Shown here: piece by piece, positions 1 to 64,000 of the stretch
How positions within the stretch are numbered: the stretch's first letter is position 1
Layout of the letters: every line of letters starts with the position of its first letter
Translations under genes and position numbers: made by a program
Sequence record: NC_061446.1
Length of the DNA: 64,000 nt
Reading direction: 5' to 3' (one strand)
The notes under the pieces: generated by a model
Databases searched by the model: none
Told to the model about the DNA's origin: nothing
The model's input: the letters and a program-made list of their open reading frames with translations, nothing else

Positions 1-496
1 CTCAAATCATTCAACTCCGAGTTGCCTTGAGCATTCGGGGTTGTATAAAGAGAACTGGATATGCTCTGCAAACGCAGACCGAGCTTCTCAAGTTCCTGTT
101 GGCTCCCACCTAACTTCTCAAGCACTTCGCGCATAAGCTCGACGGAAACTTGATGGTCCTGGGATTGTTGAGAGATGATTCGTTCGAAGCGCTGCATAGC
201 ACGAAGAACGGAGTTCAAGCCCTCTTTCATATCCAAATTATCCACTGGCGCAGAGTCAGAGATTGATTGAAGCATCCTCATCATCTGCGCCAGATCAGCT
301 TGCAGTACGTCGCTGTCGGGGTTGACAACGGTGGCCGCCGCTTCCAGTTCTGCGTTCCGCTCCTTCAATTGTTCCAGTTCTTCAAGCTGGGGCAGTATCT
401 TCCACCAAACATAGGCACCGCCTAGGATCAGCAGAACAACAGAGAAGACAGTCGCATAGTTGGACGCAAGCAACTTGTATAAAATATCCGCCCACA
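1..496 (-). CDS. Membrane-anchored coiled-coil protein (runs off the window start; not in the ORF track)
   Basis: Manual translation from ATG at 496: MWADILYKLLASNYATVFSVVLLILGGAYVWWKILPQLEELEQLKERNAELE..., open to position 1. One N-terminal TM segment followed by heptad-like helices. Confidence 0.75.
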
Positions 497-502
497 TTAT
501 AT

Positions 503-787
503 TCAACCCTTACAGGTGTTATCGTTCAGATCGACAATAATCCTCTCGGCACCTGGTTCGTTTACGTCAGTGGTTTTGTACGTGTGCGCCATCCGAGGCT
601 TGAACTCTAAGCAACTCTGTCCATAACGTCCATCGACAACACAAATGGCAGACAAGCAGCTCACATCTTCCTTGAGTATCAAGTTTTCAGGAGATTCGTT
701 GGCACTCCTAACAGCAGTGATCACGAAACCAACCACAGCGAGGGAAATGGCAACAGTAATCGCAATCCTAAGTCGCTTGGCTTGCAT
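503..787 (-). CDS. Small membrane/exported protein, 94 aa
   Basis: Basic N-terminus then hydrophobic segment (LRIAITVAISLAVVGFVITAV); three Cys; GCTAATTT motif 35 nt upstream. Confidence 0.7.
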   Translation of the reverse strand: MQAKRLRIAITVAISLAVVGFVITAVRSANESPENLILKEDVSCLSAICVVDGRYGQSCLEFKPRMAHTYKTTDVNEPGAERIIVDLNDNTCKG

Positions 788-822
788 TTCGGGTTATACC
801 TCATGATCCTTTTATCTGCTTG

Positions 823-830
823 AAATTAGC
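823..830 (-). promoter_or_regulatory. GCTAATTT putative late-promoter motif
   Basis: Same octamer lies 24-43 nt upstream of six minus-strand starts. Confidence 0.6.
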
Positions 831-851
831 GAACCACTCGCATCTAGGAGG

Positions 852-1877
852 TTATTCCTCCAAGACACCACTAATTTCCGCAAACATGTTCTTGTAGACC
901 AAAGAACCATCCAGCTTGTCTAGGCGTTCAGGAAGAACGTACAGCTTAGGTGAAGTACGCATGTTCACCCAAGTTTTCTCATTACGATCAAGTCCTCCAA
1001 GTATCGGGACAATGACCATACTGAGGTTTCTATTCGCTCTAACAAAGCCAATGTCAATATGCTTCCTGTTAATGCTTATGAACAGCTTGTTGATTGCGTC
1101 CAAACCAACAGGCCTATTGAATTCCGTATCGCTAACTGTATTGACCAAGCTAATGAGAATACCCCTGTCTCTGCTCTCTATATCAAACAAATCAGACTTC
1201 AAATCAGCAACGGTCGATGCGGAGAAGTAGGAGACGTCATGTCCGTAGTCTTTGAGACAGGCACCAAGCGCACGGGCTGATTCAATATGCGCTATGTTGT
1301 CATCTCTCAGAATGTAGACTGGAGCGTCAGCCTGATACGTTCTCTGAGTCATTAAGTTGATAAGATCACACGAGGGCTTGCCAACAGCGGCCAAGCCCTT
1401 ATTCGCAATGTAAAACTTGTCGCGGTACACATCGTACACGTTTGGTGGCATATACTTCATGTAATCATCGTCCAGACTAAGTATCATGCGAGGCTTAGTG
1501 AGCTGGACGACAAGTTGCATACTACGAAGCGATGCTCTATATTCCGTGTCAGACAGCACACGACTTATCGGAAGATACTGCACAACTACGAACCGGTCAT
1601 CAATGGAATCGACAACCGACCGTATTAACGTACTGCCTAGCGTTGGCCCAGCAGAGAATTGGGTAACGATCATTAAGCCATTTTCAACTAAGCCTTTCGA
1701 CTCAGATAGCGTCATGCCGTTACCCGTCTGCTTTACCGCGCGCTCCCACGTTATTGAGGGTTCGTCACGCTGATCGGCATGTACATTAACTGCGCCACCC
1801 CAGAGACAGGCTCCAAGAAGGTAAGCAGCAATACGTTGTCTGGATCGGCTTCTGCTGGATTGACCGTGTCCGGCCAT
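852..1877 (-). CDS. Secreted/periplasmic protein, possibly a periplasmic-binding-protein-like fold
   Basis: Signal peptide RQRIAAYLLGACLWGGAVNVHA|D; SD GAGAGGAG 7 nt before the ATG; alternating alpha/beta pattern. Fold assignment is inference. Confidence 0.7.
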   Translation of the reverse strand: MAGHGQSSRSRSRQRIAAYLLGACLWGGAVNVHADQRDEPSITWERAVKQTGNGMTLSESKGLVENGLMIVTQFSAGPTLGSTLIRSVVDSIDDRFVVVQYLPISRVLSDTEYRASLRSMQLVVQLTKPRMILSLDDDYMKYMPPNVYDVYRDKFYIANKGLAAVGKPSCDLINLMTQRTYQADAPVYILRDDNIAHIESARALGACLKDYGHDVSYFSASTVADLKSDLFDIESRDRGILISLVNTVSDTEFNRPVGLDAINKLFISINRKHIDIGFVRANRNLSMVIVPILGGLDRNEKTWVNMRTSPKLYVLPERLDKLDGSLVYKNMFAEISGVLEE

Positions 1878-2575
1878 AGCACTTCTCCTCTCTCGTCAGT
1901 GACGTAAGGAATGCCGGAGCCCTTGCCCAATCCATGACGCAAAGCCCATACGGTGTCGGCATTCTCCTGCACGAACACTAACCCTTTGACTGTTGCTTCA
2001 TCTGTAGCCTGTTCCAGAATCTCAACACGCGCACTAAGAAGCTGAGTGTCAGACTGGATGGTACGAATCGCAGCAAGGTTAGAGTTAACGCGCTGGTTCA
2101 TGTTGTTAAACATGGTGAAGAACGAGTTGTTCATCGAAGTGCGAACGCCGTCCGTATAGGACTTGGGAATCAGTTCATCGTTGTCGTAGACGGTGACGCC
2201 TGAGCGCACGAGAACTTTACCGGTAAGACGTCCACCACTTGCGCTGATAATCTGAGGCGCAGGCAAATCAGCTTCGTCCCAGACTTGAACAGTGGTCATC
2301 ACCGTATTGTAGTCAGTCTCCTCCTGCCACGTATTTTTGTACGGAGCAGTAGCAGTCTTGGACTTACGGCGCATCACTTTTTTATAGTTCGCGCTCGTTC
2401 CGTCCGCGATGATCCAGAGACCGTTTAGTGGAAAGACGTGAGTAACAGGCTCAGCAAACGCGAGAATAATCGTAACGTCTGCCCCAACCTTATACACAAT
2501 GTTATTCGACGCTGACAGACCTTGCTGCTGGGCAAGACTAATCAACGTGTCCACGTAGTTAGTCAACTGACTCAT
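1751..2575 (-). CDS. Virion fibre-associated protein, 274 aa
   Basis: Short coiled coil; C-terminal WALRHGLG...PDTV...NVLLLTFLEPVSGVA motif of a type seen in phage fibre proteins. Confidence 0.6.
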   Translation of the reverse strand: MSQLTNYVDTLISLAQQQGLSASNNIVYKVGADVTIILAFAEPVTHVFPLNGLWIIADGTSANYKKVMRRKSKTATAPYKNTWQEETDYNTVMTTVQVWDEADLPAPQIISASGGRLTGKVLVRSGVTVYDNDELIPKSYTDGVRTSMNNSFFTMFNNMNQRVNSNLAAIRTIQSDTQLLSARVEILEQATDEATVKGLVFVQENADTVWALRHGLGKGSGIPYVTDERGEVLWPDTVNPAEADPDNVLLLTFLEPVSGVAQLMYMPISVTNPQ

Positions 2576-3044
2576 CCGAGACTCCTAACGATTGAAGAAT
2601 TGTAGAACTTACATCGGAGAAGGCTTTAGCGATCAGTTTGGCAGCAGCCTTATCGACAACAAGTGTGCTGATTTTCCCTTTGGTGTTACACACAATAGTT
2701 TGCGGTGCGTATTGTGCGAGAGCCAAAGCGAATAGCAGATGGTTGCCTAGGTCACCAGTGATACTTACCTCTACGTCAAGCTCAGGCACGTAGATGTTCT
2801 GATTGATTCCGGCAACAAACTGCGCCAGCGCAACAGGGTCGAAGACAGGAGGCGCTGTGTCGTAATCCTCAGCAAGGTCAATTTGACCCGTCTCAGGATA
2901 GAAGCGAAAGGCCGCAGGGTCACTGATGATTCTGCCAAACAGTTCATCACTAACCTCAATGCAATCGTTGCCCGTCACTTCACGAACACGACCAACAATA
3001 GCGTTGGTCGTTAAGTTGATTCGAATTATCGGCATATTAATCAC
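2559..3044 (-). CDS. Putative tail-fibre assembly chaperone-like protein
   Basis: 161 aa, translationally coupled directly downstream of a collagen fibre gene. Confidence 0.5.
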   Translation of the reverse strand: MINMPIIRINLTTNAIVGRVREVTGNDCIEVSDELFGRIISDPAAFRFYPETGQIDLAEDYDTAPPVFDPVALAQFVAGINQNIYVPELDVEVSITGDLGNHLLFALALAQYAPQTIVCNTKGKISTLVVDKAAAKLIAKAFSDVSSTILQSLGVSDESVD

Positions 3045-3858
3045 CTACCGCAGTATACCAGAAGTCCCAACCAGCAGTGTTCGTGCCAGTAGACTTGATG
3101 GTGAAACCGCCTAACAAGGCGTTCTCATTCATCGCGCTCGTACCGTCCAGATTGTAGAGCTGGTAGGTCTTCGCTTGGTTGAGTGCAGCGTTCACGAAGG
3201 TAATCTGAATGCTGATACAACGGTTGATGAATGCCGTGTTAAACACAACGTGGATTGTATCAGTAGTTGACGCGTTCACGACTCGACCCATGTTCTGAGT
3301 AAAGCCAGTGTTCATATCACGGTTACTGCCAATCCATGCGTTCGGTATTACAGCGCCGGTCACAGGGTTAAGAGCTTGTGCTGTACGATATTCGTCGATA
3401 GCAGCATCTCGACCAGGACTACCAGTAGGTCCAGTAGGACCCGTAGGACCCACAGAGCCAGTGTTACCGGTAGCGCCGACAGGCCCAGTGTTACCTGTCG
3501 GTCCATTACGACCACGCGGTCCGCGAGGGCCCGGGCAGCCGTCTTCACCGTCACGCCCATCACGACCGTTAGCACCAGGAAGGCCGCGCAGACCTTCTTT
3601 ACCCTGTTTACCTTCGCGTCCTGACTTGAGCTGGTCGGCAGTAGGCAGCCCGATAACACTAGACTGACTACCATCTGGCCAAATGACTGTTAGAGTACCT
3701 GTAGTTGTGTCGAACTCCACACCCTGAGAGCCGGGAATCTTCGCAGCTTCTGTAGGGTCAATAAACTCTACAGATGTGCTAGTCTTCTTACCTAACACTT
3801 TGCCGATAGGGTATGCACCGCCGTCGATAAGTGAAGGATTAATCTTTGTAAGAGACAT
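3037..3858 (-). CDS. Collagen-like fibre protein 1
   Basis: About 24 uninterrupted Gly-X-Y triplets (GREGKQG...[13 protein letters not shown]) preceded by the FDTTTGTLT...GLPT module. Confidence 0.9.
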   Translation of the reverse strand: MSLTKINPSLIDGGAYPIGKVLGKKTSTSVEFIDPTEAAKIPGSQGVEFDTTTGTLTVIWPDGSQSSVIGLPTADQLKSGREGKQGKEGLRGLPGANGRDGRDGEDGCPGPRGPRGRNGPTGNTGPVGATGNTGSVGPTGPTGPTGSPGRDAAIDEYRTAQALNPVTGAVIPNAWIGSNRDMNTGFTQNMGRVVNASTTDTIHVVFNTAFINRCISIQITFVNAALNQAKTYQLYNLDGTSAMNENALLGGFTIKSTGTNTAGWDFWYTAVGD

Positions 3859-3869
3859 GGGCTAAACTC

Positions 3870-4073
3870 CTAACCAGTCAGTGTTGTCCAATCAGGTTGG
3901 CCCGCCTGTCCGGTTTCTGGATTCTTGACCTTCGTGTTATTGACTGTCATACGAACCCAACGCACACTTCCGTCTGCATCTTGAAACCGAACCTTCGTTC
4001 CACCGTAAGCTAAATTAGCTACCCACCTGTCTCTGCTTGGATCTTTGAATGCTAAACGTGCATAAGCAGGCAT
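3870..4073 (-). CDS. Small fibre-associated protein, 67 aa (start revised to ATG 4073)
   Basis: AAGGAG SD before MPAYARLAFKD; resembles the N-terminus of 7003..9012. Confidence 0.7.
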   Translation of the reverse strand: MPAYARLAFKDPSRDRWVANLAYGGTKVRFQDADGSVRWVRMTVNNTKVKNPETGQAGQPDWTTLTG

Positions 4074-4083
4074 ATGAATCTCC

Positions 4084-6987
4084 TTAGTGCAGAATCTCGT
4101 CAGGTTCCCAGCACAAAATAGGTCTGCGCCATACTTGGAACACACCGATTGGTGCCGCGCGCGCATCGTCAATGAAGCAGTCCATGGTTCGTCCACCACT
4201 GTTACCGCTTTTCATCAACGTCTGCAAGTCAGACAACCAAGAAGCACGGCCACCAGAGTCAGCTTCGAACAACCCTTCCCATACCATATCGAATGCGCCG
4301 TTCCATGCGTTAAAGTGGTGAGACGAGTACGCACCATCACTGACTGTACACAGCACCATGTATTGATAATCTTTGACGCAAGGGATCATGTAGTTATTCC
4401 CGCGCGGCACAGTGGTACTGTTATTGTTGAAGATACACTCCCAACCAGTGCGGTCGGCAGAACCTGTAGTGAGATACAAAGGCCTACGAATGATCATCAT
4501 AATGCCGTTCTCACCGCCACGGTCGCTAGACTTCTCGCAATACGCATTGCATCGCAGCGAACGGTCAACAGTAAACGTGGTAGAGTTTGAGAAGTCACGA
4601 GTGTAGTAGTTCGACCCCCACTTTGGCAAATACTCTGCTGGTGGAACGAAGAAGTGACGTTCGGCCAGCTCAAGTTCACCGTAGCGGTCATACGAGAATA
4701 CGATGTACTCATAACCAGCATCAATCTGAATGTTATGGCCTTGAGAGCCTGGGCCACTCCACTTCCAATGCACCTGCCAGTCGTTTGAGTCACGAGCAGG
4801 TACACCAGTAATCAAATTGTATTTGCGCTCATAGATATGCCACACTTTCCCTTCTTCGGTCGTATTGATATACAACGAGTTTGGGTCATTGATGTTACCG
4901 TTTTCAGTGCCGCAATAAATCTTATGGGATGCACCAGCAGAGTTATAGATAGTACCGCCACCACCGCCGCCGAACATCTCCCAGTTCATCATCAGGTGAG
5001 AGGTACACATTTCGTTCTGACCACTACCATCAGACGTTGTAATCAAATACTCATTCAGGTCCTTGAACGGGTACTTAACGTAGCGGTTGTTGGCTCGATT
5101 GACAACATGCACCCAATCGTGAGACTGAACAAGAGGCTTAGGTGCGCATGGGTTTTCGACAGAGATAACGAACGTCTTTGTCTCATACATAGGCAGTTTC
5201 TTGAAGCGGTTATCACGGAACGTTGACGTATACTTGGCGCCAAAGAATTTGCTCATGTCAGGCACATCAAGAGTCTTGCCGTAGCGAATGCGCATACCAC
5301 GTCCGTTCTCAAGTGCCGCTTGGTTAATCTGCGTCTGAGGAGTGATAGCATTCGTGCCTGTCACATACGGCCAGCCGTTACCGTCGAAGTCAAAGCCTAC
5401 ATCGAACGTAGCATTCGGATCATTATCCTTTTCGCCTTTCAACATCTCAACGATAGCGTTACCTTCTCCGAGTCCCGGGCTACCGAAGCAGCAATACGCA
5501 GCACGATAGTAGAAGTTCGGGCCGTCGAAGATACGGCGTGATGCACCGATGCGATACATAGCAGCGTCGAGGCCGCTAGCTTTGCGGTTGTAGGACGCTT
5601 CATCGAACATCGTAATCAGCACCCAATACGCACTGCTAATCGAGTTCAAGTATGCAGCCATCTGACCCGCATTAACCAAACCACTACCCTTACCCTCTCC
5701 ACCATCACCATGCACATCAAACTGACGACGCTCAACAACTTGCAACGACACTTTATCAATCTTGTAGACTGAATAGCTTCGCGCTTCTGCGTAGCGAGTA
5801 CCGTTGATGATCGTATAACCAGGGTTTGTCTGAGGTGTATAGTTTGAGCCGGAGCCAGGCACACCGTAGCCTACAGCGTGGAAGAAGATACGCCCACGAT
5901 TGACAAGTGATTGATCTGTGTTGTTATACCACGAGATACTGTGCGTCTTATTCGCAAGGCCAGCAGCCCAGTTGTCGGGCTTGGATGGGAATGTATACGC
6001 ATCGAAGTTGGCTTCGTATCGCGTCCCTGGGTCTACGCAGCATACGTCACTAAAGAACGGAGGCGTATATGCCTGAGTGTCATCGTTAATATCGACAGTA
6101 CCGCACCAGAACGGAATCCATGTGCCTGGCTGCCCTGACATTGAAGTCTGGCGAGCACCACCTGTGTCAGTGAAGCGATAGCCTTGAGCACTACGGAATC
6201 CCTGCGTAAGATGAAGCTGGCCGACTTGGTTCCACGCGATATGATCACCGTACTGAGCAACTTGACGGTTACGCGCAGTCTTGGTAGCAACAATGCTTGT
6301 GGTCTTCTGCGTACTAATACCGATCTGAGAGAAGATGGCATTAAAGTTAGCAGCGCCTTCACCAGGACCTTTTTGAAGCACAACAAACGAGATACCCTCT
6401 TTGATGGCGTTAGCAATCGCATTGCACATCTGAGCAGGCATCGTCTGAGAAGTAGCAGATAAACAGAAAATGGTGAGAGCAAACTGTTTAAAGTATTGCT
6501 TATCACCATTGTAGCCGAATGCTCCGGCCTGTATCTCTGCGAGTGTGTGACTGTAAACGTTGTAGCGTTCGCGTTCAAGATAACGAGCGAACTGGCCCCA
6601 GTTGTTATAGGCTTTTGTCTCAGTCACCGAAGCGCCATCGGACATGAGTAGAATATCATACCCATGAGTGAAGTTGCAGTTCATATCCATCATCAGGCGG
6701 ATATGGCGCAGCGCCCCAACAGCTTGGTTAAACTGAGTGTTGTTGTAGTTACCAATCCAACCGTAACCTTCAACGATGTTAAACGAATATGGCGTAACGA
6801 AATCGCCGTTCATGAATGCACTACCAAAGCCACAGATGTAGCCGGATGCGTGTCCATCAACTGCAATACTCGTTAGCGTTGAAAAATCTGGGCTCATGCC
6901 TGCGTCAGCGGAGCCAGGGTTATTCGAGGCTGACCCCGAATAACCGCTGGTGATTCCACGCAGATATAGACAGCTTTGTTTCAGCAT
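4084..6987 (-). CDS. Large fibre/receptor-binding-like protein with an ILEI/PANDER-like (GG-type lectin) domain
   Basis: Segment YSVYKIDK...RQFDVHGD...AAYLNSI...VLITMFDEAS...LDAAMYRIGAS...YRAAYCCFGSPGLGEG follows the ILEI pattern (approx. 5390-5775). Confidence 0.7.
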   Translation of the reverse strand: MLKQSCLYLRGITSGYSGSASNNPGSADAGMSPDFSTLTSIAVDGHASGYICGFGSAFMNGDFVTPYSFNIVEGYGWIGNYNNTQFNQAVGALRHIRLMMDMNCNFTHGYDILLMSDGASVTETKAYNNWGQFARYLERERYNVYSHTLAEIQAGAFGYNGDKQYFKQFALTIFCLSATSQTMPAQMCNAIANAIKEGISFVVLQKGPGEGAANFNAIFSQIGISTQKTTSIVATKTARNRQVAQYGDHIAWNQVGQLHLTQGFRSAQGYRFTDTGGARQTSMSGQPGTWIPFWCGTVDINDDTQAYTPPFFSDVCCVDPGTRYEANFDAYTFPSKPDNWAAGLANKTHSISWYNNTDQSLVNRGRIFFHAVGYGVPGSGSNYTPQTNPGYTIINGTRYAEARSYSVYKIDKVSLQVVERRQFDVHGDGGEGKGSGLVNAGQMAAYLNSISSAYWVLITMFDEASYNRKASGLDAAMYRIGASRRIFDGPNFYYRAAYCCFGSPGLGEGNAIVEMLKGEKDNDPNATFDVGFDFDGNGWPYVTGTNAITPQTQINQAALENGRGMRIRYGKTLDVPDMSKFFGAKYTSTFRDNRFKKLPMYETKTFVISVENPCAPKPLVQSHDWVHVVNRANNRYVKYPFKDLNEYLITTSDGSGQNEMCTSHLMMNWEMFGGGGGGTIYNSAGASHKIYCGTENGNINDPNSLYINTTEEGKVWHIYERKYNLITGVPARDSNDWQVHWKWSGPGSQGHNIQIDAGYEYIVFSYDRYGELELAERHFFVPPAEYLPKWGSNYYTRDFSNSTTFTVDRSLRCNAYCEKSSDRGGENGIMMIIRRPLYLTTGSADRTGWECIFNNNSTTVPRGNNYMIPCVKDYQYMVLCTVSDGAYSSHHFNAWNGAFDMVWEGLFEADSGGRASWLSDLQTLMKSGNSGGRTMDCFIDDARAAPIGVFQVWRRPILCWEPDEILH

Positions 6988-7002
6988 ATCTTCTGCATCC
7001 TG

Positions 7003-9012
7003 TTATTGATATACGACCTCAACGTTGATACGAAGGTCGATGTACTGCTCGCCGCTTTCTGGCGTGTACACAGTCACAATGCCAATCCAACCGTTAGCTG
7101 CTGTTGGTACTTGCACAAGCTCAGTCTGATATACGGAACCAGTCCAAGTGTACGAAGTCTTAGCGCTTACGATTGTACGGTCACCGATGCTAGTGCCCCA
7201 CGGCTCATACTCAAGCGTACCCCACAAGTCGCCGTGTTTCGTTTCGTTCGTCTTCTGGAAGTAACCACCAGTTGCTGCAACACGAGGCGTAACGTCACGG
7301 CCATAGCCAGAAGTAACGATACGAATACCATCGTCGGTACAGATACGGAAGTTGAAGTTAACTGTGTGGTCAACGTTACCGTAGTAGCGCAGAACACCTT
7401 TGCTCAACGTCCAACTGCTGGAAACATCATCAACGGACAGACAGCGATATGGAACAAGATAGTCAACCACGTCAAACTTAGGCGGCTGAATCGGGCAGTA
7501 TACAAAGTAAGACCAATCACATCCGATAGGCGCTGTCGCTCTGACTGTTATGTTGGAGCGTAACGTGTGCTCTGGGTACTTCCAGAACTCAAGCGTACCT
7601 GTCTTACCCGCCGCAACATATTCAGTATCAAGCAGGTTCATGTCTTGGTCGAATACCTCGAACTTGGTGTCAAAGGAGTTCGCTACGCAGACGACAAGGA
7701 CAGCGCGTTGATCAGTTTGTGTTCCTAACGCAAAATTATCTTCTGTCGTTGGGTGGCCGGCAGAGTAGACGCTGTAACTTTCACAAGGGTGCATGTATTC
7801 ACGCGCACCACGTTCACCAGGACAATACAGGCTGTAGAAGCAACTTGCAAGAGACGCAGCGTTACCAAAGTCTTTGCTGACTACGCGCACCATAATGTCA
7901 CAAGCGACGCCCTGAGGGTCAAAGTAGAAGTACAGATAACCTTCACCCGTCTTCGCGTCAAGCGTTGTTGCGATACGACGTCCTGCCTGATACACCTCGA
8001 TGAAGTCAAACGTTTCCCACGAAGTGTAGTCGAGATACATCCAGCCTGCCGTCCAACCAATGAAGTGATAGTATTCGAAGGCGTTAGCATTCTGAATACG
8101 TTCAGCGATAGGCCAAACAGTAGCGTGACACGGAGCAGGGAAGATAGGGCTGCCGATGTAGTCAGGATGAATAACGTCAGGGAAATTGATAACGTCATAT
8201 GATGCCTGACTATCAAGCGCTAACCCACCACGGTCAGAAGGCGCTGCGAGACGAGGCGGATAGACTTCGAGACTCCAGCCATATCCCTGAGTTGTACGCA
8301 CACGCACCATGATGCGCATATCAGCAGCGTCAGGGTCAAACTGGAATTTGATACGAGAGCGTCCAATCAGTTTACCACACGTTGAAGCAACACGCTCACC
8401 CATGTGGTATACGTCAACGCTTGCTCCACCAGGCGCATACGAGGCAATCATTAACTCAACGTAGCCTTCAATAGCAGGCATCGCATAGACTGTCTCTGTA
8501 ATCGTTGCACCACGCCCATGAACAGACGCATACGGCACGTTAGGGTTAGCATAGGTGCCTAGCCCTGCACGAGAAGCAACACCAGAAGGGTCGTATGATT
8601 CGAGGGTCTTGATGCCGGGTCGGTTAATAGATCGACCAGTAGGAGGAGCAAAAGAGTTGACGAGACCGAAGCCAGTGCGACCAGCATCAGGTAAGTCGAA
8701 CCCTGCAGGATAGCCTTTGAGTATATCGTATTTCTCACGACCGCCACTCCCTATCCCGTTACCAGAACCCTTGGTTGTTGATGTAGGACCGCCGCCACAC
8801 GCGCCCGTGTCAAGATTAGAGCACGGGTCATCGTATGTAGGGTCGAACGAGTCATCAATAAGATGCCAACGCTGACCCCATTGGTTACGCACACTAAACT
8901 TCTCTGGAGTTAAAGGCGTCCAGTCTCCCTCTCGTGTGCGTATGAACATGGGCGTGTCCACACAGTCATGCCAACCGTTATTCGCAGCGTTACGAACGCG
9001 AAAACGAGCCAT
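7003..9012 (-). CDS. Virion structural protein with three tandem beta-sandwich repeats
   Basis: Three ~80-aa repeats ending IMVRV..EVYPP / IMVRV..LYCP / ITVRA..VYCP. Confidence 0.7.
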   Translation of the reverse strand: MARFRVRNAANNGWHDCVDTPMFIRTREGDWTPLTPEKFSVRNQWGQRWHLIDDSFDPTYDDPCSNLDTGACGGGPTSTTKGSGNGIGSGGREKYDILKGYPAGFDLPDAGRTGFGLVNSFAPPTGRSINRPGIKTLESYDPSGVASRAGLGTYANPNVPYASVHGRGATITETVYAMPAIEGYVELMIASYAPGGASVDVYHMGERVASTCGKLIGRSRIKFQFDPDAADMRIMVRVRTTQGYGWSLEVYPPRLAAPSDRGGLALDSQASYDVINFPDVIHPDYIGSPIFPAPCHATVWPIAERIQNANAFEYYHFIGWTAGWMYLDYTSWETFDFIEVYQAGRRIATTLDAKTGEGYLYFYFDPQGVACDIMVRVVSKDFGNAASLASCFYSLYCPGERGAREYMHPCESYSVYSAGHPTTEDNFALGTQTDQRAVLVVCVANSFDTKFEVFDQDMNLLDTEYVAAGKTGTLEFWKYPEHTLRSNITVRATAPIGCDWSYFVYCPIQPPKFDVVDYLVPYRCLSVDDVSSSWTLSKGVLRYYGNVDHTVNFNFRICTDDGIRIVTSGYGRDVTPRVAATGGYFQKTNETKHGDLWGTLEYEPWGTSIGDRTIVSAKTSYTWTGSVYQTELVQVPTAANGWIGIVTVYTPESGEQYIDLRINVEVVYQ

Positions 9013-9021
9013 GATTTCTCC

Positions 9022-9513
9022 TTATGGACGTACCCAGATGGCGCCTGGTGGAATCTCTTGTTCGATAGCAGGGTCGGTATCTTGAACGAACACGGCCACG
9101 ACACCAGGATTACCAGGAGCGCCAGTAGGACCCGTAGGGCCTGTAGGACCAGCAGGGCCTCGGTTACCTACCCAGCCTTGCTTGCCTTGCAGACCATCAT
9201 TACCACGAGGGCCGGGACAGCCGTCAGTACCACGACGACCATCGTTACCCATGAGACCGTCAATACCGTCACGACCAGATGGACCTACGCCACCAGCAGG
9301 ACCGTAACCGATACTATGAATAGTAGGCAGCCCAGAGATTTGCAGCTTGCCAATATTGGGGATGTTGATTGCCAACAGACCAGTAAGCTGATCGAAAGAA
9401 CCGAAAAGCTGGCTGTCGTCTTCTGACGTATCAACGTTAATCCCACCTTGAGTCGCTACAACAGGACCAGATGCGTTGGCCTTGATAAGCGATATATCAA
9501 CCTTCTCTACCAT
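9022..9513 (-). CDS. Collagen-like fibre protein 2
   Basis: Gly-X-Y run with GCPG; GLPT module; C-terminal PGAIWVRP. Confidence 0.9.
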   Translation of the reverse strand: MVEKVDISLIKANASGPVVATQGGINVDTSEDDSQLFGSFDQLTGLLAINIPNIGKLQISGLPTIHSIGYGPAGGVGPSGRDGIDGLMGNDGRRGTDGCPGPRGNDGLQGKQGWVGNRGPAGPTGPTGPTGAPGNPGVVAVFVQDTDPAIEQEIPPGAIWVRP

Positions 9514-9523
9514 AACAACTCCC

Positions 9524-10156
9524 TTATGGCCAAGTTATATTCTGATCTTTGGTCGGGTCTACCCAGATGGTGCCAGCAGCAACGTTCCCTGGGTTCGTAG
9601 CGCTTACGATGATAGACAGACGACCGGCAGGTCCCGCAGGGCCAGTTGGTCCGGTAGGGCCTGTAGCACCTGTTGCGCCAGTAGGGCCAGTACCGCCACG
9701 AGGGCCAGTTGGGCCTGTAGGACCCATGGGACCAGTACGACCGTCAGGGCCAGTAGGACCGACAGGGCCCGGTAGACCATCACGACCATCTGGGCCAGGA
9801 AGACCCTGCTCGCCATCAGGCCCGATGTTACCGTCACAGCCCTGTTCTCCAGGACTACCGTCTCGTCCATCACGACCATCTTTACCATCAGCACCCGTTT
9901 CACCTCTGCCACCTTGTCGTCCTTCAGGTATATCAGCAGCGGTTGGGAACCCACCTACTTTAATTGACTGCCCGTTAGCAAACTTGAGAGTAAGAATACC
10001 AGAAGTTGCATCAAACGAGGAATCAGCAGTTACCTCTGAGGGTACGTCGGCATCATTGGGATCTATTGAAAGCACCCCAGACTGAGCGCGAATTGCAGCA
10101 GGCGTAGACGAAGAACCAGCCTGAATGAGACCGGTCTTAACTTTAATCAGACTCAT
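9524..10156 (-). CDS. Collagen-like fibre protein 3
   Basis: About 32 Gly-X-Y triplets with GCDG; FDATSGILT...GFPT module; C-terminal AGTIWVDP. Confidence 0.9.
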
Positions 10157-11598
10157 TACTTTTTCTCCGCTTTCGCAACAATATCCGTGTTGTGTGCGAG
10201 TACATCACCAACGAAGTAGCAGTCAAATGGATCGACGTCAATATCAACAGTCTGCACCAAATCGTCTACACGTCGGAACTCATAAACAGACACTGGCCCT
10301 TTACGACCTAGCACTGTATGTCCTGGCTCTACTTCTCGCGCAGGAACGTAACGCCACACGGATTGATCATATATCAACACTGGATGCTCATGTGTGAACT
10401 TCTGTCCGTTGATAATGAAGTAGTGGTCTTCCTGTCCGTACTTGAGAGCAGTCACAGTAGCGTTTACCAGATTGCCCTTCAAGCTCTTAGACGACCAATC
10501 ACGGAACTCTTTTGGCTGATTAGAGAAGCTGCGCAGGCTATCACCTACACGCAAGTTCTCAACGGCTTTCGGTCCAGTAATCGTTTCCACCTCAGAACCA
10601 AACACGATACAGCCAGATGTTGAAGTGTTGACAGGGTTACGCGCCACGACTGTCAGAGCAGAACTCACAGTAACAGTCGGACGTGACGTTTGACCCATAT
10701 CAGTTACTACGCAGCGGATAGTGCCTTTGATTGTACGATCAGCACCAAGTCCGAGACGCAGATAGAAGTTAACAATACACGTTGATGTAGTAGTCGCATC
10801 GAGCGTTACGCCCTCAGTAGTTGTGATAGACCACTGATACTTATATGGACCCACACCACCACGCGCATTGACAGGAAGATATGCGAGCGAGGTAAACACA
10901 TCAGAGCCTTGCACGGCACGTTGACCTACCATGTACAAGCTCGACACTGACGCAGCAAGAGGTGTTATCGTAGGCAGAGGCGGAGCAGGCGTCACGTTGG
11001 CAGTAGGGTACAGCCACACGAATACTCGACCATCTGTAGGCTGTGCAGACGATAGAACAGCAGTAGTGATTGGCGCTGGTCCAGTAGGACCTGTAGCTCC
11101 AGATATACAGCTTGCTCCAGTAGCGCCACGAGGACCGAGAACGCCGGGAGGACCATCAGGACCGTCGGGACCAGTAGGGCCTGTAGGACCCTCTCGTCCA
11201 GTATCACCCGTCTGACCATCAGGACCGTCACGTCCCGGTTCACCTACAGGACCTGTCTTGCCTCTATTGCCTACAGGGCCAGGACAACCCGGTCTGCCTG
11301 TTTCTCCATCACGACCATCACGCCCGTCTCGTCCAGGAGCACCGGGAGCGCCTCGACGTCCCGGTTTCCCTTCACCAAACATAGCTACAGTCGGAAGGCC
11401 GGGAACGTTTACTACATTCCCGTTCTTCTTGATGAATACTAACACACCTGTCTTGCTGTTAAACCTTACGCTGGCAATCTGAGTATCTGTCGCTAAGTCA
11501 CTCGACTCAAACCCGACACTACCATCAACACCAACCAGCGATTTACCTTCATCGTTAGCAGTTGTTTCGATTTGCGAAAGTTTTAACTGTGTTGTCAT
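10156..11598 (-). CDS. Collagen-like fibre protein 4 with an Ig-like domain and a C-terminal Hint domain
   Basis: Gly-X-Y run, beta-rich domain ([11 protein letters not shown]), then Hint motifs. Confidence 0.9.
10189..10611 (-). other. Hint (mini-intein/BIL-like) domain, 141 aa
   Basis: Block A C1-IVFGSEV (Cys330), block B T-H-E-H-P, block [22 protein letters not shown], followed by Thr+1; no homing endonuclease. Confidence 0.85.
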
Positions 11599-13931
11599 TT
11601 CGGTTCAACCTTAATGCACAAGTTACCAGACAGTTTCGAACCATAGCTAGTGATCTGCGCATTGGTAATACGCACCTTAGCTACAATGTCGATGAAGCCT
11701 TGAGGCTGGTTCTCTTTCAACACGGTAAACATCTGCGTCAGGCTAACGTTTGAGTAAGCAATCACTTCCGTCAGACTTGCATCAGAAGTAACAACGTTAA
11801 AGCCAGCGCTGCCCGTGCCTTTAAGACCACGACCATACTCAGCTTCTGAGGTGCCTGGCGTTTTGAACGACAGGACATACTCGATATGCTCTTTACCGCT
11901 GGTGGCCGCAAAGCCTGGGCCCAGTTGACACTGGAAATCAGCGATACAGGTAAGCATCACACCCTTTGTGAACTCGATTCGTTGAACGATAGTCAGTTCT
12001 TCGGAATCGCCAACAGTCTGCTGGATGTTATACATGTTCTTCGGGTCAGCTTCTTCGGCGAGAGCCTGAGTGTTACTGATCGTAATCTCTGGCCACGTGC
12101 CTTTAATCTGAATACCTTCGCCCTGAATGATAGCAGGTGTTGCGATAGGTACGTCGATAGGCGGCAGACCTTGACGTTTGAACATGTAGCCTGTCGGTGT
12201 TGGGATAGCATCAATGATGACACCATCTACCGAGCTGTCTTTCGAACCCACAGCCATAACGTTCTCAAAGATTGTGATCTCAATGAGTGTATCGGCAGGG
12301 ATAGGAGTCAGCGTTTTCAGCGCATTACCAGCAACGGTAAACTCTTGCGTGTGTACTGTCAGACCACTCATTGCCATAACGCAGTGCGCTTTATTCAGCG
12401 GAGTAGTAGGCAGAACAAATGTATCAGCATCATAAGGCAGGCGATACTGAGCAACACGAATACGAGTAGACCAGTTGGCGCGTTCTTCATAGCGAGCTAC
12501 ATAGAAAGTGTATTTCTGACCAGATGGGATTGCTTCGGTAAGCGTGACGCTATTACCATTCGTGAGTTTATACACGGTGGTGGGCTGCCACGTACTACCG
12601 ACAACGCAGAAGATCATATCGACGCTTTCAATCGGCTTGCTGCCAAGTTTAAACAAAGCAGTCTGGCCGTCACCGACACCTTCATACGTTTCAAACAGGA
12701 CAACGTGACCCTGAGACGGCTCGATACGGAACTGACGCATATCAAGCTGCATACGCTGCTCAGGGTAGGACGAAAGCAGAAGCTGATCGTCTACTACGCT
12801 GTATGCCGTGCGGGGCTGGAGAACACCAGACGTACCAAGCAGTAAGTCAGTTGAGCTATCGAGAATCTCGGACAGCGTGTAACGTAACTTGTCAGGCGTT
12901 GCAGTGGTCACAACTGAACTGAACAACATCTTGCCTGGAGGTACAAACAACGTACCTGTAGTCTGACGAGCACCACCAGCAACAGGACCCCAATACGGCT
13001 GCAAGTCTTTACCGCGATACAACGCCCATGCTTCTGGTACATCGTTGTTGAGCGGCCACGGTATACCAGCAGTCGGAGTTGTTGGGTTAGTGATACGACG
13101 CCAAACAGCAATCGTGGTCTGAGCGCTCACGAAAGGAATCGGGTCGTCCATGTTAACGAACTGACCTTTCGTGTATTTAAAGTGACGACACGCACCAGAG
13201 CCTGTGCCTGAGATTGTCTGAATCAGAACAACCTCGCCCTCTTTCACGCTGGTGATACTTGCGATCTTGAAGGTGTTTGCGTTGATAAATCCAGAGGCAG
13301 TAATCTGTCCGCTGAATACACGGTCATGTTCGCTGAATGCCCAGTAGAATGAGCCAGCACCATAACGATAAGCAATACCTGGAGAGCGAGTGCCGTCAGA
13401 GTTAACGTGCATATCAAGAACCGACACGGCGTTGAACACGTTATCGTTCAAGCTCGGCAGATTCTGGAGTGTGGCAGCACTTGGAATTGAAGTGTAATCC
13501 GCCATCTTTACAGCAAGAATCTTTTGAATGTCCTGCTGAATATGTACGAGAAGGCTGACGCGGCTGATAGAGTTTGGCACTGCGATGATAGGCTCTTCCA
13601 GAACAACGTGACCAAAAGGTCGGTTGTCTTTGAGCATAATCAATAGCTCACCAACACGTTTCAGCGACTCACCTGCAACGTAATTGACTTTAATATCGAA
13701 GACAAAGCGGGCACTGTTCTCGGTAAGAACCTGAACATACGACAAAGCGCCCGACGCAAGCTCGTTGCCAAGTAACTGCTCTGGAACCACGGACGGGTTA
13801 GAGCCTACAAAGTCACCTGCTTTAAACGACACTGGCTGAACTGCAAGTCCACCAGAGTTAGCGTTCGCAACGGCCTGTTCTCCCTGAGGCGTTAGACGCA
13901 ATGCGTCAACGTAGATAGATTCAGTGGCCAT
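11595..13931 (-). CDS. Baseplate/tail-fibre attachment protein
   Basis: N-terminus [28 protein letters not shown] resembles the tail-collar fibre N-domain (P2 gpH/DUF3751-like); internal ~70-aa repeats ([10 protein letters not shown]...QP...Y); AAGGAG SD before ATG 13931. Confidence 0.7.
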
Positions 13932-13960
13932 CAAAGAACTCCTTGGGTTTTAACTGTTCT

Positions 13961-13968
13961 AAATTAGC
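13961..13968 (-). promoter_or_regulatory. GCTAATTT putative late-promoter motif
   Basis: Lies immediately after a terminator and ~30 nt upstream of the next start. Confidence 0.65.
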
Positions 13969-13970
13969 GT

Positions 13971-14011
13971 AAAACAAAAAGGGAGCCAGGAACATAGCGC
14001 TCCGGACTCCC
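13971..14011 (-). terminator. Rho-independent terminator
   Basis: GGGAG...CTCCC hairpin followed by TTTTTGTTTT on the minus strand. Confidence 0.7.
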
Positions 14012-14017
14012 TTTATT

Positions 14018-17000
14018 TTACTGATAGCGCACGGTAATAACTGAGGAACCAAATGCACGAGCGTTGGTGCGATAAATCAAGACGTTTTCTGTCAGGTTAT
14101 CATATACCACTTTCCCTACAATCGGACCTTTCTTGCCGTTATCTCCAGTTACAGGCCACTGAGCACCGTCGAAACCCTGCCACCCTTTGTTTACTGTTCC
14201 CGTACCGTCTGCGGCTGCTGAGAATACAGCGTTACCGTATGACTGTCTGACAACAAAGTAACCGTACTCGTCTTGTTTGGTAGACAATACGAACTGGCCA
14301 CCTGTCTTAGAACGTAAACGCGTTGGCAACTGAGCAAGTGCAATACTCACGCCAGTAATACCGAAAGGCGCAACACCGAAGCGTGGATAAGATGACATGG
14401 CTTTCATGAAGTGCGTCTGCGTAAGCGTCTGCTGTCCTTCGATATAGATAGCCTTAACACCAAAGTCGGTATCGTTAAGCAACGAGGCTATGGTCAGTCG
14501 TCCAGTTTGAGCATTGATAGTGATGCCTTGAACATCAACCACATCGCCTTTACTGTTGGTGATCTGCCACAGACACTTGGCACTAACATCATCCTTAACG
14601 AACGTACCAGTACGGCCGAGCAATGCGTTCATCTGCATTGAACTGTCGTCACGCACATTCGTATATCCGCCTACTGTCAGGTCTTGTGGGAAGCCAATGC
14701 CTGGGCAAGTGATTTCCTGAACGAGACTGATTTCAGTACGCTGCTCTGTGATGATACACTCCACTTTAACCTTCTGCGGGTCTTTCGATGCAGGGAAGCG
14801 GAAGGTACCGTCCTGAGCAAGAGTAAAGCCACTGACAGACTCAATGATGTTCCACTTGAACTTCACGCTGTTTGCATCGGGCAGACGGCTTGAGCCAGTA
14901 GCACCAGAGCGGCGCGTATAGAACGCAGTGAAACGATAGTCAGTGTTCGGACTGATATTGCCCGCAGGATTCTCGATGTAGCCGTTGAGAATAGTATTCT
15001 GCGTTTGAAGCTCAATGGTACGCGTACCGATAATGGTTTCATCAGCAAGCGACATTGGGTTCTGTTTGGTGAACACAGCGCGTAGGTTAATAACACCGTC
15101 AGACAACTGCGACTGACCAATGAACAGATGACCGTTCAGTGGATCGATTGATACGCCGTCAACGTTCGTCTCGTCACCAATAGACCAGATAGCGTCAGTG
15201 GTTGTGAGTTCGTCATCAGGCTCAATGATAACACGCAGACTGTAGGGAACGTACCAGCGTCCGTTTTCATATCCGATAGTTGGGTTACGATCAGACACGT
15301 CCCACACAACATCAGGACCGACGATACCAATCTGACGAAGATAGGTGTTAGCCTGCACAAGGAACACAAGCAACGTTTTCTCAATCTGATACTGGTCGCA
15401 CGTAAAGCGGGCGCGAAGCAGCACGGCACCATTAACGTTCTGGCTAGGTGTGAGTGAACCATCGGCATCAATCTCTGCAATACTGTCTGTTGTTGGGATA
15501 AGCACAGGCGTATTGTTTGGACCATCTTGCGTGTAGTAGCTCTGCACGACTGCCCATTCAGAATCGACTTCTAGGTCAAACGTCTTTGGTGTTTCCTCAG
15601 CGTAAGAGCCATCAAGAGTGCGCATTACGCCACCAGTCTTATACGTGTTGACCAGAGTGTATGACTCGGACAGCACATCAGCACTGATTTGCGTTGCGCC
15701 TTCAATACGGCTGTTGACGATGTTGTTGATACTCTGCTTAGGCGCAGGCGAGACGACCAGATCAATCTTGTTACTCACTCGGAAGAATGAGGCGATAACC
15801 TGAGTGTAGGTGTCGTACTCATATTGCAGCTTGCCTGTTTGCAGAATAGCACCGTCGTAATACGCTTTATTCAGATCAGCAATGCTACCAATCGCATTGA
15901 ACATCGGCAGTTTGCTAACGTCCATTGCACGGAAGTCTTTGTAGTCGCTTGGTGTGCGGCCTTCGATGATCTCAACGATAGCCATACCACTATAGCGACC
16001 GGGCGAGAACTGTAAGAACTTATACTCGTCCGTGTCTTTGTCTGGCCAGTTGCCTACCCATTCAGCGGCTGTCACATACTCCTGACTACCATCAGCGTAG
16101 GTTGCAAGCAGACGAACAAAGGTACGCGTCTTCTCGTACATCACGTCTGGACATTCAATGGTGATACTGTCCACCAGCGCCCGCGTTGGAATGAGTTGCA
16201 GGTCACGGTAGTTTGAGAGTTTCGTTCCGTCGTACTCATACTCCATGCTGATACGCGCAGAACCATGCAGGTCTCCCTGATAGTAAAGCACATACTCTTT
16301 AACGCTTCTGCCCATGATTGGGTCGTACACCGTGTTGTTGCTCAGGCTTACGTTCAGCGTTACCCAACGTGCATAATCAGGATGGTCAGGGTCGAACTGA
16401 CTTGGGTCTTGCCCTTGCTCTACTGCCTGTTGTTGCAGCCTGATTGTACGCTGTCTCGCTTCTTCGACAGCAGAATCCGATGGAATATACTCGACTTTCA
16501 CAGCAGCCGCAGCCGCATATGACAGGCCGTTGTTCCACAGACACACAGTAGGCAACATCAACGTCGCGCCGCTACTGATAGTAGGTGATGAACGCAGGTC
16601 AATCGACTTCGGAATCATGATCGTATCGTTAACGAGAATGATTCGGTTGAACGTCACTGTAGAGTTACCATCAATGAACGTGAAGTTCAGGGCGTACTTA
16701 ACAGCGTCCCCACTGACCAGAGGTGCTTCGAACTCACCCGTCTGCGTATTAACAAAAGGTATTGAGTTAACAGACGTTGCTTTGTCTGAGCTACTGAACC
16801 AAATGCCAAACACTTCGGTATAAGCAACCACGATCGATGGGTCACGCGCATCAATCTCTGCCTGAGTAGCAGATGCCAGCACATAGAGAGCCATTGCTTT
16901 CGGTCGAACAATATCGCGCTCGACAACAGTGGCAGGAACGACAAGGTCAATCGTTGCCAGTTTAATCTCAGGCGCCTTCATCGTTACTTGCTTTACAGCC

Positions 17001-18553
17001 TCAACAGGAGTAACTTCACCGAAGACTGCGTAGATGGAAGTCAGATAATCTCCACGCATAATCTTAGACTTGAGGACGTTCTCCACGATCTCAGTATGCT
17101 CGCTGGTGGTACGAGCCTGAGCAGTGCCTAACTTGGAAGTACCGTCATTGTACGTGATTGCGTACTTGAGTTCGACTTCTTCACCTTGAGGCACTTCATC
17201 ATCCACGATGATACGCAACTCGGTTGGCACCAAATCTTTGACACTGCGATTGACGTCGAACTCCTGAGTCTTGGACATATCGAACTGTCCTTGATAGGAG
17301 ACGCTTATATCAATCTTGGAATCTGCTTCAACACTAGGCAGAGATAGCGTTGTGCCGTTAAAGATGCCTAGTGTAGAACTGAGAGCGATCATACCACTGT
17401 CAGTTAATTCTTTGGTCGCGCCTGTAGCTAGGTACTTACCATAGACTCGCACCTTAGCGCTCGCGTTACCGTACAGCGTTGGGCACTCAATAGAAAGCTC
17501 GTCAGGGTCAGGCTCAACTCCCATAGGGTAGATGCGAGACTCAAGTGCCTGCTGAGTACCATTGTAGGTAAGAGTGAGGTTGATAACAGATATGGCCAGA
17601 GGCTCATTGAAACGAACAGCATTACCATCACGCTCTGCAATCCAAGTAGAGTCTTCTACCCACACCTCAACTGTCTGCTCTGTGCCGTCACTGTATTTGA
17701 CGATAGCGCCAAACGTAGTCCACTCACCGCCGCGAATAAACTCAGGCTGAATGAACGAGATGGACTTCTGCAAAGGACGGCCGACGTTGAAACGCTTAAC
17801 AGGCTCAACAACAACGTGAGCGCCAAGATACAACTTAGCACCCAAGTTAATAGCAGCGTACACACCTTCGAGAACTTCTTCGATAGGCGCCCATTGATAA
17901 AACAGGTCTGCGATTCGACGATAGAACATTGCACTACGTGCGGTATACTGCTCAACGTCATTGTTCACAGGCTCAAAGCCAATGTGATTGTTGAACCAGT
18001 CTTCCGCTTCCTGTTGCGTCATGCCTACTTCTTGCAGTGCGTTAACAACGTCTTTCTCTGCATCTTTGGTGATAGTCAGATCGAGGCCGCCATCAATCAA
18101 ATGTGCATCTACTTCGAGATTGACCTTGTTTGACTTATACCACGTACCTCCGTCTTGAATCAGAGTGCCAAGAGGAGTAGGCACAAAGGTCTGATAGTCA
18201 GCGGTATACAGGCGAGAAGAATCGAACTGACCGCCGAGTAACATACCCACGAACTTAGGCCACTGAGTTGTACCAGAGACTTGCTGCCAGTCAGGCAAGC
18301 AGTCGATAACACGTTTCAACGAAGGTAAACGATACTGCATCAGGTCGCGCGTGATATTGATGCCGAGTTGGCGAATACTTGCTTCGGCCAACTCGTCGTT
18401 TGTGTCACCGTTGATGCGACGAATATTCAACAGTTGCTCAATGGTCTTGAGGTTCTGCTCGTCGTTGTGTGCATCGAGAATCTCGAACAACTCTGCCCAT
18501 GCTTCGTTAGCTTCAAGGAAGTCAATGTTAAAGGCTAGAGTGTTTGATTTCAC
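14018..18553 (-). CDS. Baseplate wedge protein (P2 gpI/T4 gp7-like N-terminus) with many Ig-like domains
   Basis: Directly downstream of the gp6-like gene; repeated IxGPxxVxE...AxYxDG Ig motifs. Confidence 0.75.
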   Translation of the reverse strand: MKSNTLAFNIDFLEANEAWAELFEILDAHNDEQNLKTIEQLLNIRRINGDTNDELAEASIRQLGINITRDLMQYRLPSLKRVIDCLPDWQQVSGTTQWPKFVGMLLGGQFDSSRLYTADYQTFVPTPLGTLIQDGGTWYKSNKVNLEVDAHLIDGGLDLTITKDAEKDVVNALQEVGMTQQEAEDWFNNHIGFEPVNNDVEQYTARSAMFYRRIADLFYQWAPIEEVLEGVYAAINLGAKLYLGAHVVVEPVKRFNVGRPLQKSISFIQPEFIRGGEWTTFGAIVKYSDGTEQTVEVWVEDSTWIAERDGNAVRFNEPLAISVINLTLTYNGTQQALESRIYPMGVEPDPDELSIECPTLYGNASAKVRVYGKYLATGATKELTDSGMIALSSTLGIFNGTTLSLPSVEADSKIDISVSYQGQFDMSKTQEFDVNRSVKDLVPTELRIIVDDEVPQGEEVELKYAITYNDGTSKLGTAQARTTSEHTEIVENVLKSKIMRGDYLTSIYAVFGEVTPVEAVKQVTMKAPEIKLATIDLVVPATVVERDIVRPKAMALYVLASATQAEIDARDPSIVVAYTEVFGIWFSSSDKATSVNSIPFVNTQTGEFEAPLVSGDAVKYALNFTFIDGNSTVTFNRIILVNDTIMIPKSIDLRSSPTISSGATLMLPTVCLWNNGLSYAAAAAVKVEYIPSDSAVEEARQRTIRLQQQAVEQGQDPSQFDPDHPDYARWVTLNVSLSNNTVYDPIMGRSVKEYVLYYQGDLHGSARISMEYEYDGTKLSNYRDLQLIPTRALVDSITIECPDVMYEKTRTFVRLLATYADGSQEYVTAAEWVGNWPDKDTDEYKFLQFSPGRYSGMAIVEIIEGRTPSDYKDFRAMDVSKLPMFNAIGSIADLNKAYYDGAILQTGKLQYEYDTYTQVIASFFRVSNKIDLVVSPAPKQSINNIVNSRIEGATQISADVLSESYTLVNTYKTGGVMRTLDGSYAEETPKTFDLEVDSEWAVVQSYYTQDGPNNTPVLIPTTDSIAEIDADGSLTPSQNVNGAVLLRARFTCDQYQIEKTLLVFLVQANTYLRQIGIVGPDVVWDVSDRNPTIGYENGRWYVPYSLRVIIEPDDELTTTDAIWSIGDETNVDGVSIDPLNGHLFIGQSQLSDGVINLRAVFTKQNPMSLADETIIGTRTIELQTQNTILNGYIENPAGNISPNTDYRFTAFYTRRSGATGSSRLPDANSVKFKWNIIESVSGFTLAQDGTFRFPASKDPQKVKVECIITEQRTEISLVQEITCPGIGFPQDLTVGGYTNVRDDSSMQMNALLGRTGTFVKDDVSAKCLWQITNSKGDVVDVQGITINAQTGRLTIASLLNDTDFGVKAIYIEGQQTLTQTHFMKAMSSYPRFGVAPFGITGVSIALAQLPTRLRSKTGGQFVLSTKQDEYGYFVVRQSYGNAVFSAAADGTGTVNKGWQGFDGAQWPVTGDNGKKGPIVGKVVYDNLTENVLIYRTNARAFGSSVITVRYQ

Positions 18554-20013
18554 TGGTTCATCTTCCTTTCGCTATAGGTGATATTGATGCGAAGGTTACG
18601 CAGCGCAACATATTCCAGCACGGTGTTAGGGATGATATCCTGAACAGGGCTTTCAATGTTGCAGTAATCGACTTCTGGTCGACGCGCAGGACGGTCTGGG
18701 TCAGTCCAGTCGTACAGCACACGGTCTGTTATGTCAGACATTGCGAGACGTTTACCCAGCAGACCTGGACGACGTTCAAACAGTTTAAGCACCGACTGCT
18801 CAAGAACTGCCTGATTGGATTCACGCGTACCCGGAGCATCGGCATAAAGAGCCACATTCAGAATGCAGTCGATTTGCAGCTTATCAGGGTTCCATGCCTG
18901 AACGTCGAGCGGGCTATTGAATTGAGCCAGCCAGTTCAGGAATTTATTCCATTGCGCAGAGCTTGGGTTAGGGTTGATGCCTCCCCAAGTGCTTGTGTTA
19001 CGAGGCAGAACAGCAACACGCACAACGCCTTGCCACTCTTTGTCGTTTGGTGCAATCTCTGCTTGACCCTGAACGACCACATCTGCGACGTCTGGGTAAA
19101 GTGCAATAGCAGCTTTCCATTCATCGCGGCGAATTAGTTTTCTGCGACTGCGGCCAACGATAGGTGCGTAGTTGCGGTAGTAGTCAACAGGAGTTTCATC
19201 AGAGCCTCCTAAGATAGCGCTTACTGTTTTACCCTGCAACTGAGAGTTAGACAGGCACTGTACCTTCAGGCCGATACTGTCTGTGTTACCACTAGCGCCA
19301 AGCGACTTGATACCCTGCACCTTCATCGTGTAGCCAGCTGGGGGCTGTGCGCCCCACTGCTCACCACCAAACTGAATCTCAACGTCACCTTCATCGGTTG
19401 TTACATCGAGGAAGATTTGCTGCTCTGCGTATGCTTCGAACAGGCATTTGTTGAAACGCTGATACTCAATCTTAGTGCCAGTCGGATGCTCAAACCAAAC
19501 ACGTAAGTCATCAGTCAGTTGGAAGTTCTCAGTGCCTAGCTTAATCGACATATAATCAATTGGCTGAGGAACAATCTGGCTGAACGTAAACACTTCACCG
19601 ATGATGAAGTCCACGTTCTTTATTTCGCCTGGCTCCCACTGCGTTACTTCCGCCAGTAGTGCATTGAAGTTACCGATAGTGAACGGTGTGTTTTTATCGT
19701 ATGACTGTTTCACCGAACTCAGGTTAACGACAGTAGCAGTTACCGCAGACACAGACTTGCGACCAATATCCACACCAAGATAACGAGCGTTAGCAAGGAT
19801 AGAGGTGTTGCGTCTAGCCAAACGACTAAATGCTTCACGCGCAGCAATCAGGGAAGCATAGGCGTTCGTTACACCAAGATCACCAAGCGCATCGGCAAGT
19901 AACGCAGTCAGTGAGCTTACCTGACTGTCCGTCCAATAGCTGGACTTATTGATACGACTCAGGAAGTCTTTCGCAAACTCCTCATGAGTCGTGTATGTGT
20001 TAAGCATGGACAT
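18550..20013 (-). CDS. Baseplate wedge subunit (T4 gp6/baseplate J-like)
   Basis: ARRNTSILANARYLG, VQFGG, GGSDET..YYRNYAP..RRKLIRRDEW motifs; position after gp25-like gene. Confidence 0.85.
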   Translation of the reverse strand: MSMLNTYTTHEEFAKDFLSRINKSSYWTDSQVSSLTALLADALGDLGVTNAYASLIAAREAFSRLARRNTSILANARYLGVDIGRKSVSAVTATVVNLSSVKQSYDKNTPFTIGNFNALLAEVTQWEPGEIKNVDFIIGEVFTFSQIVPQPIDYMSIKLGTENFQLTDDLRVWFEHPTGTKIEYQRFNKCLFEAYAEQQIFLDVTTDEGDVEIQFGGEQWGAQPPAGYTMKVQGIKSLGASGNTDSIGLKVQCLSNSQLQGKTVSAILGGSDETPVDYYRNYAPIVGRSRRKLIRRDEWKAAIALYPDVADVVVQGQAEIAPNDKEWQGVVRVAVLPRNTSTWGGINPNPSSAQWNKFLNWLAQFNSPLDVQAWNPDKLQIDCILNVALYADAPGTRESNQAVLEQSVLKLFERRPGLLGKRLAMSDITDRVLYDWTDPDRPARRPEVDYCNIESPVQDIIPNTVLEYVALRNLRINITYSERKMNQ

Positions 20014-20014
20014 G

Positions 20015-20437
20015 TTACTGTGCCCTCATTGCAAACGTAATTGATTGTTTGTCTTCGAGCTTAGGACAACGCCATGTGATTACACACACGTAGGTCTGCT
20101 CGTATTGATCGCTCATGGTGCAGGCTGTCTTGACACTGGTTACGTCCTGCGTGAGACCGTTGTATGGGTCTTCTAGGGCAAGACGCATGTACGTTGCAAT
20201 CCAGTCAGCCGTTGTTTGATCGAACGGCTCAAACAGATACTGATATACATCGGCACCGAAGTTCTCACGCCATTTGCGAGACTTCTTACGCGTACCGATT
20301 ACCATCAGAATCTTCTGGACGATGCTGTCCATGTTCTGCACATTATCGCGCGGTTCAAGTTGAATCCACGCATTAATATCACAATAGATGCGCTCGCTAA
20401 TCGGCACATCTATCAGACGAACTCCGATTCCAGCCAT
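20015..20437 (-). CDS. Baseplate gp25/gpW-like protein
   Basis: IVQKILMVIGTRKKSRKWRENFGADVYQYLFEPFD is a gp25-family pattern. Confidence 0.85.
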   Translation of the reverse strand: MAGIGVRLIDVPISERIYCDINAWIQLEPRDNVQNMDSIVQKILMVIGTRKKSRKWRENFGADVYQYLFEPFDQTTADWIATYMRLALEDPYNGLTQDVTSVKTACTMSDQYEQTYVCVITWRCPKLEDKQSITFAMRAQ

Positions 20438-20727
20438 TAGCCAAATCTCACATTAGAACTACCACTCGAAGCTGTGTCGCCGCAACTGTTAGCGTCACCA
20501 GCACGTTGCGCAGGCTTACCGTTGACACGCACACTAGAACTTGAAGTAGCTTTCCCGACATGGGGAGGCTTCTTTGGTTTCCAGTGAGGACGATAACTAT
20601 CGCCTTGACGAACACTCCCTTTTCCATTCACAAGCACGTTAGATGATGCCTGAGCAGGGACAACAGGAAAATAACCATTGTGTCCAGTAGACAGATCTGT
20701 GCCTAAACGAATAGCTTTCTGACCCAT
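20437..20727 (-). CDS. PAAR spike-tip protein
   Basis: AIRLGTDLSTGH, VNGKPAQRAGDANSCGDT, SSNVRFG. Confidence 0.92.
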   Translation of the reverse strand: MGQKAIRLGTDLSTGHNGYFPVVPAQASSNVLVNGKGSVRQGDSYRPHWKPKKPPHVGKATSSSSVRVNGKPAQRAGDANSCGDTASSGSSNVRFG

Positions 20728-20750
20728 GTTAATTCTCCTCTGTTAGGCAC

Positions 20751-20758
20751 AAATTAGC
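20751..20758 (-). promoter_or_regulatory. GCTAATTT putative late-promoter motif
   Basis: 24 nt upstream of the PAAR start, just after a terminator. Confidence 0.65.
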
Positions 20759-20770
20759 TTGTTATGCAGT

Positions 20771-20807
20771 AGAAACGAAAACGGGCAACCCGAAGGCCGC
20801 CCGTTTT
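20771..20807 (-). terminator. Rho-independent terminator closing the non-coding segment
   Basis: AAAACGGGCGGCC-TTCG-GGTTGCCCGTTTTCGTTTC on the minus strand. Confidence 0.85.
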
Positions 20808-20810
20808 CTT

Positions 20811-22063
20811 TGCTTGGATTTGTGTCGCTTAACTCCCTCACACCCGAAGCGAGTGCTCGGTAGCCGAAGCTACTAAGCCGGAGTTAATGGCCGAGAGTGA
20901 AGCCGCACGGCGCGGCAACAGCATGTGACTCTCGGGACCAGATAGCAAACGACCAAGCATCGCAATTGCTATCAACGACACGAAGAACAAAATCATGTTT
21001 GCTCCTGTGTCTCTACTGTAAGGTAAAACATTTGCAAATGTCGATCAAGTTACTTCAAGTTGCCCTTCGCCCAACTTCACTAGGGTTTCAACTCTCTTTC
21101 TCTCTTTACCGCCTAGGCTGCGGAGACCGCGCACAAGAACAACGCTTCAACGATACGTGGGCAGGAAGACACGTACCGCGTTCACATCGCTCAAGCGAAG
21201 GAGGTTACCCATCGGTGATCTGCGGTGGTTAATACACTCTTTAACAATCGCTCTTGTTGTGCATTAGATCGTGGTAGGAACGCGATTGACCGCTAACAAG
21301 TCCTATACGATATTTCACTACCCGAGAATGGGTATCAGCTATGGCAGCACGTCAACAGCAGCGGGGCAGCGGACACACTCCATTAAGCATTGTTAAGGGC
21401 AATGCTCAACAGGCTGTGAACAGCTTTGACCAAATGCAGAGTCGCTCGTCGCCCGACTTCACTTGAGTATCTCGTCTGCACTCTTTTACTCCCTGAATAC
21501 CGTACAAGGAAGACAGCACCCATGAGGGTCTGCGGATGTTTATCACATTAAGACTCTAGCCAACTTAATCCCGTACGCAGTGTGTTGAGTCGTCCGCTGG
21601 ATGACACACTACATACCCCCTCACGTTCGTGCATAAGTGGGATATAGCTGGTGGAAGGTTGTCATGAAGATTGCATCGCCTGGAGGCCTGCCGTTCTTCC
21701 CAATGCACACACGGTGAAAGGCATATGTGCATCAGGCAGCGTAGCTGCAAACTGCTATCCCGATAAGAGGGGCCACAACGTTGAGAGTACGTTCCGCCTG
21801 TCTTACGCGCCTAGAGGCAACTGCCGTGCCATGTCTGAAAAGAATGAAAAACGCTGGGCCTTGTGAGCGTCAGCAGCAGAGCAGCAGTCTATCGCGTGGG
21901 TGCTGGGGTTAATCCTCACGATTACAGAGCATCACACTCTAACCAGCTGGAGGCTTGCCTACTGTGGAACGCAGCGACAAGTTTACAGTCAAACAACGCC
22001 CGCTAAGTACGCCATCTGACTGGGACAAGTTGATATTACTATCTGCAATTTTTATTTACAGAT
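20811..22063 (-). ncRNA. Candidate giant structured non-coding RNA (~1.25 kb)
   Basis: The only large gap without a credible long ORF; more than 12 local and nested helices, a cUUCGg tetraloop, G-U wobbles mostly on the minus strand, and a downstream terminator. Family not recognised. Confidence 0.6.
20838..20996 (-). CDS. Putative 52-aa small membrane peptide (MILFFVSLIAIAMLGRLLSG...)
   Basis: AGGAG SD 5 nt before ATG 20996, TGA at 20838-20840, hydrophobic N-terminus; SD and ATG are sequestered in a hairpin. Confidence 0.4.
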   Translation of the reverse strand: MILFFVSLIAIAMLGRLLSGPESHMLLPRRAASLSAINSGLVASATEHSLRV

Positions 22064-22064
22064 T

Positions 22065-23828
22065 TTAGAACGCCTTACGCTCAATATTTGAATAAAGAGT
22101 ATCGTAAGGTTCTGAGTACAGTTCAGGTCCGCGTTGTGCGCGAATCGTCACGTAGCCTGTGTGACGGTTGAACGCTGTGATTTCGACAGTCGGCTGTTTA
22201 GGCTTGATAGTCGCATAAATCGGAGCATCCAACGTTGGCTCGTCTGTCTGAATCTTATTTACAGATTGCAGCGCAGCGCCAGAGATAGCAGGCAGATTAA
22301 AACGCAGTTCAGCGCGTTTCTGGCCGAATGCCGCGCGAATCATACCGTTCTCCAACTCTACACCGTTTTGCTTGAGATATGCAGCGATGCGACGTCCGAT
22401 ACCAGTAAGCTGATCGCGAGTGCGCGGGTCAAACGTGCCTTCGAAGCTGATTGCTTCTGCGGGCTGACGTACAGACAAATGCAGGCCTGTGTTGAAATAG
22501 CCTTCGGTCAGTAGACGCAGGATTTCTTTCACGACCTCTTTGGTGTTCGTCTTAATAGCAGCGATACGCAGTTCAGGAACGTCCACTTTAATCGGGTCAC
22601 GAAGCTCGGTCTGGTTGTCCATATAGCCGAGTGAGATATGCTTCGCATTGGCATACGTGTGTTGAAGCACACCAGTCGCGCGAATCAATACAGAGCCACC
22701 TTTTGCGAGATCGTAGAGTTCATCGCTGGTGGTTGTGCTGAACAGGTAATAGTCCGTAGGTACTGCCATGCGATTAACAGCTTCAATCGCTTTGGTTTGA
22801 GCTTCTTTGACAGTTGAGCCAAAGACTACGCGGCTACGATTCGGCTGGGCAGCAGATACAGGGAAGAACGCACCATATACCACGCTAACGTTTTTCTTAA
22901 TCGGGCGCTCGGACTGAATCTTCTTACCGCCAGGCAGAGAAGGTAGCTTAACGCCCACCAGCTTACCTTTGACGATAGCTTTGTTCTCTTTGACCGGCTT
23001 GAGGCTGTCAATGAGTTTCGCCAGATCAGCACCGCTAAGAATCTTCTCCAGCGGAACAGCGAGGTTCTGCGGCAGATAGTGTTTCTTGCGGAACATATAG
23101 ATAACGGTGTCTTTCTTGATCTGCACTGGCGTAGCCATGTTGCGACCAACAACACCGACAGGCTGGAACGTATTTGCTTTGTCATCACCGATGGAGCCGA
23201 ACTGCTTAGTGAACTCAGTCTGGCCGATGATGTTAGCAGCGCGTAAATGGCCACGAATGATGAACACGATTTTCGGGTCATCTTTCATGCGCAACTCGTA
23301 GCGGTCACGGTTCAGATAAACCATGCTGTACTTGTCGCCTTTCTCCAGCTCCAGATCGTACTCGTCGTTAGCGTCATCAACAACGACTTTCTTACCTACG
23401 TAGGTACCGTACGTGCGCGGGCCAGCAGACTCAGAAGCAATCTGCAATGCTTTGCCGCTGTTAGATAGGGAGGCAGCGAAGTCCATAACAGCGGGCATCA
23501 GGTCTAAAGACGATGCTACAGCGTATGGCTTGCGCTTCTCACCAAGATGCAAATGAACAGCGCTACTGCTGGACATGAACACGGTTGTGCCTACATCTTC
23601 GTGTGTACCAGCGAAGTGCATACCGCTAATACGTTCGATGATGTTTGCGTTGAGCGATTGGAAGTTTACTTCGCTACCTGCGGTGAAGTCATAAATTTCA
23701 CCGTTACGCCACGCATAGGCAACGTTGTTTGAGCTTAGACCCACGAACGCATCACCCAACTGACGCACGGTCAAGGGCATGATGCTCAGGTCACGAATAA
23801 TCGAGGACTGCTTTTGAATGAGGTTCAT
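22065..23828 (-). CDS. Putative head-internal protein with the shared ~65-aa domain
   Basis: 587 aa; YGTYVGKKVVV...KGDKYS...KDDPKIVF follows several S-x-S motifs (IASESAG). Confidence 0.65.
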   Translation of the reverse strand: MNLIQKQSSIIRDLSIMPLTVRQLGDAFVGLSSNNVAYAWRNGEIYDFTAGSEVNFQSLNANIIERISGMHFAGTHEDVGTTVFMSSSSAVHLHLGEKRKPYAVASSLDLMPAVMDFAASLSNSGKALQIASESAGPRTYGTYVGKKVVVDDANDEYDLELEKGDKYSMVYLNRDRYELRMKDDPKIVFIIRGHLRAANIIGQTEFTKQFGSIGDDKANTFQPVGVVGRNMATPVQIKKDTVIYMFRKKHYLPQNLAVPLEKILSGADLAKLIDSLKPVKENKAIVKGKLVGVKLPSLPGGKKIQSERPIKKNVSVVYGAFFPVSAAQPNRSRVVFGSTVKEAQTKAIEAVNRMAVPTDYYLFSTTTSDELYDLAKGGSVLIRATGVLQHTYANAKHISLGYMDNQTELRDPIKVDVPELRIAAIKTNTKEVVKEILRLLTEGYFNTGLHLSVRQPAEAISFEGTFDPRTRDQLTGIGRRIAAYLKQNGVELENGMIRAAFGQKRAELRFNLPAISGAALQSVNKIQTDEPTLDAPIYATIKPKQPTVEITAFNRHTGYVTIRAQRGPELYSEPYDTLYSNIERKAF

Positions 23829-23836
23829 ATAAATCC

Positions 23837-24271
23837 CTAATACGAAACAATGCGGAAGGCGTTCTGCTTGAGCAGGTTGAGATTACCCAGCATCAGGCTA
23901 TACGCAAGAGTACCGTGCTGTTCAATCAGACTGTCAGGTACAATTGACCCGAAGTAAAGAGCTTTGTCTGGTCGAACATTAATCTCTTCGCCGGTAGACT
24001 TCATTGCGTCAGGGACAACGAAGCACCACGGTTCAGCAACGTACTTACCTTTGACGTACTGAATCCTATAACCAACAGCCATGTGCTGGTCTTTGGTAGG
24101 ACGGTACGCGAAAACATCCGTGTTCTGCTTACGCGATTTGCGGACCGAGAACAGAGCCATAGTGAGGAAGCGCTGTTCGAACTGCGGTATGAACGCATTG
24201 TCTTCGCAAATCTTTTTTAGTACCGCCTCTTGTCGTGCGCGAGGCATCGACGCGTAGAGGTTTAGATTCAT
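23837..24271 (-). CDS. Hypothetical protein, 144 aa
   Basis: Coupled to tmk by an ATGA overlap; no recognised motif. Confidence 0.7.
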   Translation of the reverse strand: MNLNLYASMPRARQEAVLKKICEDNAFIPQFEQRFLTMALFSVRKSRKQNTDVFAYRPTKDQHMAVGYRIQYVKGKYVAEPWCFVVPDAMKSTGEEINVRPDKALYFGSIVPDSLIEQHGTLAYSLMLGNLNLLKQNAFRIVSY

Positions 24272-24882
24272 GACAGCTTGGCGAGAATTTGACGGACAAC
24301 ATCAGACACCGAATTAACCTCAGTGTCGATAATCAAATCGAAACCACCAGGTACTTCGAGGTAGCGTTGGTTGTATTGCTCATACACTTCTTTGGTCTGA
24401 CGCTTCTCAATACGGTCTTCACCGCCAATGCGAATCTTCCGACGCTCAATAGAAGTTTCATAGCTACACGTCAGCAGCACGGTCAGGCGGTTCTCAGGAG
24501 CAAGTGCTTCCCAAGTATGCTGGTAGATGTGCGCGTTAACGTCGGACTCACCAGCCTGATAAACGTAGGTTGATGGGTACCCGCGATCGGCAATAATGAT
24601 CGTGTTTGGTTGATTGTCGAGGATGCGCTCATACGCAGTCATCGTTGAGGAACGCGCGGCAAGGAACAGGAGCAGTTCAGTACGTGGGTCCATGTCCTCG
24701 TTAAGAGGATTTGAATTAGACAGCAGAACATCACGAATGTGTTCAGCTAACGGCGTACCGCCCGGCTCACGTAAGCGTAAAGTATTAATGCCACGCTGCG
24801 TCAGTATTTCAGAAAGAGCAGTACATACGGTGGACTTACCACCGCCTTCGCCGCCTTCGATTAAAACATAGGTTGGTTTCAT
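24268..24882 (-). CDS. tmk: Thymidylate kinase (start revised to ATG 24882)
   Basis: P-loop IEGGEGGGKST, LREPGGT, ELLLFLAAR, ADRGYPST; TAAGGA SD. Confidence 0.93.
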   Translation of the reverse strand: MKPTYVLIEGGEGGGKSTVCTALSEILTQRGINTLRLREPGGTPLAEHIRDVLLSNSNPLNEDMDPRTELLLFLAARSSTMTAYERILDNQPNTIIIADRGYPSTYVYQAGESDVNAHIYQHTWEALAPENRLTVLLTCSYETSIERRKIRIGGEDRIEKRQTKEVYEQYNQRYLEVPGGFDLIIDTEVNSVSDVVRQILAKLS

Positions 24883-24893
24883 AATGCGATTCC

Positions 24894-25385
24894 TTAGGCA
24901 AATCGCCCACCACGCCATGCGGCCTTAATGAGCAACTTCGCCACGATTTCGTTCTTCATTGTCTTTCGCTTGGCATTGCTTCTGACAAATGCAGAGCCGA
25001 ACTTATTCACGACAATCAAACCGCAACCAAGGTCCTTGATACGGTCAATGATTCTATCGCCGTGAGATTCAAACAGCCGTTCATCAATGATGAAGTACAT
25101 ACGCATACAGAAAGGCAAATACTTGTGCCACTTCTTATCGGTGTTGAAGTCGGCCCAGCAACTCTTTACCTCAGTGATAATCATATCGCATTTGGTATTC
25201 AGGCAGAACACGTCAGCCCTTAAGTTACCGTGCTTAATCAGTCCAAGTTCAACGTGGCATGAATAGCGTTTGTCAATCCAGTAGCGTTGTGCAGCTTCGG
25301 TAAGAAAGGCCGTCTTATCAGGACGGCTCATTGATTTAAATACAGCGGTCTGAATGGGTTCAGCTTTGCGCCGCTTATAGGCCAT
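24894..25385 (-). CDS. MmcB-like PD-(D/E)xK nuclease/DNA repair protein
   Basis: RADVFCL...ITEVKSCWADFNTDKKWHKYLPFCMRMYF matches the MmcB pattern. Confidence 0.8.
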   Translation of the reverse strand: MAYKRRKAEPIQTAVFKSMSRPDKTAFLTEAAQRYWIDKRYSCHVELGLIKHGNLRADVFCLNTKCDMIITEVKSCWADFNTDKKWHKYLPFCMRMYFIIDERLFESHGDRIIDRIKDLGCGLIVVNKFGSAFVRSNAKRKTMKNEIVAKLLIKAAWRGGRFA

Positions 25386-25833
25386 ACGAGTCGATAATGT
25401 CCAGGGCTTGCTCTACGATAGGACGAAGTTTCTTATCCAATTTACGCAGAGCCTTATCCGCTTTGAACCATTTGCGTTCACGCGTCAGGGCTTCGTCGTA
25501 CTCGGTCAGCATAGTCTTGACCTTCATGACGTACCATTCAACGTGTTGCTCACGGCCGGTCTTGCCTTTGACGTAGCGCATAATGTCTACGAAGTCTTTT
25601 GGCTTACCGAGGACACCAGCTTCCTCCATGGCCTCTTTCAGAGCACTGTCCAGTGGAGTCATTCCCTTCTCCACCCCGCCTTTCGGCAGACCCCAGTTGC
25701 CAGCGTGAGTGGTACGAATCAACAACAGCTCAATCGTACCATCACTTCTTTTTCTGTATGGAATAACGCCCGACTGTTTGCGAGGTTTCTTCTCGCTTGG
25801 CAGTTTAGCAGACAATGATACGTTGATCATCAT
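25375..25833 (-). CDS. Nudix hydrolase
   Basis: WGLPKGGVEKGMTPLDSALKEAMEEAGV Nudix box. Confidence 0.9.
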   Translation of the reverse strand: MMINVSLSAKLPSEKKPRKQSGVIPYRKRSDGTIELLLIRTTHAGNWGLPKGGVEKGMTPLDSALKEAMEEAGVLGKPKDFVDIMRYVKGKTGREQHVEWYVMKVKTMLTEYDEALTRERKWFKADKALRKLDKKLRPIVEQALDIIDSYGL

Positions 25834-26333
25834 AATGAATCGAGTCCCCGTGGCAGGTCAACATCCCAGCTACCGGCATTGTCTTTCCACAGGCCCTGAT
25901 CTTGCAACGTTCTGTAGGCATCAAACAGAGTTGCACGGGCTTGCACCGAGACTTCATTCGAACCGGCGGCACCTAAACTATAGCTGTACATACAGCCTGG
26001 GAAGTATTGTAGACGGCAGGACTCAAACGTGTCAAACACAATTTGGCCCTCTGCGTCGGCTACAACGCAGTGTGATGCCATACCACCTTGACCCAAAACA
26101 ACGATCTGATAGTCAGGATGTTTGTTGTAGACACGTTGAATAAACTCGGCTGCTTCTGCAAACGGTCGGGCTACTTGCGCAGCACGGTGACAGTTCTGTT
26201 CTACCGCAGACTCAGAAAGAGAGCGAGCGCCAGTCAGATTCATAGCCGAGGCAAAGATAAGAGTTGTGAGCGCTTCAGGCTCAACAGCAGTGGGGAAAAA
26301 CTTTGTGCCCCACGCTTGAGATAGCGAAAGCAT
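25830..26333 (-). CDS. Hypothetical protein with N-terminal LSLS / LSES motifs
   Basis: 167 aa; SD AAGGAG; late-promoter motif 30 nt upstream. Confidence 0.7.
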   Translation of the reverse strand: MLSLSQAWGTKFFPTAVEPEALTTLIFASAMNLTGARSLSESAVEQNCHRAAQVARPFAEAAEFIQRVYNKHPDYQIVVLGQGGMASHCVVADAEGQIVFDTFESCRLQYFPGCMYSYSLGAAGSNEVSVQARATLFDAYRTLQDQGLWKDNAGSWDVDLPRGLDSL

Positions 26334-26362
26334 GGACGTCTCCTTATACGATAGTCTCAGCT

Positions 26363-26370
26363 AAATTAGC
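26363..26370 (-). promoter_or_regulatory. GCTAATTT putative late-promoter motif
   Basis: Sits in a short intergenic gap 30 nt upstream of the start at 26333. Confidence 0.65.
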
Positions 26371-26371
26371 G

Positions 26372-26662
26372 TCAGTCGTGCGGACAGTTAAGCACTTGCT
26401 TGCGATTCTGCATAAAATCACGTGGAGCAGGACCAGAGATTACGACAGCATGTTTAACACGATGCTTTGTCGGTTTCTTTGATACATTGCAGCCAGCATG
26501 AGACAGTGCATCAAACGCAGCAGCAGCGGCCGGACCGGAAATAACGAGCGTGTGGGCGAAGAAAGGCTTACCCACTTTCTTCATTGTTCTGCCCATCAGT
26601 TCGTAGATGTGTTGCGCTTCTGCAACAGACGGCACAGTACCGCACCAAATATCGAACGTCAT
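26372..26662 (-). CDS. Hypothetical protein, 96 aa
   Basis: Coupled to the upstream ORF by an ATGA overlap. Confidence 0.65.
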   Translation of the reverse strand: MTFDIWCGTVPSVAEAQHIYELMGRTMKKVGKPFFAHTLVISGPAAAAAFDALSHAGCNVSKKPTKHRVKHAVVISGPAPRDFMQNRKQVLNCPHD

Positions 26663-27384
26663 TTCGCACCGTCCTTAATCATAAGAACGCCATTGAAAAT
26701 ACCGAACTTATCAGTGAAGCCGCTGAGGACATTATGGAGACTGCCGTCAGAATCAGGGCTGCCGTAAGGATCAAAAGCTGTGACGTCGATTTGCAAATGA
26801 GATGAACTGATGGTATCGCGTCCCTTTTCCGCAAGAAAGAGGGTATGGCCAGAAAAGCGCTGCTTATCAGTAATGAGCACACCCATGTTATTCCACGTAC
26901 GGGAAGAGGTTTCCAGCACAAAGACAGACGCTTCGAAAAAGTTGCATCCCAACTCAGGCTTGATCTCTTCGATGTAGTGAGCATCTTCGTGGTCAGTAAC
27001 AACAACGTCCACCGTAATGAAATCAGCTTCATTGCGACGGTTTCGCAACCACTGCCGCATACAGCGTTCAAAGTAGTCAGCCATCGCACAACAGATGCAG
27101 CTAAAGTTGGACGGGTCTTTCTTGGCGCGCGGTATGGCTGTAAGGCTGCGTTCATCAAATTTCCAGCTAACGTGATCAGTAACGAGGGTACCACTCTGCA
27201 TCTCAACTTCTTCATCGTTGATAAAGAAAAGGTTGGAGCGCTGCAAAGCGATGTTGGACATGACGTGAAGCGCACTGCTCCGTAGACCAAGCGGATGCTG
27301 AATCATAACACGGGCAGTAACGACACGCGGAACTCCGCCGTCCAAATAAGCGAAGTTCATTACACGTTGTAACACGGTGCGCAT
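26659..27384 (-). CDS. Hypothetical protein, 241 aa
   Basis: Fills the gap downstream of the spike gene; AAGGA SD. Confidence 0.7.
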   Translation of the reverse strand: MRTVLQRVMNFAYLDGGVPRVVTARVMIQHPLGLRSSALHVMSNIALQRSNLFFINDEEVEMQSGTLVTDHVSWKFDERSLTAIPRAKKDPSNFSCICCAMADYFERCMRQWLRNRRNEADFITVDVVVTDHEDAHYIEEIKPELGCNFFEASVFVLETSSRTWNNMGVLITDKQRFSGHTLFLAEKGRDTISSSHLQIDVTAFDPYGSPDSDGSLHNVLSGFTDKFGIFNGVLMIKDGAK

Positions 27385-27394
27385 AATGCGTCCT

Positions 27395-28183
27395 TTAGTT
27401 CAGGTTGATTGTCTGTCCATTTACAGATACATCTTGACCCGCTTCAATGCTAACAGCACCTTTCACGTCAAGCACATCATCGCCTTTAACAGTGACCTTG
27501 CGGCTGCCACCAATCTCAACAGTCTGGTTGCCTGTAATCTTAGTATACTGATTACCGCCGTCACCCTTAGCAGTACCTTTGAACTTGATACGCTTCTTTG
27601 GGTCAGGCTTGAGATTCTTAGGTGTCATCGTTGGGTCATTCAGAATGTAGTCAGGAATATCATTCTTCGTACCTGTGATGATAAGCTGTTGGTTGCCAAC
27701 AATCGTTTGGTTAACGTCGCCCATAATCGTCATGTGAAAATCACCAGACGTCACGAGGAAGTGTTCGTTGGTCATACGATCAATGATAAGTTGGGTGCCT
27801 GTAGACAGACGAATACCCATGCGATGTGGATAGTTCACCTGAAACTCAGGCAACATGTCGGCTTGCGTCATACGCACGTCAGTAGTATAGATACCTTCAT
27901 GCAACTGACCAGTAGGGAATTTAACGCCTACCTTGCCACCACGAGTAGGAATGAACTGAGCGCCGAACACGACTCCTTGACTCCCACCCTTGAGTCCTTC
28001 CAGATGACCAACAGCCGGGCGAATCCACGGAATAGACTCGTCAGGAATATCGTCAGTCAGACCCATAATACGCGCACGAATCTGGCAGATTTTCTGAGGG
28101 TCGTTATTGTCGATAACGATAGCCTCATACACCATCTGCGGGTCGATGCCTTTCTTTGAGTTAACTGTATTGAGTGGAATCAT
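27395..28183 (-). CDS. Baseplate central spike (gp5/gpV-like OB fold plus beta-helix)
   Basis: YEAIVIDNNDPQKICQIRARI...IPWIRP...P.RGGKVGV.F; C-terminal VxG repeats. Confidence 0.88.
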   Translation of the reverse strand: MIPLNTVNSKKGIDPQMVYEAIVIDNNDPQKICQIRARIMGLTDDIPDESIPWIRPAVGHLEGLKGGSQGVVFGAQFIPTRGGKVGVKFPTGQLHEGIYTTDVRMTQADMLPEFQVNYPHRMGIRLSTGTQLIIDRMTNEHFLVTSGDFHMTIMGDVNQTIVGNQQLIITGTKNDIPDYILNDPTMTPKNLKPDPKKRIKFKGTAKGDGGNQYTKITGNQTVEIGGSRKVTVKGDDVLDVKGAVSIEAGQDVSVNGQTINLN

Positions 28184-30075
28184 TTGTTCACCCGTGGTAA
28201 ATACATTTCAAGTTTCTCACCGTCAGGCGTACCATTCTTACCAGAGCCATCAACAGTACCATCGCCTAGAGAGCACAGGAAGTTACGCAGGTTCTCTTCC
28301 TGTTGACGAATGAGTTGTGCAAGGTTGGTGCTTGGACCAAGCAGCTTGCTAATAGAGAACGCGTCAAGACACTTATCAGGCAGGGCGTCGTCGAGCATAC
28401 GGTTCATGTCCTCCAGTCTGTTACTGACACAGCGCTGGTTGATTTGAGGACCATCGAGATACTCAGCCGGAATATCACCGTTAGCGATCAGGCCGTTCAC
28501 GTCATTGGTGAAACCACCGAGCATGTTTTCCATGCTATCAATACGCGAGGCAAGCGCACCAAGTATGCTGCCTTTGTAATTGATTGCAAGATTGACACTC
28601 AGCTTTTCCAGACTGTTCAGAGCGTTACAGATGCCAGTAAGATACTTGGCCATGTTGAACTCTTGCATCAGACTATTCAGATAGTCAGCGCCTTCGCCAT
28701 ACTTCGCCGCCAGCTCAGGGAACTTGAACATCTCACTATCAGTCTGGAACTGGTCGAGCATAACGTCAAGCTGTAGGCTATGTGTCTGCGCTAACCAGTC
28801 TATAGGGTTCGAGCCATCGAGCGCCTGTTTGATGTTCGAGTTGATCTGAAATGGACGCAGAATATTCGCAACAGTAGACAATGGCGTTTGAATGATGTTT
28901 GAGCCACCACCAATGTTTGACGTGCCTTCAACAGGAGTGAAGTTGCGACTCAGCAGAAAGGCTTCACTGTACATTCCACCAACGTAAACGCGTGTACGAC
29001 CAATCACCAGCCACTTACCTGACAGCTTAATGTCAGTCTCAACTTCACGCTTACCGTTTATCACACCAGCAGACACGTCAACAATATCAAACAGGTCTAC
29101 CTCAGGGCAGCCGCCAAGAATAAGAGCGCGAGCAGTCTCGGTATACGCCATAGACTGACGTTTATTCGAGTAGTATGCCTGCATGTACTTGTCATGGATG
29201 TTTATATCGTTGGTGGGCCGGGCATACGCTTTACGTGTACCAGCAATATCACCACGAACGTCGCTGTTAATGTTCAGAGGATCGCGGCTCTTAACGGTCA
29301 CGGTTGCAAGCTCATTCGTCTTGCCACTCGAATCAGTCCACAGCAGCTTCTCGCCGTAGTTGGACATACCGTTAAAGATACCACTCATTGACTTCGGACG
29401 GAACTCATGTAGATTGTATAGAGGAGATTCGCCGATAGGCTTATGGTTGAACAGCCAGTACGCCTTAGGGTCTTCATCAAAGAGTTTGTTTATGTCACGC
29501 ACGACCATGCGCTTGTCTGCCGTAATGAACATCTTCGGCAGCGCTTCTTCCGAGATCCACATATGCTGTTCGATCTCATGCGCAAACTTCTTAGGCGAGC
29601 ACGTTGCAGATACCCAGTTCATGATATCCGACGTTTGCACATCACCGAAGTCAGGCGTTAAGCCACCGAACGAGGCAACTTGTTTCAGAGCGTCAATGGA
29701 GGTTCCGCGAATGCTAAAGCTACGCGTATCGAAGATGAAGGTGGGAGCGTCGAGAATACACAACACGTTAAGCATTGGTGTTCCGCCTTCACCATACTCC
29801 CTGACTGCATAGACAGAGAACGTAAGCGTAGACGCTGACTCCTGATCAGGACCCATCACCATTGTTATCTTCGTGCCGTCTACAATCGCGTGAGTGGATC
29901 GTAATACGTTCGTCTGGTCAGAGAATATGATCAGAGCGCAGGGCAATGCAAATGTGTTTTCGTACACATGAACGGAGCGGATAAGGTTAGGCATAGACGG
30001 CGGTGCTTTGCCGTCTAACAGAATACCGAAGTAACCTTGATCCTTTACGCCACCAGAAGTAGCTTGATCAGACAT
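28180..30075 (-). CDS. Baseplate hub (gp27/late control D-like) with a helical C-terminal extension
   Basis: Directly upstream of the spike; VHVYENTFALPCALIIFSD, LSGKWLVIGRT. Confidence 0.7.
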   Translation of the reverse strand: MSDQATSGGVKDQGYFGILLDGKAPPSMPNLIRSVHVYENTFALPCALIIFSDQTNVLRSTHAIVDGTKITMVMGPDQESASTLTFSVYAVREYGEGGTPMLNVLCILDAPTFIFDTRSFSIRGTSIDALKQVASFGGLTPDFGDVQTSDIMNWVSATCSPKKFAHEIEQHMWISEEALPKMFITADKRMVVRDINKLFDEDPKAYWLFNHKPIGESPLYNLHEFRPKSMSGIFNGMSNYGEKLLWTDSSGKTNELATVTVKSRDPLNINSDVRGDIAGTRKAYARPTNDINIHDKYMQAYYSNKRQSMAYTETARALILGGCPEVDLFDIVDVSAGVINGKREVETDIKLSGKWLVIGRTRVYVGGMYSEAFLLSRNFTPVEGTSNIGGGSNIIQTPLSTVANILRPFQINSNIKQALDGSNPIDWLAQTHSLQLDVMLDQFQTDSEMFKFPELAAKYGEGADYLNSLMQEFNMAKYLTGICNALNSLEKLSVNLAINYKGSILGALASRIDSMENMLGGFTNDVNGLIANGDIPAEYLDGPQINQRCVSNRLEDMNRMLDDALPDKCLDAFSISKLLGPSTNLAQLIRQQEENLRNFLCSLGDGTVDGSGKNGTPDGEKLEMYLPRVNK

Positions 30076-30077
30076 GA

Positions 30078-30491
30078 TTAACCCTCAGCGTCAAGCTCAA
30101 TCGCAATGGCTTTCAGCTTCGCAGCGAGCAGCTTAATATCGGCAGACTTCGCTTGCATGTTAAAGCCACCACGACCGGGCTTGATTTCAGAATCGTTCTT
30201 GGTGTTGTACCACTTACGCACTTCCACGACACGGTTACCGGCATCGTCATTGACGAGATCTACAGACAGGAAGCCATGTGCACCAATCTGAATGCGAAAC
30301 AGTTCAGGCTCAGAAGTCTCTACACGAGTTTTCTTCTTGGCCTTTTGCGGCTTCTCTTCTTTCTTGGCTTTCTTTGCTTTAACTGCTTTCAACTCAGCAG
30401 CCTGTTCGGCAAGAGGCTTAGACTTCTTTTTCAGACTGTCTTTGATCTTCTTTGCCTTAGCGCCTACGATTTTGCCGTTAACCATTGCCAT
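30078..30491 (-). CDS. PC4/p15-like ssDNA-binding protein with a Lys-rich N-terminal arm
   Basis: FLSVDLVND..GNRVVEVRKWY....EIKPGRGGFNM is the PC4 fold pattern. Confidence 0.75.
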   Translation of the reverse strand: MAMVNGKIVGAKAKKIKDSLKKKSKPLAEQAAELKAVKAKKAKKEEKPQKAKKKTRVETSEPELFRIQIGAHGFLSVDLVNDDAGNRVVEVRKWYNTKNDSEIKPGRGGFNMQAKSADIKLLAAKLKAIAIELDAEG

Positions 30492-30784
30492 TAGATTTGC
30501 GTCCTCTTAACTTTCTTGATAGCAGAACTCGGACGCTTCTGAGGTATCGCCATGAGCATCCCTGCCTGCATCTCAGATGGATGAAGCAGAGCGTTCGCAA
30601 TAAGCAACAACACCCAGTTAGCGTTCGAGCCGTATGTAATGTGCGACAAGAGTTGAGGATTGCCCTCCATTGAGGCGTCGATGCGAGTTGGCGTGGTGTA
30701 CAGCGCCGTGTCTACATCCTCAAACACCTTCATACTTAGAGGGTCAATTCCCCACTTGTCGATCACGCCTATTGTTTCAGCCAT
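30491..30784 (-). CDS. Baseplate gp53/LysM-like (tail X) protein
   Basis: GNPQLLSHITYGSNANWVLLLIANALLHPSEMQAGMLMAIP. Confidence 0.75.
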   Translation of the reverse strand: MAETIGVIDKWGIDPLSMKVFEDVDTALYTTPTRIDASMEGNPQLLSHITYGSNANWVLLLIANALLHPSEMQAGMLMAIPQKRPSSAIKKVKRTQI

Positions 30785-31575
30785 TTCTTCAAGTCCTCTC
30801 GCGTTACAGCAAAGTAGCTACTGACCTGCAGGATGAAGTCCACGCTGATAGGGTTACCAGTACCATCTTCCCACACGTTATCGAAGTTAGCGCTGACGCT
30901 ATCAACAACACACGGACTCATTGAGAAGAAATTACCAATATCAACGAAGAACGCCTCGCTGTCCTCTAAGATGTTACCGATTGCAGCGTTAGCCGCATCC
31001 GCACCCCCGCCACCAGCAGCCAGTATGAGTGTTTCCATACTGACTGATTTTAACGGGCTTGGGCCAGGAGGCATCAACAGGCCGCCGTTCTCAGAAGGTG
31101 CACACAGCGACAGCAGGTTGATGGTCGTATCAACAACTTCGCTTTTAGTGTCAGAGTAGGCATCGACGAAGATAGGAAGGTCGATTGATAGATAACTCGG
31201 ACCTCCCCACACGCGAGCACTCGCCAACTTGTGCATAGAACTGGCGCCAGCGAATCGCAGCGCTTTATCCATTGCACCAGCATTGTTGCCGATGAATGCA
31301 CCGGCGGCACCCAACTTACCACCTACAGTTGACAGAGCATCACCGCCTTTAGCAGCAACGTCAGCAAGTGAGGTGTTGGCAAATGGTGCGTCCCATTGAG
31401 AAGACAGGCTGAACGAGAAGTCTGGTGGAATGAAACCAGTGAACTTGATTGTACCACTCTTGTTGTAGATCTTCACACGATACATGTTATCGACAGAGAT
31501 AATATCGTCACGCGACCGTGTGCTACCTACAGCAGTGGCTTGCCCGCCATCGGCAGGCATTAAATAGTTAGCCAC
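30769..31575 (-). CDS. Tail-tube initiator/baseplate protein (gp48-like)
   Basis: Position and PCVVDSVSANFD...PISVDFILQ motif; GTG start with TAAGGAG SD. Confidence 0.6.
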   Translation of the reverse strand: MANYLMPADGGQATAVGSTRSRDDIISVDNMYRVKIYNKSGTIKFTGFIPPDFSFSLSSQWDAPFANTSLADVAAKGGDALSTVGGKLGAAGAFIGNNAGAMDKALRFAGASSMHKLASARVWGGPSYLSIDLPIFVDAYSDTKSEVVDTTINLLSLCAPSENGGLLMPPGPSPLKSVSMETLILAAGGGGADAANAAIGNILEDSEAFFVDIGNFFSMSPCVVDSVSANFDNVWEDGTGNPISVDFILQVSSYFAVTREDLKKWLKQ

Positions 31576-31587
31576 ACAAACTCCTTA

Positions 31588-34284
31588 TCACATGTAGCCC
31601 ATAGTAATCATGTTCATCATCGGGTCATCCATAAACACTGGAATTGAGTCGAGCGAATGTGAGTTACTAGGACTTGCGTTGCTTGAACCGCTAGAGCTTG
31701 GACGAGACACAGCACCACCTTTCGGCATCTCAGGCGCAGGTGCTTGAGCTGGTGGTGGCGGAGCTGGTGCTTCTGTACGAGCAATATCACCCTCAGTAAC
31801 GAGGGGCTGTCTCGCAACAGTTTCTTCCGGCTTGACTGTAGGCTCAATGCGTTTAACATCAGGTGCAGCAGCGGCAACAAGGTCATTCAAGCGACGCTCA
31901 TGCTCTTCTGGTGAGGACTTAGGTGCTACAGGCCCTCTACCTGTGAAGTCAGGCAGCGATTTGGGATCAGTTTCAGAATACGTCTGAGGTTCACCCTTAG
32001 GCAGGTCTGGGAATCGAGCAGCAATACGTGCATCCTGCTCTGCTTCTGTTTCGACCGGCTTAGGAGTATTTACAGCTTTCTTCTGACGATCTGCCTCAGC
32101 TACCTTGAGCAATACGTCCTTCTCGTTCTGCGCTCGCGTGGCAACGGACTGCCTTGTCTGAGCATCAGAGGACTTGAAGTATTTGTCAGTCGTTGCAGCT
32201 TTATAATCCTGGATGGTCTTAATCAGTTCATCGTCGGACATGCTGTTAACGTCTTTGCCTTGAAGCGCATTCGAGATAACGCTGGTGCCTGCTCCGTACT
32301 GGACGGCCGTGCTATACATCAGCTCTTTAACACCTGCACCACGCTTCGTCAGGTCAACACCTACTTCATTCTGCATCTTCGCAGCAAGAGGTGCATAGTG
32401 AGTACGCGTGATATAGTCAGACTGTGCTTTATCAAAAGCCTCACCCTGAGTGTTTGCCACATCTTTATACACGGAGTTGAACTGAGACGTTCCCGGAGCA
32501 AGGCCACCGAAGCGTTCTAAGAACGGTTTACCTTCAGGGCTATTCAGGAAGTTCATCATACTGCCGTTGTTTGTAGCGAGCTGGTGCTTACCATACGACA
32601 CACCGCCGTAGTCACCTTTACCAGTAGATACAGTGCTGACGCCTCGACCACCAGACTCGAACTGTTCACTAACAGAACCAAGACCACCCTCAGCAATCGC
32701 TTTGTTGGCAATATCAGTTACCTGTTTGCTGTCATATCGCTTGGCAGGCTGCGCTCGCATCGGTCCTTGATACTGACCACCACCGCCTCCGCCTCCGACA
32801 CCAGCACCCATCCCCATCATACCCATAAAGCTGAAAGGTGAGACAGTAGGCTGCGGGAACTTGGACTTGTTCTCGTTCTCGTCAGTGGTCTTGTTGTAAT
32901 CCTCCATCTTCTCTTTGCGGTCTTTCTCGCCGTCAGCAAGCATCGTGTCGGTTTCATCAGTTATCTTGTCAGCAACGTATTCGCCAACAGAGTTACCAAA
33001 GTAGTCACCCAAGATGCCACCCAACAGACTGCCAAGAGCAGCACCGGCAGCGGTACCAACGACAGGAACAACTGAACCCAGCGTACCACCAATCCACGCG
33101 CCAGCAATAGCGCCTGTTGTACCACCAGCAGTACCGCCAATAGCTCCACCAGTTGCTTTCTTCTTCTCGTGCGCTTTCTCAGCGTCAGTAAGAGTTTCGT
33201 CTGCGTCGATGTGCTGCATGTCATTCGCAAGGCCGATACTATTACCTAAAGCAGGACCTATGACAGGAATCTTTTTAGACGCACCAGCCAGCAACATTGA
33301 AGCGCCTGCTACAGCAGCGTCTTGTGCTTGTGAAGGGGGCTTAGGTGTATCACCCTTAGCAGCTTCTTCGGCTCGTTGAACTTCTTGCGGTTGAGCTACA
33401 GGCTGAGGCTGCGCTGGAGCTTCTGGCATACCTGCGCCGGAGTTCTCTGCGTTGTCCTGCTCAAACTTCTCCTGTGATCTTTCTTTCAACCACAAGCCAC
33501 CCGCAGTTGCAGCACCAATACCAACCAGTGCCATTAACGCACCAGCTTTGCCTCTCAGTCGCGGGAAGCGAGAACGTGGGAGATTGCGTCCGGGTCCTCT
33601 ACGATTACCGGCACCTCTACCGTAACGTCTGCCACGACGATTACGACGACCGGTACGGCGACGACGATTATCGTTACCAGAATCACCGAGATCACTACCG
33701 CTATCATTATCCGGGCCGTTGTCGTCATCATTAGCACCAGTGTTAGGACCACCAGCACCAGGCTGTTGTCCATGTGGATCTGACTTAGCGCGATTCTTCT
33801 CTTTGAATGCCTCGCGCTTCTCCCACTCAAGCCAATCTTCGAGAGCTTTCTGCGTCTTGGTAGAGACTGCATTGCCTTCTTTGATTGCCTTAACAATATC
33901 GTCACCAGACTTCTCTCCTGCAATGAACAGGTCTTCGAGTGCTGACTCTACTTCGCGGGAATTAGGTTGTTGTGCTACAGGACGAGGAGATGTTGGTATC
34001 GCTTCGCTATCATTGACATAGCGCACACGCTGATTGGCCATCTTCTCGCGCATAGCTTTCGCTGCACGGTTCTTCGCTCTTGACCCAGGACCGACGTAGA
34101 CAACTTCCTCTTCGTACATCTCTGGGTCGTAATCGCGTTCGTAATCAGCCTGCGTAGGATAATCATTCGCAGCCTTACGTTTGCGACGAGCTTTAGGCAT
34201 ACCCGCTACAGAAGGACTAACGCTGTCCGCATGTTCGATCATTAGTTCGAGTGCGGACAACTCTTTTTCTTGTGGCTTAGCCAT
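31588..34284 (-). CDS. Tape-measure-like protein with a lysozyme-like peptidoglycan hydrolase domain
   Basis: SEQFESGGRGVSTVSTGKGDYGGVSYGKHQL resembles the VgrG3-type muralytic domain; Gly-zipper hydrophobic segments; Arg-rich tract; follows two chaperone genes. Confidence 0.75.
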   Translation of the reverse strand: MAKPQEKELSALELMIEHADSVSPSVAGMPKARRKRKAANDYPTQADYERDYDPEMYEEEVVYVGPGSRAKNRAAKAMREKMANQRVRYVNDSEAIPTSPRPVAQQPNSREVESALEDLFIAGEKSGDDIVKAIKEGNAVSTKTQKALEDWLEWEKREAFKEKNRAKSDPHGQQPGAGGPNTGANDDDNGPDNDSGSDLGDSGNDNRRRRTGRRNRRGRRYGRGAGNRRGPGRNLPRSRFPRLRGKAGALMALVGIGAATAGGLWLKERSQEKFEQDNAENSGAGMPEAPAQPQPVAQPQEVQRAEEAAKGDTPKPPSQAQDAAVAGASMLLAGASKKIPVIGPALGNSIGLANDMQHIDADETLTDAEKAHEKKKATGGAIGGTAGGTTGAIAGAWIGGTLGSVVPVVGTAAGAALGSLLGGILGDYFGNSVGEYVADKITDETDTMLADGEKDRKEKMEDYNKTTDENENKSKFPQPTVSPFSFMGMMGMGAGVGGGGGGGQYQGPMRAQPAKRYDSKQVTDIANKAIAEGGLGSVSEQFESGGRGVSTVSTGKGDYGGVSYGKHQLATNNGSMMNFLNSPEGKPFLERFGGLAPGTSQFNSVYKDVANTQGEAFDKAQSDYITRTHYAPLAAKMQNEVGVDLTKRGAGVKELMYSTAVQYGAGTSVISNALQGKDVNSMSDDELIKTIQDYKAATTDKYFKSSDAQTRQSVATRAQNEKDVLLKVAEADRQKKAVNTPKPVETEAEQDARIAARFPDLPKGEPQTYSETDPKSLPDFTGRGPVAPKSSPEEHERRLNDLVAAAAPDVKRIEPTVKPEETVARQPLVTEGDIARTEAPAPPPPAQAPAPEMPKGGAVSRPSSSGSSNASPSNSHSLDSIPVFMDDPMMNMITMGYM

Positions 34285-35129
34285 TATCCACCTCTACGGC
34301 CTCTCTGCGCTGCTAACGCAAGTGCTCGCTGTTCTTCGGCTTTGTTCTTATCGTGAACATAAGCACTATGCCAGTAAAGCAATTTGTTGATCGTTATATC
34401 GTCTGGCACGTAGATGTTCTTGGCGCTGGCGAGGTCAAGCGTCATGTTCATCATTGACGTGTCAGAGAACACACGGAAGTAGCCGAGAATATCAATTGGA
34501 CTTTTGTAGGTATATGTACGGAAGCAACGGTTGCACTTGTGAGTGGTCTCCAGTTCGCAACTCACATACACGTAGTTACTGGCGTTAAGCAGTTCGATTG
34601 GGTCTGCATACTCAAGTGTCTGCGCAAGAGGAATATCGCTGTCGATATACATCGCGTTCATTACCTGAGTACGGTTCTCATGCTCGGCCAGCAACTCTGC
34701 ATCAATCCAGCGCTGAACAGTAGGATGGCGCAAGCCCTTTGGAAGGTCGCGCCATTTGTGCTGAACTATTCTTTGTCGCATGACTTCTTCGGTGTTGAGC
34801 AGGCCGCAGTCTACTTCAACGAACTTGCAGCCTCTTGGCCTATCGTAGTAACGCTCACCACGCATATCAACAAAGAAGGGCGTGGTGCATCGCCATTCAT
34901 ACAGACGATGCGATTGCGGCCAACTATTTCTGTCGAACATTGCCAGCATATAACGGAAGTCTTCGAGGTACATCTCTCTGACCTTCACGTTGGTGAATCG
35001 CTGCAACGTATCAACAAAGAGTTCAGGCAGTTTGTGCTTCTGCGCGTTAAACAGACTCGACATTGCATCTGCCGTTATTTGGCTGATACGGCAATCTGAC
35101 CTGCCTGAAGGGAGATAGATCTCTAACAT
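34284..35129 (-). CDS. Baseplate hub/tail assembly chaperone (gp26-like) 1
   Basis: N-terminal LPSG, HKCNRC zinc motif; position before the tape-measure-like gene. Confidence 0.6.
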   Translation of the reverse strand: MLEIYLPSGRSDCRISQITADAMSSLFNAQKHKLPELFVDTLQRFTNVKVREMYLEDFRYMLAMFDRNSWPQSHRLYEWRCTTPFFVDMRGERYYDRPRGCKFVEVDCGLLNTEEVMRQRIVQHKWRDLPKGLRHPTVQRWIDAELLAEHENRTQVMNAMYIDSDIPLAQTLEYADPIELLNASNYVYVSCELETTHKCNRCFRTYTYKSPIDILGYFRVFSDTSMMNMTLDLASAKNIYVPDDITINKLLYWHSAYVHDKNKAEEQRALALAAQRGRRGG

Positions 35130-35812
35130 TAGTTGACAAAGACCGCTGGGTTAAGATCCCATGCGCGTGTGCTGCGGCGTTGGCAGTGCGGGCACAGGAG
35201 TTCAATATCAGTCAGCAGGCCATGACGAGAAGCGCGTACCCACTCAGACAGTTCAAGCCAGAGAGTAAGGTCGGATTGTTCTTCCAGACGCGCTACGTTG
35301 GCATCGAAGTTACGACCCATGTGAGCTACATGCCAGCTAAACATATCTTCCGATGCACGTTCGTAGTGACGCATACGAGGCAGGTCAAAATGTTCGTGCT
35401 CTGCATTGAGCATTGCGATGGTCATTGACGTTTCATCAATCACGCCGACGTTGTTTGCATCGCAAGGGAACGTATTGATAACGCCACCTTCAGGACGCAA
35501 CTCATTCACAATGCCGTCGGAATATTCAAACAGCGGCTTCTTGCAGTTCCAGTATGTACGCAGTGGCATAACAGTGTTCATCCACATACGCTGCTGGAAG
35601 ACCAAAGCAAACGCATCAGGCACGGTCAGTTCTTCGAGTTTGATATTGAGACACGGCGCCAGAGCATCGAGCAGGATGTACTTCATATCCTTTGCATCAA
35701 TAGCCTTAGCAATAGCACGGTTCTCTTTACCGCCGAAACGACGCATCTCAAAAGCTGTAGGCAGTTCAGCCTTATAGCCACGAGAAGGTAAACTCGCTGT
35801 TTGAATTTCCAT
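35129..35812 (-). CDS. Baseplate hub/tail assembly chaperone (gp26-like) 2
   Basis: LPSRGY N-terminus, LCPHC motif; paralogous to its neighbour. Confidence 0.6.
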   Translation of the reverse strand: MEIQTASLPSRGYKAELPTAFEMRRFGGKENRAIAKAIDAKDMKYILLDALAPCLNIKLEELTVPDAFALVFQQRMWMNTVMPLRTYWNCKKPLFEYSDGIVNELRPEGGVINTFPCDANNVGVIDETSMTIAMLNAEHEHFDLPRMRHYERASEDMFSWHVAHMGRNFDANVARLEEQSDLTLWLELSEWVRASRHGLLTDIELLCPHCQRRSTRAWDLNPAVFVN

Positions 35813-35822
35813 AGTTGTTATC

Positions 35823-36335
35823 TCACATCATTGGTCGGGAAACATCAAGAGCCATTTGCACAGACCACATGCCTCTACCGCCGGTGCCGTTAAGCTGAAT
35901 GCTTTGACCACCGATAGGCCAGCAGTTGCGTAGCTGTTGTTCGCCAACCATTTGCCCTTGGTTGTCGTATAGCTCAATGATAAGGTTTTTCTTATACACA
36001 GACGGCAAACGGAAGCCACCAGTGTACGGATTCTGAATCAGACTCTGCCACGCATTGAAATATTTCATCACTGCGAGCTTCTGGTCGATACCAAATAGCA
36101 GACTGAATCCGTCAACGCTCGAACCATGTGGCCAGTTGATTTGCACCGTAGCCACTTCTTTTGATTTCGATTGATAGACAGAGAACGGCAGGTCTACTTC
36201 TTCACACGCGAACGGGCTTAACGATATATTACCAATAACAGGAAATTCTCGCACACGCCACTTGTCTTGCATGAAGGGATCGTCAAGGCCAGGAGCAGAA
36301 GAATCATTCAGGTCATCAAGCGTCGGCAGCGGCAT
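35823..36335 (-). CDS. Tail-tube-like protein 2
   Basis: Paralogous to 37064..37576 (DDPF...W, YFNAWQSLI, NCWP). Confidence 0.75.
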   Translation of the reverse strand: MPLPTLDDLNDSSAPGLDDPFMQDKWRVREFPVIGNISLSPFACEEVDLPFSVYQSKSKEVATVQINWPHGSSVDGFSLLFGIDQKLAVMKYFNAWQSLIQNPYTGGFRLPSVYKKNLIIELYDNQGQMVGEQQLRNCWPIGGQSIQLNGTGGRGMWSVQMALDVSRPMM

Positions 36336-36337
36336 GA

Positions 36338-37012
36338 TTAGTCCTCTACAATAACAAGCACAGGTCTAACGGCATCGTCGAACTTGAGGAACGTAGCACC
36401 AACCAGATAGCCACCGTTTTCAATCTGCTTCACGACTGCTTTCTCGTAGTCCGTTTCCCACTTGTCACGCTGATTGGCTTTGTAGCCTTCAAACGTTTCT
36501 GACGCGTCGTAGTAGTTATACGTTCCGCCAGTCGGCATTGGGATTCGAGCAAGGAACTCAATACGACCAGCGTTTTTAAACTTGGCCTTACGTATCTCCT
36601 GAGTCAGCTTCGTGTTCTCGGCTTTAGAGCCAGGAACAGCTTTGAATGGTTTCTTTGGTTGTGGTTCTTTCGGTGCGGCAGGAAGTTTCTCACGCGCTGG
36701 AGTATTCTTGTCACTCGCTTTCTTAATGCGAATGCCGGACACTGTGCCAGTGAACGGACGGCTGCGGCCAAGCAACGAACGTGCTGTAGGCGCATCGACT
36801 TCAAACACTACTGACGGGTCATCCTTATGCAGCACATAGAACTTGTTACGCTTTGCAGCCAAGATACCGAATACATCTTTTTCCTCGATATCGGCTTCAT
36901 GCTCCTTGTTCTCAATGCTTACCTTGCGCTTACCTTCGAAGCGGTACCAGTCGCAGTCTTGAATCCCTACGGCAGGTGTCTTACGTGCGCTTTCGCTCAG
37001 TAGAATAAGCAT
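36338..37012 (-). CDS. Putative head-internal protein with the shared ~65-aa domain
   Basis: MLILLSESA N-terminus, then WYRFEGKRKVSI...EKDVFGI...KDDPSVVF; Pro/Lys linker. Confidence 0.65.
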   Translation of the reverse strand: MLILLSESARKTPAVGIQDCDWYRFEGKRKVSIENKEHEADIEEKDVFGILAAKRNKFYVLHKDDPSVVFEVDAPTARSLLGRSRPFTGTVSGIRIKKASDKNTPAREKLPAAPKEPQPKKPFKAVPGSKAENTKLTQEIRKAKFKNAGRIEFLARIPMPTGGTYNYYDASETFEGYKANQRDKWETDYEKAVVKQIENGGYLVGATFLKFDDAVRPVLVIVED

Positions 37013-37022
37013 AGTCTCTCCA

Positions 37023-37056
37023 AAACGAAAAAGGGCCAGAACGAATCTTGGCCCTT
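37023..37056 (-). terminator. Rho-independent terminator after the tail tube gene
   Basis: AAGGGCCAAGA-TTCG-TTCTGGCCCTTTTTCG. Confidence 0.8.
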
Positions 37057-37063
37057 GTGTTTC

Positions 37064-37576
37064 TTACGATGCGAGTTCGGCGTAGTCGAAGGACCATTCG
37101 ATTGATACCGGAACAGCCTGCGCAGCACCAGAGAACTGCAAATCAGGAACCTGTTTCGGCCACACACCGTAGATGTTGTACTCAGCAACTACAGAACCGT
37201 CCATATCGAAGATACGGAAGATTCCTTTCGTTGCGTAGTCTGCCTTACGTGCGCCCAGCTGGGTTTGAGTGTTACGCACAAACTGGTGCCACTCTTCCAG
37301 TTGTTTGTACACGGCCATCTCTGAGTTTTCGTTGTACTCAGTGGACAGAGCGTGAGAGAAGATCTTACGGCCAGCGTAGTTAAGCTGGTGGCCGAACGCT
37401 TCTTTCAGAACTTCTTCGAGCGTTGAACCAGGCTTAACGCCAGTCTTACAGAACAGACGCAGAGTACGCGCATAGTCCGTACCACCGACAGGCGGGTTAG
37501 GGATCAGGAACTCGAAGTTGTCATCGAGTAACGGGTCTTTCGTAGACGCAAATTCGTCAAGAGTTACCTTTGGCAT
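37064..37576 (-). CDS. Tail tube protein (T4 gp19-like)
   Basis: Downstream of the sheath; YNIYGVWPKQVPDLQFS...VEWSFDY. Confidence 0.88.
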   Translation of the reverse strand: MPKVTLDEFASTKDPLLDDNFEFLIPNPPVGGTDYARTLRLFCKTGVKPGSTLEEVLKEAFGHQLNYAGRKIFSHALSTEYNENSEMAVYKQLEEWHQFVRNTQTQLGARKADYATKGIFRIFDMDGSVVAEYNIYGVWPKQVPDLQFSGAAQAVPVSIEWSFDYAELAS

Positions 37577-37587
37577 CTAAAAGCTCC

Positions 37588-39273
37588 TTAGAGTGCACCA
37601 GAGTTAATCAGTTGCAGCGCGTACTGGATATCACCGACTGGCGGTACGATAGCAGTTACGTGAATGCGTTTAGTGTAGCGAGTCGGGTCAAGGAACACGT
37701 CGATGATCAGATCGCCACGCGCTTCGTCTTCTGCGGTGTTGTTCTTGTAGTCGCACTGGACTGCATACCAACGCAAACCACGGCCGGTCTTAATCGGTTC
37801 GAGGATTGCTTCCATCGCAGACTTCTGGCGCTGTTTCAGAATGTCATCGTTCGGTTCGAACACGGCACTCAGGTTGTTTGCACGGGCAGAAGCATGAAGC
37901 ATTGCCAACAGGCGACGAATACCGATATCCTGCAGCGGGCTCTTAGTGGTGTACGTTGTATCAGCGCCCCACATGAAGATACCTTCGCCGTCGAATACAG
38001 CAATCGGGTTAATCTGGTTGTCTACCAGAACGTCACGGTCGCCTTGTTTAAAGCGATAGCGCACGTCAGTAGCGAAGTCCAGCTTACCACGATTCAGACC
38101 GCCTGGTGCTAACCACGATGCTACTTGGTCAGCAGTCAACATGCAGTACGCCATACAGACAGAGGCAGGCACGTAGTAGTCACGCGCATTGTCGTTGTCA
38201 CGGGCCTTAACGTCAGCATTCGAGATAGCCGACCAAGAACCGATGATTGAGAACTCTGCTTGCTGATACGGCTTGTTGCCACGGCGATACGCCACAGCAT
38301 TATCACGCGCTTGCAGACTGACAGGAACACCGTGAGTAGCGATACAGTCCATGCGGCTCTCAGCCAGTTCATCGATCTTGTTCGCAATCACAGGATGCTC
38401 AAGGCCACCAGCACACAGAATGCCTGCCTGAACGTCTTCCCAGTCACGGTAGTTATCCCACGCAGTCAGCACAGCAGACAGACTCTGGTTAGCGATAGTC
38501 GCATCAGAATGATCTACGTCGATAACAGCTCCGTCGCTACCGCCAGTGAACTGACCGTTAGGAGCAGTCGGGTTCGTTGGGTCAGCCGGACCACCGCCGA
38601 TGGAGTTGATGACCACATAGTTCGGGTCTTCCAGCAGCTTATAGTGGTTTTCGTTCAGCTTAACGCGGATGTACTTGGAGTTAACGTTGATCACGTCTTC
38701 AATGAAGAACTGATTGCCCGCTTCGTCTTTGTAATAGCGCGTAGTCACGGTATGAGACTCAAGAGGAGTCAGGTAACCGACTTTGTACACTTTGATGATG
38801 GACTTAATGCCCAGCGCATCAGTCACGTCAGGCTCAAACGTGATGTACATATCGTTCGCCGCTGCATACTGAGACATTGCATAGACCAAACAAATATCAC
38901 GATCAGAGAAGGCAATCTGCTCAGGGTCTACAAGTCCAGCGTCACCCAGAGGGCGGCAGGTGGCGAAGTTGTTATAAGTTGTGATATACACACCTGCGTA
39001 TTTCACGGAGAGAGCGACACGCGTAATGTTCAGCTTGGTTGCTTTCGTCATCAGAAGTTTTGCGTTCTGGACGTTGTTAGCGTACTGCCCCGTTGCTGGA
39101 CCAAAAATTGCGTCGATCTCATCCTTAGAGGTAACAGTTGTGTTAACACCCACAGGTCCGCGAGGGAATGGCAGAACCAGAGTACACATGCCGTACTGCA
39201 CAAGTGACGCTTGGTTGCTGCGATCATTCTCCTGCGAATAGACCCCCGGAGAGGGGTGATTAGGTTGTAACAT
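37588..39273 (-). CDS. Contractile tail sheath protein
   Basis: PSPGVYSQENDRS, WLAPGGLNRG, NQINPI, IRRLL, PTRYTKRI. Confidence 0.95.
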   Translation of the reverse strand: MLQPNHPSPGVYSQENDRSNQASLVQYGMCTLVLPFPRGPVGVNTTVTSKDEIDAIFGPATGQYANNVQNAKLLMTKATKLNITRVALSVKYAGVYITTYNNFATCRPLGDAGLVDPEQIAFSDRDICLVYAMSQYAAANDMYITFEPDVTDALGIKSIIKVYKVGYLTPLESHTVTTRYYKDEAGNQFFIEDVINVNSKYIRVKLNENHYKLLEDPNYVVINSIGGGPADPTNPTAPNGQFTGGSDGAVIDVDHSDATIANQSLSAVLTAWDNYRDWEDVQAGILCAGGLEHPVIANKIDELAESRMDCIATHGVPVSLQARDNAVAYRRGNKPYQQAEFSIIGSWSAISNADVKARDNDNARDYYVPASVCMAYCMLTADQVASWLAPGGLNRGKLDFATDVRYRFKQGDRDVLVDNQINPIAVFDGEGIFMWGADTTYTTKSPLQDIGIRRLLAMLHASARANNLSAVFEPNDDILKQRQKSAMEAILEPIKTGRGLRWYAVQCDYKNNTAEDEARGDLIIDVFLDPTRYTKRIHVTAIVPPVGDIQYALQLINSGAL

Positions 39274-39315
39274 CGTGAATCTCCATAAGAATGGGCATCG
39301 TGTAACGACTGTATG

Positions 39316-39323
39316 AAATTAGC
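39316..39323 (-). promoter_or_regulatory. GCTAATTT putative late-promoter motif
   Basis: 43 nt upstream of the sheath start. Confidence 0.65.
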
Positions 39324-39329
39324 GAGAAC

Positions 39330-39674
39330 TCAATAGCAAACCAGATTAACTCGCTGATCCACGTCACTTACCAGAACGGATTGTGCCATCTTGCCTGTAA
39401 GTGTGAACTGCCCTTCGATAACCATCTGACCACCAGCGTACTGGAGGACGATTGGCTCTGCGGTATCAATGTACAGCAGCCCTTTAATCTCAGGCAGCGC
39501 ATACCCCTTAGGCCCGACGATGATACTCTGCATCTGATATTCACCATCAAGGGGAATACCTACAGCGTGTGATTGTCGTTTGAGGATAGAGTTCTGGTTA
39601 GAAGTGACAGCACGTACACGACTATCAATGACCAGAGTACGATCCAGCTTACGATACTTCTCGCGTGTGTACAT
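39330..39674 (-). CDS. Small virion/neck-associated hypothetical protein
   Basis: 114 aa, coupled to the upstream gene (TAATG). Confidence 0.6.
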   Translation of the reverse strand: MYTREKYRKLDRTLVIDSRVRAVTSNQNSILKRQSHAVGIPLDGEYQMQSIIVGPKGYALPEIKGLLYIDTAEPIVLQYAGGQMVIEGQFTLTGKMAQSVLVSDVDQRVNLVCY

Positions 39675-40357
39675 TAGTCTACTTCCTCCTCGTCTTCGAC
39701 AGCGTTGGCGCGAGGACCTAAGTCCATATCGATCTCAACGTTATCGGTGATTTCACCGTAGTTGTTAATCTTCGCCTGTTCCATATTAAAACCAATCTTG
39801 GTATGAATCGTGATTGGAATCTCAAGCTCGAAGCTACCTGGTGTGCTGCCGTCATCAAGGTCATCAATGTTAGGCAGAGGGATAGAGTCATCGAGTTTAA
39901 CGCGCACAGTCCATTTGGCTGTAGGCATCTCTATCGAGAAGCTCATGAGATCAGTCAGACCAGCAATAAGAGCCTGCTGAACAAACAACAGAGCCTCGTC
40001 GATGTTCATGAACTTAACGAACAACGAACCAGTGAGTGTCACAGGAAAGTAGTAGTTCGTCACAACGATGGCGTTAGTATCATCGTTGCCTAATGCCCAG
40101 CCTGAGCCGTGTCGTGCGATGTTCTTAATAGGAACAGACTCGTCACGGTTGAATGCCATTGTAGGCAACTTGAACCATCCATATGGATAGTCAGTGCTTT
40201 GATTGTTCGTTGCACGAATACCCTGCTTTGGGTTGTTATGCACAGACCAAACAAAACGCTTTAAGTTGAACCCTTGGCGGAACTGACGTTGAAAGCCAAA
40301 GATGGTAGCTTTCAGTGACGTACTGTTCTTGAGCATACCTGCAAGGTTAGCGCTCAT
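39674..40357 (-). CDS. Putative tail terminator/completion protein
   Basis: Position between head and sheath genes; beta-rich. Function is inference. Confidence 0.5.
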   Translation of the reverse strand: MSANLAGMLKNSTSLKATIFGFQRQFRQGFNLKRFVWSVHNNPKQGIRATNNQSTDYPYGWFKLPTMAFNRDESVPIKNIARHGSGWALGNDDTNAIVVTNYYFPVTLTGSLFVKFMNIDEALLFVQQALIAGLTDLMSFSIEMPTAKWTVRVKLDDSIPLPNIDDLDDGSTPGSFELEIPITIHTKIGFNMEQAKINNYGEITDNVEIDMDLGPRANAVEDEEEVD

Positions 40358-40373
40358 TTTCTTGCTCCAGATA

Positions 40374-40403
40374 CGAAAAAAGGGCGGCCGAAGCCACCCT
40401 TTT
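40374..40403 (-). terminator. Rho-independent terminator ending the head operon
   Basis: AAAAGGGTGGC-TTCG-GCCGCCCTTTTTT. Confidence 0.85.
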
Positions 40404-40422
40404 GGTTACCCTTAATCGGGTG

Positions 40423-40836
40423 TTAGTCGAGTCGTAAACGAATCAGTGAGGAAGGGGCGGATGAATCGGATTCGATTGCATCATCTGCATCGTCCTCTTC
40501 TTCATCACTAAGCTCGTCTTCCAATTCGTCTTCTTCGTCGCTATCAGAGTTAAGGCTGATAACTTCGTCGTCACACAACGACACGGCTGTTTCTTCCTCG
40601 GCATTAAGCTCTAAAGCAGCGGATAACGCAGCGACGGATTCGTTCAGTCCAGACGCGTTGCTCACAGAGTTTACCAAGCAAGAAGCCTGGAAGTTATCCG
40701 CGAGTTCGCATTCGAGAAAGTCCTCAGCGTCCGGCGCATACGCAGCTTGCGAGAGCAAACGCGCAACGTCAGTCCACTGTCCTTCACGCGCCGCGACGAT
40801 TGCCAGTGCAGCTAAGGAACCAGATAAAGTCTTCAT
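40423..40836 (-). CDS. Small acidic head-associated protein
   Basis: 137 aa, D/E tract, S-x-S motifs; downstream of the MCP. Confidence 0.7.
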   Translation of the reverse strand: MKTLSGSLAALAIVAAREGQWTDVARLLSQAAYAPDAEDFLECELADNFQASCLVNSVSNASGLNESVAALSAALELNAEEETAVSLCDDEVISLNSDSDEEDELEDELSDEEEDDADDAIESDSSAPSSLIRLRLD

Positions 40837-40886
40837 GCTTGGTCCTCAGTAGTGAGGGCAGCAAAGCCACCCTCGGCAATCAATCG

Positions 40887-41987
40887 TTAACCACGAACAG
40901 CTTTAGCTACAGAGCGCACGTTCGCCAGAGTGAAGGAGAAGGTGCTAGACAGCAGCCAGCCGCGGTCGGTGTTACCCTGGTTCGCGCCAGAAGTCGGGGT
41001 AGACTGGGTACCGCCACGAGTGGTGTACACTGCGTGGTAGTCCTGGTCAGCCAGAACATACAGTTCGCCGTCGTGCAGTACGCGGTGTTCCGGAGCGCGG
41101 AAGCCGTCAGTTACCAGTTCCATACCCAGCAGGGTACCCAGACGACCAGTGGTGATCAGGTCGTATTTGCTTACCGGGTCCAGAGCAGAGGAGAACTGAT
41201 CGTTACCAACGATATCGTTCCAGTAGTCCTGCGCCATCACAGCGGTGCTAACAGGCAGCGGCCATGAAGACACAGAATTTTTCAGAGTAGACAGCAGACG
41301 CGGAGTCAGGTCGCCGTGTACCCAGGTGATCGGGTTAGCAACACCGACTGCCTGGTCACAAGCGCGTTTCCACAGACGGTCTTCTGCAACCATGATAGAA
41401 GACAGGCCGTCCTGTTGAGCGCGGTCCAGCAGATCGCCGTTGATTTGGTCCAGGTCCATTTTGCTAACACGAATGTTAGATTTCAGTTCGAACTCAGCAG
41501 GCGTGTAAACACGGCCGCGGAATTGACGGTAACCGAAGTCAGTAGGACCGGTCGCGATTACAGCTTCTGCCTGGTGGATTTTCAGTTCGATACGAGCAAT
41601 GTCGCCCTGACGAACGGTAGCGCCTTTACAAACTTTGCGCAGCAGGCCAGCACGTTCAGCACGGTCTTCGATAGATGCAACGATAGAAGCACCCAGAGAA
41701 GCCCACTTCTCGCCGCTGCTATCAGCAACAGCTTCCTGAATCAGCTCGACTTTCTCAGCGTCGGTCAGACCGTTCTGAGCGCCAGAGTGAGAGTGAACGA
41801 GGTTGCCGTTGGCAGCTTCGTCCATCAGACGGCTGATGTTACGCAGGAGGTCTTTGTTCGAGTAGGCGTTGATTTCGCCGGTGCTCTCACTCAGAGCCAG
41901 ATCGCCTTTACCACCGAAGCGCAGGTCTTCGATTGGGGCACCGTTACGCAGAGTTACTTTAGCGCCGCGCATTAAGGAATTGTTCAT
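40887..41987 (-). CDS. Major capsid protein (HK97-like fold)
   Basis: 366 aa, strongly biased codons, IMVAEDRLW, GRLGTLLGMELVTD; follows protease, scaffold and decoration-like genes. Confidence 0.85.
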   Translation of the reverse strand: MNNSLMRGAKVTLRNGAPIEDLRFGGKGDLALSESTGEINAYSNKDLLRNISRLMDEAANGNLVHSHSGAQNGLTDAEKVELIQEAVADSSGEKWASLGASIVASIEDRAERAGLLRKVCKGATVRQGDIARIELKIHQAEAVIATGPTDFGYRQFRGRVYTPAEFELKSNIRVSKMDLDQINGDLLDRAQQDGLSSIMVAEDRLWKRACDQAVGVANPITWVHGDLTPRLLSTLKNSVSSWPLPVSTAVMAQDYWNDIVGNDQFSSALDPVSKYDLITTGRLGTLLGMELVTDGFRAPEHRVLHDGELYVLADQDYHAVYTTRGGTQSTPTSGANQGNTDRGWLLSSTFSFTLANVRSVAKAVRG

Positions 41988-42045
41988 TAGTTGCTCCTGA
42001 GAATAATCTCGTAGTTTCAGTTCAAACAGTTACGGTGCGCGACGA

Positions 42046-42753
42046 TTAGGCGCCGTAAGAGGAAGACATTTCGATGACAAGGAAGCCGCGCTCAGAAGTA
42101 GGCGCTTCTTTGATGACGCAGCCTTTCAGCTCGGTACCAGCACCGCCGATAGTCAGCAGACCATCCGGGCCCAGGCTCGGGTGCATCACGTTGTCAGCAG
42201 ACCAGTCAGCAGTCGGGTCAAACATAGAGGTAGCGATGTTACCCAGTTTGATATAGCCGATACGACCGGCGATGTTAGAAGCCAGGCCGCCGATAGGGGC
42301 GTCAGCAGTGTAAGAACGCGCTTCGGTAACAGTCAGCTCGTAACCATACTGGATGCGAACTTTCTTACCTACGTCGTCAGCGTGGAAGTACAGGTCAGCG
42401 CCCTGCACACCAACTTTACCGGCAGCAGATGCAGAAGCGGTAGCTTCCTGCTCGGCTTTAGCGCCGTCGACTTTAACCAGCATAGCGCCAGCGGTCGGTA
42501 CGCGAGAAGCAGTGAACTTTTTGGTAGAGTCAATAACGAACTCTTCCACACGGTTCATGTGCGAAGGAGGCATAGAGCGAGCCAGAGCGAAGCCCGCGAA
42601 GACTTCTTCGGCAGCGCCAGTAGACAGACGCAGATAGGAGTGACCGCCTTCGCGGGCCCAAACCAGTGCAACGCCTTCTTCGTGGATTACTTCGCCCGGC
42701 AGCAGGTCAGCTTCCTGGGTCTGTACGATATCGGTAGCATTTTGAAACAGCAT
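42046..42753 (-). CDS. Abundant head structural/decoration-like protein (start revised to 42753)
   Basis: GGAG SD before MLFQNATD; highly expressed-type codon bias; lies between scaffold and MCP. Confidence 0.65.
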   Translation of the reverse strand: MLFQNATDIVQTQEADLLPGEVIHEEGVALVWAREGGHSYLRLSTGAAEEVFAGFALARSMPPSHMNRVEEFVIDSTKKFTASRVPTAGAMLVKVDGAKAEQEATASASAAGKVGVQGADLYFHADDVGKKVRIQYGYELTVTEARSYTADAPIGGLASNIAGRIGYIKLGNIATSMFDPTADWSADNVMHPSLGPDGLLTIGGAGTELKGCVIKEAPTSERGFLVIEMSSSYGA

Positions 42754-42779
42754 GATGTTTCTCCAATAAGAGAGATTAA

Positions 42780-42787
42780 AAATTAAC
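42780..42787 (-). promoter_or_regulatory. GTTAATTT variant of the putative late-promoter motif
   Basis: One mismatch; 27 nt upstream of 42753. Confidence 0.45.
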
Positions 42788-42804
42788 TGTCGTGCAGGCC
42801 GCAA

Positions 42805-44820
42805 TTACATGCGGCGCAGACGGGACAGCTTATCTTCGAATGAGCCAGTGGAAGCTGAACTCTGGGATTGAACAGGTACGTCGCTCTGAGTCAGCAGTTC
42901 AGCGGCGTTGACCGGAGCTTTAGGCTGCGCGGCTACAACTTGCTGTTGAACAACTGGAGCACGTTCTGCGGTAACAGTACCAGCAGCCGCGTCGATAGAC
43001 TCAGAGATTTCGTTCTGCGCGACTTCGGACTTATTCATCAGGTCCATCGCTTTTGACAGCGCGGTCGTCAGGAAGTCTTTGCCGTGGGCGATGAATGCGC
43101 GTTCGACTACAGCGCGTGGTTCTTTGATGCCTGCTGCGGACAGCGAGCTAACCAGGCTTTCGACGATTGGGTTACGCACATCACCCCAGAAGTTTTTGGT
43201 AACGCCCAGCTGGGATGCAGACAGAGCAGCGACGAAACGATCAGTGTAAGCTGAGGTCGCTTCTTCGATAGTGCCCGTAACGTTCGCAGTAGCTTCGCTA
43301 ATACGTGCGTCAGATTCTGCCACCAGCAGTGCATCTACCGGCATTTCGATCTGATACGGCATAAAGCCGAATGCTTCACAAGTACCGGTCACTCCAGCGC
43401 TGTTAAGCGAGTGTGATACTGCACGGATGAAATTATCAGATGCGAAAGATTTCGCAGCGTTTTCTTCGCCAACTGCACCAGACACAGAAGCGAATGTTGC
43501 GCGAGCAATCGGCTGGCCGTCGTAGTACATATGTACAGTGTCGAGCTTGCCAACAGCGCGGCTCAGGCTAACCAGCTGAGGGTCAAGCGTGCCGTGTTGT
43601 GCTTGCGCGGTAGACAGGCTGTTGAAGACGCGGCTGACTGATTTGCTTTCAGAATCAAAATCATCTTCGTCATCGACGTCGAGATCATCTTCTTCCAGTT
43701 CTTCCTCGTCGTCGAGGTCTTCATCATCGAGGTCTTCATCCTCGTCAATGTCGTCTTCGTCTTCGAGATCGTCGTCAGAGCTGGATTCTGAATCGAAGTC
43801 CTCGTCCTCGTCTTCTTCTTCGAGGTCGTCCAGGTCTTCGTCATCTTCCAGATCTTCATCGTCAATGTCGTCCAGATCGTCTTCATCCAGATCTTCATCG
43901 TCGAGGTCGTCTTCGTCATCAATATCATCTTCATCATCGTTAGACGATTCAGAGTCGAAGTCTTCGTCCTCGTCATCAGATGAATCATCTTCATCCTCGA
44001 GGTCTTCTTCTTCGATAATATCAATGTCGCTGTCGTCGTCGCCAGATTGGGATGCAATCGGCTCGTCGACCAGCGCGGCAGAACAATGCGCACAGAACAC
44101 AGGCTCTTCATCAGAGCTTACAGTGAACGGCTGTTCGCAGTTAGCGGAGCAGCTATAGATGTGCGCTTCGACTTCGCCATTGGCGGCGTTGCTGGACAGA
44201 GCAGTGATAGCTTCTGGAGCTTCCTGCGCTTCGCAGTTCTCAACGGCCTGGCCGGTGTACGGGTCGAAGTTTACGGTAGTAGCAGCGTTGAAGCTACCAG
44301 TACCGGACAGTGCGGTAAACGCGTGTGCGTTGCTCAGAGCCAGAGCGAAGTTGCGTTGTGCAGCTTCGGCAGTCTCGCCGGTAGCAACCAGACCAGCGTG
44401 TTCAATCTGTTCGTCAGCAGAAGCGGATTCGGCCAGGAACTGAGTAACACGTTCGTCGGTGATTTCGGACAGGTCAGCAGAGCACGATGGGCAGCAGCCC
44501 TGAACCAGCGCGGCAGAATCAGAGATAACGTGGCTACCACAACCATCAAGACAGATGGTGTAATGAGCTTTCACATCACCAGCAGAAGACTGCGACTGGA
44601 CTTCGGCTTTCTCAACCAAATCAGGATGCTCCACCAGCAGTTCTTCACCGCCGTTCGGATTGTAGAGGTCAGCGCCACTTTGCGAAGCAAAGCCTACACC
44701 TTCAGCAGAACCATAAATCATCAGGTTCTGACCGGTTGCAGTGCGGCGAAAATTCTCTACTGCCTGATTATGGTTTTGACCGACACACAGGATACCCGCG
44801 AGTTGGGTAATCTTTGGCAT
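42805..44820 (-). CDS. Prohead scaffold/core protein with two Cys-rich modules and a long acidic tract
   Basis: GAGG SD before MPKITQ; CLDGCG...CCPSCS and CSANCE...CAHCS; ~125-aa D/E tract. Confidence 0.7.
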   Translation of the reverse strand: MPKITQLAGILCVGQNHNQAVENFRRTATGQNLMIYGSAEGVGFASQSGADLYNPNGGEELLVEHPDLVEKAEVQSQSSAGDVKAHYTICLDGCGSHVISDSAALVQGCCPSCSADLSEITDERVTQFLAESASADEQIEHAGLVATGETAEAAQRNFALALSNAHAFTALSGTGSFNAATTVNFDPYTGQAVENCEAQEAPEAITALSSNAANGEVEAHIYSCSANCEQPFTVSSDEEPVFCAHCSAALVDEPIASQSGDDDSDIDIIEEEDLEDEDDSSDDEDEDFDSESSNDDEDDIDDEDDLDDEDLDEDDLDDIDDEDLEDDEDLDDLEEEDEDEDFDSESSSDDDLEDEDDIDEDEDLDDEDLDDEEELEEDDLDVDDEDDFDSESKSVSRVFNSLSTAQAQHGTLDPQLVSLSRAVGKLDTVHMYYDGQPIARATFASVSGAVGEENAAKSFASDNFIRAVSHSLNSAGVTGTCEAFGFMPYQIEMPVDALLVAESDARISEATANVTGTIEEATSAYTDRFVAALSASQLGVTKNFWGDVRNPIVESLVSSLSAAGIKEPRAVVERAFIAHGKDFLTTALSKAMDLMNKSEVAQNEISESIDAAAGTVTAERAPVVQQQVVAAQPKAPVNAAELLTQSDVPVQSQSSASTGSFEDKLSRLRRM

Positions 44821-44896
44821 GGTTAAAACCCTCATAGAATTTAGTCGTTGAATCGACAGGTTGAAATTAAAATATGCAGAAAAAATTCAGGTATTT

Positions 44897-46021
44897 TTAA
44901 ATTTTTCTGCTATCAATGTCAGTCTGAGGAATATATCTGTTTTCGAAGTATTTCGAGACAATTTCAACACCATTTAAGGTATATACGTTGCGCAGGCTAT
45001 ATCCCCAAACCATCAGCTCCGCAAGCGTTGCGAAGTGCTCGGCGGGTACCGAACTAATGGTTCGCGCATTAAGCGAATCTGGATGGATTTTCTTACCCTT
45101 GATGGCCTGATCGAACTTCATGCGATCAACGTTACGAATCATCGTATGGTCCACAAAATGGGCCAGTTCGTGAGTAATAACGTGCGCCATACTCAGGCTA
45201 TTATATCCACCAAGTAAATGCACCAACTGCGCAGGATGGATTGAAATAGCGCCATACAGGAAGCCGTGTACGCGATACGTTGCGATATGGCTACCACCAC
45301 TATCCGAGTTAGCTTTTAACAGACCAACATACAGACGTTTGAATGGCAGTGCTATGTTCAGACCAATGCCAGGCATGACGTTTTCCTGAATGTCTTTAAG
45401 CACATAATCAGGAGGACTAACGCCGTTCTTCTCAAGCGTAACGCCCGGCACACGCAGGTCATCCATACCCATTATTTCAAGATGCACTTTACCGCACTTC
45501 TTAACAGGCTTGGTGGCGTAGTTGTTTGGCGTACCACCCGGATAAATTGCTGAGGCATATTGCAGTGGTTTGAAATTACCAAAATCAGGCATATCGTCAA
45601 CACGACGCTGAATAGCCTTTAATGAATCTGGCGTGTCTTCCTCAGCAGAGTCCTCAACAGATGCTTCCGGCTCAGGTTCTGGTGCAGGCTTTTTCTTGAT
45701 AGAAACTGGTTTGGGTTTTGGTGCTGGTGGCGCAGGCTTCTTCTGCTTCTCCTCATAAGGGGTGAAGTCAAAGCCAGGCTTAAAGAGCGCATCAGGTTTT
45801 GCAGTGAATGGGCGACTGTTCTGAATGAGCTTGTCACCGTCTTCTCCACTGATTGCATAGGCCTGATCGTATTTAGGATGGGCTATGTAGTACAGGTCGC
45901 TGTTCACTTTGAGAAGGCCAATGACCTCGCGCGGCTCCATGTGGACACCGTTTGAGATCATTGCCGCCTGACCGAGATAGCGATAGTACGAATAGTCAGC
46001 TATTGCTAAACCTTGTGGCAT
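44897..46021 (-). CDS. Shared-domain protein with a C-terminal HExxH zinc metallopeptidase (start revised to 46021)
   Basis: TGATG coupling to the protease stop; YYRYLG...REVIGL; VITHELAHFVDH (45158-45172) and a downstream AEHFA. Confidence 0.7.
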   Translation of the reverse strand: MPQGLAIADYSYYRYLGQAAMISNGVHMEPREVIGLLKVNSDLYYIAHPKYDQAYAISGEDGDKLIQNSRPFTAKPDALFKPGFDFTPYEEKQKKPAPPAPKPKPVSIKKKPAPEPEPEASVEDSAEEDTPDSLKAIQRRVDDMPDFGNFKPLQYASAIYPGGTPNNYATKPVKKCGKVHLEIMGMDDLRVPGVTLEKNGVSPPDYVLKDIQENVMPGIGLNIALPFKRLYVGLLKANSDSGGSHIATYRVHGFLYGAISIHPAQLVHLLGGYNSLSMAHVITHELAHFVDHTMIRNVDRMKFDQAIKGKKIHPDSLNARTISSVPAEHFATLAELMVWGYSLRNVYTLNGVEIVSKYFENRYIPQTDIDSRKI

Positions 46022-46800
46022 CAGGCCATCCTTAACAGATGTTCTTTGTATGTTGCAGCACACGCGAACGCTGGGTCGTCTACGCTACTGCACTCAAAGC
46101 CTGTCAGCATCTTGCAATCACGATAGACCAATCGGCCAGTACGCGCATCAAGATACGTTGGTTTGTTGAACGCCGTATGCGAACAGAAGTTACGATGTTT
46201 AGGCGTAACCAACTGACCACAGATACTGCACTTATACGCACGATAGGTTGTGCCTTTGCTGTACGTGTTCAGTTCACCGCTCATGATACGATCACAGCGC
46301 TCAGGACAACGAGAACGGTCGAAGGCCAGCAGCAACGTCAGACGCGCATGGTCACCACGGAAGTTCTTGAGCTTGGACAAGTTACTGTCGAAGATCATGC
46401 CCATGGCTTGGCGATAGTCTTTGTTGTTGTGTTCGATAAACGTCGGCTTACCAATGAACGTCTGATATGCAAGACGGCCCTGGTCAGGGTTGAACGTTAA
46501 CCACTCCTGCAGGCTAAACGCATCACCATTCGTGTTCGGCAGTTCAGTGATGTTTACCGGAACAGGCACGATGATGTAGTCGCGGATGTTGCGTGACGTG
46601 TTATACATCTCAGCCGCTTTAGGCAGCCACACGTTCACGTCAAGATTAAAAGAGCCTGTCTCAATACCGAAACGCGACGCATCCACACGGATAGACTTAG
46701 CTGTACGGCTAACATCTTCCTTGTGCATATCAATCGCGTTCAGTCCGACGAGGCCCATGTCCGAGGTATCAAACGACTCGGAGCGAATGGACTGGTCCAT
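46021..46800 (-). CDS. Prohead maturation protease (herpes/HK97-like serine protease fold, zinc-ribbon insert)
   Basis: PNTNGDAF, FIGKPTFIEHN, YSKG, CSICG...CSH, ECSSVDDPA. Confidence 0.8.
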   Translation of the reverse strand: MDQSIRSESFDTSDMGLVGLNAIDMHKEDVSRTAKSIRVDASRFGIETGSFNLDVNVWLPKAAEMYNTSRNIRDYIIVPVPVNITELPNTNGDAFSLQEWLTFNPDQGRLAYQTFIGKPTFIEHNNKDYRQAMGMIFDSNLSKLKNFRGDHARLTLLLAFDRSRCPERCDRIMSGELNTYSKGTTYRAYKCSICGQLVTPKHRNFCSHTAFNKPTYLDARTGRLVYRDCKMLTGFECSSVDDPAFACAATYKEHLLRMA

Positions 46801-46810
46801 CGTGTACTCC

Positions 46811-47242
46811 CTATTGGAATTTGTCGATATTGCTCTGCGTATTGGTCAAACGCACCTGACCTTCATCTGCTTGGAAGCAGTCAAGACCATTAACGCTGTT
46901 CAGCCAGTAACGTAAGCGGCCATTAGAAATTACTGCACTTTCGACAAATGCGGGAATTTCGAAGCCTTCTTTTGTCTTCACTAATACTTCGACGCCTGGG
47001 TAGAACACATCGAAGGACTTCGTGCTGAATATCGGTTTAACGATAGCAGATTCACAAACAGGGTGCTGGGCGTAGCGGCTGCTTATCATATAGATCGCCT
47101 CTTCCTTACCGATAAGGATAGAGTTGATAGTGCCACGCAAAATACACGGCGAACAGTGCTCCGAAGGAATTTCGAACGAAACAATGTCGCCTATGTTGTA
47201 GGCAAAAGAGAATTGCGGCATGTTAACCTCGCAGCGCACCAC
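46811..47242 (-). CDS. Hypothetical protein with two tandem SH3/KOW-like repeats
   Basis: YNIGDIVSF...GTINSI...IYMI and FYPGVEVLV...AFVESA...RYWL. Confidence 0.55.
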   Translation of the reverse strand: MVRCEVNMPQFSFAYNIGDIVSFEIPSEHCSPCILRGTINSILIGKEEAIYMISSRYAQHPVCESAIVKPIFSTKSFDVFYPGVEVLVKTKEGFEIPAFVESAVISNGRLRYWLNSVNGLDCFQADEGQVRLTNTQSNIDKFQ

Positions 47243-48104
47243 GCGCCCACGACTTAGCGAGAGCCAGAGTCATACGCGTCGGGTTATGAAGTTTGACTTC
47301 ACCTTTGTGGACGGCAGTGAACGGCTCATGAGGATTCTGACTGCGGCCAGAACGATAGGCAGCTTCATTGAATCCATCAAACAGCGTTACTACCCAGCCA
47401 GTGGATTTATCAGAGCATTCACCACAGGCTTTGTCCCACGCAATCTTACCGCACACACGTCCACCAGCGTTAATCGCATAACTGACCTGCTCAGTGCCTT
47501 TATAAATGTCAGAGGCTTTGAGCGTTTTGAAGGTCACACGCGACGATGATTCAGAGCGCGGCATCATCTTTTCTTTGATTGCTTCAACATCAAGCGAACC
47601 CCAGAAAGATTCAAACAGCGCGGCAAACTTCTGCTCAATAGGAAGTTCGATTGCGTTGATTTGTGCGATAGTGCTGGAGCTATCTTCCAGCACACGATTA
47701 AGGAAGTAGCCGCCTAAGATCACAGGCATCTGAGTGCCTTGTGAACCAGCAGTCAGGCCAGCCTTCTTACAGTAGATTTCAGACAGGCCGATAGCGAGAC
47801 GCGCAAGAGTCATGAACGTCTGCTTCTCGGTCGAGTTAGCAATCTCTGTATAGATACGCGCAGCGATGGCAGGAACAACAGTACGTTTCGCCACGCTCAG
47901 AATATCTTCCGGCTTAATAGGCTGGCCGAGCTTTTTACGCGCAGCCAATTCGAAAGCGTTAATCAGGCTGGCTTTGTTCGCTGCCGTCAACGACTCGCCT
48001 AACTTGATAGTCGTCAGCTCCGCGCTGCTCACTATCCCCTGTTGAGGCGTTTTCTCCAGTCGGCGTACTCCCGACGTCGATCTCACCAATCGCTTCACTG
48101 TCAT
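47223..48104 (-). CDS. Hypothetical protein (start revised to ATG 48104)
   Basis: AGGA SD 8 nt before MTVKRLVR; overlaps the GT gene 3' end by 146 nt. Confidence 0.6.
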   Translation of the reverse strand: MTVKRLVRSTSGVRRLEKTPQQGIVSSAELTTIKLGESLTAANKASLINAFELAARKKLGQPIKPEDILSVAKRTVVPAIAARIYTEIANSTEKQTFMTLARLAIGLSEIYCKKAGLTAGSQGTQMPVILGGYFLNRVLEDSSSTIAQINAIELPIEQKFAALFESFWGSLDVEAIKEKMMPRSESSSRVTFKTLKASDIYKGTEQVSYAINAGGRVCGKIAWDKACGECSDKSTGWVVTLFDGFNEAAYRSGRSQNPHEPFTAVHKGEVKLHNPTRMTLALAKSWARGALRG

Positions 48105-49212
48105 TTGTTTGTTCCTGAGTAGCAGGCTGCTGCATATAAGCAAGCAGACCAGAGTTCTGAATTGCTTCACCCAAATCTTCACCGCGGTGCATGGTAAGTT
48201 GGGCAAGGTAGTTGAGAGCAGGTTCAACCATACCGAGATTACGACAGCCCCAATAAGCTGTTTCGTAACATAGATCTAAATTAATAGAGGTCTGGTCAAA
48301 CAAGAAACTTTTTGGATTCTGCTTGGTCGCTTCGATGCCTTGAATAGCCATACCCACAGCATTCATCATATCGTTGTGACGATAGAAAATATCAGCAAGC
48401 ATACCGTAGCACTCAACGCGATCCGGGCGGAATGCAATCGCGCGATAACACGCAAAGATAGACTCCTGAGTGAATCCCTGTTTGAATGTTGCTTTCGCCA
48501 GCTCAATATTGGCAATAGCCACATAGTCAGCCCAGCGAGCAATGCCAGCGAGGCGATCTACTTCACGACGAGCATCATCAAGCAGGTCAGCACGATCACC
48601 GTAGCACACGGCATAGCAGAGTTCACGCGCATAGTAGAAACTGCAACGATCATCATGTGGATAATCACCCACATCCAGACCAAGCTCAAGCAGATAACCG
48701 CGCGGCTTTGTGTTGTCAGGGTAGTGGTCAGTTGCGAACGTTGCCTCTACAGTACGCAGACGCTGATCGGGTTTGCGCGACGACAGGACTTCATGCGCAC
48801 GATACTTCCAGAAGTAAGAGCGACGACGATACGCTTTCATCTGCTGGTAATGACTGTCACCGTTACGCATCAGAATCCAAACAGCTTCGGCATGTTTGAT
48901 GTGTTTGGTATTGCGAAGCGTCTCAACCCAATTAGGGTCATCGAAACGTTCGTCAATGTCAAGCCACACAACGAGGTCGTCCTCGGAGAACGGCGTAGCG
49001 GCCAGTTCACGACTCGCGCCCAGATTGCGCTCCTGTGATACGTCGAACACATGATACAGGTTAGGGTGCGTGAACGCCGAGATGATGTTCGTGGTTTGGT
49101 CTTCACTACCAGTGTCAACAATACTGATAGCATCGGCCGCAGCAACGTGCTCCAACCACTCACCGATGTTCTTTTCTTCATTACGGCAAATAGCCGCTAC
49201 GCAGATTCTCAT
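47959..49212 (-). CDS. Family 2 glycosyltransferase with C-terminal TPR-like repeats
   Basis: ICRNEEKNI, IVDTGSEDQT, DxD in WLDIDE, WKYRAHE, FYYARE, AIAFRPDRVECY. Confidence 0.9.
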   Translation of the reverse strand: MRICVAAICRNEEKNIGEWLEHVAAADAISIVDTGSEDQTTNIISAFTHPNLYHVFDVSQERNLGASRELAATPFSEDDLVVWLDIDERFDDPNWVETLRNTKHIKHAEAVWILMRNGDSHYQQMKAYRRRSYFWKYRAHEVLSSRKPDQRLRTVEATFATDHYPDNTKPRGYLLELGLDVGDYPHDDRCSFYYARELCYAVCYGDRADLLDDARREVDRLAGIARWADYVAIANIELAKATFKQGFTQESIFACYRAIAFRPDRVECYGMLADIFYRHNDMMNAVGMAIQGIEATKQNPKSFLFDQTSINLDLCYETAYWGCRNLGMVEPALNYLAQLTMHRGEDLGEAIQNSGLLAYMQQPATQEQTNDSEAIGEIDVGSTPTGENASTGDSEQRGADDYQVRRVVDGSEQSQPD

Positions 49213-49228
49213 ACATGCCTCATTTGGG

Positions 49229-50152
49229 TTATACTAAAATGTTGCCGCTATCCCACCACTGCTTGCCGTAAATATCAGACAGGCGATAGTCAAGAATAAG
49301 TGGCTGGTCAAGGTCGACTTGCGTTATGGTTCGCATTAATGAAGGACTCCAAACTGTTTTCTCCTCAGTGTAGAGTCTAATCTCCAATTCAATGTCGCCT
49401 TGTGAGTTCTTCGGTACGAACGGACTGGAGAAGTCTCCATCAAAGCCCGCACCAAGAGAATCGTCAAAGTAAGTGTACGCACGAATTTCTTCCGCACTGT
49501 TAATCACGGTCGGCGCATACGTCTGACGGTTATAGTAGGACGTGTAGTCCGCAACGGTTGATTGCATTGGCACACGTCGCTTGTAGATACGTGTTACACC
49601 TTTGCTGTCTGTTTCTGCGCGGTACTGATTGTAATACCAGTTTATCTGCGCAAACTTAACAGGCTTCAAAGTCTCCTGCCCGGCAGCGTACTTCATGAAC
49701 GGCTTCGCAGTGAAACGGTGGTATGTCTTCTGCGTGTTCAATCGGTAAAGCAGAATCTGGTACGTGTACCACTGATAAACATCAAGGGTAATCGTTCCTG
49801 AGTCAGACTGTTGCGTACCGTTAGTCAGGATGTAGGAGAAGCAGTCAGCACCAACGTAACCACTTCTCGGACTGTAGATAAACGCTTCGTTGAAAGTGTT
49901 TAGCCGCACAGTGCCTACCATAGGGTCATTGACCTTAATAGCAGAAAGGCGCCAACCCCTTTGAGCTGGCACCTTATCAAGCACACCCTCAGTAGGGCTA
50001 TGCAGTGTCACTTCATCACGAGCGCCCTGTAAGATCTTTTCGAGTGTTATCTCAGTTTCACCTGAGTTACGCACCCGCACTGTCAGGTTCGGAGCCAGTG
50101 GCTTATAGTTACGCCAGTAGTCGAACGTACAAGGCAAAGAGAGCATAATCAC
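49229..50152 (-). CDS. Virion protein with a cadherin/Big-like Ig domain
   Basis: GTVRLNTFNEAFIYSPRSGYVGADCFSYILTNG. Confidence 0.65.
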   Translation of the reverse strand: MIMLSLPCTFDYWRNYKPLAPNLTVRVRNSGETEITLEKILQGARDEVTLHSPTEGVLDKVPAQRGWRLSAIKVNDPMVGTVRLNTFNEAFIYSPRSGYVGADCFSYILTNGTQQSDSGTITLDVYQWYTYQILLYRLNTQKTYHRFTAKPFMKYAAGQETLKPVKFAQINWYYNQYRAETDSKGVTRIYKRRVPMQSTVADYTSYYNRQTYAPTVINSAEEIRAYTYFDDSLGAGFDGDFSSPFVPKNSQGDIELEIRLYTEEKTVWSPSLMRTITQVDLDQPLILDYRLSDIYGKQWWDSGNILV

Positions 50153-52107
50153 TCCAGTTTGTATTTGCTCTTGAACTCCGCAATGCTCATAACAGGAATG
50201 CCCTTGTCAATCGCTTTCTGTAGCTTCGCGGAACCAGAGCCAGGGTCTTTAGCGATCAGTATCGTCGTATCAGCTTTCATGCTGTCAGACGCTGTACCGC
50301 CAAGTTGGACAATACGTTGCATCAATTCTTTATCGCGGATGCCTGTGAACGCTACGTTAATCCCTTTCAGTTTGGCGCTAACCACCTTCACCTTCTTCGG
50401 AGCAACGAGAGTCACTTCCATCTCAACAGCCATCAGATAAGACTTAATGGCCGCATCTGCGATCTGTGGAGCCAGCTTATCAACACCGTGCATACTGCTA
50501 ATCTTTGTTGCTAGGTCAGCAGTATTACCTTTCTTCAAATAAGATTCGAGGTTAGGCACAGCATCAACAACCTTATCAAACGTCGTGTTAGCGCCGCGCA
50601 TGAAGTATGAAGCGGTAGCTTTAAGCCACGTATTCATCGGTACGCCAGCTTTCAACGCTTTCAGGTCTTTGGCCAGTTGACGACCACGAGAGTCACCAAC
50701 GATCTCACGCAACGTTGCCATAGGAGTCATGAACAATTGCTGAGGAGTTTTAACACCTGAAGCAACAAGCAGTTTACACGTACTCGGTCCAGTGTTCGCA
50801 ACGTCAAGCCCTTTCAAGAACGAGCCAAGCATACGAGAGTCAGCAGCACTGGTCTTCGTCTTAGCAACGAACTCAACGCCATTGATCTTGTACTGTACGT
50901 CAGGCAGCTTAGGCTTCTTAGCAGGCTTGAGAATCTCCATGATGTATGGGATTACCTTGCCGCTTCGAATCAACTTAACCTTAGCACCTGGGCCAAGAGG
51001 ACGCTTAGGTCCCATGACAGCACCTTTCTTCTTGGGCTTGAGATAGCCGTGCTCAACGTAGAAACCGTTGTGCGCAGAAGCACGTTCAACCGTAACACCG
51101 CCAGGCATAACAGTAGGCGGGAAGATTGCAACAGGAGCCAGCACACCGTACTTGGACTCTTGATAGATTACGTCTTTGACAGTCACGATAACAGTGTCCG
51201 ACTCAACGTTCATCTTGAACTTGAAAGCGTGTTTAGGATTGCTCGCAGTAGCTTTCGGCGTAGGAACATCGCGGGTCATTACAATCCCATCGAGTTCATA
51301 CTTTGCCTTAGCGATGCGTTTGTCCAACCACGGAATGAGTTCTTCTTCCGACTCAAAACGCATAGGGCCGAAGTGGCGAACTACTTCGAATCCCCATTTC
51401 TCCAGCAGCTTGAACTGCGAAGACTGTTTGAGTGTAGCACCTTTACCGCCGATGATACCGAAGCATACCATGTGGACGTACTTGAACTCTTTCGCTGTTT
51501 CGAAGTTACGCACCAGACCGGACGCTGCGTTACGAGCGGCTTTGAAGCGACCACCAGCAGACTCATGCAGCTTTGCCATAAAGGTCTTGTATGGTATTAA
51601 CGCTTCACAGCGTAACACCACTTGGCCCTTCTCAGAGATTTTCTGAGGAATACGCATAGCAGGCAGGTGCTGCGACACGTCTTTACCATGAGTTGCATCG
51701 CCACGAGTAAGCGCACGAACAGGCACGCCACCCTCGTAAACGATTTCAATACTCAGGCCGTCGAGCTTGTCAGTCAGAATCCAGTCAACGTCTTCGGCGA
51801 GAGCTTTGGTTAGTTGCTTACCACCCAGAGTGAACTGGTCGAGACTTGCCATTGGCACAGGCAGCTTAACGTCTGAATCATCACGCGCACCAACCTTGCG
51901 CGCCAGCTTAGATTTAGGCCAGCGCTTGTCGATGTAGGTACGGATGTAGTCGTACACAGCGTCCGATATCAGACCTTCCGAATCAGTGTGGAACGCATCA
52001 TCAAGATGCGCCACAAGTTTCGTTGCCTGCGTCAAATTGAGCGTGTCGAGAACCTTATCAGGATTCTTTTCGAGCCGCTTCAAAGAGATTTGCATGTTAT
52101 TCTCCAT
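50149..52107 (-). CDS. ligA: NAD-dependent DNA ligase
   Basis: Motif I KLDGLS, ALTRGD, LRCEA, RNAASG, ELDGIV, AFKF, OB fold, HhH, C-terminal BRCT (VAFTG). Confidence 0.95.
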   Translation of the reverse strand: MENNMQISLKRLEKNPDKVLDTLNLTQATKLVAHLDDAFHTDSEGLISDAVYDYIRTYIDKRWPKSKLARKVGARDDSDVKLPVPMASLDQFTLGGKQLTKALAEDVDWILTDKLDGLSIEIVYEGGVPVRALTRGDATHGKDVSQHLPAMRIPQKISEKGQVVLRCEALIPYKTFMAKLHESAGGRFKAARNAASGLVRNFETAKEFKYVHMVCFGIIGGKGATLKQSSQFKLLEKWGFEVVRHFGPMRFESEEELIPWLDKRIAKAKYELDGIVMTRDVPTPKATASNPKHAFKFKMNVESDTVIVTVKDVIYQESKYGVLAPVAIFPPTVMPGGVTVERASAHNGFYVEHGYLKPKKKGAVMGPKRPLGPGAKVKLIRSGKVIPYIMEILKPAKKPKLPDVQYKINGVEFVAKTKTSAADSRMLGSFLKGLDVANTGPSTCKLLVASGVKTPQQLFMTPMATLREIVGDSRGRQLAKDLKALKAGVPMNTWLKATASYFMRGANTTFDKVVDAVPNLESYLKKGNTADLATKISSMHGVDKLAPQIADAAIKSYLMAVEMEVTLVAPKKVKVVSAKLKGINVAFTGIRDKELMQRIVQLGGTASDSMKADTTILIAKDPGSGSAKLQKAIDKGIPVMSIAEFKSKYKLE

Positions 52108-52133
52108 TCGTCAGTAACACTGGTATTTACAGT

Positions 52134-54020
52134 CTAGCTGGCGATTGGGTCTTTGTTGACGGGATAATCTTCGGCCATGTCGAGCACACGATTGAACAGC
52201 TTAGGCGCCATATCCTTCACATGTTCTGCATAGTCAAAGAGGTTCTGTTTACGCGCACGGTTAACACGTACCTGACGTACTTCATCAGGGCTGTTGGTAA
52301 TATCGTACAGCGTATAGATAACGATGTTGTCGGATTTGGAGTGGGTGCTAACACGCAACACAACCCAATCGCGTTTCAACTTAGCATCAGCACGGAACTG
52401 GAGCACGTCGCCTTCTTCTGCTTCCTCTGCGCGAGCGCTTGGAGTAGATTTGTTGGCAGCAGCGATTTTCTTCGCTGTCTCTTTCGATTCCTGCTCGGCA
52501 GCAGCAACGTCAGAGTCCGTGTCTTCGTCGGCAGATGTTTCGTCTACTGCATCAGATGTGTCTGCATCATCTTCGGCGTCTGAGGCATCTTCGTCGCTGT
52601 CGTCAGATTCTGATTCATCTTCACCTTCCGAATCAGCTCCTCCGTCGTCGGCATCGTCATCATCCACGGATTCGGCGCTGGAGTCGTCCCCCTCATCAGA
52701 ATCGTCTGTATCGCTATCGTCAGAGTCTTCTTCCACATCGGTGTCTTCCTCTTCTTCGCCGTCATCTTCGGAAGTGTCTTCGTCCTCTGAAGGTTCTTCT
52801 TCCTCTTCTTCATCGGCTGGTGCAGGTGCAGCTTTCTTGCCTTTAGCACGAACCTTAGGCGGAGGAGTATCTTCCTCATCCTCTTCCGGTTCGTCAATAT
52901 CAGACAGATCGAGAGAAGGTTCTTCGTGGTCTTCTGAGTCATCACCGCCAAACAGTGAGCCTACAGAATCTTCGATGTTGAACGCATCGCCAGCGAATGG
53001 ACTACGAGACAGAATATCTTCCAGCTTCTGCTCGTCGAGGTCAAGATCGATACCTACTTCTTCGATCTCGTCATCCAGGATTTCTTCTTCAACCACACGA
53101 ACACGCTTACCACGACGGTCAATACCATCTTCGTAGACAGTGCGCACTTCGGCTTTAGGCGCTTCGATCTCACCTGACTTAACCTTGTTACGCAGGTCAC
53201 GCATTTCAGCAGAACGCTCTAAGGCTCTCTTACGCGCTTCTTTCTGGAGTTCTTTGCGTTGTTGCTTCTGCTCCAGAACCTTCGCGTTGTTGGCCAGGCG
53301 TGTTGCTTCTTCCTGCTCTTCCTGAGAACGGCGGCGAGCACGACGCACAACACGGCGATAAGCCTTAATCGTATCTACGTCAACTGTACCTTTCGGCCAG
53401 TCGTTCATTGGCAGAATGTTGGTGTCATGAATCAGCAGGTCATACTGCGCATCATCGACTTTGAGGAACATGCCCTCAGAGTTAATGACGATGCCGCCTT
53501 TACCCTGACGCAAGAAACGAACACCAATCATGTCGTTCTTGTACAGCTTGGTCATACCCTTAGAAGTCTTCACAGGGTATTCTGGACTTGCGACCATGCG
53601 CCACTGGTAGTTATCAAAGTCGATGCCGTAGACAGCTTCTGACTTGACCTTACGCGGGCTGAAACGCGCCGCATCGAACTGAGAGCGCATTAACTGACGC
53701 TGCAATGTTTGTGCACCAGCAGTCTTGGTGCGTTTACCTTCACGGTTAACAACGTCTGGCACCTTACGCAGTTTAGATGCGCGTTCAATCAAGAACAGGC
53801 CAGTTGCTTTATCAAGCGGGAAGTCAACGTGCGGCATATCTGGGAAAATGAGAGTGTAGCGTCCGCCATTACGCAGCGGGAGAATGCCGAATACATCGCC
53901 TTCACGAATCATGCGCTTATGCGTTCGTTGTGCGACTTCTTTTCCACGAGGACCTGTATACTTCATCCACGCGTACTTCGACACGGCATCCTGATAAGAT
54001 GCAGATACGGAAAGTACCAT
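52134..54020 (-). CDS. Putative head-internal protein: two copies of the shared domain, coiled coil, acidic tract
   Basis: MVLSVSAS N-terminus; WMKYTG...EGDVFGI and YQWRMV...KNDMIGV repeats; ~190-aa D/E-rich tract. Confidence 0.7.
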   Translation of the reverse strand: MVLSVSASYQDAVSKYAWMKYTGPRGKEVAQRTHKRMIREGDVFGILPLRNGGRYTLIFPDMPHVDFPLDKATGLFLIERASKLRKVPDVVNREGKRTKTAGAQTLQRQLMRSQFDAARFSPRKVKSEAVYGIDFDNYQWRMVASPEYPVKTSKGMTKLYKNDMIGVRFLRQGKGGIVINSEGMFLKVDDAQYDLLIHDTNILPMNDWPKGTVDVDTIKAYRRVVRRARRRSQEEQEEATRLANNAKVLEQKQQRKELQKEARKRALERSAEMRDLRNKVKSGEIEAPKAEVRTVYEDGIDRRGKRVRVVEEEILDDEIEEVGIDLDLDEQKLEDILSRSPFAGDAFNIEDSVGSLFGGDDSEDHEEPSLDLSDIDEPEEDEEDTPPPKVRAKGKKAAPAPADEEEEEEPSEDEDTSEDDGEEEEDTDVEEDSDDSDTDDSDEGDDSSAESVDDDDADDGGADSEGEDESESDDSDEDASDAEDDADTSDAVDETSADEDTDSDVAAAEQESKETAKKIAAANKSTPSARAEEAEEGDVLQFRADAKLKRDWVVLRVSTHSKSDNIVIYTLYDITNSPDEVRQVRVNRARKQNLFDYAEHVKDMAPKLFNRVLDMAEDYPVNKDPIAS

Positions 54021-54053
54021 GTTATTGTCTCTATGTTATACAAACACACGATG

Positions 54054-54061
54054 AAATTAGC
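54054..54061 (-). promoter_or_regulatory. GCTAATTT putative late-promoter motif
   Basis: 34 nt upstream of start 54020. Confidence 0.65.
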
Positions 54062-54073
54062 TTGCGCAAGGTA

Positions 54074-54095
54074 AAGCGGGGATTAACCCCCGCTT
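54074..54095 (-). terminator. Hairpin over the stop codon, possibly a weak terminator
   Basis: AAGCGGGG-GTTAAT-CCCCGCTT with a short U tract. Confidence 0.45.
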
Positions 54096-57000
54096 AAATA
54101 TCCTCTCGCGGCACAAGACATAGAACCACAAGATTCTTCACACACGGTAATCTGCGCCCAAGTCCAGTAACCGTTAGGCTGCTGGATAGCATACACCACA
54201 GAAGGATCGAAGCCCCAGACCTGAGTAGCGTTTTGCAGCGCCTCAAGTTCCGTAGCAAAATAGCCCTCTTCAAGAGGCTTATCAATCGAACCATGGTTAG
54301 GCTCTACAGTCCACGCTTCAACTACAGGCGCAAGAACTGCATAGACCTTGCTGTTGGCCTTACGTGTCTTCTGTACTGCAACACGAATCGGCTTAGGCGT
54401 AACAGGATTACCCGCCTGACGAGCAACAGGGATGACCGTGCCTGTATTGATCTGACGATTACCCAGCTCCTCAGTCTTACCTGATTGACTTGTTTTAATG
54501 TACTGACTCTCAATGAGATGACGATACACGATAGGGTTTTCGTAGACGGCAGGGCCATACGCTTCTACTTGTCCTGCAATCGGCTTAGTCTGATACCAGT
54601 CGCCTTTCGCTGTATCTACCTTATACCACACAGGGTGCTCCGAACGCTCAGGCGTTGAAGGGTCCACATGATAAATTGGCGGAATAGGGAAGCGACGGAC
54701 AAACGGAATCTCAGGCAAGAATAGAACAATAGGATGATAGATTGGATCAACATACGCAGCAATCATTGCGTCTACTTTGTACGTTGTCGTTTCTGCTATC
54801 CATTGTGGTCTCGCCCAGCCGACATGATAAACCGCAGCTGGTGGAACATAGCGAGCTTCGGTCATCTCTTGCGAATACACACCACCAACAGATGCTTGGC
54901 GTGGCGCAAGTGGTTCGACGTGATTCAGTCCTAAATCAGTAACGTACCGAGGTACAAGTTCGTCAGCAGGGTAGACACCCTTAGGCTGCGTATACTTCGG
55001 TAGAATCTGATCAGACTTGGCCTTGATGCCAGAACGATACTGAGGCTTACGCAGATCGAAATACTGCGGAGCTTCATCCAGATGCTCAATGAAGTTGTTG
55101 ATGAACGTGTCACTAACAACATAAAGAGCCTCAGTGAAGTCAGGCCAGAACGTGTCAGAGACAACAGCCGGTCCTTCAATCGCTTCAAACAGAGGGAACG
55201 AGTCAGCCGTGTCAACGGTACCCTGAGTTAGTTCAAACAGAGGGAAGGTATCTGAGGTAACACTCTCGGTCTTATCGACAAACGCAGGTAGAGGTGTCGT
55301 TGTAATAACGTCCTTCTGGCCTTGCGTAAGTTCGAACAGATCAAACTTGTCGATAACAATGTCCGAGCGAGCGATAAGGTCGAACATGCGGAAGTTATCC
55401 ACAAAGTCCTTGTGACCAGTATCGAACTCAGGACCAGCAACTGTCTGACCAATCAGTGCAGAACCAGCTTCGACCGTACGGCCTGTAGAATCTCCAACGT
55501 GCGTCTGCGCGTCTTCGAACTCAAGCCACTGCAACTGTTTATCCAGCTCAGGGTCATACACAGGGGTGACGACAACAACCGCACTGCCTTGTGCTTCATA
55601 CGATCTGGTGGAGAACGCATCGAACGCCTGCGTATCGCCTTCGCCGTATGCTGCATCGAACATCTGAATGGCGTGTTCCGAGTAAGCAGTATACGACGGG
55701 TCAACCGTCATATCATACAGCCACCCGAATGCAGCATCGCCAAACATTAACGTGTGTGGTTGATTGTGCGACGGAAGCCCGTAGATCTTGAGCATCGTGT
55801 CTGCACATTCAAACGGACCGATATGCAGGTCTTGCTCTTTGTACACACCACGAGAATCAAGTTCCTGTTCGACACGCACACCATCAACGTCAAGCAGCAT
55901 ACCCGCAGGAACGGTGATGTACGTCCAGAAGTTATCTGGGATGTTATCGACAAACAGGTCACCACTATCGCCCATAACATAACGCTCTGCGCGTTTAGTC
56001 GGGGCCGGTGTACCGAGCCATTGAGCGTCAGCCCACACGTACCATTCATAGTTGTACTGATCAGAATGGAATTTAATCGTGTATTGCTTGTTCTCTGTAG
56101 GCGTGAACTTGATGTTGGTTGTGCCATTGACAGGCAGAGTAACAGTCTGACCACCCTGTGAAAACTCTGCACCAGTCGTGTCGATAGTTAGCGTTAGAGG
56201 GATTGTGCCGGTGTTTTTGAACACATCCGACTGCACCTGTTTACCGACAGGCATATACGCCCAGTGGCGCCCTACATCGATCTGCGCTTCGACAATCGTA
56301 TACAGACCAAAGCGAGAATTACCTTGACCGACCGTTACGTCAATGCGTGTGGTATCATTGTTGTGTAGAACTTCAAAGCCCAGCTTTTGATTGTTGCGAA
56401 TGAATACAGGCATAGTTGCCAGCACACCATCCACATAAATCTTAACTCGGTCGTAGTCTTCTACACCATCCACCAGCACGGACACAGGCACGGACACGTT
56501 AATGCCACTGATAGTAACATCTTCGGTGCGGTTCCATGTGTCGTTGTCGATGCCTAAGATGTTCTGCCACGCAAAAGCATTCGGCGTATCGTCAGCTTTC
56601 ATCTCGAACTGATAAACAGATCGACCGATAGAAATCGGGAACGACGTGCTGGTGATATACGCATGACTCAGCGTGATAGTAACTTCCTGACCATCAAACA
56701 CTTTCGTCACAGGCACAGTTGTGGTAGTCGTGACCTCTTTGCCGTCAACAATATCAGTTGTAGTAACATCAATCGTCGCTGCAACAGTCACACCAGCAGG
56801 AGCAGTGATAGGCAGACCGATATCAGGGTCACCAGCATCAACAATCACTTTGAACTTAACAGTCTGTCCTAAGTCTACAGCACTCAGGTCAGGCATGTTC
56901 ACCGTATAGTCACGGATAGCGATATGTTTCAGACCAGTGGTTGGACGTGCTGCATAATAGAACAGACGGTCGTAGGTATCTTCCTGAGTGTAGGGAGGAG

Positions 57001-58219
57001 TCAGAAGTTCGACATAAGGCCAACCGGAGCGTGTCTGCGTAGGCGTGTCAGCAGTAGCGAAGTCAAACAGCGCATTGCTACCGTTCGTGTCCATACCAGC
57101 AACTAACTTACCACCAGCATCGGTCCATGAAGCAGTCGTGTTAAACACAACAAGGTCATTCGCTACGAGAGGACGAGCCGCCACGTTTTGAACGTTGTCA
57201 CGCAGGTTGAACTGATAGATGTTTGTACCGTCATGCCCGAATACAAGCAGCGAGCTAGGAACAAACTGATACCAGAAGACGTTTGTAGGAGCAGCGGCAG
57301 TATTACCACCAATCAGCCTACCGTCAAGAGTTGAAAGCACGTCATAACTGTCAGAGCCGTTAACGTAGAAGTAGTCTGACTTAACAGACGTTTCAACAAA
57401 CGAGGCATTCAGGTAATGCGCACGTCCGTCTTTATCAAACGCAACATAGCTATCAACAGTATTGGTGCCTACGCCAGCACGACGACAGACAACTCGGTTG
57501 ACCGCATAACCAAGCTGTTTAGGCTCACCGAACTGCGTCATAGCCTCATCGAGTATGTCAACTTGACCAGACTCGTGGAAGACTACGGCGCTACGCTTGC
57601 CTGTTGAGTCGTAGCTGATCTTATAGCCCGCAATATCAACTTCATACATGCCGCCGAAGATTTTCGTTTTCGACACGTCGCCGTCGGTGTGGATGTAATA
57701 CAGAGCACGAGCAGCACGATCATGAACGATTGATACAGGCTTTGTTAAATCAAAGAACGTGGATTCAAAATCCGAGAACTTAGCCACGCTGCCCTGTTGC
57801 ATATCCTGCACGGTAGGGATTCGAACACCACCACCGAGTACAAGACCGCCATACGTTGGGTTGACAGCAGCGCCAAGAGGCATAGCGTCCATACCCTTCG
57901 TTACAAGTCGGTAGTCCAGCTCTTTCGTCTGCGGTTTAACGAAGATGCGAGACAGTGAATGCACAAGCACCCACAAATCACCGTCCTTGTAATACAGCAA
58001 AACAGGTTGCGTTGCAGAGGCAGAGACCGTTACTGTGGCCGCAAGGGCAACAGCATAGTCAGAACCAGAACTCGGCGAGATATCCTTTTCTGTAGTTGAA
58101 TCAGCAAACGTACCGCCAGATACACGAAACGTCAGCGTGTCAGTATGGCCTGAAACTGTTACGTTACCAGACCAAGACTGAGCACCAGTAGCTGATACAA
58201 CAGGAATCATTTCAGCCAT
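54083..58219 (-). CDS. Large virion structural protein, 1378 aa
   Basis: Beta-propeller/Ig-like N-half, FxLFE repeats, Pro/Tyr-rich extended region, Cys-rich C-terminus. Confidence 0.7.
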   Translation of the reverse strand: MAEMIPVVSATGAQSWSGNVTVSGHTDTLTFRVSGGTFADSTTEKDISPSSGSDYAVALAATVTVSASATQPVLLYYKDGDLWVLVHSLSRIFVKPQTKELDYRLVTKGMDAMPLGAAVNPTYGGLVLGGGVRIPTVQDMQQGSVAKFSDFESTFFDLTKPVSIVHDRAARALYYIHTDGDVSKTKIFGGMYEVDIAGYKISYDSTGKRSAVVFHESGQVDILDEAMTQFGEPKQLGYAVNRVVCRRAGVGTNTVDSYVAFDKDGRAHYLNASFVETSVKSDYFYVNGSDSYDVLSTLDGRLIGGNTAAAPTNVFWYQFVPSSLLVFGHDGTNIYQFNLRDNVQNVAARPLVANDLVVFNTTASWTDAGGKLVAGMDTNGSNALFDFATADTPTQTRSGWPYVELLTPPYTQEDTYDRLFYYAARPTTGLKHIAIRDYTVNMPDLSAVDLGQTVKFKVIVDAGDPDIGLPITAPAGVTVAATIDVTTTDIVDGKEVTTTTTVPVTKVFDGQEVTITLSHAYITSTSFPISIGRSVYQFEMKADDTPNAFAWQNILGIDNDTWNRTEDVTISGINVSVPVSVLVDGVEDYDRVKIYVDGVLATMPVFIRNNQKLGFEVLHNNDTTRIDVTVGQGNSRFGLYTIVEAQIDVGRHWAYMPVGKQVQSDVFKNTGTIPLTLTIDTTGAEFSQGGQTVTLPVNGTTNIKFTPTENKQYTIKFHSDQYNYEWYVWADAQWLGTPAPTKRAERYVMGDSGDLFVDNIPDNFWTYITVPAGMLLDVDGVRVEQELDSRGVYKEQDLHIGPFECADTMLKIYGLPSHNQPHTLMFGDAAFGWLYDMTVDPSYTAYSEHAIQMFDAAYGEGDTQAFDAFSTRSYEAQGSAVVVVTPVYDPELDKQLQWLEFEDAQTHVGDSTGRTVEAGSALIGQTVAGPEFDTGHKDFVDNFRMFDLIARSDIVIDKFDLFELTQGQKDVITTTPLPAFVDKTESVTSDTFPLFELTQGTVDTADSFPLFEAIEGPAVVSDTFWPDFTEALYVVSDTFINNFIEHLDEAPQYFDLRKPQYRSGIKAKSDQILPKYTQPKGVYPADELVPRYVTDLGLNHVEPLAPRQASVGGVYSQEMTEARYVPPAAVYHVGWARPQWIAETTTYKVDAMIAAYVDPIYHPIVLFLPEIPFVRRFPIPPIYHVDPSTPERSEHPVWYKVDTAKGDWYQTKPIAGQVEAYGPAVYENPIVYRHLIESQYIKTSQSGKTEELGNRQINTGTVIPVARQAGNPVTPKPIRVAVQKTRKANSKVYAVLAPVVEAWTVEPNHGSIDKPLEEGYFATELEALQNATQVWGFDPSVVYAIQQPNGYWTWAQITVCEESCGSMSCAARGYLSGG

Positions 58220-58243
58220 TGTTCACCTCACGAAACAGAAACT

Positions 58244-58267
58244 AAAAAGGGCGCCCGAAGGCACCCT
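58244..58267 (-). terminator. Rho-independent terminator
   Basis: AGGGTGCC-TTCG-GGCGCCCT-TTTT. Confidence 0.85.
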
Positions 58268-58274
58268 GTGAGGA

Positions 58275-59456
58275 TTAGGCTCCGGCGCCTTCTGGGGCTT
58301 TATAGCCCTGCAGGAAGAAAATACGCATACCGGTGTTGTTCGGACTGTTAGCAGTCAGAGCTTTGTAGGTACGCTTCTTCGCGGTGCTACCATCGTCTTC
58401 GGTCTCGTTGTACACCTGCACGTCGATCAGAGTACCGTTGGAGATAACGTCAGCAGACGCATAACCAACCATATCCATTTCGTACGGGTAGCTGTAGCGC
58501 TGGGTGTTGAAGCCAGCAGGCAGACGGAAGTCGAAGTGGTTGTCTTCTGAGAACGGAACCATCTGATACGGGTTCAGTACAGCAGAGCTATCTGCGCTGT
58601 GGATGTGTGCAGGTGCAGGCAGAGTCGGTGCGTTTACATCAGACTCACGCACAGTAAAGCGCATGATCTGATAGGAACCAGGGCTACCCGGAACAGGACG
58701 CACTTCATCGCTATTGTTCATGGAGCCACCGCCGTTCACAGAGAACATGCAGAACAGTGGAGCTTTACCATCAACAACCACAGTGCCGTCAGAGTTGATA
58801 GCACGTTGAATAACGAACCACGCACCGCGGCAGCCATCAGAGTCACGACCTTCAACCTGAATGTGAACGGCAACACCGTGATCAGACAGAGAGATGTGGT
58901 ACGTGAACGGGGTAGCTTCCGGGTCAGCAAAGATCAGGCTGTCAGAGCTAGTCTGGCCAGTCGGCTGAGTAGTTGCTGGCGGGTATGCCATAGTACCAGC
59001 GTACCACGTAGTGTTACCAGTGTTGACAACACCACGGTGCCAGAAGAACACTTCGTTGTTACCGCTTTGCGCAGTGAACTGGCTATTGGTAGAACGACCA
59101 CCAATCTGACCAGCATACTCTGCAATAGTGTTTGAGCTGATATTCACAGCACCAGTTTTAGATATGGTGCCCGTGTCAGAGATCTGCTCAGGTGCAGCAC
59201 AGAAAAGCTGAGTACGAATCTCAGTACCTTTCATGGCCAAACGCCAGCGCTGTTGTCCAACACCAGTTCCTGCCAGCGGGTCAATAGTGCTGGTGGCTTC
59301 AACAACAAACGACTGTAGGTCAGTCGAAGGGATAGTTGAAGAAATAGTGCCGTTGACACTCACCAGCTTGAAGCCGTTATCAACCAAATCCTGCAGGATT
59401 GATTTCCACATTTTCAGGTTGCTGGTGAAGCCAGATTTCACGATCAGTTTGTTCAT
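58275..59456 (-). CDS. Virion fibre/structural protein, paralog A
   Basis: Shares DHG.A.H...EG, WFV.QR, PLF..FS, NP.Q, NTQRY, DM.GY.SADV with 59475..60461. Confidence 0.75.
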   Translation of the reverse strand: MNKLIVKSGFTSNLKMWKSILQDLVDNGFKLVSVNGTISSTIPSTDLQSFVVEATSTIDPLAGTGVGQQRWRLAMKGTEIRTQLFCAAPEQISDTGTISKTGAVNISSNTIAEYAGQIGGRSTNSQFTAQSGNNEVFFWHRGVVNTGNTTWYAGTMAYPPATTQPTGQTSSDSLIFADPEATPFTYHISLSDHGVAVHIQVEGRDSDGCRGAWFVIQRAINSDGTVVVDGKAPLFCMFSVNGGGSMNNSDEVRPVPGSPGSYQIMRFTVRESDVNAPTLPAPAHIHSADSSAVLNPYQMVPFSEDNHFDFRLPAGFNTQRYSYPYEMDMVGYASADVISNGTLIDVQVYNETEDDGSTAKKRTYKALTANSPNNTGMRIFFLQGYKAPEGAGA

Positions 59457-59474
59457 GAGTTGTTATCCCCTTAA

Positions 59475-60461
59475 TTAAGCCGCGTCGCCCAGGCCGATAG
59501 GAAGCATCAGACGCATACCACGGTTGTCTTTACCGTTAGCGTTCATGCCCAGGTATTTGGTTTTGTTCGTTGCTTTCAGAGGGTTCAACTGAACTTCGGA
59601 ACCAGCGGAGAGAACGTCAGCAGACGTATAGCCCAGCATGTCCAGTGTAGCAAAGTACACGTAACGCTGAGTGTTGATCATCTGCGGGAACAGAACGATA
59701 GCGCGGTTACCTTCTGCGATCATAACCTGCTGTAGCGGGTTAATGATAGGAGCAGAGTCCGGCGTAGGCTGAACAGCAGACAGTGGAACCGTAGCAGAGT
59801 AGATACCCTCTTCGATTACAGTGTAACGCTGAATAGCTTCGGCTTTGATTGTGTCCGGGTCGCCACCCAGACCACCACCGCAGGAGAAGATTGCGAACAG
59901 TGGGCTGTGGTCACCAGGCTTAGTGTCGCTTGCCTGTACGCCACGCTGAACAACGAACCAGCTAAACGCAGTACCGGTGTTGTCGAAGCCTTCTGCGTTG
60001 ACATGCAGTGCAATACCGTGGTCGGTAGTGATGAAGTCATAAGTCAGCGGATAAGCAGACAGGTCAGCGGTCGTGTCCATCTTCCAGTCATTGACCAGAT
60101 CGATGAAGAAGTTCGCAGCCAGGCCAGACTTAGACATACGGCCCACGTCTACAGTAGCAGAACGTTTTGCGGCAGTGAAGTCAGTCTGATTTACCTGATT
60201 GTCAGGCAGAACGTTGATCGACAGGGTTTTACCTGTGTTATCAGCAGCGAGAATAATGCCCCACTTCTGAGTGTCATACAGAGGGTCAACCGCATCGGAC
60301 GCTTCCAGATAGAAAGACTTAGCGGTCGGTGTTACGGTGCTTCCGGTCTTGCCGTCAACAGCAATCAGCGTGAAGCCGGCCGTAATCATTTTGCTAACCA
60401 GATCGCGAGTCAGAGCTTCCAGACCCACGAGCTTAGTAGCAGTTACACGTTGAATAGCCAT
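59475..60461 (-). CDS. Virion fibre/structural protein, paralog B
   Basis: Colinear motifs with 58275..59456. Confidence 0.75.
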   Translation of the reverse strand: MAIQRVTATKLVGLEALTRDLVSKMITAGFTLIAVDGKTGSTVTPTAKSFYLEASDAVDPLYDTQKWGIILAADNTGKTLSINVLPDNQVNQTDFTAAKRSATVDVGRMSKSGLAANFFIDLVNDWKMDTTADLSAYPLTYDFITTDHGIALHVNAEGFDNTGTAFSWFVVQRGVQASDTKPGDHSPLFAIFSCGGGLGGDPDTIKAEAIQRYTVIEEGIYSATVPLSAVQPTPDSAPIINPLQQVMIAEGNRAIVLFPQMINTQRYVYFATLDMLGYTSADVLSAGSEVQLNPLKATNKTKYLGMNANGKDNRGMRLMLPIGLGDAA

Positions 60462-60468
60462 ACGGTTA

Positions 60469-61254
60469 TCACTCCATTACCAGATAGGTTACAGTGAGTT
60501 TCGGTTTCGACGGTGATGTGCCGATGTTCTTCATGCGCCACGAAATCGTAGGCGTATTGTCTTTGTTAGACAGGAAGGAGTATCGACGCAGCTTACGAAT
60601 GATTGGATTGCCTTCGCTATCTTCATCCGTAAACACACCATCATCTTCGAGAAAATTAGCAGAGGAACGGAATATATACGGGTTTCTGTCGTCTCGCAGT
60701 GAACTTTGATATGCGGTAAGTTCCACATCAAAGGCATTGAGTTTAACAGAAAGGAGCATAACCGTTTTATTCATTGCCAGATCGAAGTCAAGCTGTTGGC
60801 CAGGAGTGATATAGTTGGCGGCTTCATACTCTACAGTCTTACGCACACCAGCCTGCTCATTACCACTCATATCAACCCAGAACATCGTACCGTTAGCACC
60901 AGACATGAGGGTCATACCCGCATACTGAGGTTCAGGCACTTGCTTACTAGGGTCGAGGCCTACAACTGTCAGACCTGTTTCATCCACAGCAGTCACGAAC
61001 GGCGACTCGAACTTATATTCAGAGCCACCGAATTTCGCTTCTTCCCACGTTACGTTATCTGCACCAAGCTGATACATCGTCTTGGTCTCAGTGACATAAC
61101 ACAACATCCCAGGCTTTTTATTGCCGACAGACATTGTATCACGATCATTGAGCGTAGGCAGACAGCGCATACCTCCTCGAAGATATTTATCCTCAAGGAG
61201 GTACGGGAGTGCTGCGGATGCTGGCAACAGGAACGAAGTCATGTTAACCGGCAT
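60469..61254 (-). CDS. Virion fibre-associated protein
   Basis: LRGGMRCLPTLNDRD...KPGMLCYVTETKTMYQL is a motif typical of phage fibre N-termini. Confidence 0.65.
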   Translation of the reverse strand: MPVNMTSFLLPASAALPYLLEDKYLRGGMRCLPTLNDRDTMSVGNKKPGMLCYVTETKTMYQLGADNVTWEEAKFGGSEYKFESPFVTAVDETGLTVVGLDPSKQVPEPQYAGMTLMSGANGTMFWVDMSGNEQAGVRKTVEYEAANYITPGQQLDFDLAMNKTVMLLSVKLNAFDVELTAYQSSLRDDRNPYIFRSSANFLEDDGVFTDEDSEGNPIIRKLRRYSFLSNKDNTPTISWRMKNIGTSPSKPKLTVTYLVME

Positions 61255-61264
61255 CCTATTCTCC

Positions 61265-64000
61265 TTACGCGATACCAGAACCTGGGTTCGATGAACCGTA
61301 GGTCAGTTTAAACGTATACGCCAGATTATCGAACGGGAAGTCGTTACGATAGATAACGTAATCAACACCGTTGATAGTCACTTCGGCAGGACCAGCAAAG
61401 TTGAAGTCATCGAACTCCAACGCACCATCCCATGAACCAGCAAAGCCCTGTACTGATTCAACGAAGTAGCCGTAGCCGAGAGACTTAGGCCACGCAACGT
61501 AGAAGAACACGTTGTTCGTTGACGTACTGGTATTCGCAGGACAGTTCAGGAGCTGTTGACCTGTCGTAGTCAGTGCAGTTTGCAGACCCTGCACGAACGC
61601 GGCATCATAGCCAGCTACAGACTTGATCTTAGAGTGAGAGCCGAAGCGAGCACCCAAGTCAGAAGACTGTTGTGGTTTGAGCGTAACGTCCTTCGTGGCA
61701 GTAACTGTCTTACCGTTCTTAACGTAAGTCACGGTGATAGTTACCACAGCATCAGCAGTCACAGCGTTGGACTTCAACGAGCCGCCAGTAACGCTCAGGC
61801 CAGTTGCAGTACCAGACTTCACAGCTACCGCCCACGTTGTACCACTGTCAGCAGTCACGTCAGGCGTGGTGCCATCAGACAGCGTAGCAGTTGCAGTGTA
61901 TGCAGTAGTCACACCACCGATGATTGACGAAGGACCAGTGATAGTCACAGAGTCAGGAGTTGCAGGCGCTGGCGTGTTCGTTACAGTCAGGTTCGCAGTC
62001 TGCGATTGGCTGTTATACGAAGCAGTACCAGTGATGATAGCGCTCTGAACAGTGCTCACCGTGTTACCGATGATGGTGTTATTGCCTGGGTACGTGAACG
62101 CTGTAGTAGAACCAGAGCTACGTGTGATAACAGGCGTCAGGTCGACAGTGGTGTTATCAGAGAACGTCAGACGGAGAATGTAGGTACCAGTCTCACCTTT
62201 GTTCACAGCAGCAGGACCAATCAGCTCGCGCTTAGTGATCGTTGCAGCCTGATTGATAAGCGTAATCACTTTCTCAGGAGCGTAGGTCTTACCATCAACG
62301 GTAACAGCAGCAGCACGAAGCGTAGCAGTCTGGTTCTGGCTAATCGAGTTAGCAGGTACGGTCAGCTTCACGCGAGTTGAAGTAGAGCCGACAGACATAG
62401 TTGCATACGCAGCGCCCTGAGGCAGTGACCACGTTGGCAGAGAGGCATACTCGTTTGTTGCACCCGACAGGCGAGTAACACGAACGAAGTAGTCACCAGA
62501 CACAGTGCCCTCAGTGATAGAGTCATCACCGATGATTTCCACTTTCGACACGTCATCAGTTGGACCAACAACGGTGAACTGGACGTTACCGGTCTTCGAT
62601 ACGGTACCAACAGTCGCAGCTACGTTGAGCTGGAAGGTCAGAGTGCCGTAGAATCCGCTGAGTGCTTTCTTAGTGCGAATGCGCCAGCCAGTTGTTCCAC
62701 CAGCAACGATCTCAAAGTATTCTTGAGCCGCAGTGGAGAGCGTGTAGGACAGCTCACCGCTTGTACCCTCACGAGTAGAAGAATCAGAGAACGTCAGTAC
62801 GCTATGCAGGTCACGCGTTACACCAACAGCAGTACCGAAGTCATACACAGGCGATGGCGCTTGTGGCTGAACGGACAGCAGGCTGATAACGATGATGTTC
62901 TTAATCAGCACGGACTTCTGAGCGTTACGCCCATCGTAAGTCGCACGAATCAGAACAGTTGTGTCCTGAGTCACTTCACCAGCAGACAGCACACCAGTTT
63001 GTGCGATGCTTGCAATTGCGCTACCCTGAATCACAGACCACGTCGGTGAAGCTACCTGACGGTCAGTACCATCAGAGAGAATTTCCCACGCGGTGTATTG
63101 CGCAGTAGTGTTCTCGTTCATCGAGTCGTTGCCGCGAATCTCCAGCGAGGTCACAGTTGGCGGATTACCAACGATAGACACAGGCAGGGTGGCAGTCTTC
63201 GTGATGCCGTTCTCAGTGTACGAAGCATACAACGTTACGCTGGTGTTAGCGATAGGCACAGCACCAACAACCAACTCTGAGTTGGCAAACGTTGCGTAGT
63301 TCGAAGCCTGCTGCAAACGGAACTCGTTCGGGCTGATCGTTGCAGTGTGTCCATCAGAGTAAGTAGCCAGCACCGTATACGGAGTGGTTGTCTTCTCTTG
63401 AACAGACGACGGGCCGACAATCTTAATGCTCGACAGGTCAACGACAGGCACAACATTCACGATTGTAATATCGAGCGTTGCGGACTTAGTGATGCCGTTC
63501 TCCGTGTACGTTGCAGACAGCTTAACAGGAATGTCCGAAGACACTTTGCCTGCGTTGACAGTCTTGTTCACGATAGTAACGATATCCAGTCGGTCAGCCG
63601 TAAACGTAGTCGGGTCAACCAGCTTGGTATGGCCATCAGAGTAAGTAGCGAGGAACGTATAGTTCGCGCTTTCTTCACTGCGAATAGTGTTCGCACCCTG
63701 AATAGCGAGAGAGGTCAGCGTTACCGCAGCAGTCTCTTTCAGAATAGTAACGTTCTTGTTACCAGTGACGGTCTGATCAGCCGTGATGTACGTCGCAGTC
63801 AGAACGATGTTGCGGTCCTGAGTTGTTTCTTTCTTCGCAGTAACCACGTTGCCACTGATAGTGGTGTAAGTGGTAGGAGCAGCAACGAAAGAGTTCGGCG
63901 TAATCATTTCAGTGTCGCCATTCGACCACGTAATCTTAAACGTGTAGGCTTCACTTTGCTGAGAAGCAATGGTAGAAGAACCAAGCACTTCGAGCAGCGT
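61265..64000 (-). CDS. Ig-like repeat fibre/adhesin protein (5' end beyond the window)
   Basis: Frame is open to 64000; at least 7 repeats LxSIxIxGxxSVxE...YSDG. Confidence 0.85.
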   Translation of the reverse strand, partial: TLLEVLGSSTIASQQSEAYTFKITWSNGDTEMITPNSFVAAPTTYTTISGNVVTAKKETTQDRNIVLTATYITADQTVTGNKNVTILKETAAVTLTSLAIQGANTIRSEESANYTFLATYSDGHTKLVDPTTFTADRLDIVTIVNKTVNAGKVSSDIPVKLSATYTENGITKSATLDITIVNVVPVVDLSSIKIVGPSSVQEKTTTPYTVLATYSDGHTATISPNEFRLQQASNYATFANSELVVGAVPIANTSVTLYASYTENGITKTATLPVSIVGNPPTVTSLEIRGNDSMNENTTAQYTAWEILSDGTDRQVASPTWSVIQGSAIASIAQTGVLSAGEVTQDTTVLIRATYDGRNAQKSVLIKNIIVISLLSVQPQAPSPVYDFGTAVGVTRDLHSVLTFSDSSTREGTSGELSYTLSTAAQEYFEIVAGGTTGWRIRTKKALSGFYGTLTFQLNVAATVGTVSKTGNVQFTVVGPTDDVSKVEIIGDDSITEGTVSGDYFVRVTRLSGATNEYASLPTWSLPQGAAYATMSVGSTSTRVKLTVPANSISQNQTATLRAAAVTVDGKTYAPEKVITLINQAATITKRELIGPAAVNKGETGTYILRLTFSDNTTVDLTPVITRSSGSTTAFTYPGNNTIIGNTVSTVQSAIITGTASYNSQSQTANLTVTNTPAPATPDSVTITGPSSIIGGVTTAYTATATLSDGTTPDVTADSGTTWAVAVKSGTATGLSVTGGSLKSNAVTADAVVTITVTYVKNGKTVTATKDVTLKPQQSSDLGARFGSHSKIKSVAGYDAAFVQGLQTALTTTGQQLLNCPANTSTSTNNVFFYVAWPKSLGYGYFVESVQGFAGSWDGALEFDDFNFAGPAEVTINGVDYVIYRNDFPFDNLAYTFKLTYGSSNPGSGIA

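What the first reader, a model, noticed from the sequence alone, without database searches (positions are those of the whole stretch)
10156..10611. Catalytically complete Hint/mini-intein at the tip of a collagen fibre
Seen: Cys1, block B TxxH, penultimate His, terminal Asn and Thr+1 are all present, but the C-extein is only 10 aa ([10 protein letters not shown]) and there is no endonuclease. Established: inteins splice via these residues, and Hedgehog/BIL Hint domains cleave or transfer the N-part onto another nucleophile. Inference: this is a domesticated self-processing domain, acting either as a trimerisation chaperone that removes itself, or as a thioester generator that covalently ligates the hair to another virion protein or host molecule.
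Basis: partly seen in the sequence, partly recalled or inferred. Interest (0 to 1): 0.82.

Follow-up and report, generated by a model that had tools for sequence, protein, structure and literature searches.

The report
Self-processing Hint domain ending a phage fibre
A collagen-like tail/baseplate fibre protein of an Erwinia jumbo phage ends in a conserved intein-like (BIL-type Hint) domain plus a short lysine-bearing tail, which most likely cuts itself off the fibre tip; the same domain-plus-lysine-tail ending recurs on many phage surface proteins and was not found described in the papers searched.

Summary
The window is Erwinia phage pEa_SNUABM_30. The ORF at 10156-11598 (-) is gp107, 480 aa. 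It has an N-domain, a collagen repeat, an Ig-like domain, a 141-aa Hint (Cys330, T402xxH405, His469-Asn470) and a 10-aa tail. There is no endonuclease.

By sequence and by predicted fold, its closest relatives are bacterial intein-like (BIL) domains: 2LWY, then Tetrahymena BIL2. It is not a true intein. The +1 Thr is replaced by Ser, Ala, Val or Met in orthologs. The one Hint-less ortholog (Dickeya phage JA11) simply ends before the junction, so there are no joined exteins.

The domain is fixed across a deep jumbo-phage lineage in conserved synteny. Its dN/dS is about 0.09, the same as the structural domains.

New here: of the 150 closest relatives, 113 carry the Hint at the extreme C-terminus, and 109 of those 113 short tails contain a Lys (29 expected). 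Lys479 is invariant in the orthologs.

Best reading: a domesticated autoprocessing module that forms a Gly329-Cys330 thioester and detaches. Water or the tail Lys, as in BIL2, may resolve the thioester.

The trimerisation-chaperone idea finds no support. Processing itself has not been tested.

The parts
10156..11598 (-). gp107 gene (480 aa plus stop); RefSeq and PHROG label it 'virion structural protein'
   Evidence: ORF list. 100% identical to NC_061446.1 MPK69_gp107. phrog_38766 matches over the full length with 832 bits.
11374..11598 (-). N-terminal domain, residues 1-75, shared with the paralogs gp106 and gp105; presumed virion-attachment end (inferred)
   Evidence: Alignment of the three paralogs; PHROG tail-fibre profiles.
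11068..11373 (-). Collagen-like Gly-X-Y region, residues 76-177: 29 uninterrupted triplets at 77-163, a break at Cys164, then three more triplets. Cys105 is invariant.
   Evidence: Pfam Collagen E 1.4e-14; triplet count; invariant columns.
10633..11067 (-). Post-collagen strand plus Ig-like beta-sandwich domain, residues 178-322, ending in the invariant Asn321-Pro322
   Evidence: AlphaFold pLDDT 85, eight strands. Only weak Ig/pilin-like PDB matches. Present at 42% identity in the Hint-less JA11 ortholog.
10612..10632 (-). Variable linker, residues 323-329 (VNTSTSG), ending in the invariant Gly329 at the -1 position
   Evidence: Alignment. dN/dS 0.30, the highest of all parts. Disordered in the model. 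It is poly-Gly in distant orthologs.
10189..10611 (-). BIL-type Hint domain, residues 330-470. Cys330 is codon 10611-10609, Thr402 is 10395-10393, His405 is 10386-10384, and His469-Asn470 is 10194-10189.
   Evidence: These residues are invariant in 23 ortholog clusters. dN/dS is 0.09-0.10.
10159..10188 (-). C-terminal tail, residues 471-480 ([10 protein letters not shown]). Asp472, Glu478 and Lys479 (10164-10162) are invariant; the +1 Thr471 is not.
   Evidence: Lys is enriched in the tails of relatives: 109 of 113 against 29.4 expected.
9524..10156 (-). gp106, a 210-aa collagen-like paralog without Hint. Its start codon overlaps the gp107 stop (TAATG).
9022..9513 (-). gp105, a 163-aa collagen-like paralog without Hint
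11595..13934 (-). gp108, the 779-aa upstream neighbour. It is syntenic with the Hint-bearing gene in distant jumbo phages.
   Evidence: Weak Phage_tail_fib N-terminal match. 34% identical over its full length to the gene upstream of P0028. Same gene order in L029, L030, L002, L004 and L005.

Best explanation
gp107 is a collagen-like fibre protein of the baseplate/tail-fibre module. Its far end carries a fixed BIL-type (A-type-like) Hint autoprocessing module made of three parts: a flexible linker ending in Gly329, the 141-aa Hint, and a 10-residue Lys-bearing tail.

Proposed mechanism:
1. Shown: all residues needed for the chemistry are present, invariant and under purifying selection.
2. Inferred from the established chemistry of the Hint superfamily: Cys330 attacks the Gly329 carbonyl (N-to-S acyl shift, helped by Thr402/His405) and forms a thioester.
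3. Inferred: the thioester is resolved without a +1 side-chain nucleophile. The resolver is either water, or the epsilon-amine of the invariant tail Lys479, as in Tetrahymena BIL2. Asn470 cyclisation then cuts the tail from the Hint.
4. Net result: the 16-17 kDa Hint leaves. The mature fibre (about 33 kDa per chain) ends at Gly329, either free or capped by the decapeptide through an isopeptide bond.

The module is accessory rather than indispensable, because one lineage lost it. What the phage gains is not resolved. Candidates are a transient cap on the tip domain, irreversible maturation timing, or a defined C-terminal end.
For: Domain identity:
- The closest sequence and fold relatives are BIL domains 2LWY and Tetrahymena BIL2, ahead of inteins and hedgehog.
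- BIL domains lack a +1 nucleophile and mainly give cleavage products (PMC7664689).
- BIL2 makes a Lys-epsilon isopeptide to the C-terminus of its N-extein (PMC8616854).

Conservation in orthologs:
- Cys330, Thr402, His405, His469, Asn470, Gly329 and Lys479 are invariant in 23 ortholog clusters.
- The +1 residue varies: Thr, Ser or Ala, Val in Yersinia phage fHe-Yen9-02, Met in phage Afa-NA1 and in P0025, and Ala in the syntenic distant orthologs P0028, P0200, P0140 and P0204.
- dN/dS of the Hint is 0.09-0.10, equal to the Ig-like domain.
- The Hint stays at the C-terminus of the same syntenic gene in metagenomic jumbo phages. This holds even where about 220 aa of extra domains are inserted before it.

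Wider class:
- Of the 150 best relatives among 1.84 billion representative proteins, 113 have the Hint at the extreme C-terminus with tails of 1-25 aa.
- 109 of those 113 tails contain Lys (expected 29.4, z 18.5). Arg is not enriched.
- The last Lys is the last or next-to-last residue in 66.
- Control ORFs have a Lys in their last 8 residues in 34% of cases.
- 'GGG' precedes Cys1 in 32 of 79.

Natural Hint-less form: the JA11 ortholog stops 7 residues before the junction. A fibre ending there is therefore presumably viable.
Against: - No experimental evidence of cleavage was available. The phage Y3 virion proteomics paper is not held.
- The tail is low-confidence in the model (pLDDT 36-53), so the reach of Lys479 to the active site is not shown.
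- Thr471 could act as a +1 nucleophile in this particular phage.
- Asp472 and Glu478 are also invariant. The tail may therefore be conserved for a structural reason unrelated to Lys chemistry.
- The search query included the tail, which may bias hits slightly towards Lys-containing tails.
- Loss of the Hint in JA phages shows it is dispensable, which leaves its selective benefit unexplained.
Confidence: 0.58

Rival explanations
1. Canonical class-1 protein splicing. Thr471 takes over the thioester, Asn470 cyclises, and the decapeptide is joined to Gly329 by a normal peptide bond. The result is a 339-aa fibre.
For: In this phage every class-1 residue is present: Cys1, TxxH, His-Asn and Thr+1. 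Thr or Ser at +1 is kept in 21 of 23 ortholog clusters. The tail is conserved.
Against: The +1 residue is Ala, Val or Met in orthologs whose Hint is otherwise intact, and Ala in the deep syntenic orthologs. It is highly variable in the wider class: Ala 23, Lys 22, Ser 11, Leu 10 and others. The closest relatives are BIL domains, which mostly cleave. The Hint-less JA11 ortholog has no counterpart of the tail.
Confidence: 0.12
2. Trans-ligation. The Gly329 thioester is captured by an amine of another virion protein or of a host-surface molecule, so the fibre tip becomes covalently attached.
For: Hint thioesters can be passed to outside nucleophiles: cholesterol in hedgehog, and lysines of other proteins in Tetrahymena BIL2. 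N-terminal partners of the wider class are surface-exposed modules: collagen, fn3, Ig, PKD, BACON and Hoc-like decoration.
Against: The near-universal Lys in the protein's own tail suggests the acceptor is built in. No partner gene is consistently linked beyond the fibre module. Nothing here tests it.
Confidence: 0.1
3. Trimerisation or registration chaperone. The Hint nucleates the collagen triple helix from the C-terminal end and is then removed, like the procollagen C-propeptide or the intramolecular chaperone domains of phage tailspikes.
For: It is a C-terminal, self-removable domain on a presumably trimeric fibre. C-terminal intramolecular chaperone domains and transient chaperone 'caps' are established for other phage receptor-binding proteins (PMC10579305).
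Against: gp106 and gp105 have the same N-domain and collagen repeat but no Hint. The JA11 ortholog has the collagen and Ig-like domains but no Hint. In P0028 about 220 aa of other domains separate the collagen from the Hint. The same module also ends non-collagen proteins (fn3, Ig, PKD). No Peptidase_S74-type similarity was found. From background knowledge, solved Hint domains are monomers.
Confidence: 0.1
4. Uncleaved structural tip. The Hint stays on the fibre as its distal knob, for example as a binding domain.
For: No processing data exist. The domain is well folded in the model.
Against: Strict invariance of Cys1, Thr/His of block B and His-Asn over lineages only about 30% identical would not be expected for a purely structural knob.
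Confidence: 0.08
5. Selfish mini-intein that invaded the gene.
For: Hint fold with intein-like blocks. It is absent from one related lineage, the JA phages.
Against: There is no homing endonuclease. It lies 10 residues from the end of a non-enzymatic fibre protein. The Hint-less allele lacks the C-extein, so it is a terminal deletion rather than an empty site. It is fixed in all other lineages with dN/dS about 0.09. The +1 nucleophile is not conserved.
Confidence: 0.02

Closest known systems
A-type bacterial intein-like (BIL) domain, e.g. Clostridium thermocellum BIL (PDB 2LWY)
   Same: It is the best sequence and fold match, aligned end to end. Both have Cys1, block-B TxxH and a C-terminal His-Asn, are about 140 aa, have no endonuclease, and do not require a +1 nucleophile. 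Both sit in a non-enzymatic surface protein.
   Different: Here the domain is phage-encoded and always at the extreme C-terminus. It is followed by a short tail with a near-universal Lys, and it is fixed in a syntenic structural gene over deep divergence.
Tetrahymena thermophila BUBL BIL2 (PDB 6Y75/6TMM)
   Same: It is the second-best fold match (TM 0.67-0.75). The N-extein ends in Gly, and a Lys downstream of the Hint is available as acceptor. BIL2 forms a Lys-epsilon to C-terminus isopeptide.
   Different: The exteins here are a fibre and a decapeptide, not ubiquitin-like domains. Sequence identity is only 18%. Lys chemistry here is inferred, not shown.
Class-1 mini-inteins (e.g. gp41-1, Ssp DnaB, Mtu RecA splicing domains)
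   Same: Same fold and the same four catalytic positions. This phage even has Thr at +1.
   Different: The +1 residue is not conserved in orthologs. The domain is not inserted in a conserved site of an essential enzyme. No empty allele with joined exteins exists, and the distribution is fixed rather than sporadic.
Hedgehog C-terminal autoprocessing (Hog) domain (PDB 1AT0)
   Same: Gly|Cys junction, a thioester at the end of a functional N-terminal part, and C-terminal placement (rank 16).
   Different: Hedgehog lacks the terminal His-Asn step and has a sterol-recognition region. Here there is His-Asn plus a 10-aa tail.
Pretoxin HINT (Pfam PF07591) of polymorphic toxins
   Same: It is the best Pfam model, and 34 of 60 members of the wider class match it. 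It is a releasing peptidase in filamentous surface proteins (PMC3482391).
   Different: No toxin domain follows the Hint. This protein scores below the Pfam cut-off.
C-terminal intramolecular chaperone domains of phage tailspikes and fibres (Peptidase_S74 type), and trans-acting chaperone 'caps'
   Same: Functional analogy only: a C-terminal part of a receptor-binding fibre that is removed after assembly.
   Different: Unrelated fold and chemistry (Ser/Lys-type autoproteolysis against Cys thioester and Asn cyclisation). No sequence match.

Membership tests
Intein (class 1) | Hint fold with blocks A, B, F and G; N-terminal Cys/Ser; C-terminal (His-)Asn | tested here: met
   invariant in orthologs.
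Intein (class 1) | Conserved Cys/Ser/Thr at +1 acting as the splicing nucleophile | tested here: not met
   It is Thr in this phage, but Ala (P0022, P0024, P0028 group), Val (fHe-Yen9-02) and Met (Afa-NA1, P0025) in orthologs whose Hint is intact.
Intein (class 1) | Insertion in a conserved site of a host protein, with intein-free alleles in which the exteins are contiguous | tested here: not met
   The only Hint-less ortholog (JA11) ends '...ARNPK', 7 residues before the junction, and has no tail.
Intein (class 1) | Protein splicing demonstrated | not testable with these tools
   No proteomic or biochemical data were accessible.
BIL domain (A-type) | Hint fold closest to BIL structures; about 130-155 aa; no endonuclease | tested here: met
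   2LWY is the top hit by sequence (E 5e-6) and by fold (E 1.5e-8). The domain is 141 aa.
BIL domain (A-type) | N-terminal Cys and C-terminal His-Asn, with no requirement for a +1 nucleophile | tested here: met
   The definition is taken from PMC7664689 and from background knowledge of Amitai et al. 2003.
BIL domain (A-type) | Located in a variable, non-catalytic region of a surface or secreted protein | tested here: met
   It lies at the distal end of a fibre protein, after a variable linker. Partner domains in relatives are collagen, fn3, Ig, PKD and BACON.
BIL domain (A-type) | Autocleavage or splicing activity | not testable with these tools
   Inferred from residue conservation only.
BUBL-type BIL (Tetrahymena BIL2) | Gly-ended N-extein and a Lys acceptor downstream that forms an isopeptide | tested here: inconclusive
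   Gly329 and Lys479 are invariant, and Lys is in 109 of 113 tails. The isopeptide itself was not tested, and the exteins are not ubiquitin-like.
Pretoxin HINT (PF07591) | Score above the Pfam gathering threshold | tested here: not met
   24.9 bits against a cut-off of 27.7. Some orthologs do carry the precomputed PF07591 label.
Pretoxin HINT (PF07591) | Followed by a C-terminal toxin domain | tested here: not met
   Only 10 residues follow the Hint.
Hedgehog/Hog Hint | Hint followed by a sterol-recognition region, with no terminal Asn step | tested here: not met
   His-Asn is present and only 10 residues follow. 1AT0 ranks 16th.
Phage intramolecular chaperone domain (Peptidase_S74) | Sequence or fold similarity to the S74 chaperone domain | tested here: not met
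   No Pfam match. The fold is Hint.

The most novel reading that the evidence does not exclude
The Hint plus Lys-tail ending is a self-contained 'lysine-splicing' module. It would be a distinct, undescribed BIL class, widespread at the C-termini of phage fibres, Ig/fn3-type decoration proteins and tandem Hint arrays. In it, the Gly-thioester is passed to the epsilon-amine of the conserved tail Lys. This would be the same chemistry as the enzyme-free ubiquitin-like conjugation of Tetrahymena BUBL. It would give phage surface proteins an isopeptide-capped or isopeptide-linked C-terminus without any enzyme or ATP.
Probability: 0.3. Interest if true: 0.8.

Novelty: new variant of a known kind. Interest (0 to 1): 0.62.

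Why it matters
Hint/BIL domains are known. Their biological role outside inteins, hedgehog and toxin release is still largely unexplained.

This case is fixed for a long evolutionary time at the distal end of a virion fibre. It also has a simple, strong sequence signature: a Gly-rich junction, a variable +1 residue, and a Lys within a few residues of the stop codon. That signature is shared by more than a hundred diverged phage-type proteins.

If processing is confirmed, there would be two consequences:
- A second, chemically different kind of self-removing C-terminal module would be known on phage receptor-binding or decoration proteins, beside the S74 chaperone domains.
- A natural, compact Lys-directed ligation or cleavage tag might become available.

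It also corrects annotation. The mature fibre would be about 33 kDa, not 50 kDa, which affects how virion proteomics and cryo-EM densities of 'hairy' jumbo phages are read.

Tried and rejected
- Selfish intein: rejected on distribution, the lack of an endonuclease and the lack of an empty site.
- Trimerisation chaperone: not supported, because the paralogs and the JA11 ortholog lack the Hint.
- The phage Afa-NA1 neighbour annotated 'putative large intein domain protein': it is a homolog of the N-terminal half of gp104 with no Hint, so it is no second Hint in the module.
- No other Hint exists in the 64-kb window (HMM scan of all stop-to-stop ORFs).
- The search for related loci with a diverse Hint alignment failed because no stretch was conserved enough. 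With the ortholog alignment it returned only the same clade.
- Fold search of the Ig-like middle domain gave only weak generic Ig/pilin matches.
- NCBIfam gave only sub-threshold collagen-adhesin matches.
- Literature searches combining BIL or Hint with phage tail fibre or collagen found nothing relevant.
- The phage Y3 paper with virion proteomics is not held. The jumbo-phage review and the CBB, PaBG and Dickeya phage papers say nothing about this domain.
- No coordinates of the model were available, so the distance from Lys479 to Cys330 could not be measured.
Full report
**Identity of the window and gene**

The region 9000-12000 is 100% identical to Erwinia phage pEa_SNUABM_30 (Alexandravirus, 259.8 kb). 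Window coordinate equals record coordinate minus 62000.

The finding lies in the ORF at 10156..11598 on the minus strand (480 aa). RefSeq calls it gp107, 'virion structural protein', and it matches phrog_38766 over its full length.

The gene sits in the baseplate/tail-fibre module. The order is PAAR protein, wedge-like proteins, a 1511-aa tail protein, gp108 (779 aa), gp107, two short collagen-like paralogs (gp106 and gp105), then two large proteins and further tail-fibre genes. Relatives of this phage (Y3, AD1) are 'hairy' myoviruses. Nothing I could read assigns the hairs to this gene.

**Check of the observation**

- Gly329|Cys330
- Thr402-His-Glu-His405
- His469-Asn470|Thr471
- the tail [10 protein letters not shown], then the stop codon

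Coordinates 10611-10156 run exactly from Cys330 to the stop. The Hint is 141 aa and has no endonuclease insert.

Pfam alone is borderline: PT-HINT scores 24.9 bits against a cut-off of 27.7. Other evidence is clear:
- phmmer aligns residues 331-470 end to end with the Clostridium thermocellum BIL domain 2LWY (E 5e-6).
- An AlphaFold model of residues 320-480 built on 23 orthologs has pLDDT 89.
- Foldseek places it next to 2LWY (E 1.5e-8), then Tetrahymena BUBL BIL2 (6Y75/6TMM), then mini-inteins and hedgehog 1AT0.
- Among predicted viral structures, the best matches (TM 0.80-0.88) are uncultured-phage proteins with fn3 or PASTA domains plus a Hint.

**Anatomy of gp107**

| Residues | Part | Evidence |
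|---|---|---|
| 1-75 | N-domain shared with gp106 and gp105 | |
| 76-177 | Collagen repeat, with an invariant Cys105 at the same position as Cys107 and Cys99 of the paralogs | |
| 178-322 | Post-collagen strand and Ig-like sandwich (pLDDT 85; only weak PDB matches) | |
| 323-329 | Variable, disordered linker ending in the invariant Gly329 | |
| 330-470 | Hint | |
| 471-480 | Tail, with invariant Asp472, Glu478 and Lys479 | |

**Distribution**

All 23 ortholog clusters (476-490 aa, down to 45% identity overall) have the Hint. Cys330, Thr402, His405, His469 and Asn470 are invariant in them. 56 phage records carry it at 80% coverage or more.

The module goes much deeper. Metagenomic jumbo-phage contigs of 230-311 kb, one of them from a marine TARA sample, keep the same gene order: a roughly 1500-aa tail protein, a gp108 homolog (34% identity over its full length), the collagen-plus-Hint protein, then short collagen proteins. 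The Hint is still at the C-terminus although about 220 aa of extra domains are inserted before it.

One lineage, the Dickeya JA phages (Salmondvirus), has the ortholog without the Hint. That protein stops at '...ARNPK', 7 residues before the junction, and has no counterpart of the tail. Because more distant lineages have the Hint, this is most simply a loss.

Nei-Gojobori dN/dS over 93 pairs of orthologs is as follows:
- Hint: 0.09-0.10
- Ig-like domain: 0.09
- N-domain: 0.11-0.12
- Linker: 0.30

The Hint is therefore maintained by selection like the structural parts.

**Intein or BIL**

The +1 residue is Thr in most Erwinia-phage orthologs. Elsewhere it differs:
- Ser in P0021 and Ala in P0022
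- Val in Yersinia phage fHe-Yen9-02
- Ala in P0024 and Met in P0025
- Met in phage Afa-NA1, where the -1 residue is Gln
- Ala in the deep syntenic orthologs

A side-chain nucleophile at +1 is therefore not what selection keeps. This is the published distinction between BIL domains and inteins (PMC7664689).

Together with the missing empty site, the missing endonuclease and the fixed distribution, the class-1 intein membership test fails. The A-type BIL test is met wherever it could be tested.

**The wider class and the lysine tail**

A full HMMER scan of 1.84 billion representative proteins with residues 325-480 gave 330 hits at E of 1e-3 or better. Among the best 150:
- 113 have the Hint at the very end of the protein, followed by only 1-25 residues (median about 7).
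- The +1 residue is variable: Ala 23, Lys 22, Ser 11, Leu 10 and others.
- 'GGG' precedes Cys1 in 32 of the 79 cases where the alignment reaches it.
- 109 of the 113 tails contain a Lys. From each protein's own Lys content 29.4 would be expected (z 18.5). Arg is not enriched (17 against 22.7 expected).
- The last Lys is the final or penultimate residue in 66.
- Control ORFs from the window and other phage loci have a Lys in the last 8 residues in 34% of cases.
- In copies that are not terminal, the +1 residue is Lys in 33 of 52.

N-terminal partners of 60 such proteins are collagen (12), fn3 (5), tail-collar fibre N-domain (3), and Ig, PKD, Calx-beta and BACON. PHROG matches include tail fibres and Hoc-like head decoration. 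In other words, they are typical phage surface modules.

One caveat applies. The query contained the tail, which could favour Lys-containing hits by a bit or two. This cannot account for 109 of 113.

**Mechanism**

Shown: a complete, conserved and selected BIL-type active site at the distal end of a fibre protein, a variable +1 residue, an invariant Gly at -1, and an invariant Lys in a short tail.

Inferred from established Hint chemistry: Cys330 forms a thioester with Gly329, and Asn470 can cyclise.

Inferred from the BIL literature: the main outcome is cleavage rather than peptide-bond splicing.

Inferred from the Lys signature and from BIL2, which makes a Lys-epsilon to C-terminus isopeptide: the tail Lys may be the built-in acceptor that makes removal irreversible. 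That would leave the decapeptide on Gly329 as a branch.

I put 0.58 on self-removal of the Hint by either resolution route. About half of that is on the Lys route.

Expected masses are 50.4 kDa for the precursor, 33.3 kDa for the N-part and 16.0 kDa for the Hint.

**Rivals**

- Canonical splicing through Thr471 remains possible for this phage alone (0.12).
- Transfer of the fibre end to another protein or to a host molecule is chemically plausible but untested (0.10).
- A trimerisation-chaperone role is not supported. gp106, gp105 and the JA11 ortholog build the same collagen without a Hint, and the module also ends non-collagen proteins (0.10).
- An uncleaved structural knob does not explain the invariant catalytic residues (0.08).
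- A selfish intein is contradicted by the distribution (0.02).

**Novelty**

The domain family is known, and such phage proteins are automatically labelled 'Hint domain containing'. Searches of the held literature found no description of a Hint or BIL at the end of phage fibres, nor of the Lys-tail signature.

I rate it a new variant of a known kind, with interest 0.62. The finding is real and non-trivial, and existing kinds of proteomic data can test it directly. Its function is not yet demonstrated.

Noticed in passing
window 9022-11598 (-): Three tandem collagen-like genes (gp107, gp106, gp105) share an N-terminal domain, a Cys at the same collagen position (Cys105, Cys107, Cys99) and a post-collagen 'W-x-x-P' strand. 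The gp107 stop overlaps the gp106 start (TAATG at 10156). Whether they form homo- or heterotrimers is open.
   Followed up: partly
L005:4473-5447 (Dickeya phage JA11, NC_048077.1): The syntenic ortholog of gp107 is 324 aa and ends '...ARNPK', 7 residues before the Gly|Cys junction. It is a natural Hint-less form, most simply a loss.
   Followed up: yes
proteins P0037, P0044, P0045, P0051, P0064, P0065, P0070, P0094, P0096, P0113, P0127: These metagenomic proteins carry head-to-tail arrays of Hint copies separated only by 'K', 'KG', 'KGG', 'KGGG' or 'KGGGG'. That is a Lys acceptor and a Gly donor with nothing else between the Hints, reminiscent of the Tetrahymena BUBL layout. Their origin and function are unknown.
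   Followed up: no
L003:4251-5804 (Ruminococcus phage NatCom_3870): A phage protein has PT-HINT (E 1e-34) followed by a WHH / colicin-DNase nuclease domain. This is a polymorphic-toxin-like architecture inside a phage genome.
   Followed up: no
L002:7637-8863 (Alcaligenes phage Afa-NA1, PV550095.1): The gene annotated 'putative large intein domain protein' is a homolog of the N-terminal part of gp104 (window 7003-9012) and has no Hint. Afa-NA1 (78 kb) and Salmonella phage Sen-NF (108 kb) matched the Hint query with identical statistics (residues 5-153, 34.7% identity, E 1e-21), and Afa-NA1 (the only one examined) has this jumbo-phage fibre module. The records may be partial assemblies.
   Followed up: partly
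window 1751-2575 (-), mapped from NC_061446.1 63751-64575: An HNH endonuclease gene (gp099) is annotated directly after the two tail-fibre genes gp101 and gp100.
   Followed up: no
L029:8001-10172 and L030:8001-10142: Distant jumbo-phage orthologs (311-kb and 230-kb metagenomic contigs, one from a marine TARA sample) keep the whole gp109-gp108-gp107-gp106-gp105 order. They insert about 220 aa (a weak Calx-beta match in L029) between the Ig-like domain and the Hint, and have a GGGGG|C junction and Ala at +1.
   Followed up: yes

Follow-up and report, generated by a model that had tools for sequence, protein, structure and literature searches.

The minus strand of Erwinia phage pEa_SNUABM_30, an Alexandravirus jumbo phage, probably encodes, at positions 20771-22064, a large, modular and structured RNA from a family that was not described before. 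Coordinates are those of the 64-kb stretch of this genome that was analysed, referred to here as the window. We regard the locus as real, new and modular, consisting of a ~1.0-kb RNA and a 0.27-kb structured unit with a small ORF. It lies in a gap (20728-22064) that extends from the stop of a 587-aa gene (22065) to the start of a PAAR gene (20727). An ORF scan upheld the first-pass annotation in that, window edge aside, this is the sole stretch of at least 250 nt in the window without an ORF of at least 90 aa. The upstream neighbour (22065-23828, minus strand) encodes a KMPT-N domain protein (Pfam PF20294, E=4e-18; phrog_32352), for which no PDB relative was found by sequence and whose gene is syntenic in 57 phage records. 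The downstream neighbour (20437-20727, minus strand), assigned as the PAAR spike-tip gene based on PF05488, phrog_281 and the annotations of relatives, is the first of a baseplate block in which gp25-like and then gp6-like genes come next. The locus had been placed inside the baseplate gene cluster, but sits where a nucleotide-metabolism cluster (NUDIX, MmcB-like, dTMP kinase) meets the baseplate genes. Both flanking genes are complete, with conservation of the upstream gene reaching as far as its stop codon and a separate start for the PAAR gene.

The gap was compared among 16 relatives of 54-99% identity. Its identity was higher than that at the four-fold sites of the adjacent gene in six of six comparisons (for instance, 0.68 versus 0.47 for Alexandra and 0.55 versus 0.39 for Y3); the gap is under purifying selection. 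The RNAalifold consensus contains 371 base pairs, 166 with a change on both sides, and 94.5% of the cells in these pairs are canonical, compared with 34-42% canonical cells and 39-58 two-sided pairs when the partners were slid. The energy of -620.7 compares with -251 to -286 in 12 column shuffles and with -514.6 for the antisense strand, and in two covariance-model tests (the domain 1 core and the module described below) none of 500 shuffles reached the observed covariation. These controls, slid partners and shuffles, are not phylogeny-aware in the way that R-scape is. In the consensus pairs, 773 cells are G-U and 66 are A-C, an excess that assigns the RNA to the minus strand and bears out the earlier remark that the wobbles are G-U on that strand. 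The covariation that had been proposed as a test on related loci is massive, and base pairs are held by compensatory substitution beyond the controls, the mark of a structured RNA. The comparison shows about 370 predicted pairs in some 50 helices to be kept by compensatory change and, as read from the same alignment, selection to act on a minus-strand transcript. In addition, 114 unpaired nucleotides are highly conserved.

The first-pass annotation had also suggested a comparison of folding energy with dinucleotide shuffles, with folding no better than the shuffles speaking against a structured RNA. Formally, this is what was found for the 992-nt body, which has a single-sequence MFE of -337 against -331.8 +/- 9.7 for the shuffles (z = -0.53). 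The 3´ 270 nt stand out in folding energy (z = -7.6), while the z values of the other domains range from +0.9 to -2.8, with the domain 1 core and both modules near 0. Folding energy is a weak criterion for large RNAs, and since the energy of the body is no better than that of its shuffles, the case rests on the comparison between relatives, where the excess over chance comes from covariation. Eleven of the twelve pairings initially listed from the single sequence fall within the comparative consensus, including 21986-93/22015-22, whose hairpin re-forms in each relative from a different stem sequence. The exception is the long-range pairing 21646-52/21942-48, which is 53% canonical, whereas a local alternative, 21943-47/21902-06, shows CG/UA/AU exchange and is 100% canonical. 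Nearly all of the covarying helices are local and the few long-range helices between domains are all invariant, so covariation speaks neither for nor against helices tying the domains together.

Read from 5´ to 3´ on the minus strand, where all of the parts lie, the locus begins with a 33-nt block (22032-22064) that starts AAUCUGUAAAUAAAA, ends AUAGUAAUAUC and is nearly invariant in 15 relatives only 54-60% identical overall. The block has no second copy in the window and occurs a single time in the genome of each relative, which rules out a general phage promoter; it may be the promoter of the RNA unit or mark its 5´ end. The core of the block, UCUGUAAA, heads each unit in distant phages and has two further sites in the window, both inside coding sequence. 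A predicted hairpin after the upstream stop (22040-22062) is present in the window, lies within this almost invariant block and is broken in one relative, L130. The block is followed by a 5´ hairpin (21986-22022; z = -2.2) with a conserved loop of the CUUAGCGGG type, which 16/16 relatives fold with different stem letters, and by a 10-pair hairpin (21954-21981) with changes on both sides in nine of the ten pairs. The domain 1 core (21759-21954) is multi-branched, with 54 pairs and long invariant single strands; 96.5% of its cells are paired compared to 35-42% when slid, 31 of the 54 pairs are two-sided, and 0/500 shuffles reached this level. Model R3, which represents the core, recovered the independent contig L125 (102 bits, E=3.5e-25). 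For domain 1, 81 pairs were counted, 40 of them compensatory. Three hairpins (21666-21755; z = -2.6) include one at 21700-21735 between invariant CUGCCUGAUG and CAUUGGG, and this region has a 13-pair helix that is 99% canonical with six two-sided pairs. In the middle region (21548-21660; z = -2.8), which has a hairpin at 21574-21615 with invariant CAUCCAGCGGACGACUCAAC, both sides change in 10/10 pairs of the outer helix. Domain 3 (21239-21425, borders approximate) comprises hairpins at 21413-21424, 21380-21412 and 21346-21379 as well as a branched sub-domain (21224-21322), and eight of the 13 pairs in its helix 21400-12/21380-92 are two-sided. Invariant CCUCC pyrimidine strands are found at 21949-53 and 21682-86.

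The gap contains two copies of a ~120-200-nt module, each closed by its own covarying helix. Module A (21426-21547, minus strand; 136 bits with covariance model R2) is a closed three-helix module with an AGUG..AACAUCCGCAGA strand, an GUAAAAGAG strand and a hairpin with a conserved 17-nt loop. In alignment A6, 90.6% of it is paired versus 26-42% when slid, with 21 of 27 pairs two-sided and 0/500 shuffles reaching the observed covariation. Module B (21041-21238, minus strand), the second, expanded copy, was found by models built from module A only (R2, E=6e-8 over the whole model; R1, E=2e-4) and carries the invariant pyrimidine strand ACCUCCUU at 21198-21205.

The 3´ unit (20771-21040, minus strand) consists of seven covarying hairpins, a small ORF and a terminator (66 pairs, 28 compensatory; z = -7.6). 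The ORF (20838-20996, minus strand) has 52 codons (47-52 in relatives, with length differences of whole codons) and a hydrophobic N-terminus, which is recognisable in Yoloswag gp109, and in 16/16 relatives the ORF stays open up to a shared stop. It matched no family in Pfam or PHROG, and codon periodicity is absent from the C-terminal 32 codons. In most relatives AGGAG is found ahead of the AUG, and both lie within a covarying helix such that the start region is sequestered; the AGGAG is lost in pEa_SNUABM_3 and pEa_SNUABM_14. Pairing of ACCUCCUU with this AGGAG was considered and rejected, as the two do not co-vary: ACCUCCUU is altered in Y3, which keeps the AGGAG, and pEa_SNUABM_3 and pEa_SNUABM_14 show the reverse. 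The ORF is probably translated, and the product would be a membrane peptide of 52 aa with a single helix. No other ORF in the gap is conserved, and apart from this one stops are found in all six frames across the 16 relatives (7-32 per frame in 15 of them). Codon periodicity is absent from the gap, with 269/259/253 variable columns by phase. A long CDS or pseudogene is ruled out by the stops, the single conserved ORF and the lack of periodicity. The locus had initially been described as wholly non-coding over ~1.25 kb; given the conserved ORF in the last ~270 nt, the non-coding body is ~1.0 kb. The strong terminator proposed at 20771-20807 was recovered by a terminator scanner, which places an intrinsic terminator of 14 pairs (eight G-C) and a U run at 20777-20808 on the minus strand and no second terminator-like site on this strand within the gap. 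The terminator stem shows compensatory GC/AU/GU exchange in relatives. The adjoining 3´ block (20728-20770, minus strand), which includes the PAAR ribosome-binding site, is near-invariant and unique in the window. AUUUGUG within this block and CACAAAU upstream of the terminator are complementary, and the consensus structure predicts an invariant 11-pair helix around the terminator.

The gap is kept with the same neighbours at full length in 34 phage records, and also in several metagenome contigs. Members of the RNA family occur in Alexandravirus, Sasquatchvirus Y3, the pEa_SNUABM_14 group and several metagenome contigs. A single copy of the module was also detected in Yoloswag, pEa_SNUABM_5 and metagenome contig L131 (close to pEa_SNUABM_5), and a search with model R3 found the domain 1 core in no distant genus. 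In distant phages, the 3´ unit is separated from the large RNA and preceded by a UCUGUAAA element of its own. Extension to Salmondvirus-type phages (L132, JA29) is not established, because the module scores of 11-16 bits are equalled by a minus-strand match. A DNA-pattern search of IMG/VR returned ~80 chance loci with a looser pattern and one chance locus, L111, with a stricter pattern. We also noted some pointers to separable domains, namely the deletion in L133, the ORFs between the body and the 3´ unit in distant phages and a sigma-70-like site ahead of the small ORF, the last at chance level.

To compare the RNA with known classes, Rfam 15 was searched, as the first-pass annotation had advised. 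No family matched at its gathering score in the window (including GOLLD, ROOL, OLE, introns, tmRNA, RNase P, 6S and phi29 pRNA), neither the gap nor any of eight relatives gave a model match as good as E=1, and GOLLD gave no match at E<=10 in 20600-22300 and none at E<=1 in the eight relatives. The permissive matches, STnc320 (on the terminator), MIR398, snoU82P and MicX (E 1.2-6), were judged to be chance. ARAGORN found no tRNA or tmRNA in the 64-kb window, which together with the Rfam 15 result agrees with the initial impression that hallmarks of tmRNA, RNase P and group I/II introns are missing. No intron-encoded protein is present at the locus. Host origin was rejected, as a blastn search of the full set of complete E. 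coli genomes, and hence of their rRNA, gave no match. A literature search found no report of this RNA and, taken with the covariation and the Rfam 15 negatives, this supports the early suggestion of a possibly new class of large structured RNA. The RNA is new at the RNA-family level, with no known family related, while large phage RNAs as a category have precedents.

Among structured RNAs of other kinds, OLE RNA, from extremophilic Firmicutes, is a large structured RNA beside the gene of its membrane partner OapA. The present RNA is similar in having a 52-aa hydrophobic-helix peptide encoded at its 3´ end, but it is phage-encoded and has no Rfam match, and its peptide belongs to no family in Pfam or PHROG; by analogy, an RNA-peptide interaction as in OLE/OapA would be pure conjecture. 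Staphylococcus RNAIII/hld and SgrS/SgrT are dual-function RNAs, in which a structured RNA and a small ORF are on one transcript. The present RNA likewise combines a conserved structured part with a small ORF whose start region is in a helix, and this ORF, open in 16/16 relatives, appears conserved and translatable inside the structured unit, as in dual-function RNAs, although the present RNA is two to five times larger and has no homology to them. The phi29 pRNA, a structured RNA that a phage encodes and uses in virion assembly, sets a precedent for the initial idea that the RNA might be packaged, and the present locus, also encoding a structured phage RNA, adjoins morphogenesis genes, but pRNA is far smaller and no Rfam match was found here. 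GOLLD, a phage-encoded large RNA exceeding 800 nucleotides that is often near tRNA genes or islands, was found through covariation, has a variable and a conserved part and is of unknown function (PMC12286853). The present RNA resembles GOLLD in being very large, elaborately folded, phage-encoded and recognised via covariation. It differs in having no Rfam GOLLD match, no tRNA within 64 kb, a duplicated module and an attached small ORF, in belonging to Enterobacterales jumbo phages, and in having a body of ~1.0 kb, longer than the GOLLD figure exceeding 800 nucleotides (PMC12286853). ROOL, encoded by phages or prophages, is a large many-helix RNA that is not known to have a protein partner (PMC12286853); the present RNA is also a large phage RNA with many helices, but has no Rfam match or tRNA island and differs in size and architecture. 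GOLLD, ROOL and OLE form homo-oligomeric assemblies, and covarying loop palindromes are a signature reported for GOLLD and OLE multimers (PMC12286853). No such palindromes were found among the 16 relatives; the only sequences that were self-complementary in at least 12 of the 16 were UUAA (loop ~21396) and CAUG (start codon), both of which are invariant.

We hypothesize that transcription starts at or just after the 33-nt block 22032-22064 and that a single transcript would cross the locus, passing through the ~1.0-kb body (5´ hairpins, domain 1, middle hairpin, module A, domain 3, module B) and then the 270-nt structured unit encoding the 52-aa membrane peptide, and ending at the terminator 20777-20808. 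The body would most likely serve as a folded RNA scaffold and not as a message, and the 114 conserved unpaired nucleotides may, during infection, form tertiary contacts or bind partners from the phage or the host. With the 3´ unit, the whole would be a dual-function transcript comprising a structured RNA and a small peptide. The giant RNA (~1.0-1.3 kb) might be anchored to the membrane through the peptide encoded with it, and the invariant pyrimidine strands (ACCUCCUU, CCUCC) might engage the translation apparatus or mRNAs. Tentatively, the RNA could be the founding member of a new giant modular class of phage RNA, acting as a defined three-dimensional RNA or RNA-protein machine in this Enterobacterales jumbo phage clade, though we consider this less probable than the existence of the family itself.

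Alternatively, domain 1, module A, domain 3, module B and the 3´ unit could be a cluster of separate structured RNAs, generated from several starts or by cutting after transcription. This would fit with the covarying helices being nearly all local and the inter-domain helices invariant, with the closing of each module by its own covarying helix, and with L133, a natural deletion variant missing ~240 nt (the middle region and module A) and keeping the remainder. It would also fit with the ORFs that set the units apart in L131, L134 and L135, and with the four copies of UCUGUAAA on the same strand of the L132 gap, where 0.45 are expected. However, the window gap has a single UCUGUAAA and a single terminator-like site on the minus strand, and the domain order and spacing are fixed in some 34 genomes, and we therefore think separate RNAs rather unlikely. 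We are more doubtful still that the body is a very long structured leader regulating in cis the small ORF or read-through into the PAAR and baseplate genes. The body is on the same strand and in the same unit as the small ORF, whose AGGAG and AUG are within a covarying helix, and complementary sequences flank the terminator, but 1 kb, ~45 conserved helices and a module in two copies are far more than such a task would call for. Moreover, in distant phages ORFs (several genes) separate the body and the 3´ unit and both persist, and pEa_SNUABM_3 and pEa_SNUABM_14 retain the body without the AGGAG.

The large size and phage setting, as for GOLLD and ROOL (PMC12286853), could also indicate a known class (GOLLD, ROOL, OLE, a group I/II intron remnant or a phi29-type pRNA) that diverged beyond recognition. 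This is very improbable given that no Rfam 15 model was found at E=1 in the gap or the eight relatives, that the window has no tRNA, and that the flanking genes are complete and an intron-encoded protein is absent. Finally, the equivalent gap of related phages holds small ORFs and a few GenBank records have a short CDS annotated within the gap, as might be seen for decayed or unusually decoded protein genes or for a DNA-level element such as an origin, a packaging site or an array of protein-binding sites. We give this next to no credence, as every frame is stop-filled in all relatives, the relatives' ORFs have left no trace, codon periodicity is lacking, the GC skew is without a shift, and the G-U/A-C asymmetry together with the compensatory pairs points to a single-stranded transcript of one strand.

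To our knowledge, few large structured bacterial or viral RNAs are known besides rRNA, RNase P and self-splicing introns. OLE, GOLLD, ROOL and raiA each opened structural and functional research. RNA-only cages are a recent discovery among such large RNAs (PMC12286853). If the reading of the locus as a giant modular RNA class is true, the class, at ~1.0-1.3 kb, exceeds the size given for GOLLD (PMC12286853). It would be a new class in cultivated, sequenced phages with laboratory-tractable hosts (Erwinia, Dickeya), for which dozens of natural variants are usable for structure inference. The natural deletion variant L133 and the attached small peptide gene are practical advantages, and the repeated module hints at how such RNAs grow. 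In present phage annotation, such genes are left empty or are covered by spurious short CDS.

The gap between the 587-aa gene and the PAAR gene, window 20728-22064 (-), matches positions 82728-84064 of record MZ443778 (Erwinia phage pEa_SNUABM_30, Alexandravirus), from which the window comes, at 100% identity. It holds a modular RNA gene that is conserved, strand-specific and extensively base-paired, together with a small ORF and a terminator. It is the sole ORF-poor stretch of the window, as the first-pass annotation had noticed and an ORF survey of the window confirmed, and the minus strand carries all of the genes around it. The upstream 587-aa gene (22065-23828, -) has KMPT-N, a domain of phage polyvalent proteins, as its sole recognised domain, and a search by sequence for a solved relative of its product found none. 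Before it come a 144-aa gene and then genes for dTMP kinase, an MmcB-like protein and a NUDIX protein; downstream, the PAAR spike tip gene (20437-20727, -) leads into a gp25-like gene and then a gp6-like gene of the baseplate. The locus therefore lies at the border of a nucleotide-metabolism block and a baseplate block, rather than inside the baseplate gene cluster where it had been placed earlier.

By blastn, the gap sequence was found in 46 phage records, all of Erwinia or Dickeya jumbo phages, at full length in 34 of the 46 (70-100% identity), with the same two flanking genes in every record. The gap measures 1267 nt in Y3 (Sasquatchvirus) and 1317 nt in the pEa_SNUABM_14 group. Further copies were detected among public contigs, namely L085, L130 (a new lineage), L125 (where the contig end falls inside the RNA) and L133. 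The last of these (JAVWLC010000001.1, 34.7 kb) has clearly phage-like content despite its label as a MAG of the actinobacterial Raoultibacter sp., and is probably a mis-binned phage contig; its RNA (6814-7898) has an exact copy of the 5´ block and a natural deletion of ~240 nt that takes out the middle hairpin and module A. The synteny extends to the more distant Yoloswag, pEa_SNUABM_5, L131, the JA11/JA29 group and L132, in which the upstream protein is 42-51% identical and the gap (1.7-2.4 kb) runs from 620-1000 unannotated nt through several small ORFs to a final 230-690 unannotated nt containing a homologue of the 3´ unit. The 587-aa gene keeps adjoining the RNA down to 42% protein identity.

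No RNA is annotated at the gap in any record of the phage or its relatives, and full-text literature searches turned up no publication describing an RNA from these phages. The comparison with Rfam 15 (4227 families) that the first-pass annotation had proposed gave no match for the window at gathering score and, at permissive E, a best E=1.2 for the gap and none at E<=1 for eight relatives. As that annotation had also stated, there is no tmRNA; tRNAs are likewise absent from the window. We found no similarity of the gap to E. coli genomes and no GC-skew shift at the locus.

In every one of 15 relatives, each of the six frames contains 7-32 stops, and the variable columns of the gap lack three-base periodicity (269, 259 and 253 by phase). 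In each of the six comparisons made, identity to the window was higher for the gap than at four-fold degenerate sites in the neighbouring gene (0.82/0.65, 0.78/0.57, 0.68/0.47, 0.67/0.42, 0.55/0.39 and 0.57/0.51). Traces of the small ORFs present in the equivalent gap of the distant phages were sought in the window gap and none were found. Short "hypothetical protein" CDSs are annotated on either strand within the RNA body, the ~1.0-kb non-coding part of the gap (L003:1468-1611, L004:1887-2036, L009:1428-1992 and L011:1989-2150); relatives do not conserve them, and they are probably artefacts of annotation.

Using an L-INS-i alignment of 16 relatives, we obtained an RNAalifold consensus of 371 pairs, 166 with changes on both sides, 66 with changes on one side and 139 invariant, and with 94.5% canonical cells. 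When the 3´ partners were slid by 1-3 columns, a control that keeps the phylogeny, 34-42% of cells were canonical and 39-58 pairs were two-sided; refolding 12 column shuffles gave -251 to -286 kcal/mol with 37-61 two-sided pairs, compared with -620.7 kcal/mol for the observed alignment and -514.6 for its reverse complement. Covariation among syntenic relatives, judged against these slid and shuffled controls, supports a structured RNA. G-U cells outnumber A-C cells by 773 to 66, bearing out the earlier impression of a G-U bias, and the structural constraint therefore works on the minus-strand transcript. Domain 1 has 81 pairs (40 compensatory) and the 3´ unit 66 (28 compensatory). Covariance models built for the domain 1 core (R3) and the whole module (R2) were 96.5% and 90.6% paired, versus 35-42% and 26-42% when slid, with 31 of 54 and 21 of 27 pairs two-sided and 0/500 shuffles reaching the observed values in either case; R3 recovered L125, left out of its building, at 102 bits. 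Eleven of the 12 pairings proposed from the window alone recur in the consensus, the first hairpin being remade with different stem letters in each relative. The exception is the long-range pairing 21646-52/21942-48, only 53% canonical, whereas a local partner is 100% canonical with covariation.

The first-pass annotation had held that folding no better than shuffles would count against the RNA, and the 992-nt body indeed folds no better (MFE -337 versus -331.8 +/- 9.7 kcal/mol for dinucleotide shuffles, z = -0.53; antisense, z = +1.14). Among the individual domains, z lay between +0.9 (domain 1 core) and -2.8; the one outlier is the 3´ 270 nt, at -7.6. We treat this comparison as uninformative for the body because the comparative evidence is overwhelming. 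The unremarkable energy reflects the many conserved unpaired nucleotides: 447 of 991 body nucleotides are unpaired (544 paired), and 114 of these are >=90% conserved, a typical pattern for RNAs that make tertiary contacts or carry bound partners.

From 5´ to 3´ on the minus strand, the RNA comprises an invariant 33-nt 5´ block (22032-22064), two hairpins (21986-22022 and 21954-21981), the multi-branched domain 1 core (21759-21954), three hairpins (21666-21755), a middle hairpin presenting the invariant CAUCCAGCGGACGACUCAAC (within 21548-21660), module A (21426-21547), domain 3 (21239-21425), module B (21041-21238) and the 3´ unit ending in the terminator (20771-21040). Modules A and B are homologous, judging from models of A copies alone, which match B from end to end of the model both in the window (E=6e-8) and in relatives. 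A covarying helix of 4 pairs closes each module, inside which lie the strands AACAUCCGCAGA (or a B variant) and GUAAA(A)GAG as well as a hairpin whose 17-nt loop is conserved. One module copy was detected in pEa_SNUABM_5 (E=1e-5), L131 (1e-4; gap alone 1e-6) and Yoloswag (1e-4), and the domain 1 core is limited to the clade of Alexandravirus, Y3, SNUABM_14 and L125. Module matches in Salmondvirus-type loci were not convincing. A stray match to R1, the model of the 70-nt module hairpin, at 53173-53238 (-) (20.6 bits, E=0.04) is probably chance, since the larger R2 did not find the site. The invariant pyrimidine strand ACCUCCUU of module B (21198-21205, -), predicted to be unpaired, and CCUCC motifs at 21949-21953 and 21682-21686 (-) resemble an anti-Shine-Dalgarno idea; no covarying partner was found for ACCUCCUU, and where Y3 alters the motif, no AGGAG has changed to match.

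Within the window the 5´ block has no second copy, and every relative likewise carries it just once per genome, which rules it out as a general promoter. Its core, UCUGUAAA, heads each unit of the gap in the distant phages, with four copies in the L132 gap (5873, 6344, 6475 and 7269, +; 0.45 expected in the whole locus), two in L131 (5831 and 7570, +) and one in L134 near 6802. AUAGU or a similar sequence follows some 14 nt later, giving a bipartite element, and the first L131 copy comes directly after a terminator-like site of the upstream gene, seen by eye and not called by the scanner. The element is compatible with a start signal (promoter) or a processing signal. At the other end, the strong terminator noted earlier was confirmed at 20808-20777. 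From these ends we infer one primary transcript of ~1.26 kb, 5´ block to terminator; the leading alternative takes the domains to be separate RNAs. Under the single-transcript reading, the body would act as a folded scaffold, either binding partners or organising itself, and the 3´ unit would supply a membrane peptide, making the whole a dual-function transcript of structured RNA and small peptide, for which OLE with OapA offers a loose parallel. Covarying loop palindromes are reported for GOLLD and OLE multimers (PMC12286853); none of this kind were found in the RNA.

The only conserved ORF in the gap (20838-20996, -) runs open through 47-52 codons to a shared stop in 16/16 relatives. Its length differences, seen in at least five lineages, are of whole codons, and AGGAG lies 5´ of its AUG in most relatives. 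The N-terminus (~19 residues) is hydrophobic, with a recognisable counterpart in Yoloswag gp109 and its relatives; codon periodicity is absent from the C-terminal 32 codons, where changes track hairpin covariation. Translation is likely on this evidence, and the product would be a single-helix membrane peptide encoded inside strongly structured RNA. GCUUGG (20953-20958, -), in the loop of a hairpin inside the ORF, is complementary to CCAAGC (20812-20817) just 5´ of the terminator, a possible pseudoknot for which covariation is uninformative, both being invariant in 16/16 relatives. An invariant 11-pair helix, 20812-20826 with 20746-20758 (-) (CACAAAU and AUUUGUG), would enclose the terminator and, where transcription reads through, tie the RNA 3´ part to the PAAR leader, perhaps serving as a processing or regulatory stem. 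In the interval separating module B from the small ORF, a sigma-70-like site at 21015-21044 (-) (TCGACA, 18 nt, TACAGT; 9/12), of a kind occurring at chance level, and a palindromic, A-U-rich hairpin (21020-21033) with UUUU on its 3´ side could represent an internal start or a weak stop. Finally, AD1, 2910A, SNUABM_33, SNUABM_3 and distant phages have an extra conserved ORF of ~40 aa that the window phage lacks, placed between the terminator and the PAAR gene (L005:2831-2956, L006:2826-2954, L007:2826-2954, L008:2823-2945, L131:7943-8070, L135:7589-7714 and L134 near 7286).

Follow-up and report, generated by a model that had tools for sequence, protein, structure and literature searches.

KMPT-N in Erwinia phage pEa_SNUABM_30: a putative SH3-like module fused to unrelated payloads and its possible role as a docking adaptor

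Phages can carry proteins inside the capsid that are injected ahead of gene expression. To our knowledge, few of the signals that select such cargo have been described, apart from those of T4, P1, Mu-like and N4-like phages. The window analysed here, a 64,000-nucleotide stretch of NC_061446.1, raises the question anew, as a module of ~65 amino acids recurs in four dispersed open reading frames (ORFs), all on the minus strand. The record belongs to Erwinia phage pEa_SNUABM_30, one of the PaBG/Y3 group of jumbo phages with a genome of ~260 kb, and the ORFs correspond to the RefSeq genes gp113, gp130, gp139 and gp146. The group of phages carrying the module is poorly studied. A first-pass annotation had proposed an SH3-like targeting module that loads different effectors into the prohead. 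Here, we ask what the module is, what it is joined to, and where it may take its payloads.

Identity and detection of the shared domain

The module common to the four proteins is Pfam family PF20294, KMPT-N, for which Pfam gives the full name "KTSC and Metallopeptidase N-terminal fusion domain". Matches were obtained in all four proteins with E-values from 4e-18 to 4e-30, and the bit scores (gp113, 65.7; gp130, 72.8; gp139, 104.4; gp146, 68.7) were all over the curated gathering cut-off of 28.9 bits. The domain is already catalogued and is not itself new, and the UniRef names of orthologs already derive from it; a literature search found no paper naming KMPT-N, and the family entry holds the name only. 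A six-frame Pfam scan of the whole phage genome returned five PF20294 matches in total, one of which was a second match in gp139, and no KMPT-N beyond these five.

The relationship between the copies was also observed with our own profiles. An HMM built from gp130 orthologs only detected KMPT-N in the gp113, gp139 and gp146 families (i-E-values of ~1e-10 to ~1e-3, and near 1e-6 for the three proteins of this phage itself); the most divergent gp139 orthologs (Yoloswag, JA11) fell below significance with this HMM. Comparison of the family profiles of the four N-terminal-type copies gave E-values of 4e-15 to 5e-5 in five of the six pairs, while the gp113/gp139 pair was weak by itself (E 0.07) and was connected via gp130.

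Architecture of the four proteins

The location of each protein and domain is given in Table 1. In gp130, a disordered Pro/Lys-rich linker connects KMPT-N to an alpha/beta domain at the C-terminus, which bears a YNYYD motif. The AlphaFold2 model of the protein (mda17891700d5) had a pLDDT of 78.5, and its KMPT-N was modelled as six strands, a helix and a strand bearing SRPFTG. The modelled alpha/beta domain returned weak structural neighbours only. Its assignment as KTSC (PF13619) was rejected, with no Pfam match and an hhalign probability of 5% over 19 columns against the KTSC segments of the family.

Table 1. Positions in the window of the four KMPT-N proteins and their domains.
Feature	Position	Strand	Evidence
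gp113 (P0001, 587 aa)	22065..23828	-	ORF/translation, RefSeq gp113, phrog_32352, ortholog alignment
gp113 N-terminal domain, aa 1-129	23442..23828	-	Profile comparison vs Tad6 segments
gp113 KMPT-N copy, aa 135-213, internal	23190..23426	-	Pfam, own HMM
gp130 (P0002, 224 aa)	36338..37012	-	ORF, Pfam, RefSeq, AlphaFold2 model
gp130 KMPT-N copy, aa 15-95	36728..36970	-	Pfam E 2.5e-20, model
gp139 (P0003, 374 aa from ATG)	44897..46021	-	ORF, Pfam, RefSeq, model madd37f638c57
gp139 KMPT-N copy, aa 3-80	45782..46015	-	Pfam; own HMM iE 3e-6
gp139 predicted zincin-like metallopeptidase domain, aa 178-350	44972..45490	-	Fold matches, invariant residues
gp146 (P0004, 628 aa)	52134..54020	-	ORF, Pfam, RefSeq
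gp146 KMPT-N copy 1, aa 10-90	53751..53993	-	Pfam E 4.8e-19
gp146 KMPT-N copy 2, divergent, aa 128-215	53376..53639	-	Deep profile comparison

In gp139, KMPT-N and a Pro-rich linker precede a compact C-terminal domain that is, as judged from its modelled fold, an HExxH zincin. The model matched YbeY (Z 7.6 and 6.9), selecase (5.9), Spartan (5.4) and Wss1 (5.3). The residues H284, E285, H288, E328 and H329 were invariant, as was the HELAH motif (45158-45172). The Pfam SprT-like model gave no match to this domain, and a weak M57 match (E 0.03-0.1) was found alone. The second Pfam KMPT-N match in gp139 (49 bits; aa 206-269 of the ATG-start protein, 45215-45406) was rejected as a free copy of the domain, as it lies inside the zincin fold and our own profiles do not detect it.

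In gp146, two KMPT-N copies stand in tandem and are followed by a helical stretch of basic character, then by an acidic region (~210 aa, 52461-53090, net charge -89) and lastly by a C-terminal domain. Copy 1 aligned with the gp130 family at an hhalign E-value of 3.9e-15. Copy 2 had no Pfam match and was missed or barely detected by small profiles; a 25-sequence profile of this region nevertheless matched the pooled profile of the domain over its full length (hhalign E 1.6e-9, probability 96%, 78 columns), and the second match was significant in several gp146 orthologs. On this profile evidence, aa ~128-215 are a real, divergent KMPT-N copy. The early count of five copies in four proteins is upheld by four Pfam matches together with this second gp146 copy.

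The architecture of gp113 is two-sided, with KMPT-N (Pfam E 4.3e-18 at aa 141-201) lying between a 130-aa N-terminal domain and a conserved C-terminal region of ~380 aa, and an IASESA motif (aa 130-135) directly upstream of the copy. The N-terminal domain had no Pfam match at E<=10 and none in the genome scan, Tad6 (PF25188) included. When it was compared with the Tad6 segments of orthologous-type proteins, hhalign gave an E-value of 2.3e-4 (probability 44%, 49 columns). The NCTB ortholog of gp113 comprises Tad6, KMPT-N and the conserved C-terminal region, with a true Tad6 domain at the place of the gp113 N-terminal domain (E 1.5e-43). The gp113 N-terminal domain is possibly a very divergent Tad6-like module. 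The initial description of the domain as always N-terminal needs amending for gp113 (aa 135-213 of 587) and for the Tad6 and Acb1 fusions, and the Pro/Lys linker said usually to follow it is clear in gp130 and gp139, while that of gp146 is basic and not Pro-rich. What the analysis adds in practice is a corrected layout for four genes that had no annotation, together with a few testable predictions.

Fold, charge and partners of the barrel

The two independent AlphaFold2 models, of gp130 and gp139, presented KMPT-N as a six-stranded barrel with a helix (domain pLDDT ~72-92). The best structural matches were a bacterial SH3b domain (the N-terminal domain of 2evr) and a eukaryotic SH3 domain (3ehq), which have the same size and a barrel of five to six strands. 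The SH3b domain of 2evr matched gp130 with a Z of 6.9 (69 residues aligned) and gp139 with a Z of 5.1; the SH3 domain of 3ehq gave a Z of 5.2 with gp130 and 5.5 with gp139 (rmsd 2.1 A), the rmsd over both being 2.1-3.0 A. Taken together, these matches (Z 5.1-6.9, rmsd 2.1-3.6 A, 59-69 residues, identity 7-13%) lie in a range that a common arrangement would also fit. Foldseek against SH3-type structures gave probabilities of 0.9-0.99 but E>0.05, and FeoA and an endolysin SH3 domain were further neighbours. Two features of KMPT-N, its additional C-terminal helix and the strand with SRPFTG, are atypical for SH3 domains. The models support, with moderate strength, a small SH3-like beta-barrel; the original label stands to that extent, its nearest neighbours being SH3 and SH3b domains at modest scores (Z 5-7).

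The family is small, and its partners are varied. A total of 159 clusters was found at E<=1e-3 among 1.84 billion protein representatives, which bears out and extends the early observation of a common module on different cargo. Every PaBG-group phage tested had three to six Pfam KMPT-N matches per genome, two to five of them over the cut-off, and the traced members belonged to PaBG-like phages or to jumbo-sized contigs (others ~240 kb). This narrow phage range suggests that the partner of the domain is specified by the phage. A payload census of 110 members identified SprT-like domains in 18, Tad6 in 10 (best E 4.7e-62), KTSC in eight and Acb1 in one, with the anti-defence domains Tad6 and Acb1 placed upstream of KMPT-N. 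The fusions that gave PF20294 its name are present in relatives, with KTSC in PaBG_00107 and a SprT-like peptidase in PaBG_00089, and gp139 has its HExxH zincin downstream. KMPT-N has been shuffled onto unrelated parts, which in this phage are a zincin, an alpha/beta domain, an acidic protein and the two-sided gp113. The SH3-like fold, the divergent gp146-type tandem copy, the upstream Tad6/Acb1 fusions and an S-x-S-A junction motif go beyond what the family name conveys.

Several of these partners would suit a nucleic-acid-binding barrel of the Sso7d/chromo-type SH3 class that holds its cargo on DNA, where the cargo acts: SprT-like DNA-dependent proteases, the commonest Pfam-recognised partner; the putatively DNA-binding KTSC, described as such by the Aravind group; and the ligase-adjoining gp146. 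In gp130 and gp146, the barrel leads into a strongly basic linker, and DNA ligase, topoisomerase I and an MmcB-like repair protein are among the proteins encoded nearby. The charge of the barrel points elsewhere. Four of the five barrels have a near-neutral pI (about 6-8), unlike known DNA-binding SH3-like domains, and gp146 copy 1 alone is basic (10.2); a classic DNA-binding barrel is therefore disfavoured. In addition, the Tad6 and Acb1 cargo is unrelated to DNA, the net charge of gp146 would repel it, and no DNA-binding barrel outranked the peptide-binding SH3 domains among the structural neighbours. We consider this explanation quite improbable.

Gene neighbourhoods and possible destinations of the payloads

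The gp139 gene immediately follows that of the head maturation protease (46021-46800) on its downstream side, and in the relatives examined (Alexandravirus to Y3, Yoloswag and JA11) it lies between the protease gene and ATPase/structural-protein/capsid-protein genes. In both PaBG and a distant metagenomic phage, the KMPT-N+KTSC gene is flanked by those for the large terminase and the portal. One KMPT-N protein of other phages is adjoined by a DarA_C protein and another DarA_C protein adjoins the NCTB gp139-like zincin, which recalls the DarA-dependent packaging of phage P1, where DarA is a head protein of a packaged anti-restriction system (PMC5512222); the DarA_C domain is absent from this phage. 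The gp113 and gp146 genes have nucleotide/DNA-metabolism genes as neighbours (thymidylate kinase, Nudix and, adjoining gp146, DNA ligase) and not head genes, a position that speaks against head loading.

Loading of KMPT-N proteins into the prohead is plausible, with indirect support from the gene position, the Glu-rich junction motif and the DarA_C neighbours. The reading that we tentatively prefer, while giving it less than an even chance, is that KMPT-N serves as a docking adaptor which takes its payloads to one phage-specified site. The barrel would dock by protein-protein contact and gather the different payloads there, most likely on some component inside the head during its assembly, or in the virion generally. 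The payloads would then travel alongside the DNA into the next cell.

A precedent is offered by the MuF/polyvalent proteins (Iyer et al. 2017, PMC5512222), in which one head-anchored phage carrier domain is fused to many effectors, zincin peptidases included; their genes lie near portal and terminase, peptidase-bearing proteins are packaged, and the proposal for MuF is that it is carried within the head and delivered by injection. Unlike MuF, to which it has no sequence or fold relationship, KMPT-N is accompanied by one or two cargo domains as opposed to 2-15, and head residence is documented for MuF, while for KMPT-N it is a proposal.

A somewhat less likely reading keeps the domain inside the cell with no virion role, where it would bind a common host or phage factor, such as a hub of host defence or of the replication machinery. 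It could instead drive homo- or hetero-oligomerisation, with the result that peptidases, Tad6/Acb1 and acidic tails would work jointly in the cytoplasm. Known members of the Tad and Acb1 families are cytoplasmic inhibitors made by ordinary expression and are not known to be packaged, which also weighs against head loading. The placement of gp113 and gp146 agrees with such a role, as does that of the PaBG SprT fusion, which adjoins thymidylate kinase and MmcB-like genes, and SH3-like barrels are generic peptide-binding adaptors. The 14 strongest Coomassie gel bands of the PaBG virion proteome contained no KMPT-N protein, which counts against virion loading and is as expected for an intracellular adaptor. 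What it leaves unexplained is the retention of gp139 beside head protease/capsid genes in the relatives examined, that of the KTSC form between terminase and portal, and the Glu enrichment at internal junctions. If it applies, the census (SprT/zincin, KTSC, Tad6, Acb1, acidic tails) marks likely host-takeover or counter-defence proteins.

The surroundings of gp130, flanked by two tail-tube paralogs and beside the sheath gene, bring in the particle exterior. KMPT-N could anchor accessory proteins on the sheath, tube or capsid surface, with flexible Pro/Lys or acidic stretches as whiskers contributing to the "hairy" tails for which this group of myoviruses is described. In line with this, gp146 adjoins the giant fibre-like gp147, the PaBG counterpart of which is a virion fibre, and SH3b domains are often surface-binding modules. 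Cargo such as Tad6, Acb1 and peptidases of intracellular type would serve no purpose on the particle surface, the gp130-type gene of PaBG is not within the tail cluster, and the major PaBG bands again speak against it. An outer anchor is very unlikely.

For the docking adaptor, the payloads placed upstream of the barrel call for a further step, in which the head maturation protease may cleave the Glu-containing S-x-S-A junction and so free the payload. Tad6 is an inhibitor of Thoeris ThsB and Acb1 an anti-CBASS nuclease. In its full form, the proposal would be a lineage-specific head/virion-loading adaptor with which peptidases, an acidic protein that may be a DNA mimic, and Tad6/Acb1 are injected with the DNA, upstream payloads being protease-freed and immunity disarmed before expression; this whole chain we regard as unlikely. 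A loading signal of this kind would provide a compact, transplantable tag for jumbo-phage heads and would allow Thoeris and CBASS inhibitors to be delivered ready-made.

The T4 internal proteins show a similar logic, with an N-terminal tag on unrelated cargo that includes anti-defence proteins, and a head protease that cuts after Glu. The T4 capsid targeting tag comprises ~10 residues and is cleaved off. KMPT-N was rejected as a short removable N-terminal peptide of this type, being a folded domain of 65-80 aa with an internal position both in gp113 and in the fusions to Tad6 or Acb1; any cleavage would be upstream of the domain.

An h-h-S-x-S-A motif was observed upstream of about half of 175 KMPT-N copies. 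Glu was found in 17 of the 32 junctions of internal copies and in 20 of the 142 junctions of N-terminal copies (Fisher p 8e-6, with no correction for kinship); it is not invariant, and S-x-S-A may be no more than a strand in the structure of the domain. The head maturation protease had no match in Pfam or PDB; its family, and with it the Glu specificity, is presumptive. A motif resembling the junction also occurs in the N-terminal region of the capsid protein.

A curated family in four phage proteins

The window was found to be 100% identical to Erwinia phage pEa_SNUABM_30 (NC_061446.1, genus Alexandravirus, 259,771 bp), and record positions minus 62,000 give window positions. The phage belongs to the jumbo myovirus group of PaBG, Lu11, NCTB, Y3, Yoloswag, AD1 and JA, which was defined in PMC7412058. 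The first-pass annotation had proposed that four of its proteins, gp113, gp130, gp139 and gp146, share a module present in five copies. The shared motif corresponded to a curated Pfam family, PF20294 or KMPT-N ("KTSC and Metallopeptidase N-terminal fusion domain"), which matched each of the four proteins with E-values between 4e-18 and 4e-30, and the common module is therefore confirmed. The observation itself is already known, as the family is catalogued and orthologs of the same proteins are labelled with it; a UniRef name derived from KMPT-N is already attached to the gp130 orthologs. A literature search for "KMPT-N" found no paper, and a jumbo-phage survey that names a group-specific zincin, as well as SprT-like peptidases, does not mention it. 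Our analysis adds to the Pfam entry the fold assignment, the proof of a divergent tandem copy, the zincin location of an extra Pfam match, a census of the cargo including Tad6 and Acb1, and a junction motif.

Coordinates of the KMPT-N genes and of related features in the window and in other phage genomes
Feature	Genome	Position	Strand	Annotation
gp113	window	22065-23828	-	RefSeq gene, "hypothetical protein"
gp130	window	36338-37012	-	RefSeq gene, "hypothetical protein"
gp139	window	44897-46021	-	RefSeq gene, "hypothetical protein"
gp146	window	52134-54020	-	RefSeq gene, "hypothetical protein"
Second Pfam match in gp139 (aa 206-269)	window	45215-45406		
Acidic run of gp146 (aa 311-520)	window	52461-53090		
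gp136	window	40887-41987		capsid protein
gp138	window	42805-44835		ATPase
Interval between PAAR gene and gp113	window	20728-22064		
Tad6/KMPT-N ORF	NCTB (L043)	about 131.1-134.2 kb		
BN7874_225	NCTB	180731-181201		DarA_C protein
DarA_C-domain protein	L088	9431-11185		
First ORF beside KMPT-N+KTSC gene	L089	2791-7950		
Second ORF beside KMPT-N+KTSC gene	L089	10141-13386		

The HMM scan suggested in the first-pass annotation also bore out the relationship. A model built from gp130 orthologs only retrieved copies in the other three families (i-E-values of ~1e-10 to ~1e-3, and near 1e-6 for the window's own proteins), with the most divergent gp139 orthologs falling below significance. Pairwise comparison of the family profiles linked five of the six pairs at E-values of 4e-15 to 5e-5; the gp113/gp139 pair was weak (E 0.07) and is connected via gp130. 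When the complete phage genome was scanned in six frames with the Pfam KMPT-N model, five matches and no others were obtained.

The proposed fifth copy, at aa ~128-215 of gp146, lies where Pfam has no match, and small profiles gave weak signals there, yet always in register. When the same region was taken from 25 gp146-type proteins, the resulting profile aligned end-to-end with the pooled domain profile (probability 96%, E 1.6e-9, 78 columns), and several gp146 orthologs showed a significant second match (e.g. 5.5e-6 and 2.7e-9). These results demonstrate that the copy is genuine, and the count of five is upheld.

Pfam itself reported a second match, of 49 bits, at aa 206-269 of gp139 (numbered from the ATG start), and its KMPT-N model scored the counterpart segment of the gp139 orthologs at 24-56 bits. 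In the AlphaFold2 model of gp139, this segment forms three strands with a helix on either side, directly before the HELAH helix, and aa 178-350 superpose on compact zincins, the HExxH metallopeptidase fold (YbeY Z 7.6, selecase 5.9, Spartan 5.4, Wss1 5.3). A seven-sequence profile of the segment did not resemble that of the barrel (E 0.5). Given this profile result and the position inside the zincin fold, the segment was ruled out as a sixth barrel. A short similar stretch (GLLKxNSD ... AIS) is common to both gp139 segments, and the 49-bit score may reflect either a mixed Pfam seed or an old partial duplication.

Predicted fold, attached parts and distribution

Sequence searches of solved structures gave no meaningful match for any of the four proteins, and the fold was examined in predicted models. 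The independent models of gp130 (mean pLDDT 78.5, domain blocks 77-92) and gp139 (domain blocks 72-89) concur in six short strands followed by a helix and a short strand with the motif SRPFT. The closest structural neighbours of the barrel part were SH3-type barrels in both models. These included the SH3b domain of an endopeptidase (2evr; Z 6.9 with the gp130 model and 5.1 with the gp139 model), the human OSF SH3 domain (3ehq; 5.2 and 5.5, the latter with an rmsd of 2.1 Å over 59 residues), FeoA (4.5-4.7 and 3.9) and the SH3 domain of a Clostridium phage endolysin (4.5 with gp130, not listed for gp139). Foldseek searches with the barrel models returned probabilities of 0.9-0.99, but with E >0.05. 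The earlier term "SH3-like" is thus a fair description of the two models, with neighbours at Z ~4-7, values which do not prove common descent.

The barrel is joined to different parts in each protein. In gp130, it is followed by a basic linker, disordered and rich in Pro and Lys, in which one Glu (E132) is invariant, and by a 90-aa α/β domain with an invariant YNYYD-type motif. This C-terminal domain had no convincing structural neighbour, and its assignment as KTSC was rejected by profile comparison. gp139 consists of the barrel, a Pro-rich linker and the HExxH zincin, in which H284, E285, H288, E328 and H329 are invariant. In gp146, the two barrels precede a basic helical stretch, a 210-aa acidic run (99 Asp/Glu, net charge -89) and a C-terminal domain; the run may mimic DNA or act as a counter-ion to basic proteins inside the particle. 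An acidic stretch is a feature kept in about 25 gp146-type clusters. gp113 departs from the position near the N-terminus that had been claimed for all copies, as its barrel occupies aa 135-213 of 587, behind a 130-aa N-terminal domain and ahead of a conserved region of ~380 aa. The N-terminal domain has no Pfam match, and its weak profile similarity to Tad6 segments (E 2.3e-4, probability 44%) provides only a lead that it may be Tad6-like.

Each of the PaBG-group genomes tested contained 3-6 Pfam KMPT-N matches, of which 2-5 exceeded the cut-off, and the matched proteins were of the same four kinds. Among 1.84 billion representative proteins, a profile search retrieved only 159 clusters at E<=1e-3. 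These sort into the same architecture classes, and the members that were traced sit on contigs that are phage-like or of jumbo size. Among 110 members of this search, a Pfam census identified KMPT-N in 101, SprT-like domains in 18, the Thoeris inhibitor domain Tad6 in 10 (best E 4.7e-62), KTSC in eight and the anti-CBASS domain Acb1 in one; a few singletons and one false positive, the repeat protein P0100, also occurred. Tad6 acts in phages as an inhibitor of ThsB, the TIR protein of Thoeris. In every case, the Tad6 or Acb1 module was located upstream of the barrel, within long gp113-type or gp130-type proteins, and the gp113 ortholog of NCTB combines Tad6 (E 1.5e-43) and KMPT-N with the conserved C-terminal region. 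KMPT-N is a mobile, lineage-restricted module of predicted SH3-like fold common to proteins with unrelated enzymatic or effector parts. The NCTB protein is an 844-aa ORF which, like the search representatives P0061, P0073, P0101, P0133 and P0181, has one or two Tad6 and one or two KMPT-N copies and the gp113-type C-terminal region, while P0106 has Acb1 and a KMPT-N-like region.

A motif at the barrel junction

About half of 175 copies displayed the pattern hydrophobic-hydrophobic-S-x-S-A/T some 10 residues upstream of the barrel. Proteins that begin with the barrel typically start M-h-h-S-h-S-A (h, hydrophobic), and junctions with a payload before the barrel usually read ...S-E-S-A... or ...E-S-h-S-A.... 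A Glu within three residues of S-A was present at 17 of 32 internal junctions versus 20 of 142 N-terminal ones (Fisher p 8e-6, which is overstated by the relatedness of the sequences). The motif would fit a putative Glu-directed head protease cutting at the junction, but it may be no more than a strand of the KMPT-N domain. Pfam and PDB sequence searches did not confirm the head protease gp140 as a T4 gp21-type enzyme, an assignment for which the PHROG label is the sole support.

The motif was also observed in the capsid protein gp136 (ALSEST, aa 31-36), where Y3 and JA11 retain it and PaBG has LALSSST, and a single time in the gp138 ATPase (VISDSA, aa 103-108). In the capsid protein, it sits towards the N-terminus, where one would anticipate maturation cleavage; the PaBG capsid protein becomes ~20% lighter as it matures, through a loss whose position is not given (PMC7412058). 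These occurrences could represent a shared protease site, a docking strand or chance. The window contained seven motifs against about two expected, and three of the seven belong to homologous KMPT-N copies.

Gene context and a putative docking role

The barrel may act as a docking adaptor for one common partner, and the single most likely partner, held tentatively, would be an internal component of the head or virion. The loading of effectors into the prohead, put forward in the first-pass annotation, is one possible function. Four lines of evidence point to a head or virion partner, namely the narrow phage range of the family, a charge close to neutral in most barrels, the placement of two gene types in the head module, and a cargo of peptidases and counter-defence modules. 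Four of the five barrels are near-neutral (pI about 6-8) and the first gp146 copy has a pI of 10.2; a nucleic-acid tether is considered unlikely. An anchor at the surface or for a "hair" is the least probable role, and a very doubtful one.

The gp139 gene lies directly downstream of the head maturation protease gene and upstream of those for the ATPase, a virion structural protein and the capsid protein, an order shared by the relatives that were examined, which range from Alexandravirus to Y3, Yoloswag and JA11. In PaBG and in a distant metagenomic phage (L089), the KMPT-N+KTSC gene is flanked by the genes for the large terminase and the portal. The two L089 ORFs beside it contain inteins, and were recognised as terminase and portal by synteny with PaBG. 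In another metagenomic phage (L088), a DarA_C-domain protein adjoins a KMPT-N protein, and in NCTB the DarA_C protein adjoins a gp139-like zincin; DarA_C had no match in pEa_SNUABM_30, Y3, PaBG or JA11. DarA is a P1 head protein of a packaged anti-restriction system (PMC5512222). The docking adaptor would be analogous to the MuF-type carriers that are discussed, together with peptidase-bearing packaged proteins, in PMC5512222, although KMPT-N has no relationship to MuF. A short targeting peptide of the T4 type is excluded, since KMPT-N is a folded domain and sometimes internal.

Other neighbourhoods argue against a role in the head. The gp113 gene comes after the thymidylate kinase, MmcB-like and Nudix genes, gp146 adjoins a DNA ligase gene, and the PaBG SprT fusion is found in a DNA-metabolism neighbourhood similar to that of gp113. 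A purely intracellular adaptor is the closest rival, somewhat less probable than a partner in the head or virion. The 14 bands of the PaBG virion proteome included no KMPT-N protein, the PaBG virion protein in the position of gp139 (gp83) had no BLAST similarity to gp139 or the head protease, and the Dickeya AD1/JA paper contains no virion proteomics.

Within the 1.34 kb interval between the PAAR gene and gp113, no ORF exceeds 111 aa and nothing matched Rfam. Across the Alexandravirus relatives, where it is mostly unannotated, the interval retains 70-86% identity.

Follow-up and report, generated by a model that had tools for sequence, protein, structure and literature searches.

A conserved hydrophobic-Ser-x-Ser motif near the start of late proteins in the Erwinia jumbo phage pEa_SNUABM_30, a probable recognition site of the head-maturation protease

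About 20 late proteins of the Erwinia jumbo phage pEa_SNUABM_30 (Alexandravirus; PaBG/Lu11/phiRSL1 lineage), otherwise unrelated, carry a short conserved hydrophobic-Ser-x-Ser-Ala tag close to their start. This motif is a genuine signal under selection, and it is probably the recognition site of the head-maturation protease gp140. The phage is the source of the window, the whole stretch of 64,000 nucleotides analysed here. A sequence-only reading of the window had listed hydrophobic-S-x-S (h-S-x-S) instances in several proteins and proposed that the prohead protease follows a phage-specific S-x-S rule. All of these instances were found in RefSeq CDSs (Table 1), and the range of the motif proved wider, including the gene for the collagen-repeat protein gp106 in the window and about ten genes outside it.

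Table 1. Motif-bearing features in the window
Feature	Motif instance (residues)	Window coordinates	Strand	Remark
gp106, collagen-repeat protein (gene 9524-10156), residues 1-18		10103..10156	-	17-residue class-B leader and the next residue after the putative cut
gp113 (587 aa; gene 22065-23828), internal site	131-135	23424..23438	-	directly before the KMPT-N domain
gp113, second conserved site	85-89	23562-23576		
gp117, Nudix hydrolase (gene 25375-25833), class-A 8-residue leader	5-9	25810..25833	-	
gp118	2-6 and 39-43	25830..26333	-	both listed instances probably outside the system
gp130 (224 aa, KMPT-N; gene 36338-37012), class-A 8-residue leader	5-9	36989..37012	-	
gp136, major capsid protein (MCP), 366 aa		40887..41987	-	PHROG 2522
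MCP site 1, L-S-x-S-T	32-36	41880..41894	-	homologue conservation
MCP site 2, H-S-x-S-G	65-69	41781..41795	-	disordered linker in the model
gp138, acidic scaffold-like protein, 671 aa		42805..44820	-	22 S-x-S; labelled 'ATPase' in the database
gp140, head-maturation protease, 259 aa		46021..46800	-	PHROG 18299; presumed motif reader
gp140, S-x-S-F site	6-10	46771..46785	-	candidate autoprocessing site
gp146 (628 aa, KMPT-N; gene 52134-54020), 6-residue leader	3-7	54003..54020	-	

Enrichment of the motif at the N-termini of late proteins

Chance expectations were obtained from per-protein shuffles. Over the whole genome, h-S-x-S was observed 183 times against 141 expected (1.3-fold) and bare S-x-S was enriched 1.25-fold, the hydrophobic residue adding no enrichment along whole proteins; within the span covered by the sequence-only reading, the h-S-x-S count was 31 against 19. 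For proteins of the late block, h-S-x-S starting at residues 2-15 was found 14 times against 3.8 expected (0/500 shuffles). At the same positions, h-S-x-S-[A/T] was found 8 times against 0.63 expected, or against ~1.0 when residues 2-20 only were shuffled (0/1000), and at residues 2-40 the count was 13 against 1.7. This five-residue motif is 13-fold enriched at N-termini, in late proteins only. Past residue 40 of the late proteins the motif was not enriched (14 against 9.7). The control patterns A-x-A, T-x-T, S-xx-S and SS showed no enrichment. Against the rule, an unbiased a-x-b scan did not single out bare S-x-S. The shuffle results by position thus confine the excess over chance to the N-terminal context. 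The enrichment over background Ser content that had been predicted exists at late-protein N-termini but not along whole proteins, where h-S-x-S behaves like bare S-x-S, and the bare motif is not informative as a predictor inside protein bodies. A sequence logo of 24 sites has a hydrophobic residue at P5 in 20, V/A/L/I/M at P4 in 19 and Ala at P1' in 13. The useful unit is two hydrophobic residues followed by S-x-S and A/T/G, located by the N-terminus or in a linker.

Conservation in orthologues

Orthologues as distant as 45-50% identity retain both serines and vary at the residue between them; the homologue sets are mutually related, and counts taken from them are not independent events. Such retention of Ser with varying P2 was seen in gp130, the MCP, the protease, gp113, gp117, gp146, gp171, gp173, gp181, gp189 and gp200. 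At both Ser positions the codons alternate between TCN and AGY among orthologues, which indicates selection at the protein level; a nucleic-acid signal (DNA or RNA) at the starts of genes was rejected on this ground. In the distant relatives PaBG, Lu11 and RSL1, the rule is loosened to small-x-small, with Ala or Gly tolerated.

All homologue clusters of gp130 (31/31) retain S-x-S-A, even where the leader has gained or lost one residue, and have E, T, V, A or L in the middle. V/I-S-L-S-A of gp117 is present in Alexandra, Y3, Yoloswag and Yen9-02 and absent in JA11, and its Ser codons vary between TCN and AGY. For gp146, Alexandra, Y3 and Yen9-02 have L-S-x-S-A-S with V, E or L as x, and Lu11 has I-S-L-A-A. 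A-S-x-S-A of gp113 (x = E/T/M/I) is kept in 5/5 orthologues within a poorly conserved flank (identity 0.24). The two gp118 instances of the sequence-only reading are not conserved: only Alexandra and Y3 retain the two S-x-S, which are missing from Yoloswag, Yen9-02 and JA11 despite conserved flanks. Other matches were dropped as chance, namely residue 32 of PolA, the SbcD match of PaBG, which is phosphoesterase motif I, the non-conserved I-S-E-S-I site of gp138, and a candidate in the tail-sheath-like gp155, where conservation covers the whole region and not the motif alone.

The leaders comprise class A, with eight members (seven exactly 8 aa long), and class B, with four. The class-B leader of gp106 starts with M-S-L-I-K and ends with S-S-S, followed by T; an M-[S/A]-L-I-K start and an S-x-S end are common to gp106 and to gp189, gp191 and gp244, encoded outside the window. 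Outside the leader the carriers are dissimilar, except for the KMPT-N pair and the gp171/gp244 pair, and in related phages the same leader is found on different proteins. The KMPT-N domain covers residues 20-84 of gp130, 16-80 of gp146 and 141-201 of gp113, and the NUDIX domain residues 22-141 of gp117. The site lies immediately upstream of the KMPT-N domain in three of the four KMPT-N carriers of pEa_SNUABM_30. The giant helicase of PaBG, a virion protein, has S-L-S-A at residues 9-12.

The head-maturation protease and the head proteins

Sequence searches of PDB, Pfam and NCBIfam with gp140 gave no match. However, VIA-align superposed its AF2 model (pLDDT 83) on T4 gp21 (5jbl) with Z 9.6 and rmsd 3.0 over 140 of 166 residues, and the next structural matches were herpes assemblins (Z 5.0-5.4). 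The model thus gives gp140 the T4 gp21/herpes assemblin fold. Foldseek alone related gp140 to gp21 at E = 0.08 only, and the VIA-align re-alignment was needed. A comparison of 30 homologues showed that H124 and S181 are invariant and that gp140 carries a Cys3-His insert. S-x-S-F with a variable middle residue is found at the N-terminus of most of these homologues, down to ~45% identity, and falls in the first 20 residues of the model, which are of low confidence. The gene order protease, gp139, acidic gp138, gp137, MCP is kept from phiRSL1 to pEa_SNUABM_30. A second phage 'peptidase', gp207, is also encoded and is conserved in Yoloswag and JA11.

By tblastn, gp136 matches the MCPs of PaBG, Lu11 and phiRSL1. 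Among 104 homologues, site 1 has Leu at P4 in 90, Ser at P3 in 67 (Asp in 19), any residue at P2, Ser at P1 in 71 and Thr at P1' in 79. Where pEa_SNUABM_30 uses the Ser codons AGT/AGC at this site, Y3 and Yoloswag use TCT/TCC. In one subclade the site reads L-D-x-K-T, but the protease of that subclade still has S-x-S-F. Site 2 lies at the sole internal segment of the AF2 model (pLDDT 84) with pLDDT below 50 (68-71), which divides a 65-residue N-terminal module from the body. Of the homologues, 66/100 have small-x-Ser within this variable linker, where ~11 would be expected, a signal that may be partly compositional as the linker is Ser-rich. The distant contig L020 keeps site 2 without site 1. 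A mass loss of ~20% has been reported for the MCP of PaBG (PMC7412058), and the loss of 68 aa from gp136 (18.6%) agrees with it. Site 2 is likely to be the final maturation cut.

The acidic gp138 also contains D-F-D-S-E-S repeats, and about eight of its S-x-S (residues ~45, ~78, 99, 256, 399, 417 and 445, and one near the C-terminus) recur in Alexandra, Y3, Yoloswag, Yen9-02 and JA11, where the residue between the serines varies freely. Its PHROG label is unsupported, Pfam and NCBIfam searches giving no match to an ATPase domain.

Proposed processing rule

From this pattern we infer that the site is cut, at which bond and by which enzyme, and that it has a role in packaging. gp140 would recognize Ser at both P3 and P1, separated by an unrestricted P2 and preceded by hydrophobic residues at P5/P4, and would cut after the second Ser. 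The new N-terminus would be Ala in most cases and Thr, Gly, Ser, Phe or Lys in fewer. In the prohead it would trim itself, chop gp138 into pieces, take the ~68-residue N-terminal module off the capsid protein and free cargo proteins of their leaders, which are short, or of longer propeptides. A length of exactly eight residues, M-x-I-x-V-S-L-S, is common among the leaders. The predicted cargo includes the Nudix hydrolase, three KMPT-N proteins, a giant helicase-like protein of the SNF2 type and several unknowns. As in T4, the leaders probably double as capsid-targeting sequences (CTS). The protease substrates of T4 and SPN3US are the MCP, the scaffold, the protease and internal proteins (PMC5694885), classes that the motif carriers parallel. 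The S-x-S rule proposed beforehand gains from the position bias, the free middle residue in orthologues, the codon switching, the location on classical protease substrates and the gp21-like fold of the protease, but it loses the bare motif, gp118 and I-S-E-S-I of gp138. Literature searches turned up no earlier description of this rule and no paper on cleavage motifs in the lineage, and neither published N-terminal sequencing or semi-tryptic mass spectrometry (MS) for the lineage nor MS notes in the original Y3 GenBank record were found.

To our knowledge, all characterized phage proteases with a gp21-type fold cut after Glu. The number of [LIA]-S-E-S in the late block (10 against 2.3 expected) had prompted the reading L/A-S-E↓S, with the cut (↓) after Glu. 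This was rejected because the middle residue is freely variable in orthologues, Glu giving way at conserved sites to S, T, V, A, K, H or Q. As an indirect test of Glu specificity, [LI]xE, [ASG]xE and AxE were looked for at late-protein N-termini and showed no enrichment.

Alternative explanations

The motif could instead belong to an uncleaved N-terminal beta-strand tag that docks on a scaffold, portal or chaperone surface, with no proteolysis. Over 7-8 positions of the class-A leaders, hydrophobic residues take turns with polar ones, and modular use on unrelated proteins suits a targeting tag equally well. However, an N-terminal strand is impossible for the internal motifs (MCP 33-35 and 66-68, gp113 132-134, gp181 58-60 and the gp138 repeats), and proteolytic processing has been reported for PaBG virion proteins. 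We consider a docking tag unlikely.

Cleavage by an enzyme other than gp140, either gp207 or a host small-x-small protease of the signal-peptidase type, appears less likely still. The conservation of gp207 would fit this explanation, as would the small residues at -3 and -1, which follow a hydrophobic stretch as in the 'A-x-A' rule of signal peptidase I. However, a Sec signal peptide has a basic n-region and 7-15 residues of hydrophobic core, whereas the leaders have no basic n-region, only 3-4 hydrophobic residues and often Glu at position 2; they are thus not of the Sec kind. Many sites are internal, and the motif is carried by virion proteins and enzymes of the capsid-interior type rather than by exported proteins. 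Moreover, the prohead protease bears the motif itself, like self-processing proteases.

It is very improbable that S-x-S is a modification sequon, for O-glycosylation by a GT2 enzyme encoded near the head genes or for phosphorylation, rather than a cleavage site. A glycosyltransferase gene (47959-49212) adjoins the head module in all relatives examined, but the change of Ser to Ala/Gly at the same positions in distant relatives excludes a hydroxyl-dependent modification there, and strict N-terminal placement with hydrophobic P4/P5 is typical of protease sites. Chance, with Ser-rich N-termini and low-complexity linkers giving functionless S-x-S, is hardly credible and largely refuted: bare S-x-S is also enriched at early-protein N-termini (18 against 8.6) and false positives are known (PolA, gp118, SbcD), but the five-residue motif is enriched in late proteins only and is conserved through codon-family switches and leader indels.

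Comparison with known systems

We know of detailed descriptions of proteolytic maturation and protein packaging only for T4 and phiKZ/SPN3US, all Glu-specific. If gp140 does read the motif, S-x-S would be a second rule that can be read from sequence, and the jumbo-phage lineage that follows it is large and widespread. Packaged or ejected proteins could then be predicted (the Nudix hydrolase, the SNF2-type giant helicase-like protein, KMPT-N proteins and ~10 unknowns), the uncharacterized KMPT-N domain would gain context, the mature N-termini would serve structural work on the capsids of the lineage, and the leader would be a very short candidate tag to load foreign proteins into phage heads. 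We suggest more tentatively, as a possibility that is on balance doubtful, that the P1 pocket of the gp21-fold protease of this lineage (Alexandravirus, Y3, Yoloswag, Dickeya JA phages, PaBG, Lu11, possibly phiRSL1 and many metagenomic jumbo phages) takes Ser/Ala and not Glu, and that M-x-I-x-V-S-L-S is a portable capsid load-and-release tag. In that case, an 8-residue leader would bring any enzyme that bears it into the capsid, to be delivered together with the DNA, and each phage's ejected proteome would be readable directly from its gene starts.

T4 gp21 has the protease fold predicted for gp140. The gene neighbourhood (protease, core/scaffold, MCP) is the same, with gp138 encoded where gene 22 sits, between protease and MCP; the same kinds of substrates are marked, and short N-terminal leaders are found on unrelated internal proteins. 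The CTS of T4 are 10-20 aa long, and 6 aa are removed from Alt (PMC5694885). At the sequence level, the leaders of pEa_SNUABM_30 have the T4-type CTS feature, a short leader shared by unrelated proteins and ending in the protease motif. However, the T4 protease cuts after Glu (L/I-x-E), whereas the sites described here have no conserved Glu and have Ser at P3 and P1; gp140 also differs from gp21 by its Cys3-His insert and by the lack of a Pfam match.

phiKZ gp175 and SPN3US gp245 (MEROPS S80) recognize S/A/G-x-E or A-x-E, and the SPN3US motif V-A-x-E↓S has V at P4 and S at P1' (PMC10052503). A small P3, a free P2, a hydrophobic P4 and a preference for a small P1' are common to these sites and to those of pEa_SNUABM_30. 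As proposed for pEa_SNUABM_30, the phiKZ/SPN3US systems have multiple propeptide sites and process the MCP, the protease and ejection proteins. The SPN3US portal is processed, whereas the portal of pEa_SNUABM_30 has only a candidate site. P1 is Glu in phiKZ/SPN3US and Ser in pEa_SNUABM_30 (Ala/Gly in distant kin), and the 366-aa HK97-type MCP is of a different lineage from the phiKZ-type MCP of ~740 aa.

The consensus of herpesvirus assemblin is (V/L/I)-x-A↓S. Its fold is related (Z ~5), and its P1 is small and uncharged and its P1' small, as proposed here. A Ser/Ala-P1 protease, if confirmed, would bridge the Ala-P1 specificity of herpesviruses and the Glu-P1 specificity of T4. The hydrophobic residue is at P3 in the assemblin consensus and at P4/P5 in pEa_SNUABM_30, and assemblin belongs to a eukaryotic virus without short N-terminal cargo leaders.

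Enrichment of the motif near protein N-termini

Bases 62001-126000 of Erwinia phage pEa_SNUABM_30 (NC_061446.1, 259,771 bp, Alexandravirus) match the window exactly. The window's genes, all on the minus strand, make up a late block with genes for baseplate, tail, head module and sheath. A tblastn search with the major capsid protein (MCP) gives as relatives further jumbo phages of Erwinia, Dickeya and Yersinia, followed by PaBG, Lu11 and phiRSL1. The lineage is not that of phiKZ. The MCP has 366 aa and is of HK97 type.

The sequence-only reading had proposed that hydrophobic-Ser-x-Ser (h-S-x-S) recurs and is a probable signal for prohead-protease cleavage or packaging, and all the instances it listed were found in annotated proteins. 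For the chance test, the whole record was assembled, 336 ORFs were called (starts equal to those of RefSeq in 38 of 42 window genes) and every protein was shuffled individually. Over whole proteins the literal motif is weak, with a 1.3-fold excess equal to that of bare S-x-S; near N-termini the result is different. Among 148 late-block proteins, the motif starts at residues 2-15 in 14 cases (3.8 expected). When a following Ala or Thr is included, the counts are 8 (0.63 expected) for starts at residues 2-15 and 13 (1.7 expected) for residues 2-40; past residue 40 these proteins have no excess of the motif. The N-terminal excess persists when shuffling is confined to N-terminal residues, and the controls A-x-A, T-x-T, S-xx-S and SS do not have it. 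No comparable N-terminal bias is seen for motifs of the Glu type, as in T4, phiKZ and SPN3US. An unbiased scan over all a-x-b pairs did not single out bare S-x-S; the signal resides in a five-to-six-residue context.

Site anatomy and leaders

A logo built from 24 retained sites has a hydrophobic residue at P5 (20/24), V/A/L/I/M at P4 (19/24), Ser at P3, a free P2, Ser at P1, and Ala (13/24) or Thr/Gly/Ser (7/24) at P1', after the putative cut. The class A leader, M-x-I-x-V-S-L-S, is exactly eight residues long in seven of eight carriers (gp117, a Nudix hydrolase, gp130, gp173, gp188, gp200, gp201 and gp243), gp146 having a shortened six-residue form. Class B leaders begin M-[S/A]-L-I-K and reach their S-x-S end after 13-17 residues (gp106, a collagen-repeat protein, gp189, gp191, gp244 and the gp171 orthologue in Y3). 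Past the leader, the carriers compared have no similarity, except the KMPT-N proteins and the gp171/gp244 pair, and in relatives the same leader is found on other, non-orthologous proteins. It occurs at nine gene starts within 50 kb in JA11. In a metagenomic phage with an MCP of only 49% identity, four ORFs near the head genes have it.

The genes of gp243 and gp244, a gp171 paralogue, lie directly upstream of an EPS depolymerase gene on an otherwise early-looking plus strand. In phiRSL1, four small ORFs, one of them directly following the protease gene, share the N-terminus M-x-Y-x-I-x-A-A-x-x-R-L, and in that clade this family may correspond to the leaders.

Conservation among relatives

Orthologues were aligned from syntenic regions of Alexandra, Y3, Yoloswag, Yen9-02, JA11, PaBG, Lu11 and phiRSL1. 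Both serines are retained and the middle residue is free to change: E/S/Q/A/G/K at MCP site 1 (residues 32-36) among homologues, E/T/V/A/L in gp130 (31/31 homologue clusters, across one-residue leader indels), E/T/M/I in gp113, V/E/L in gp146, and E/H/K/T/V/I in the N-terminal S-x-S-F of the protease gp140 (most of 30 homologues). Outside the window, the sites of gp171, the giant helicase-like gp173, gp181, gp189 and gp200 behave likewise. Cleavage after Glu (L-S-E|S), suspected at first because [LIA]-S-E-S is over-represented, was ruled out by this free variation. Moreover, both serine positions switch between TCN and AGY codon families; since such a switch needs two base changes, selection acts on the encoded residue rather than on a signal in the nucleotides. 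The tag is very probably a real, selected signal.

Where h-S-x-S lies internally in tail and enzyme proteins, it is mostly absent from more distant relatives, and both instances in gp118, previously counted in the motif set, are lost there. In PaBG, Lu11 and phiRSL1, Ala or Gly often takes the place of the serines, so that the general rule is small-x-small, S-x-S being its enterobacterial-clade version. In one MCP subclade (homologues P0072, P0077, P0084 and others), L-D-x-K-T replaces L-S-x-S-T at site 1, while the linker S-x-S, the protease S-x-S-F and class A leaders are kept.

Proteins carrying the site

Two sites lie in the MCP. The other carriers are the protease itself, the acidic 671-aa gp138, possibly the portal, and a series of enzymes and uncharacterised proteins. 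In the AF2 model of the MCP (pLDDT 84), the sole internal segment below 50, residues 68-71, coincides with site 2 (S66-x-S68), which joins a 65-residue N-terminal module to the body. A predicted cut there would take off 18.6% of the protein; in PaBG, virion proteins are reported to undergo proteolytic processing, the MCP becoming about 20% lighter (PMC7412058). Small-x-Ser is kept in this otherwise variable linker by two thirds of 100 MCP homologues, a count inflated by local Ser-richness and relatedness. The 221-kDa helicase-like protein of PaBG, a virion component (PMC7412058), has S-L-S-A at residues 9-12.

Encoded between the protease and the MCP, gp138 has about eight conserved S-x-S sites. 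It is called 'ATPase' in RefSeq and PHROGs, matches no ATPase family and looks like a scaffold or core protein. Two CxxC...CxxC pairs in it resemble zinc ribbons, a long stretch of repeats rich in Asp and Glu contains D-F-D-S-E-S units, and the conservation of its C-terminal domain reaches phiRSL1. In the portal, residues 49-54 read F-V-S-Q-S-A and are a candidate for processing, which the portal of SPN3US undergoes. The KMPT-N domain (PF20294) has five copies genome-wide, all in the window, with an S-x-S site 4-12 residues upstream in three carriers; gp139 adjoins the protease gene. KMPT-N may be a head-internal module.

Features and their coordinates (window positions, unless the record or another locus is named)
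Feature	Coordinates	Strand	Remark
gp113	22065-23828	-	KMPT-N (Pfam)
gp130	36338-37012	-	KMPT-N (Pfam)
gp138	42805-44820	-	'ATPase'
gp139	44897-46021	-	two KMPT-N copies (Pfam)
gp140	46021-46800	-	protease
gp146	52134-54020	-	KMPT-N (Pfam)
Portal	record 5590-7530	+	outside window
gp207	record 175122-176096		outside window
gp207 counterpart, JA11	L017 48909-49886		
gp243 and gp244	record 201684-203594	+	outside window
MCP with L-D-x-K-T	L020 10001-11092		
phiRSL1 small ORFs	L011 7335, 7654, 9267, 16860	+	

The protease and the proposed cleavage

Sequence searches with the predicted head-maturation protease gp140 against Pfam, NCBIfam and PDB gave no match. The AF2 model of gp140 (pLDDT 83) matches T4 gp21 (Z 9.6, rmsd 3.0, 140 residues), herpesvirus assemblins coming next at Z about 5, and by this modelled fold the protease groups with gp21. 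His124 and Ser181 are invariant among homologues. After the putative catalytic Ser, residues 191-208 hold an invariant Cys-x-x-Cys ... Cys-x-His (Cys3-His) insert, which falls in an extra, unaligned part of the model, the T4 gp21 chain being shorter; it probably binds zinc and is a peculiarity of the gp140 family.

We propose that gp140 would recognise hydrophobic-hydrophobic-Ser-x-Ser and cut after the second Ser; the scissile bond, the enzyme and a targeting role of the leader are what we infer. That the tag is a prohead-protease cleavage site is the reading we favour, with reasonable confidence: position bias, conservation with a free middle residue, the carrier set and the gp21-like fold support it. 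Overall it is plausible and well supported indirectly, though unproven. The leader could instead be an uncleaved docking strand, which is unlikely, since the internal sites speak against a purely N-terminal strand. Cutting by another protease is less likely still; the unclassified gp207 would be included here, a second conserved 'peptidase' (PHROG 17197) for which sequence searches of Pfam, NCBIfam and PDB likewise gave nothing. Very improbable is a modification sequon, as Ala and Gly at the serine positions of distant relatives speak against a hydroxyl-dependent modification.

In the papers searched, no cleavage motif or N-terminal leader is described for this lineage; an earlier description may exist, most likely in work on phiRSL1. 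In function, the proposed system resembles those of T4 (gp21 and its capsid-targeting sequence) and phiKZ/SPN3US. The carriers are the kinds of protein that T4 gp21 and SPN3US gp245 process (PMC5694885), and h(P4)-small(P3)-x-P1|small(P1') is built like V-A-x-E|S of SPN3US (PMC10052503). At P1, Ser would take the place of Glu, the one feature that all characterised phage members have in common.
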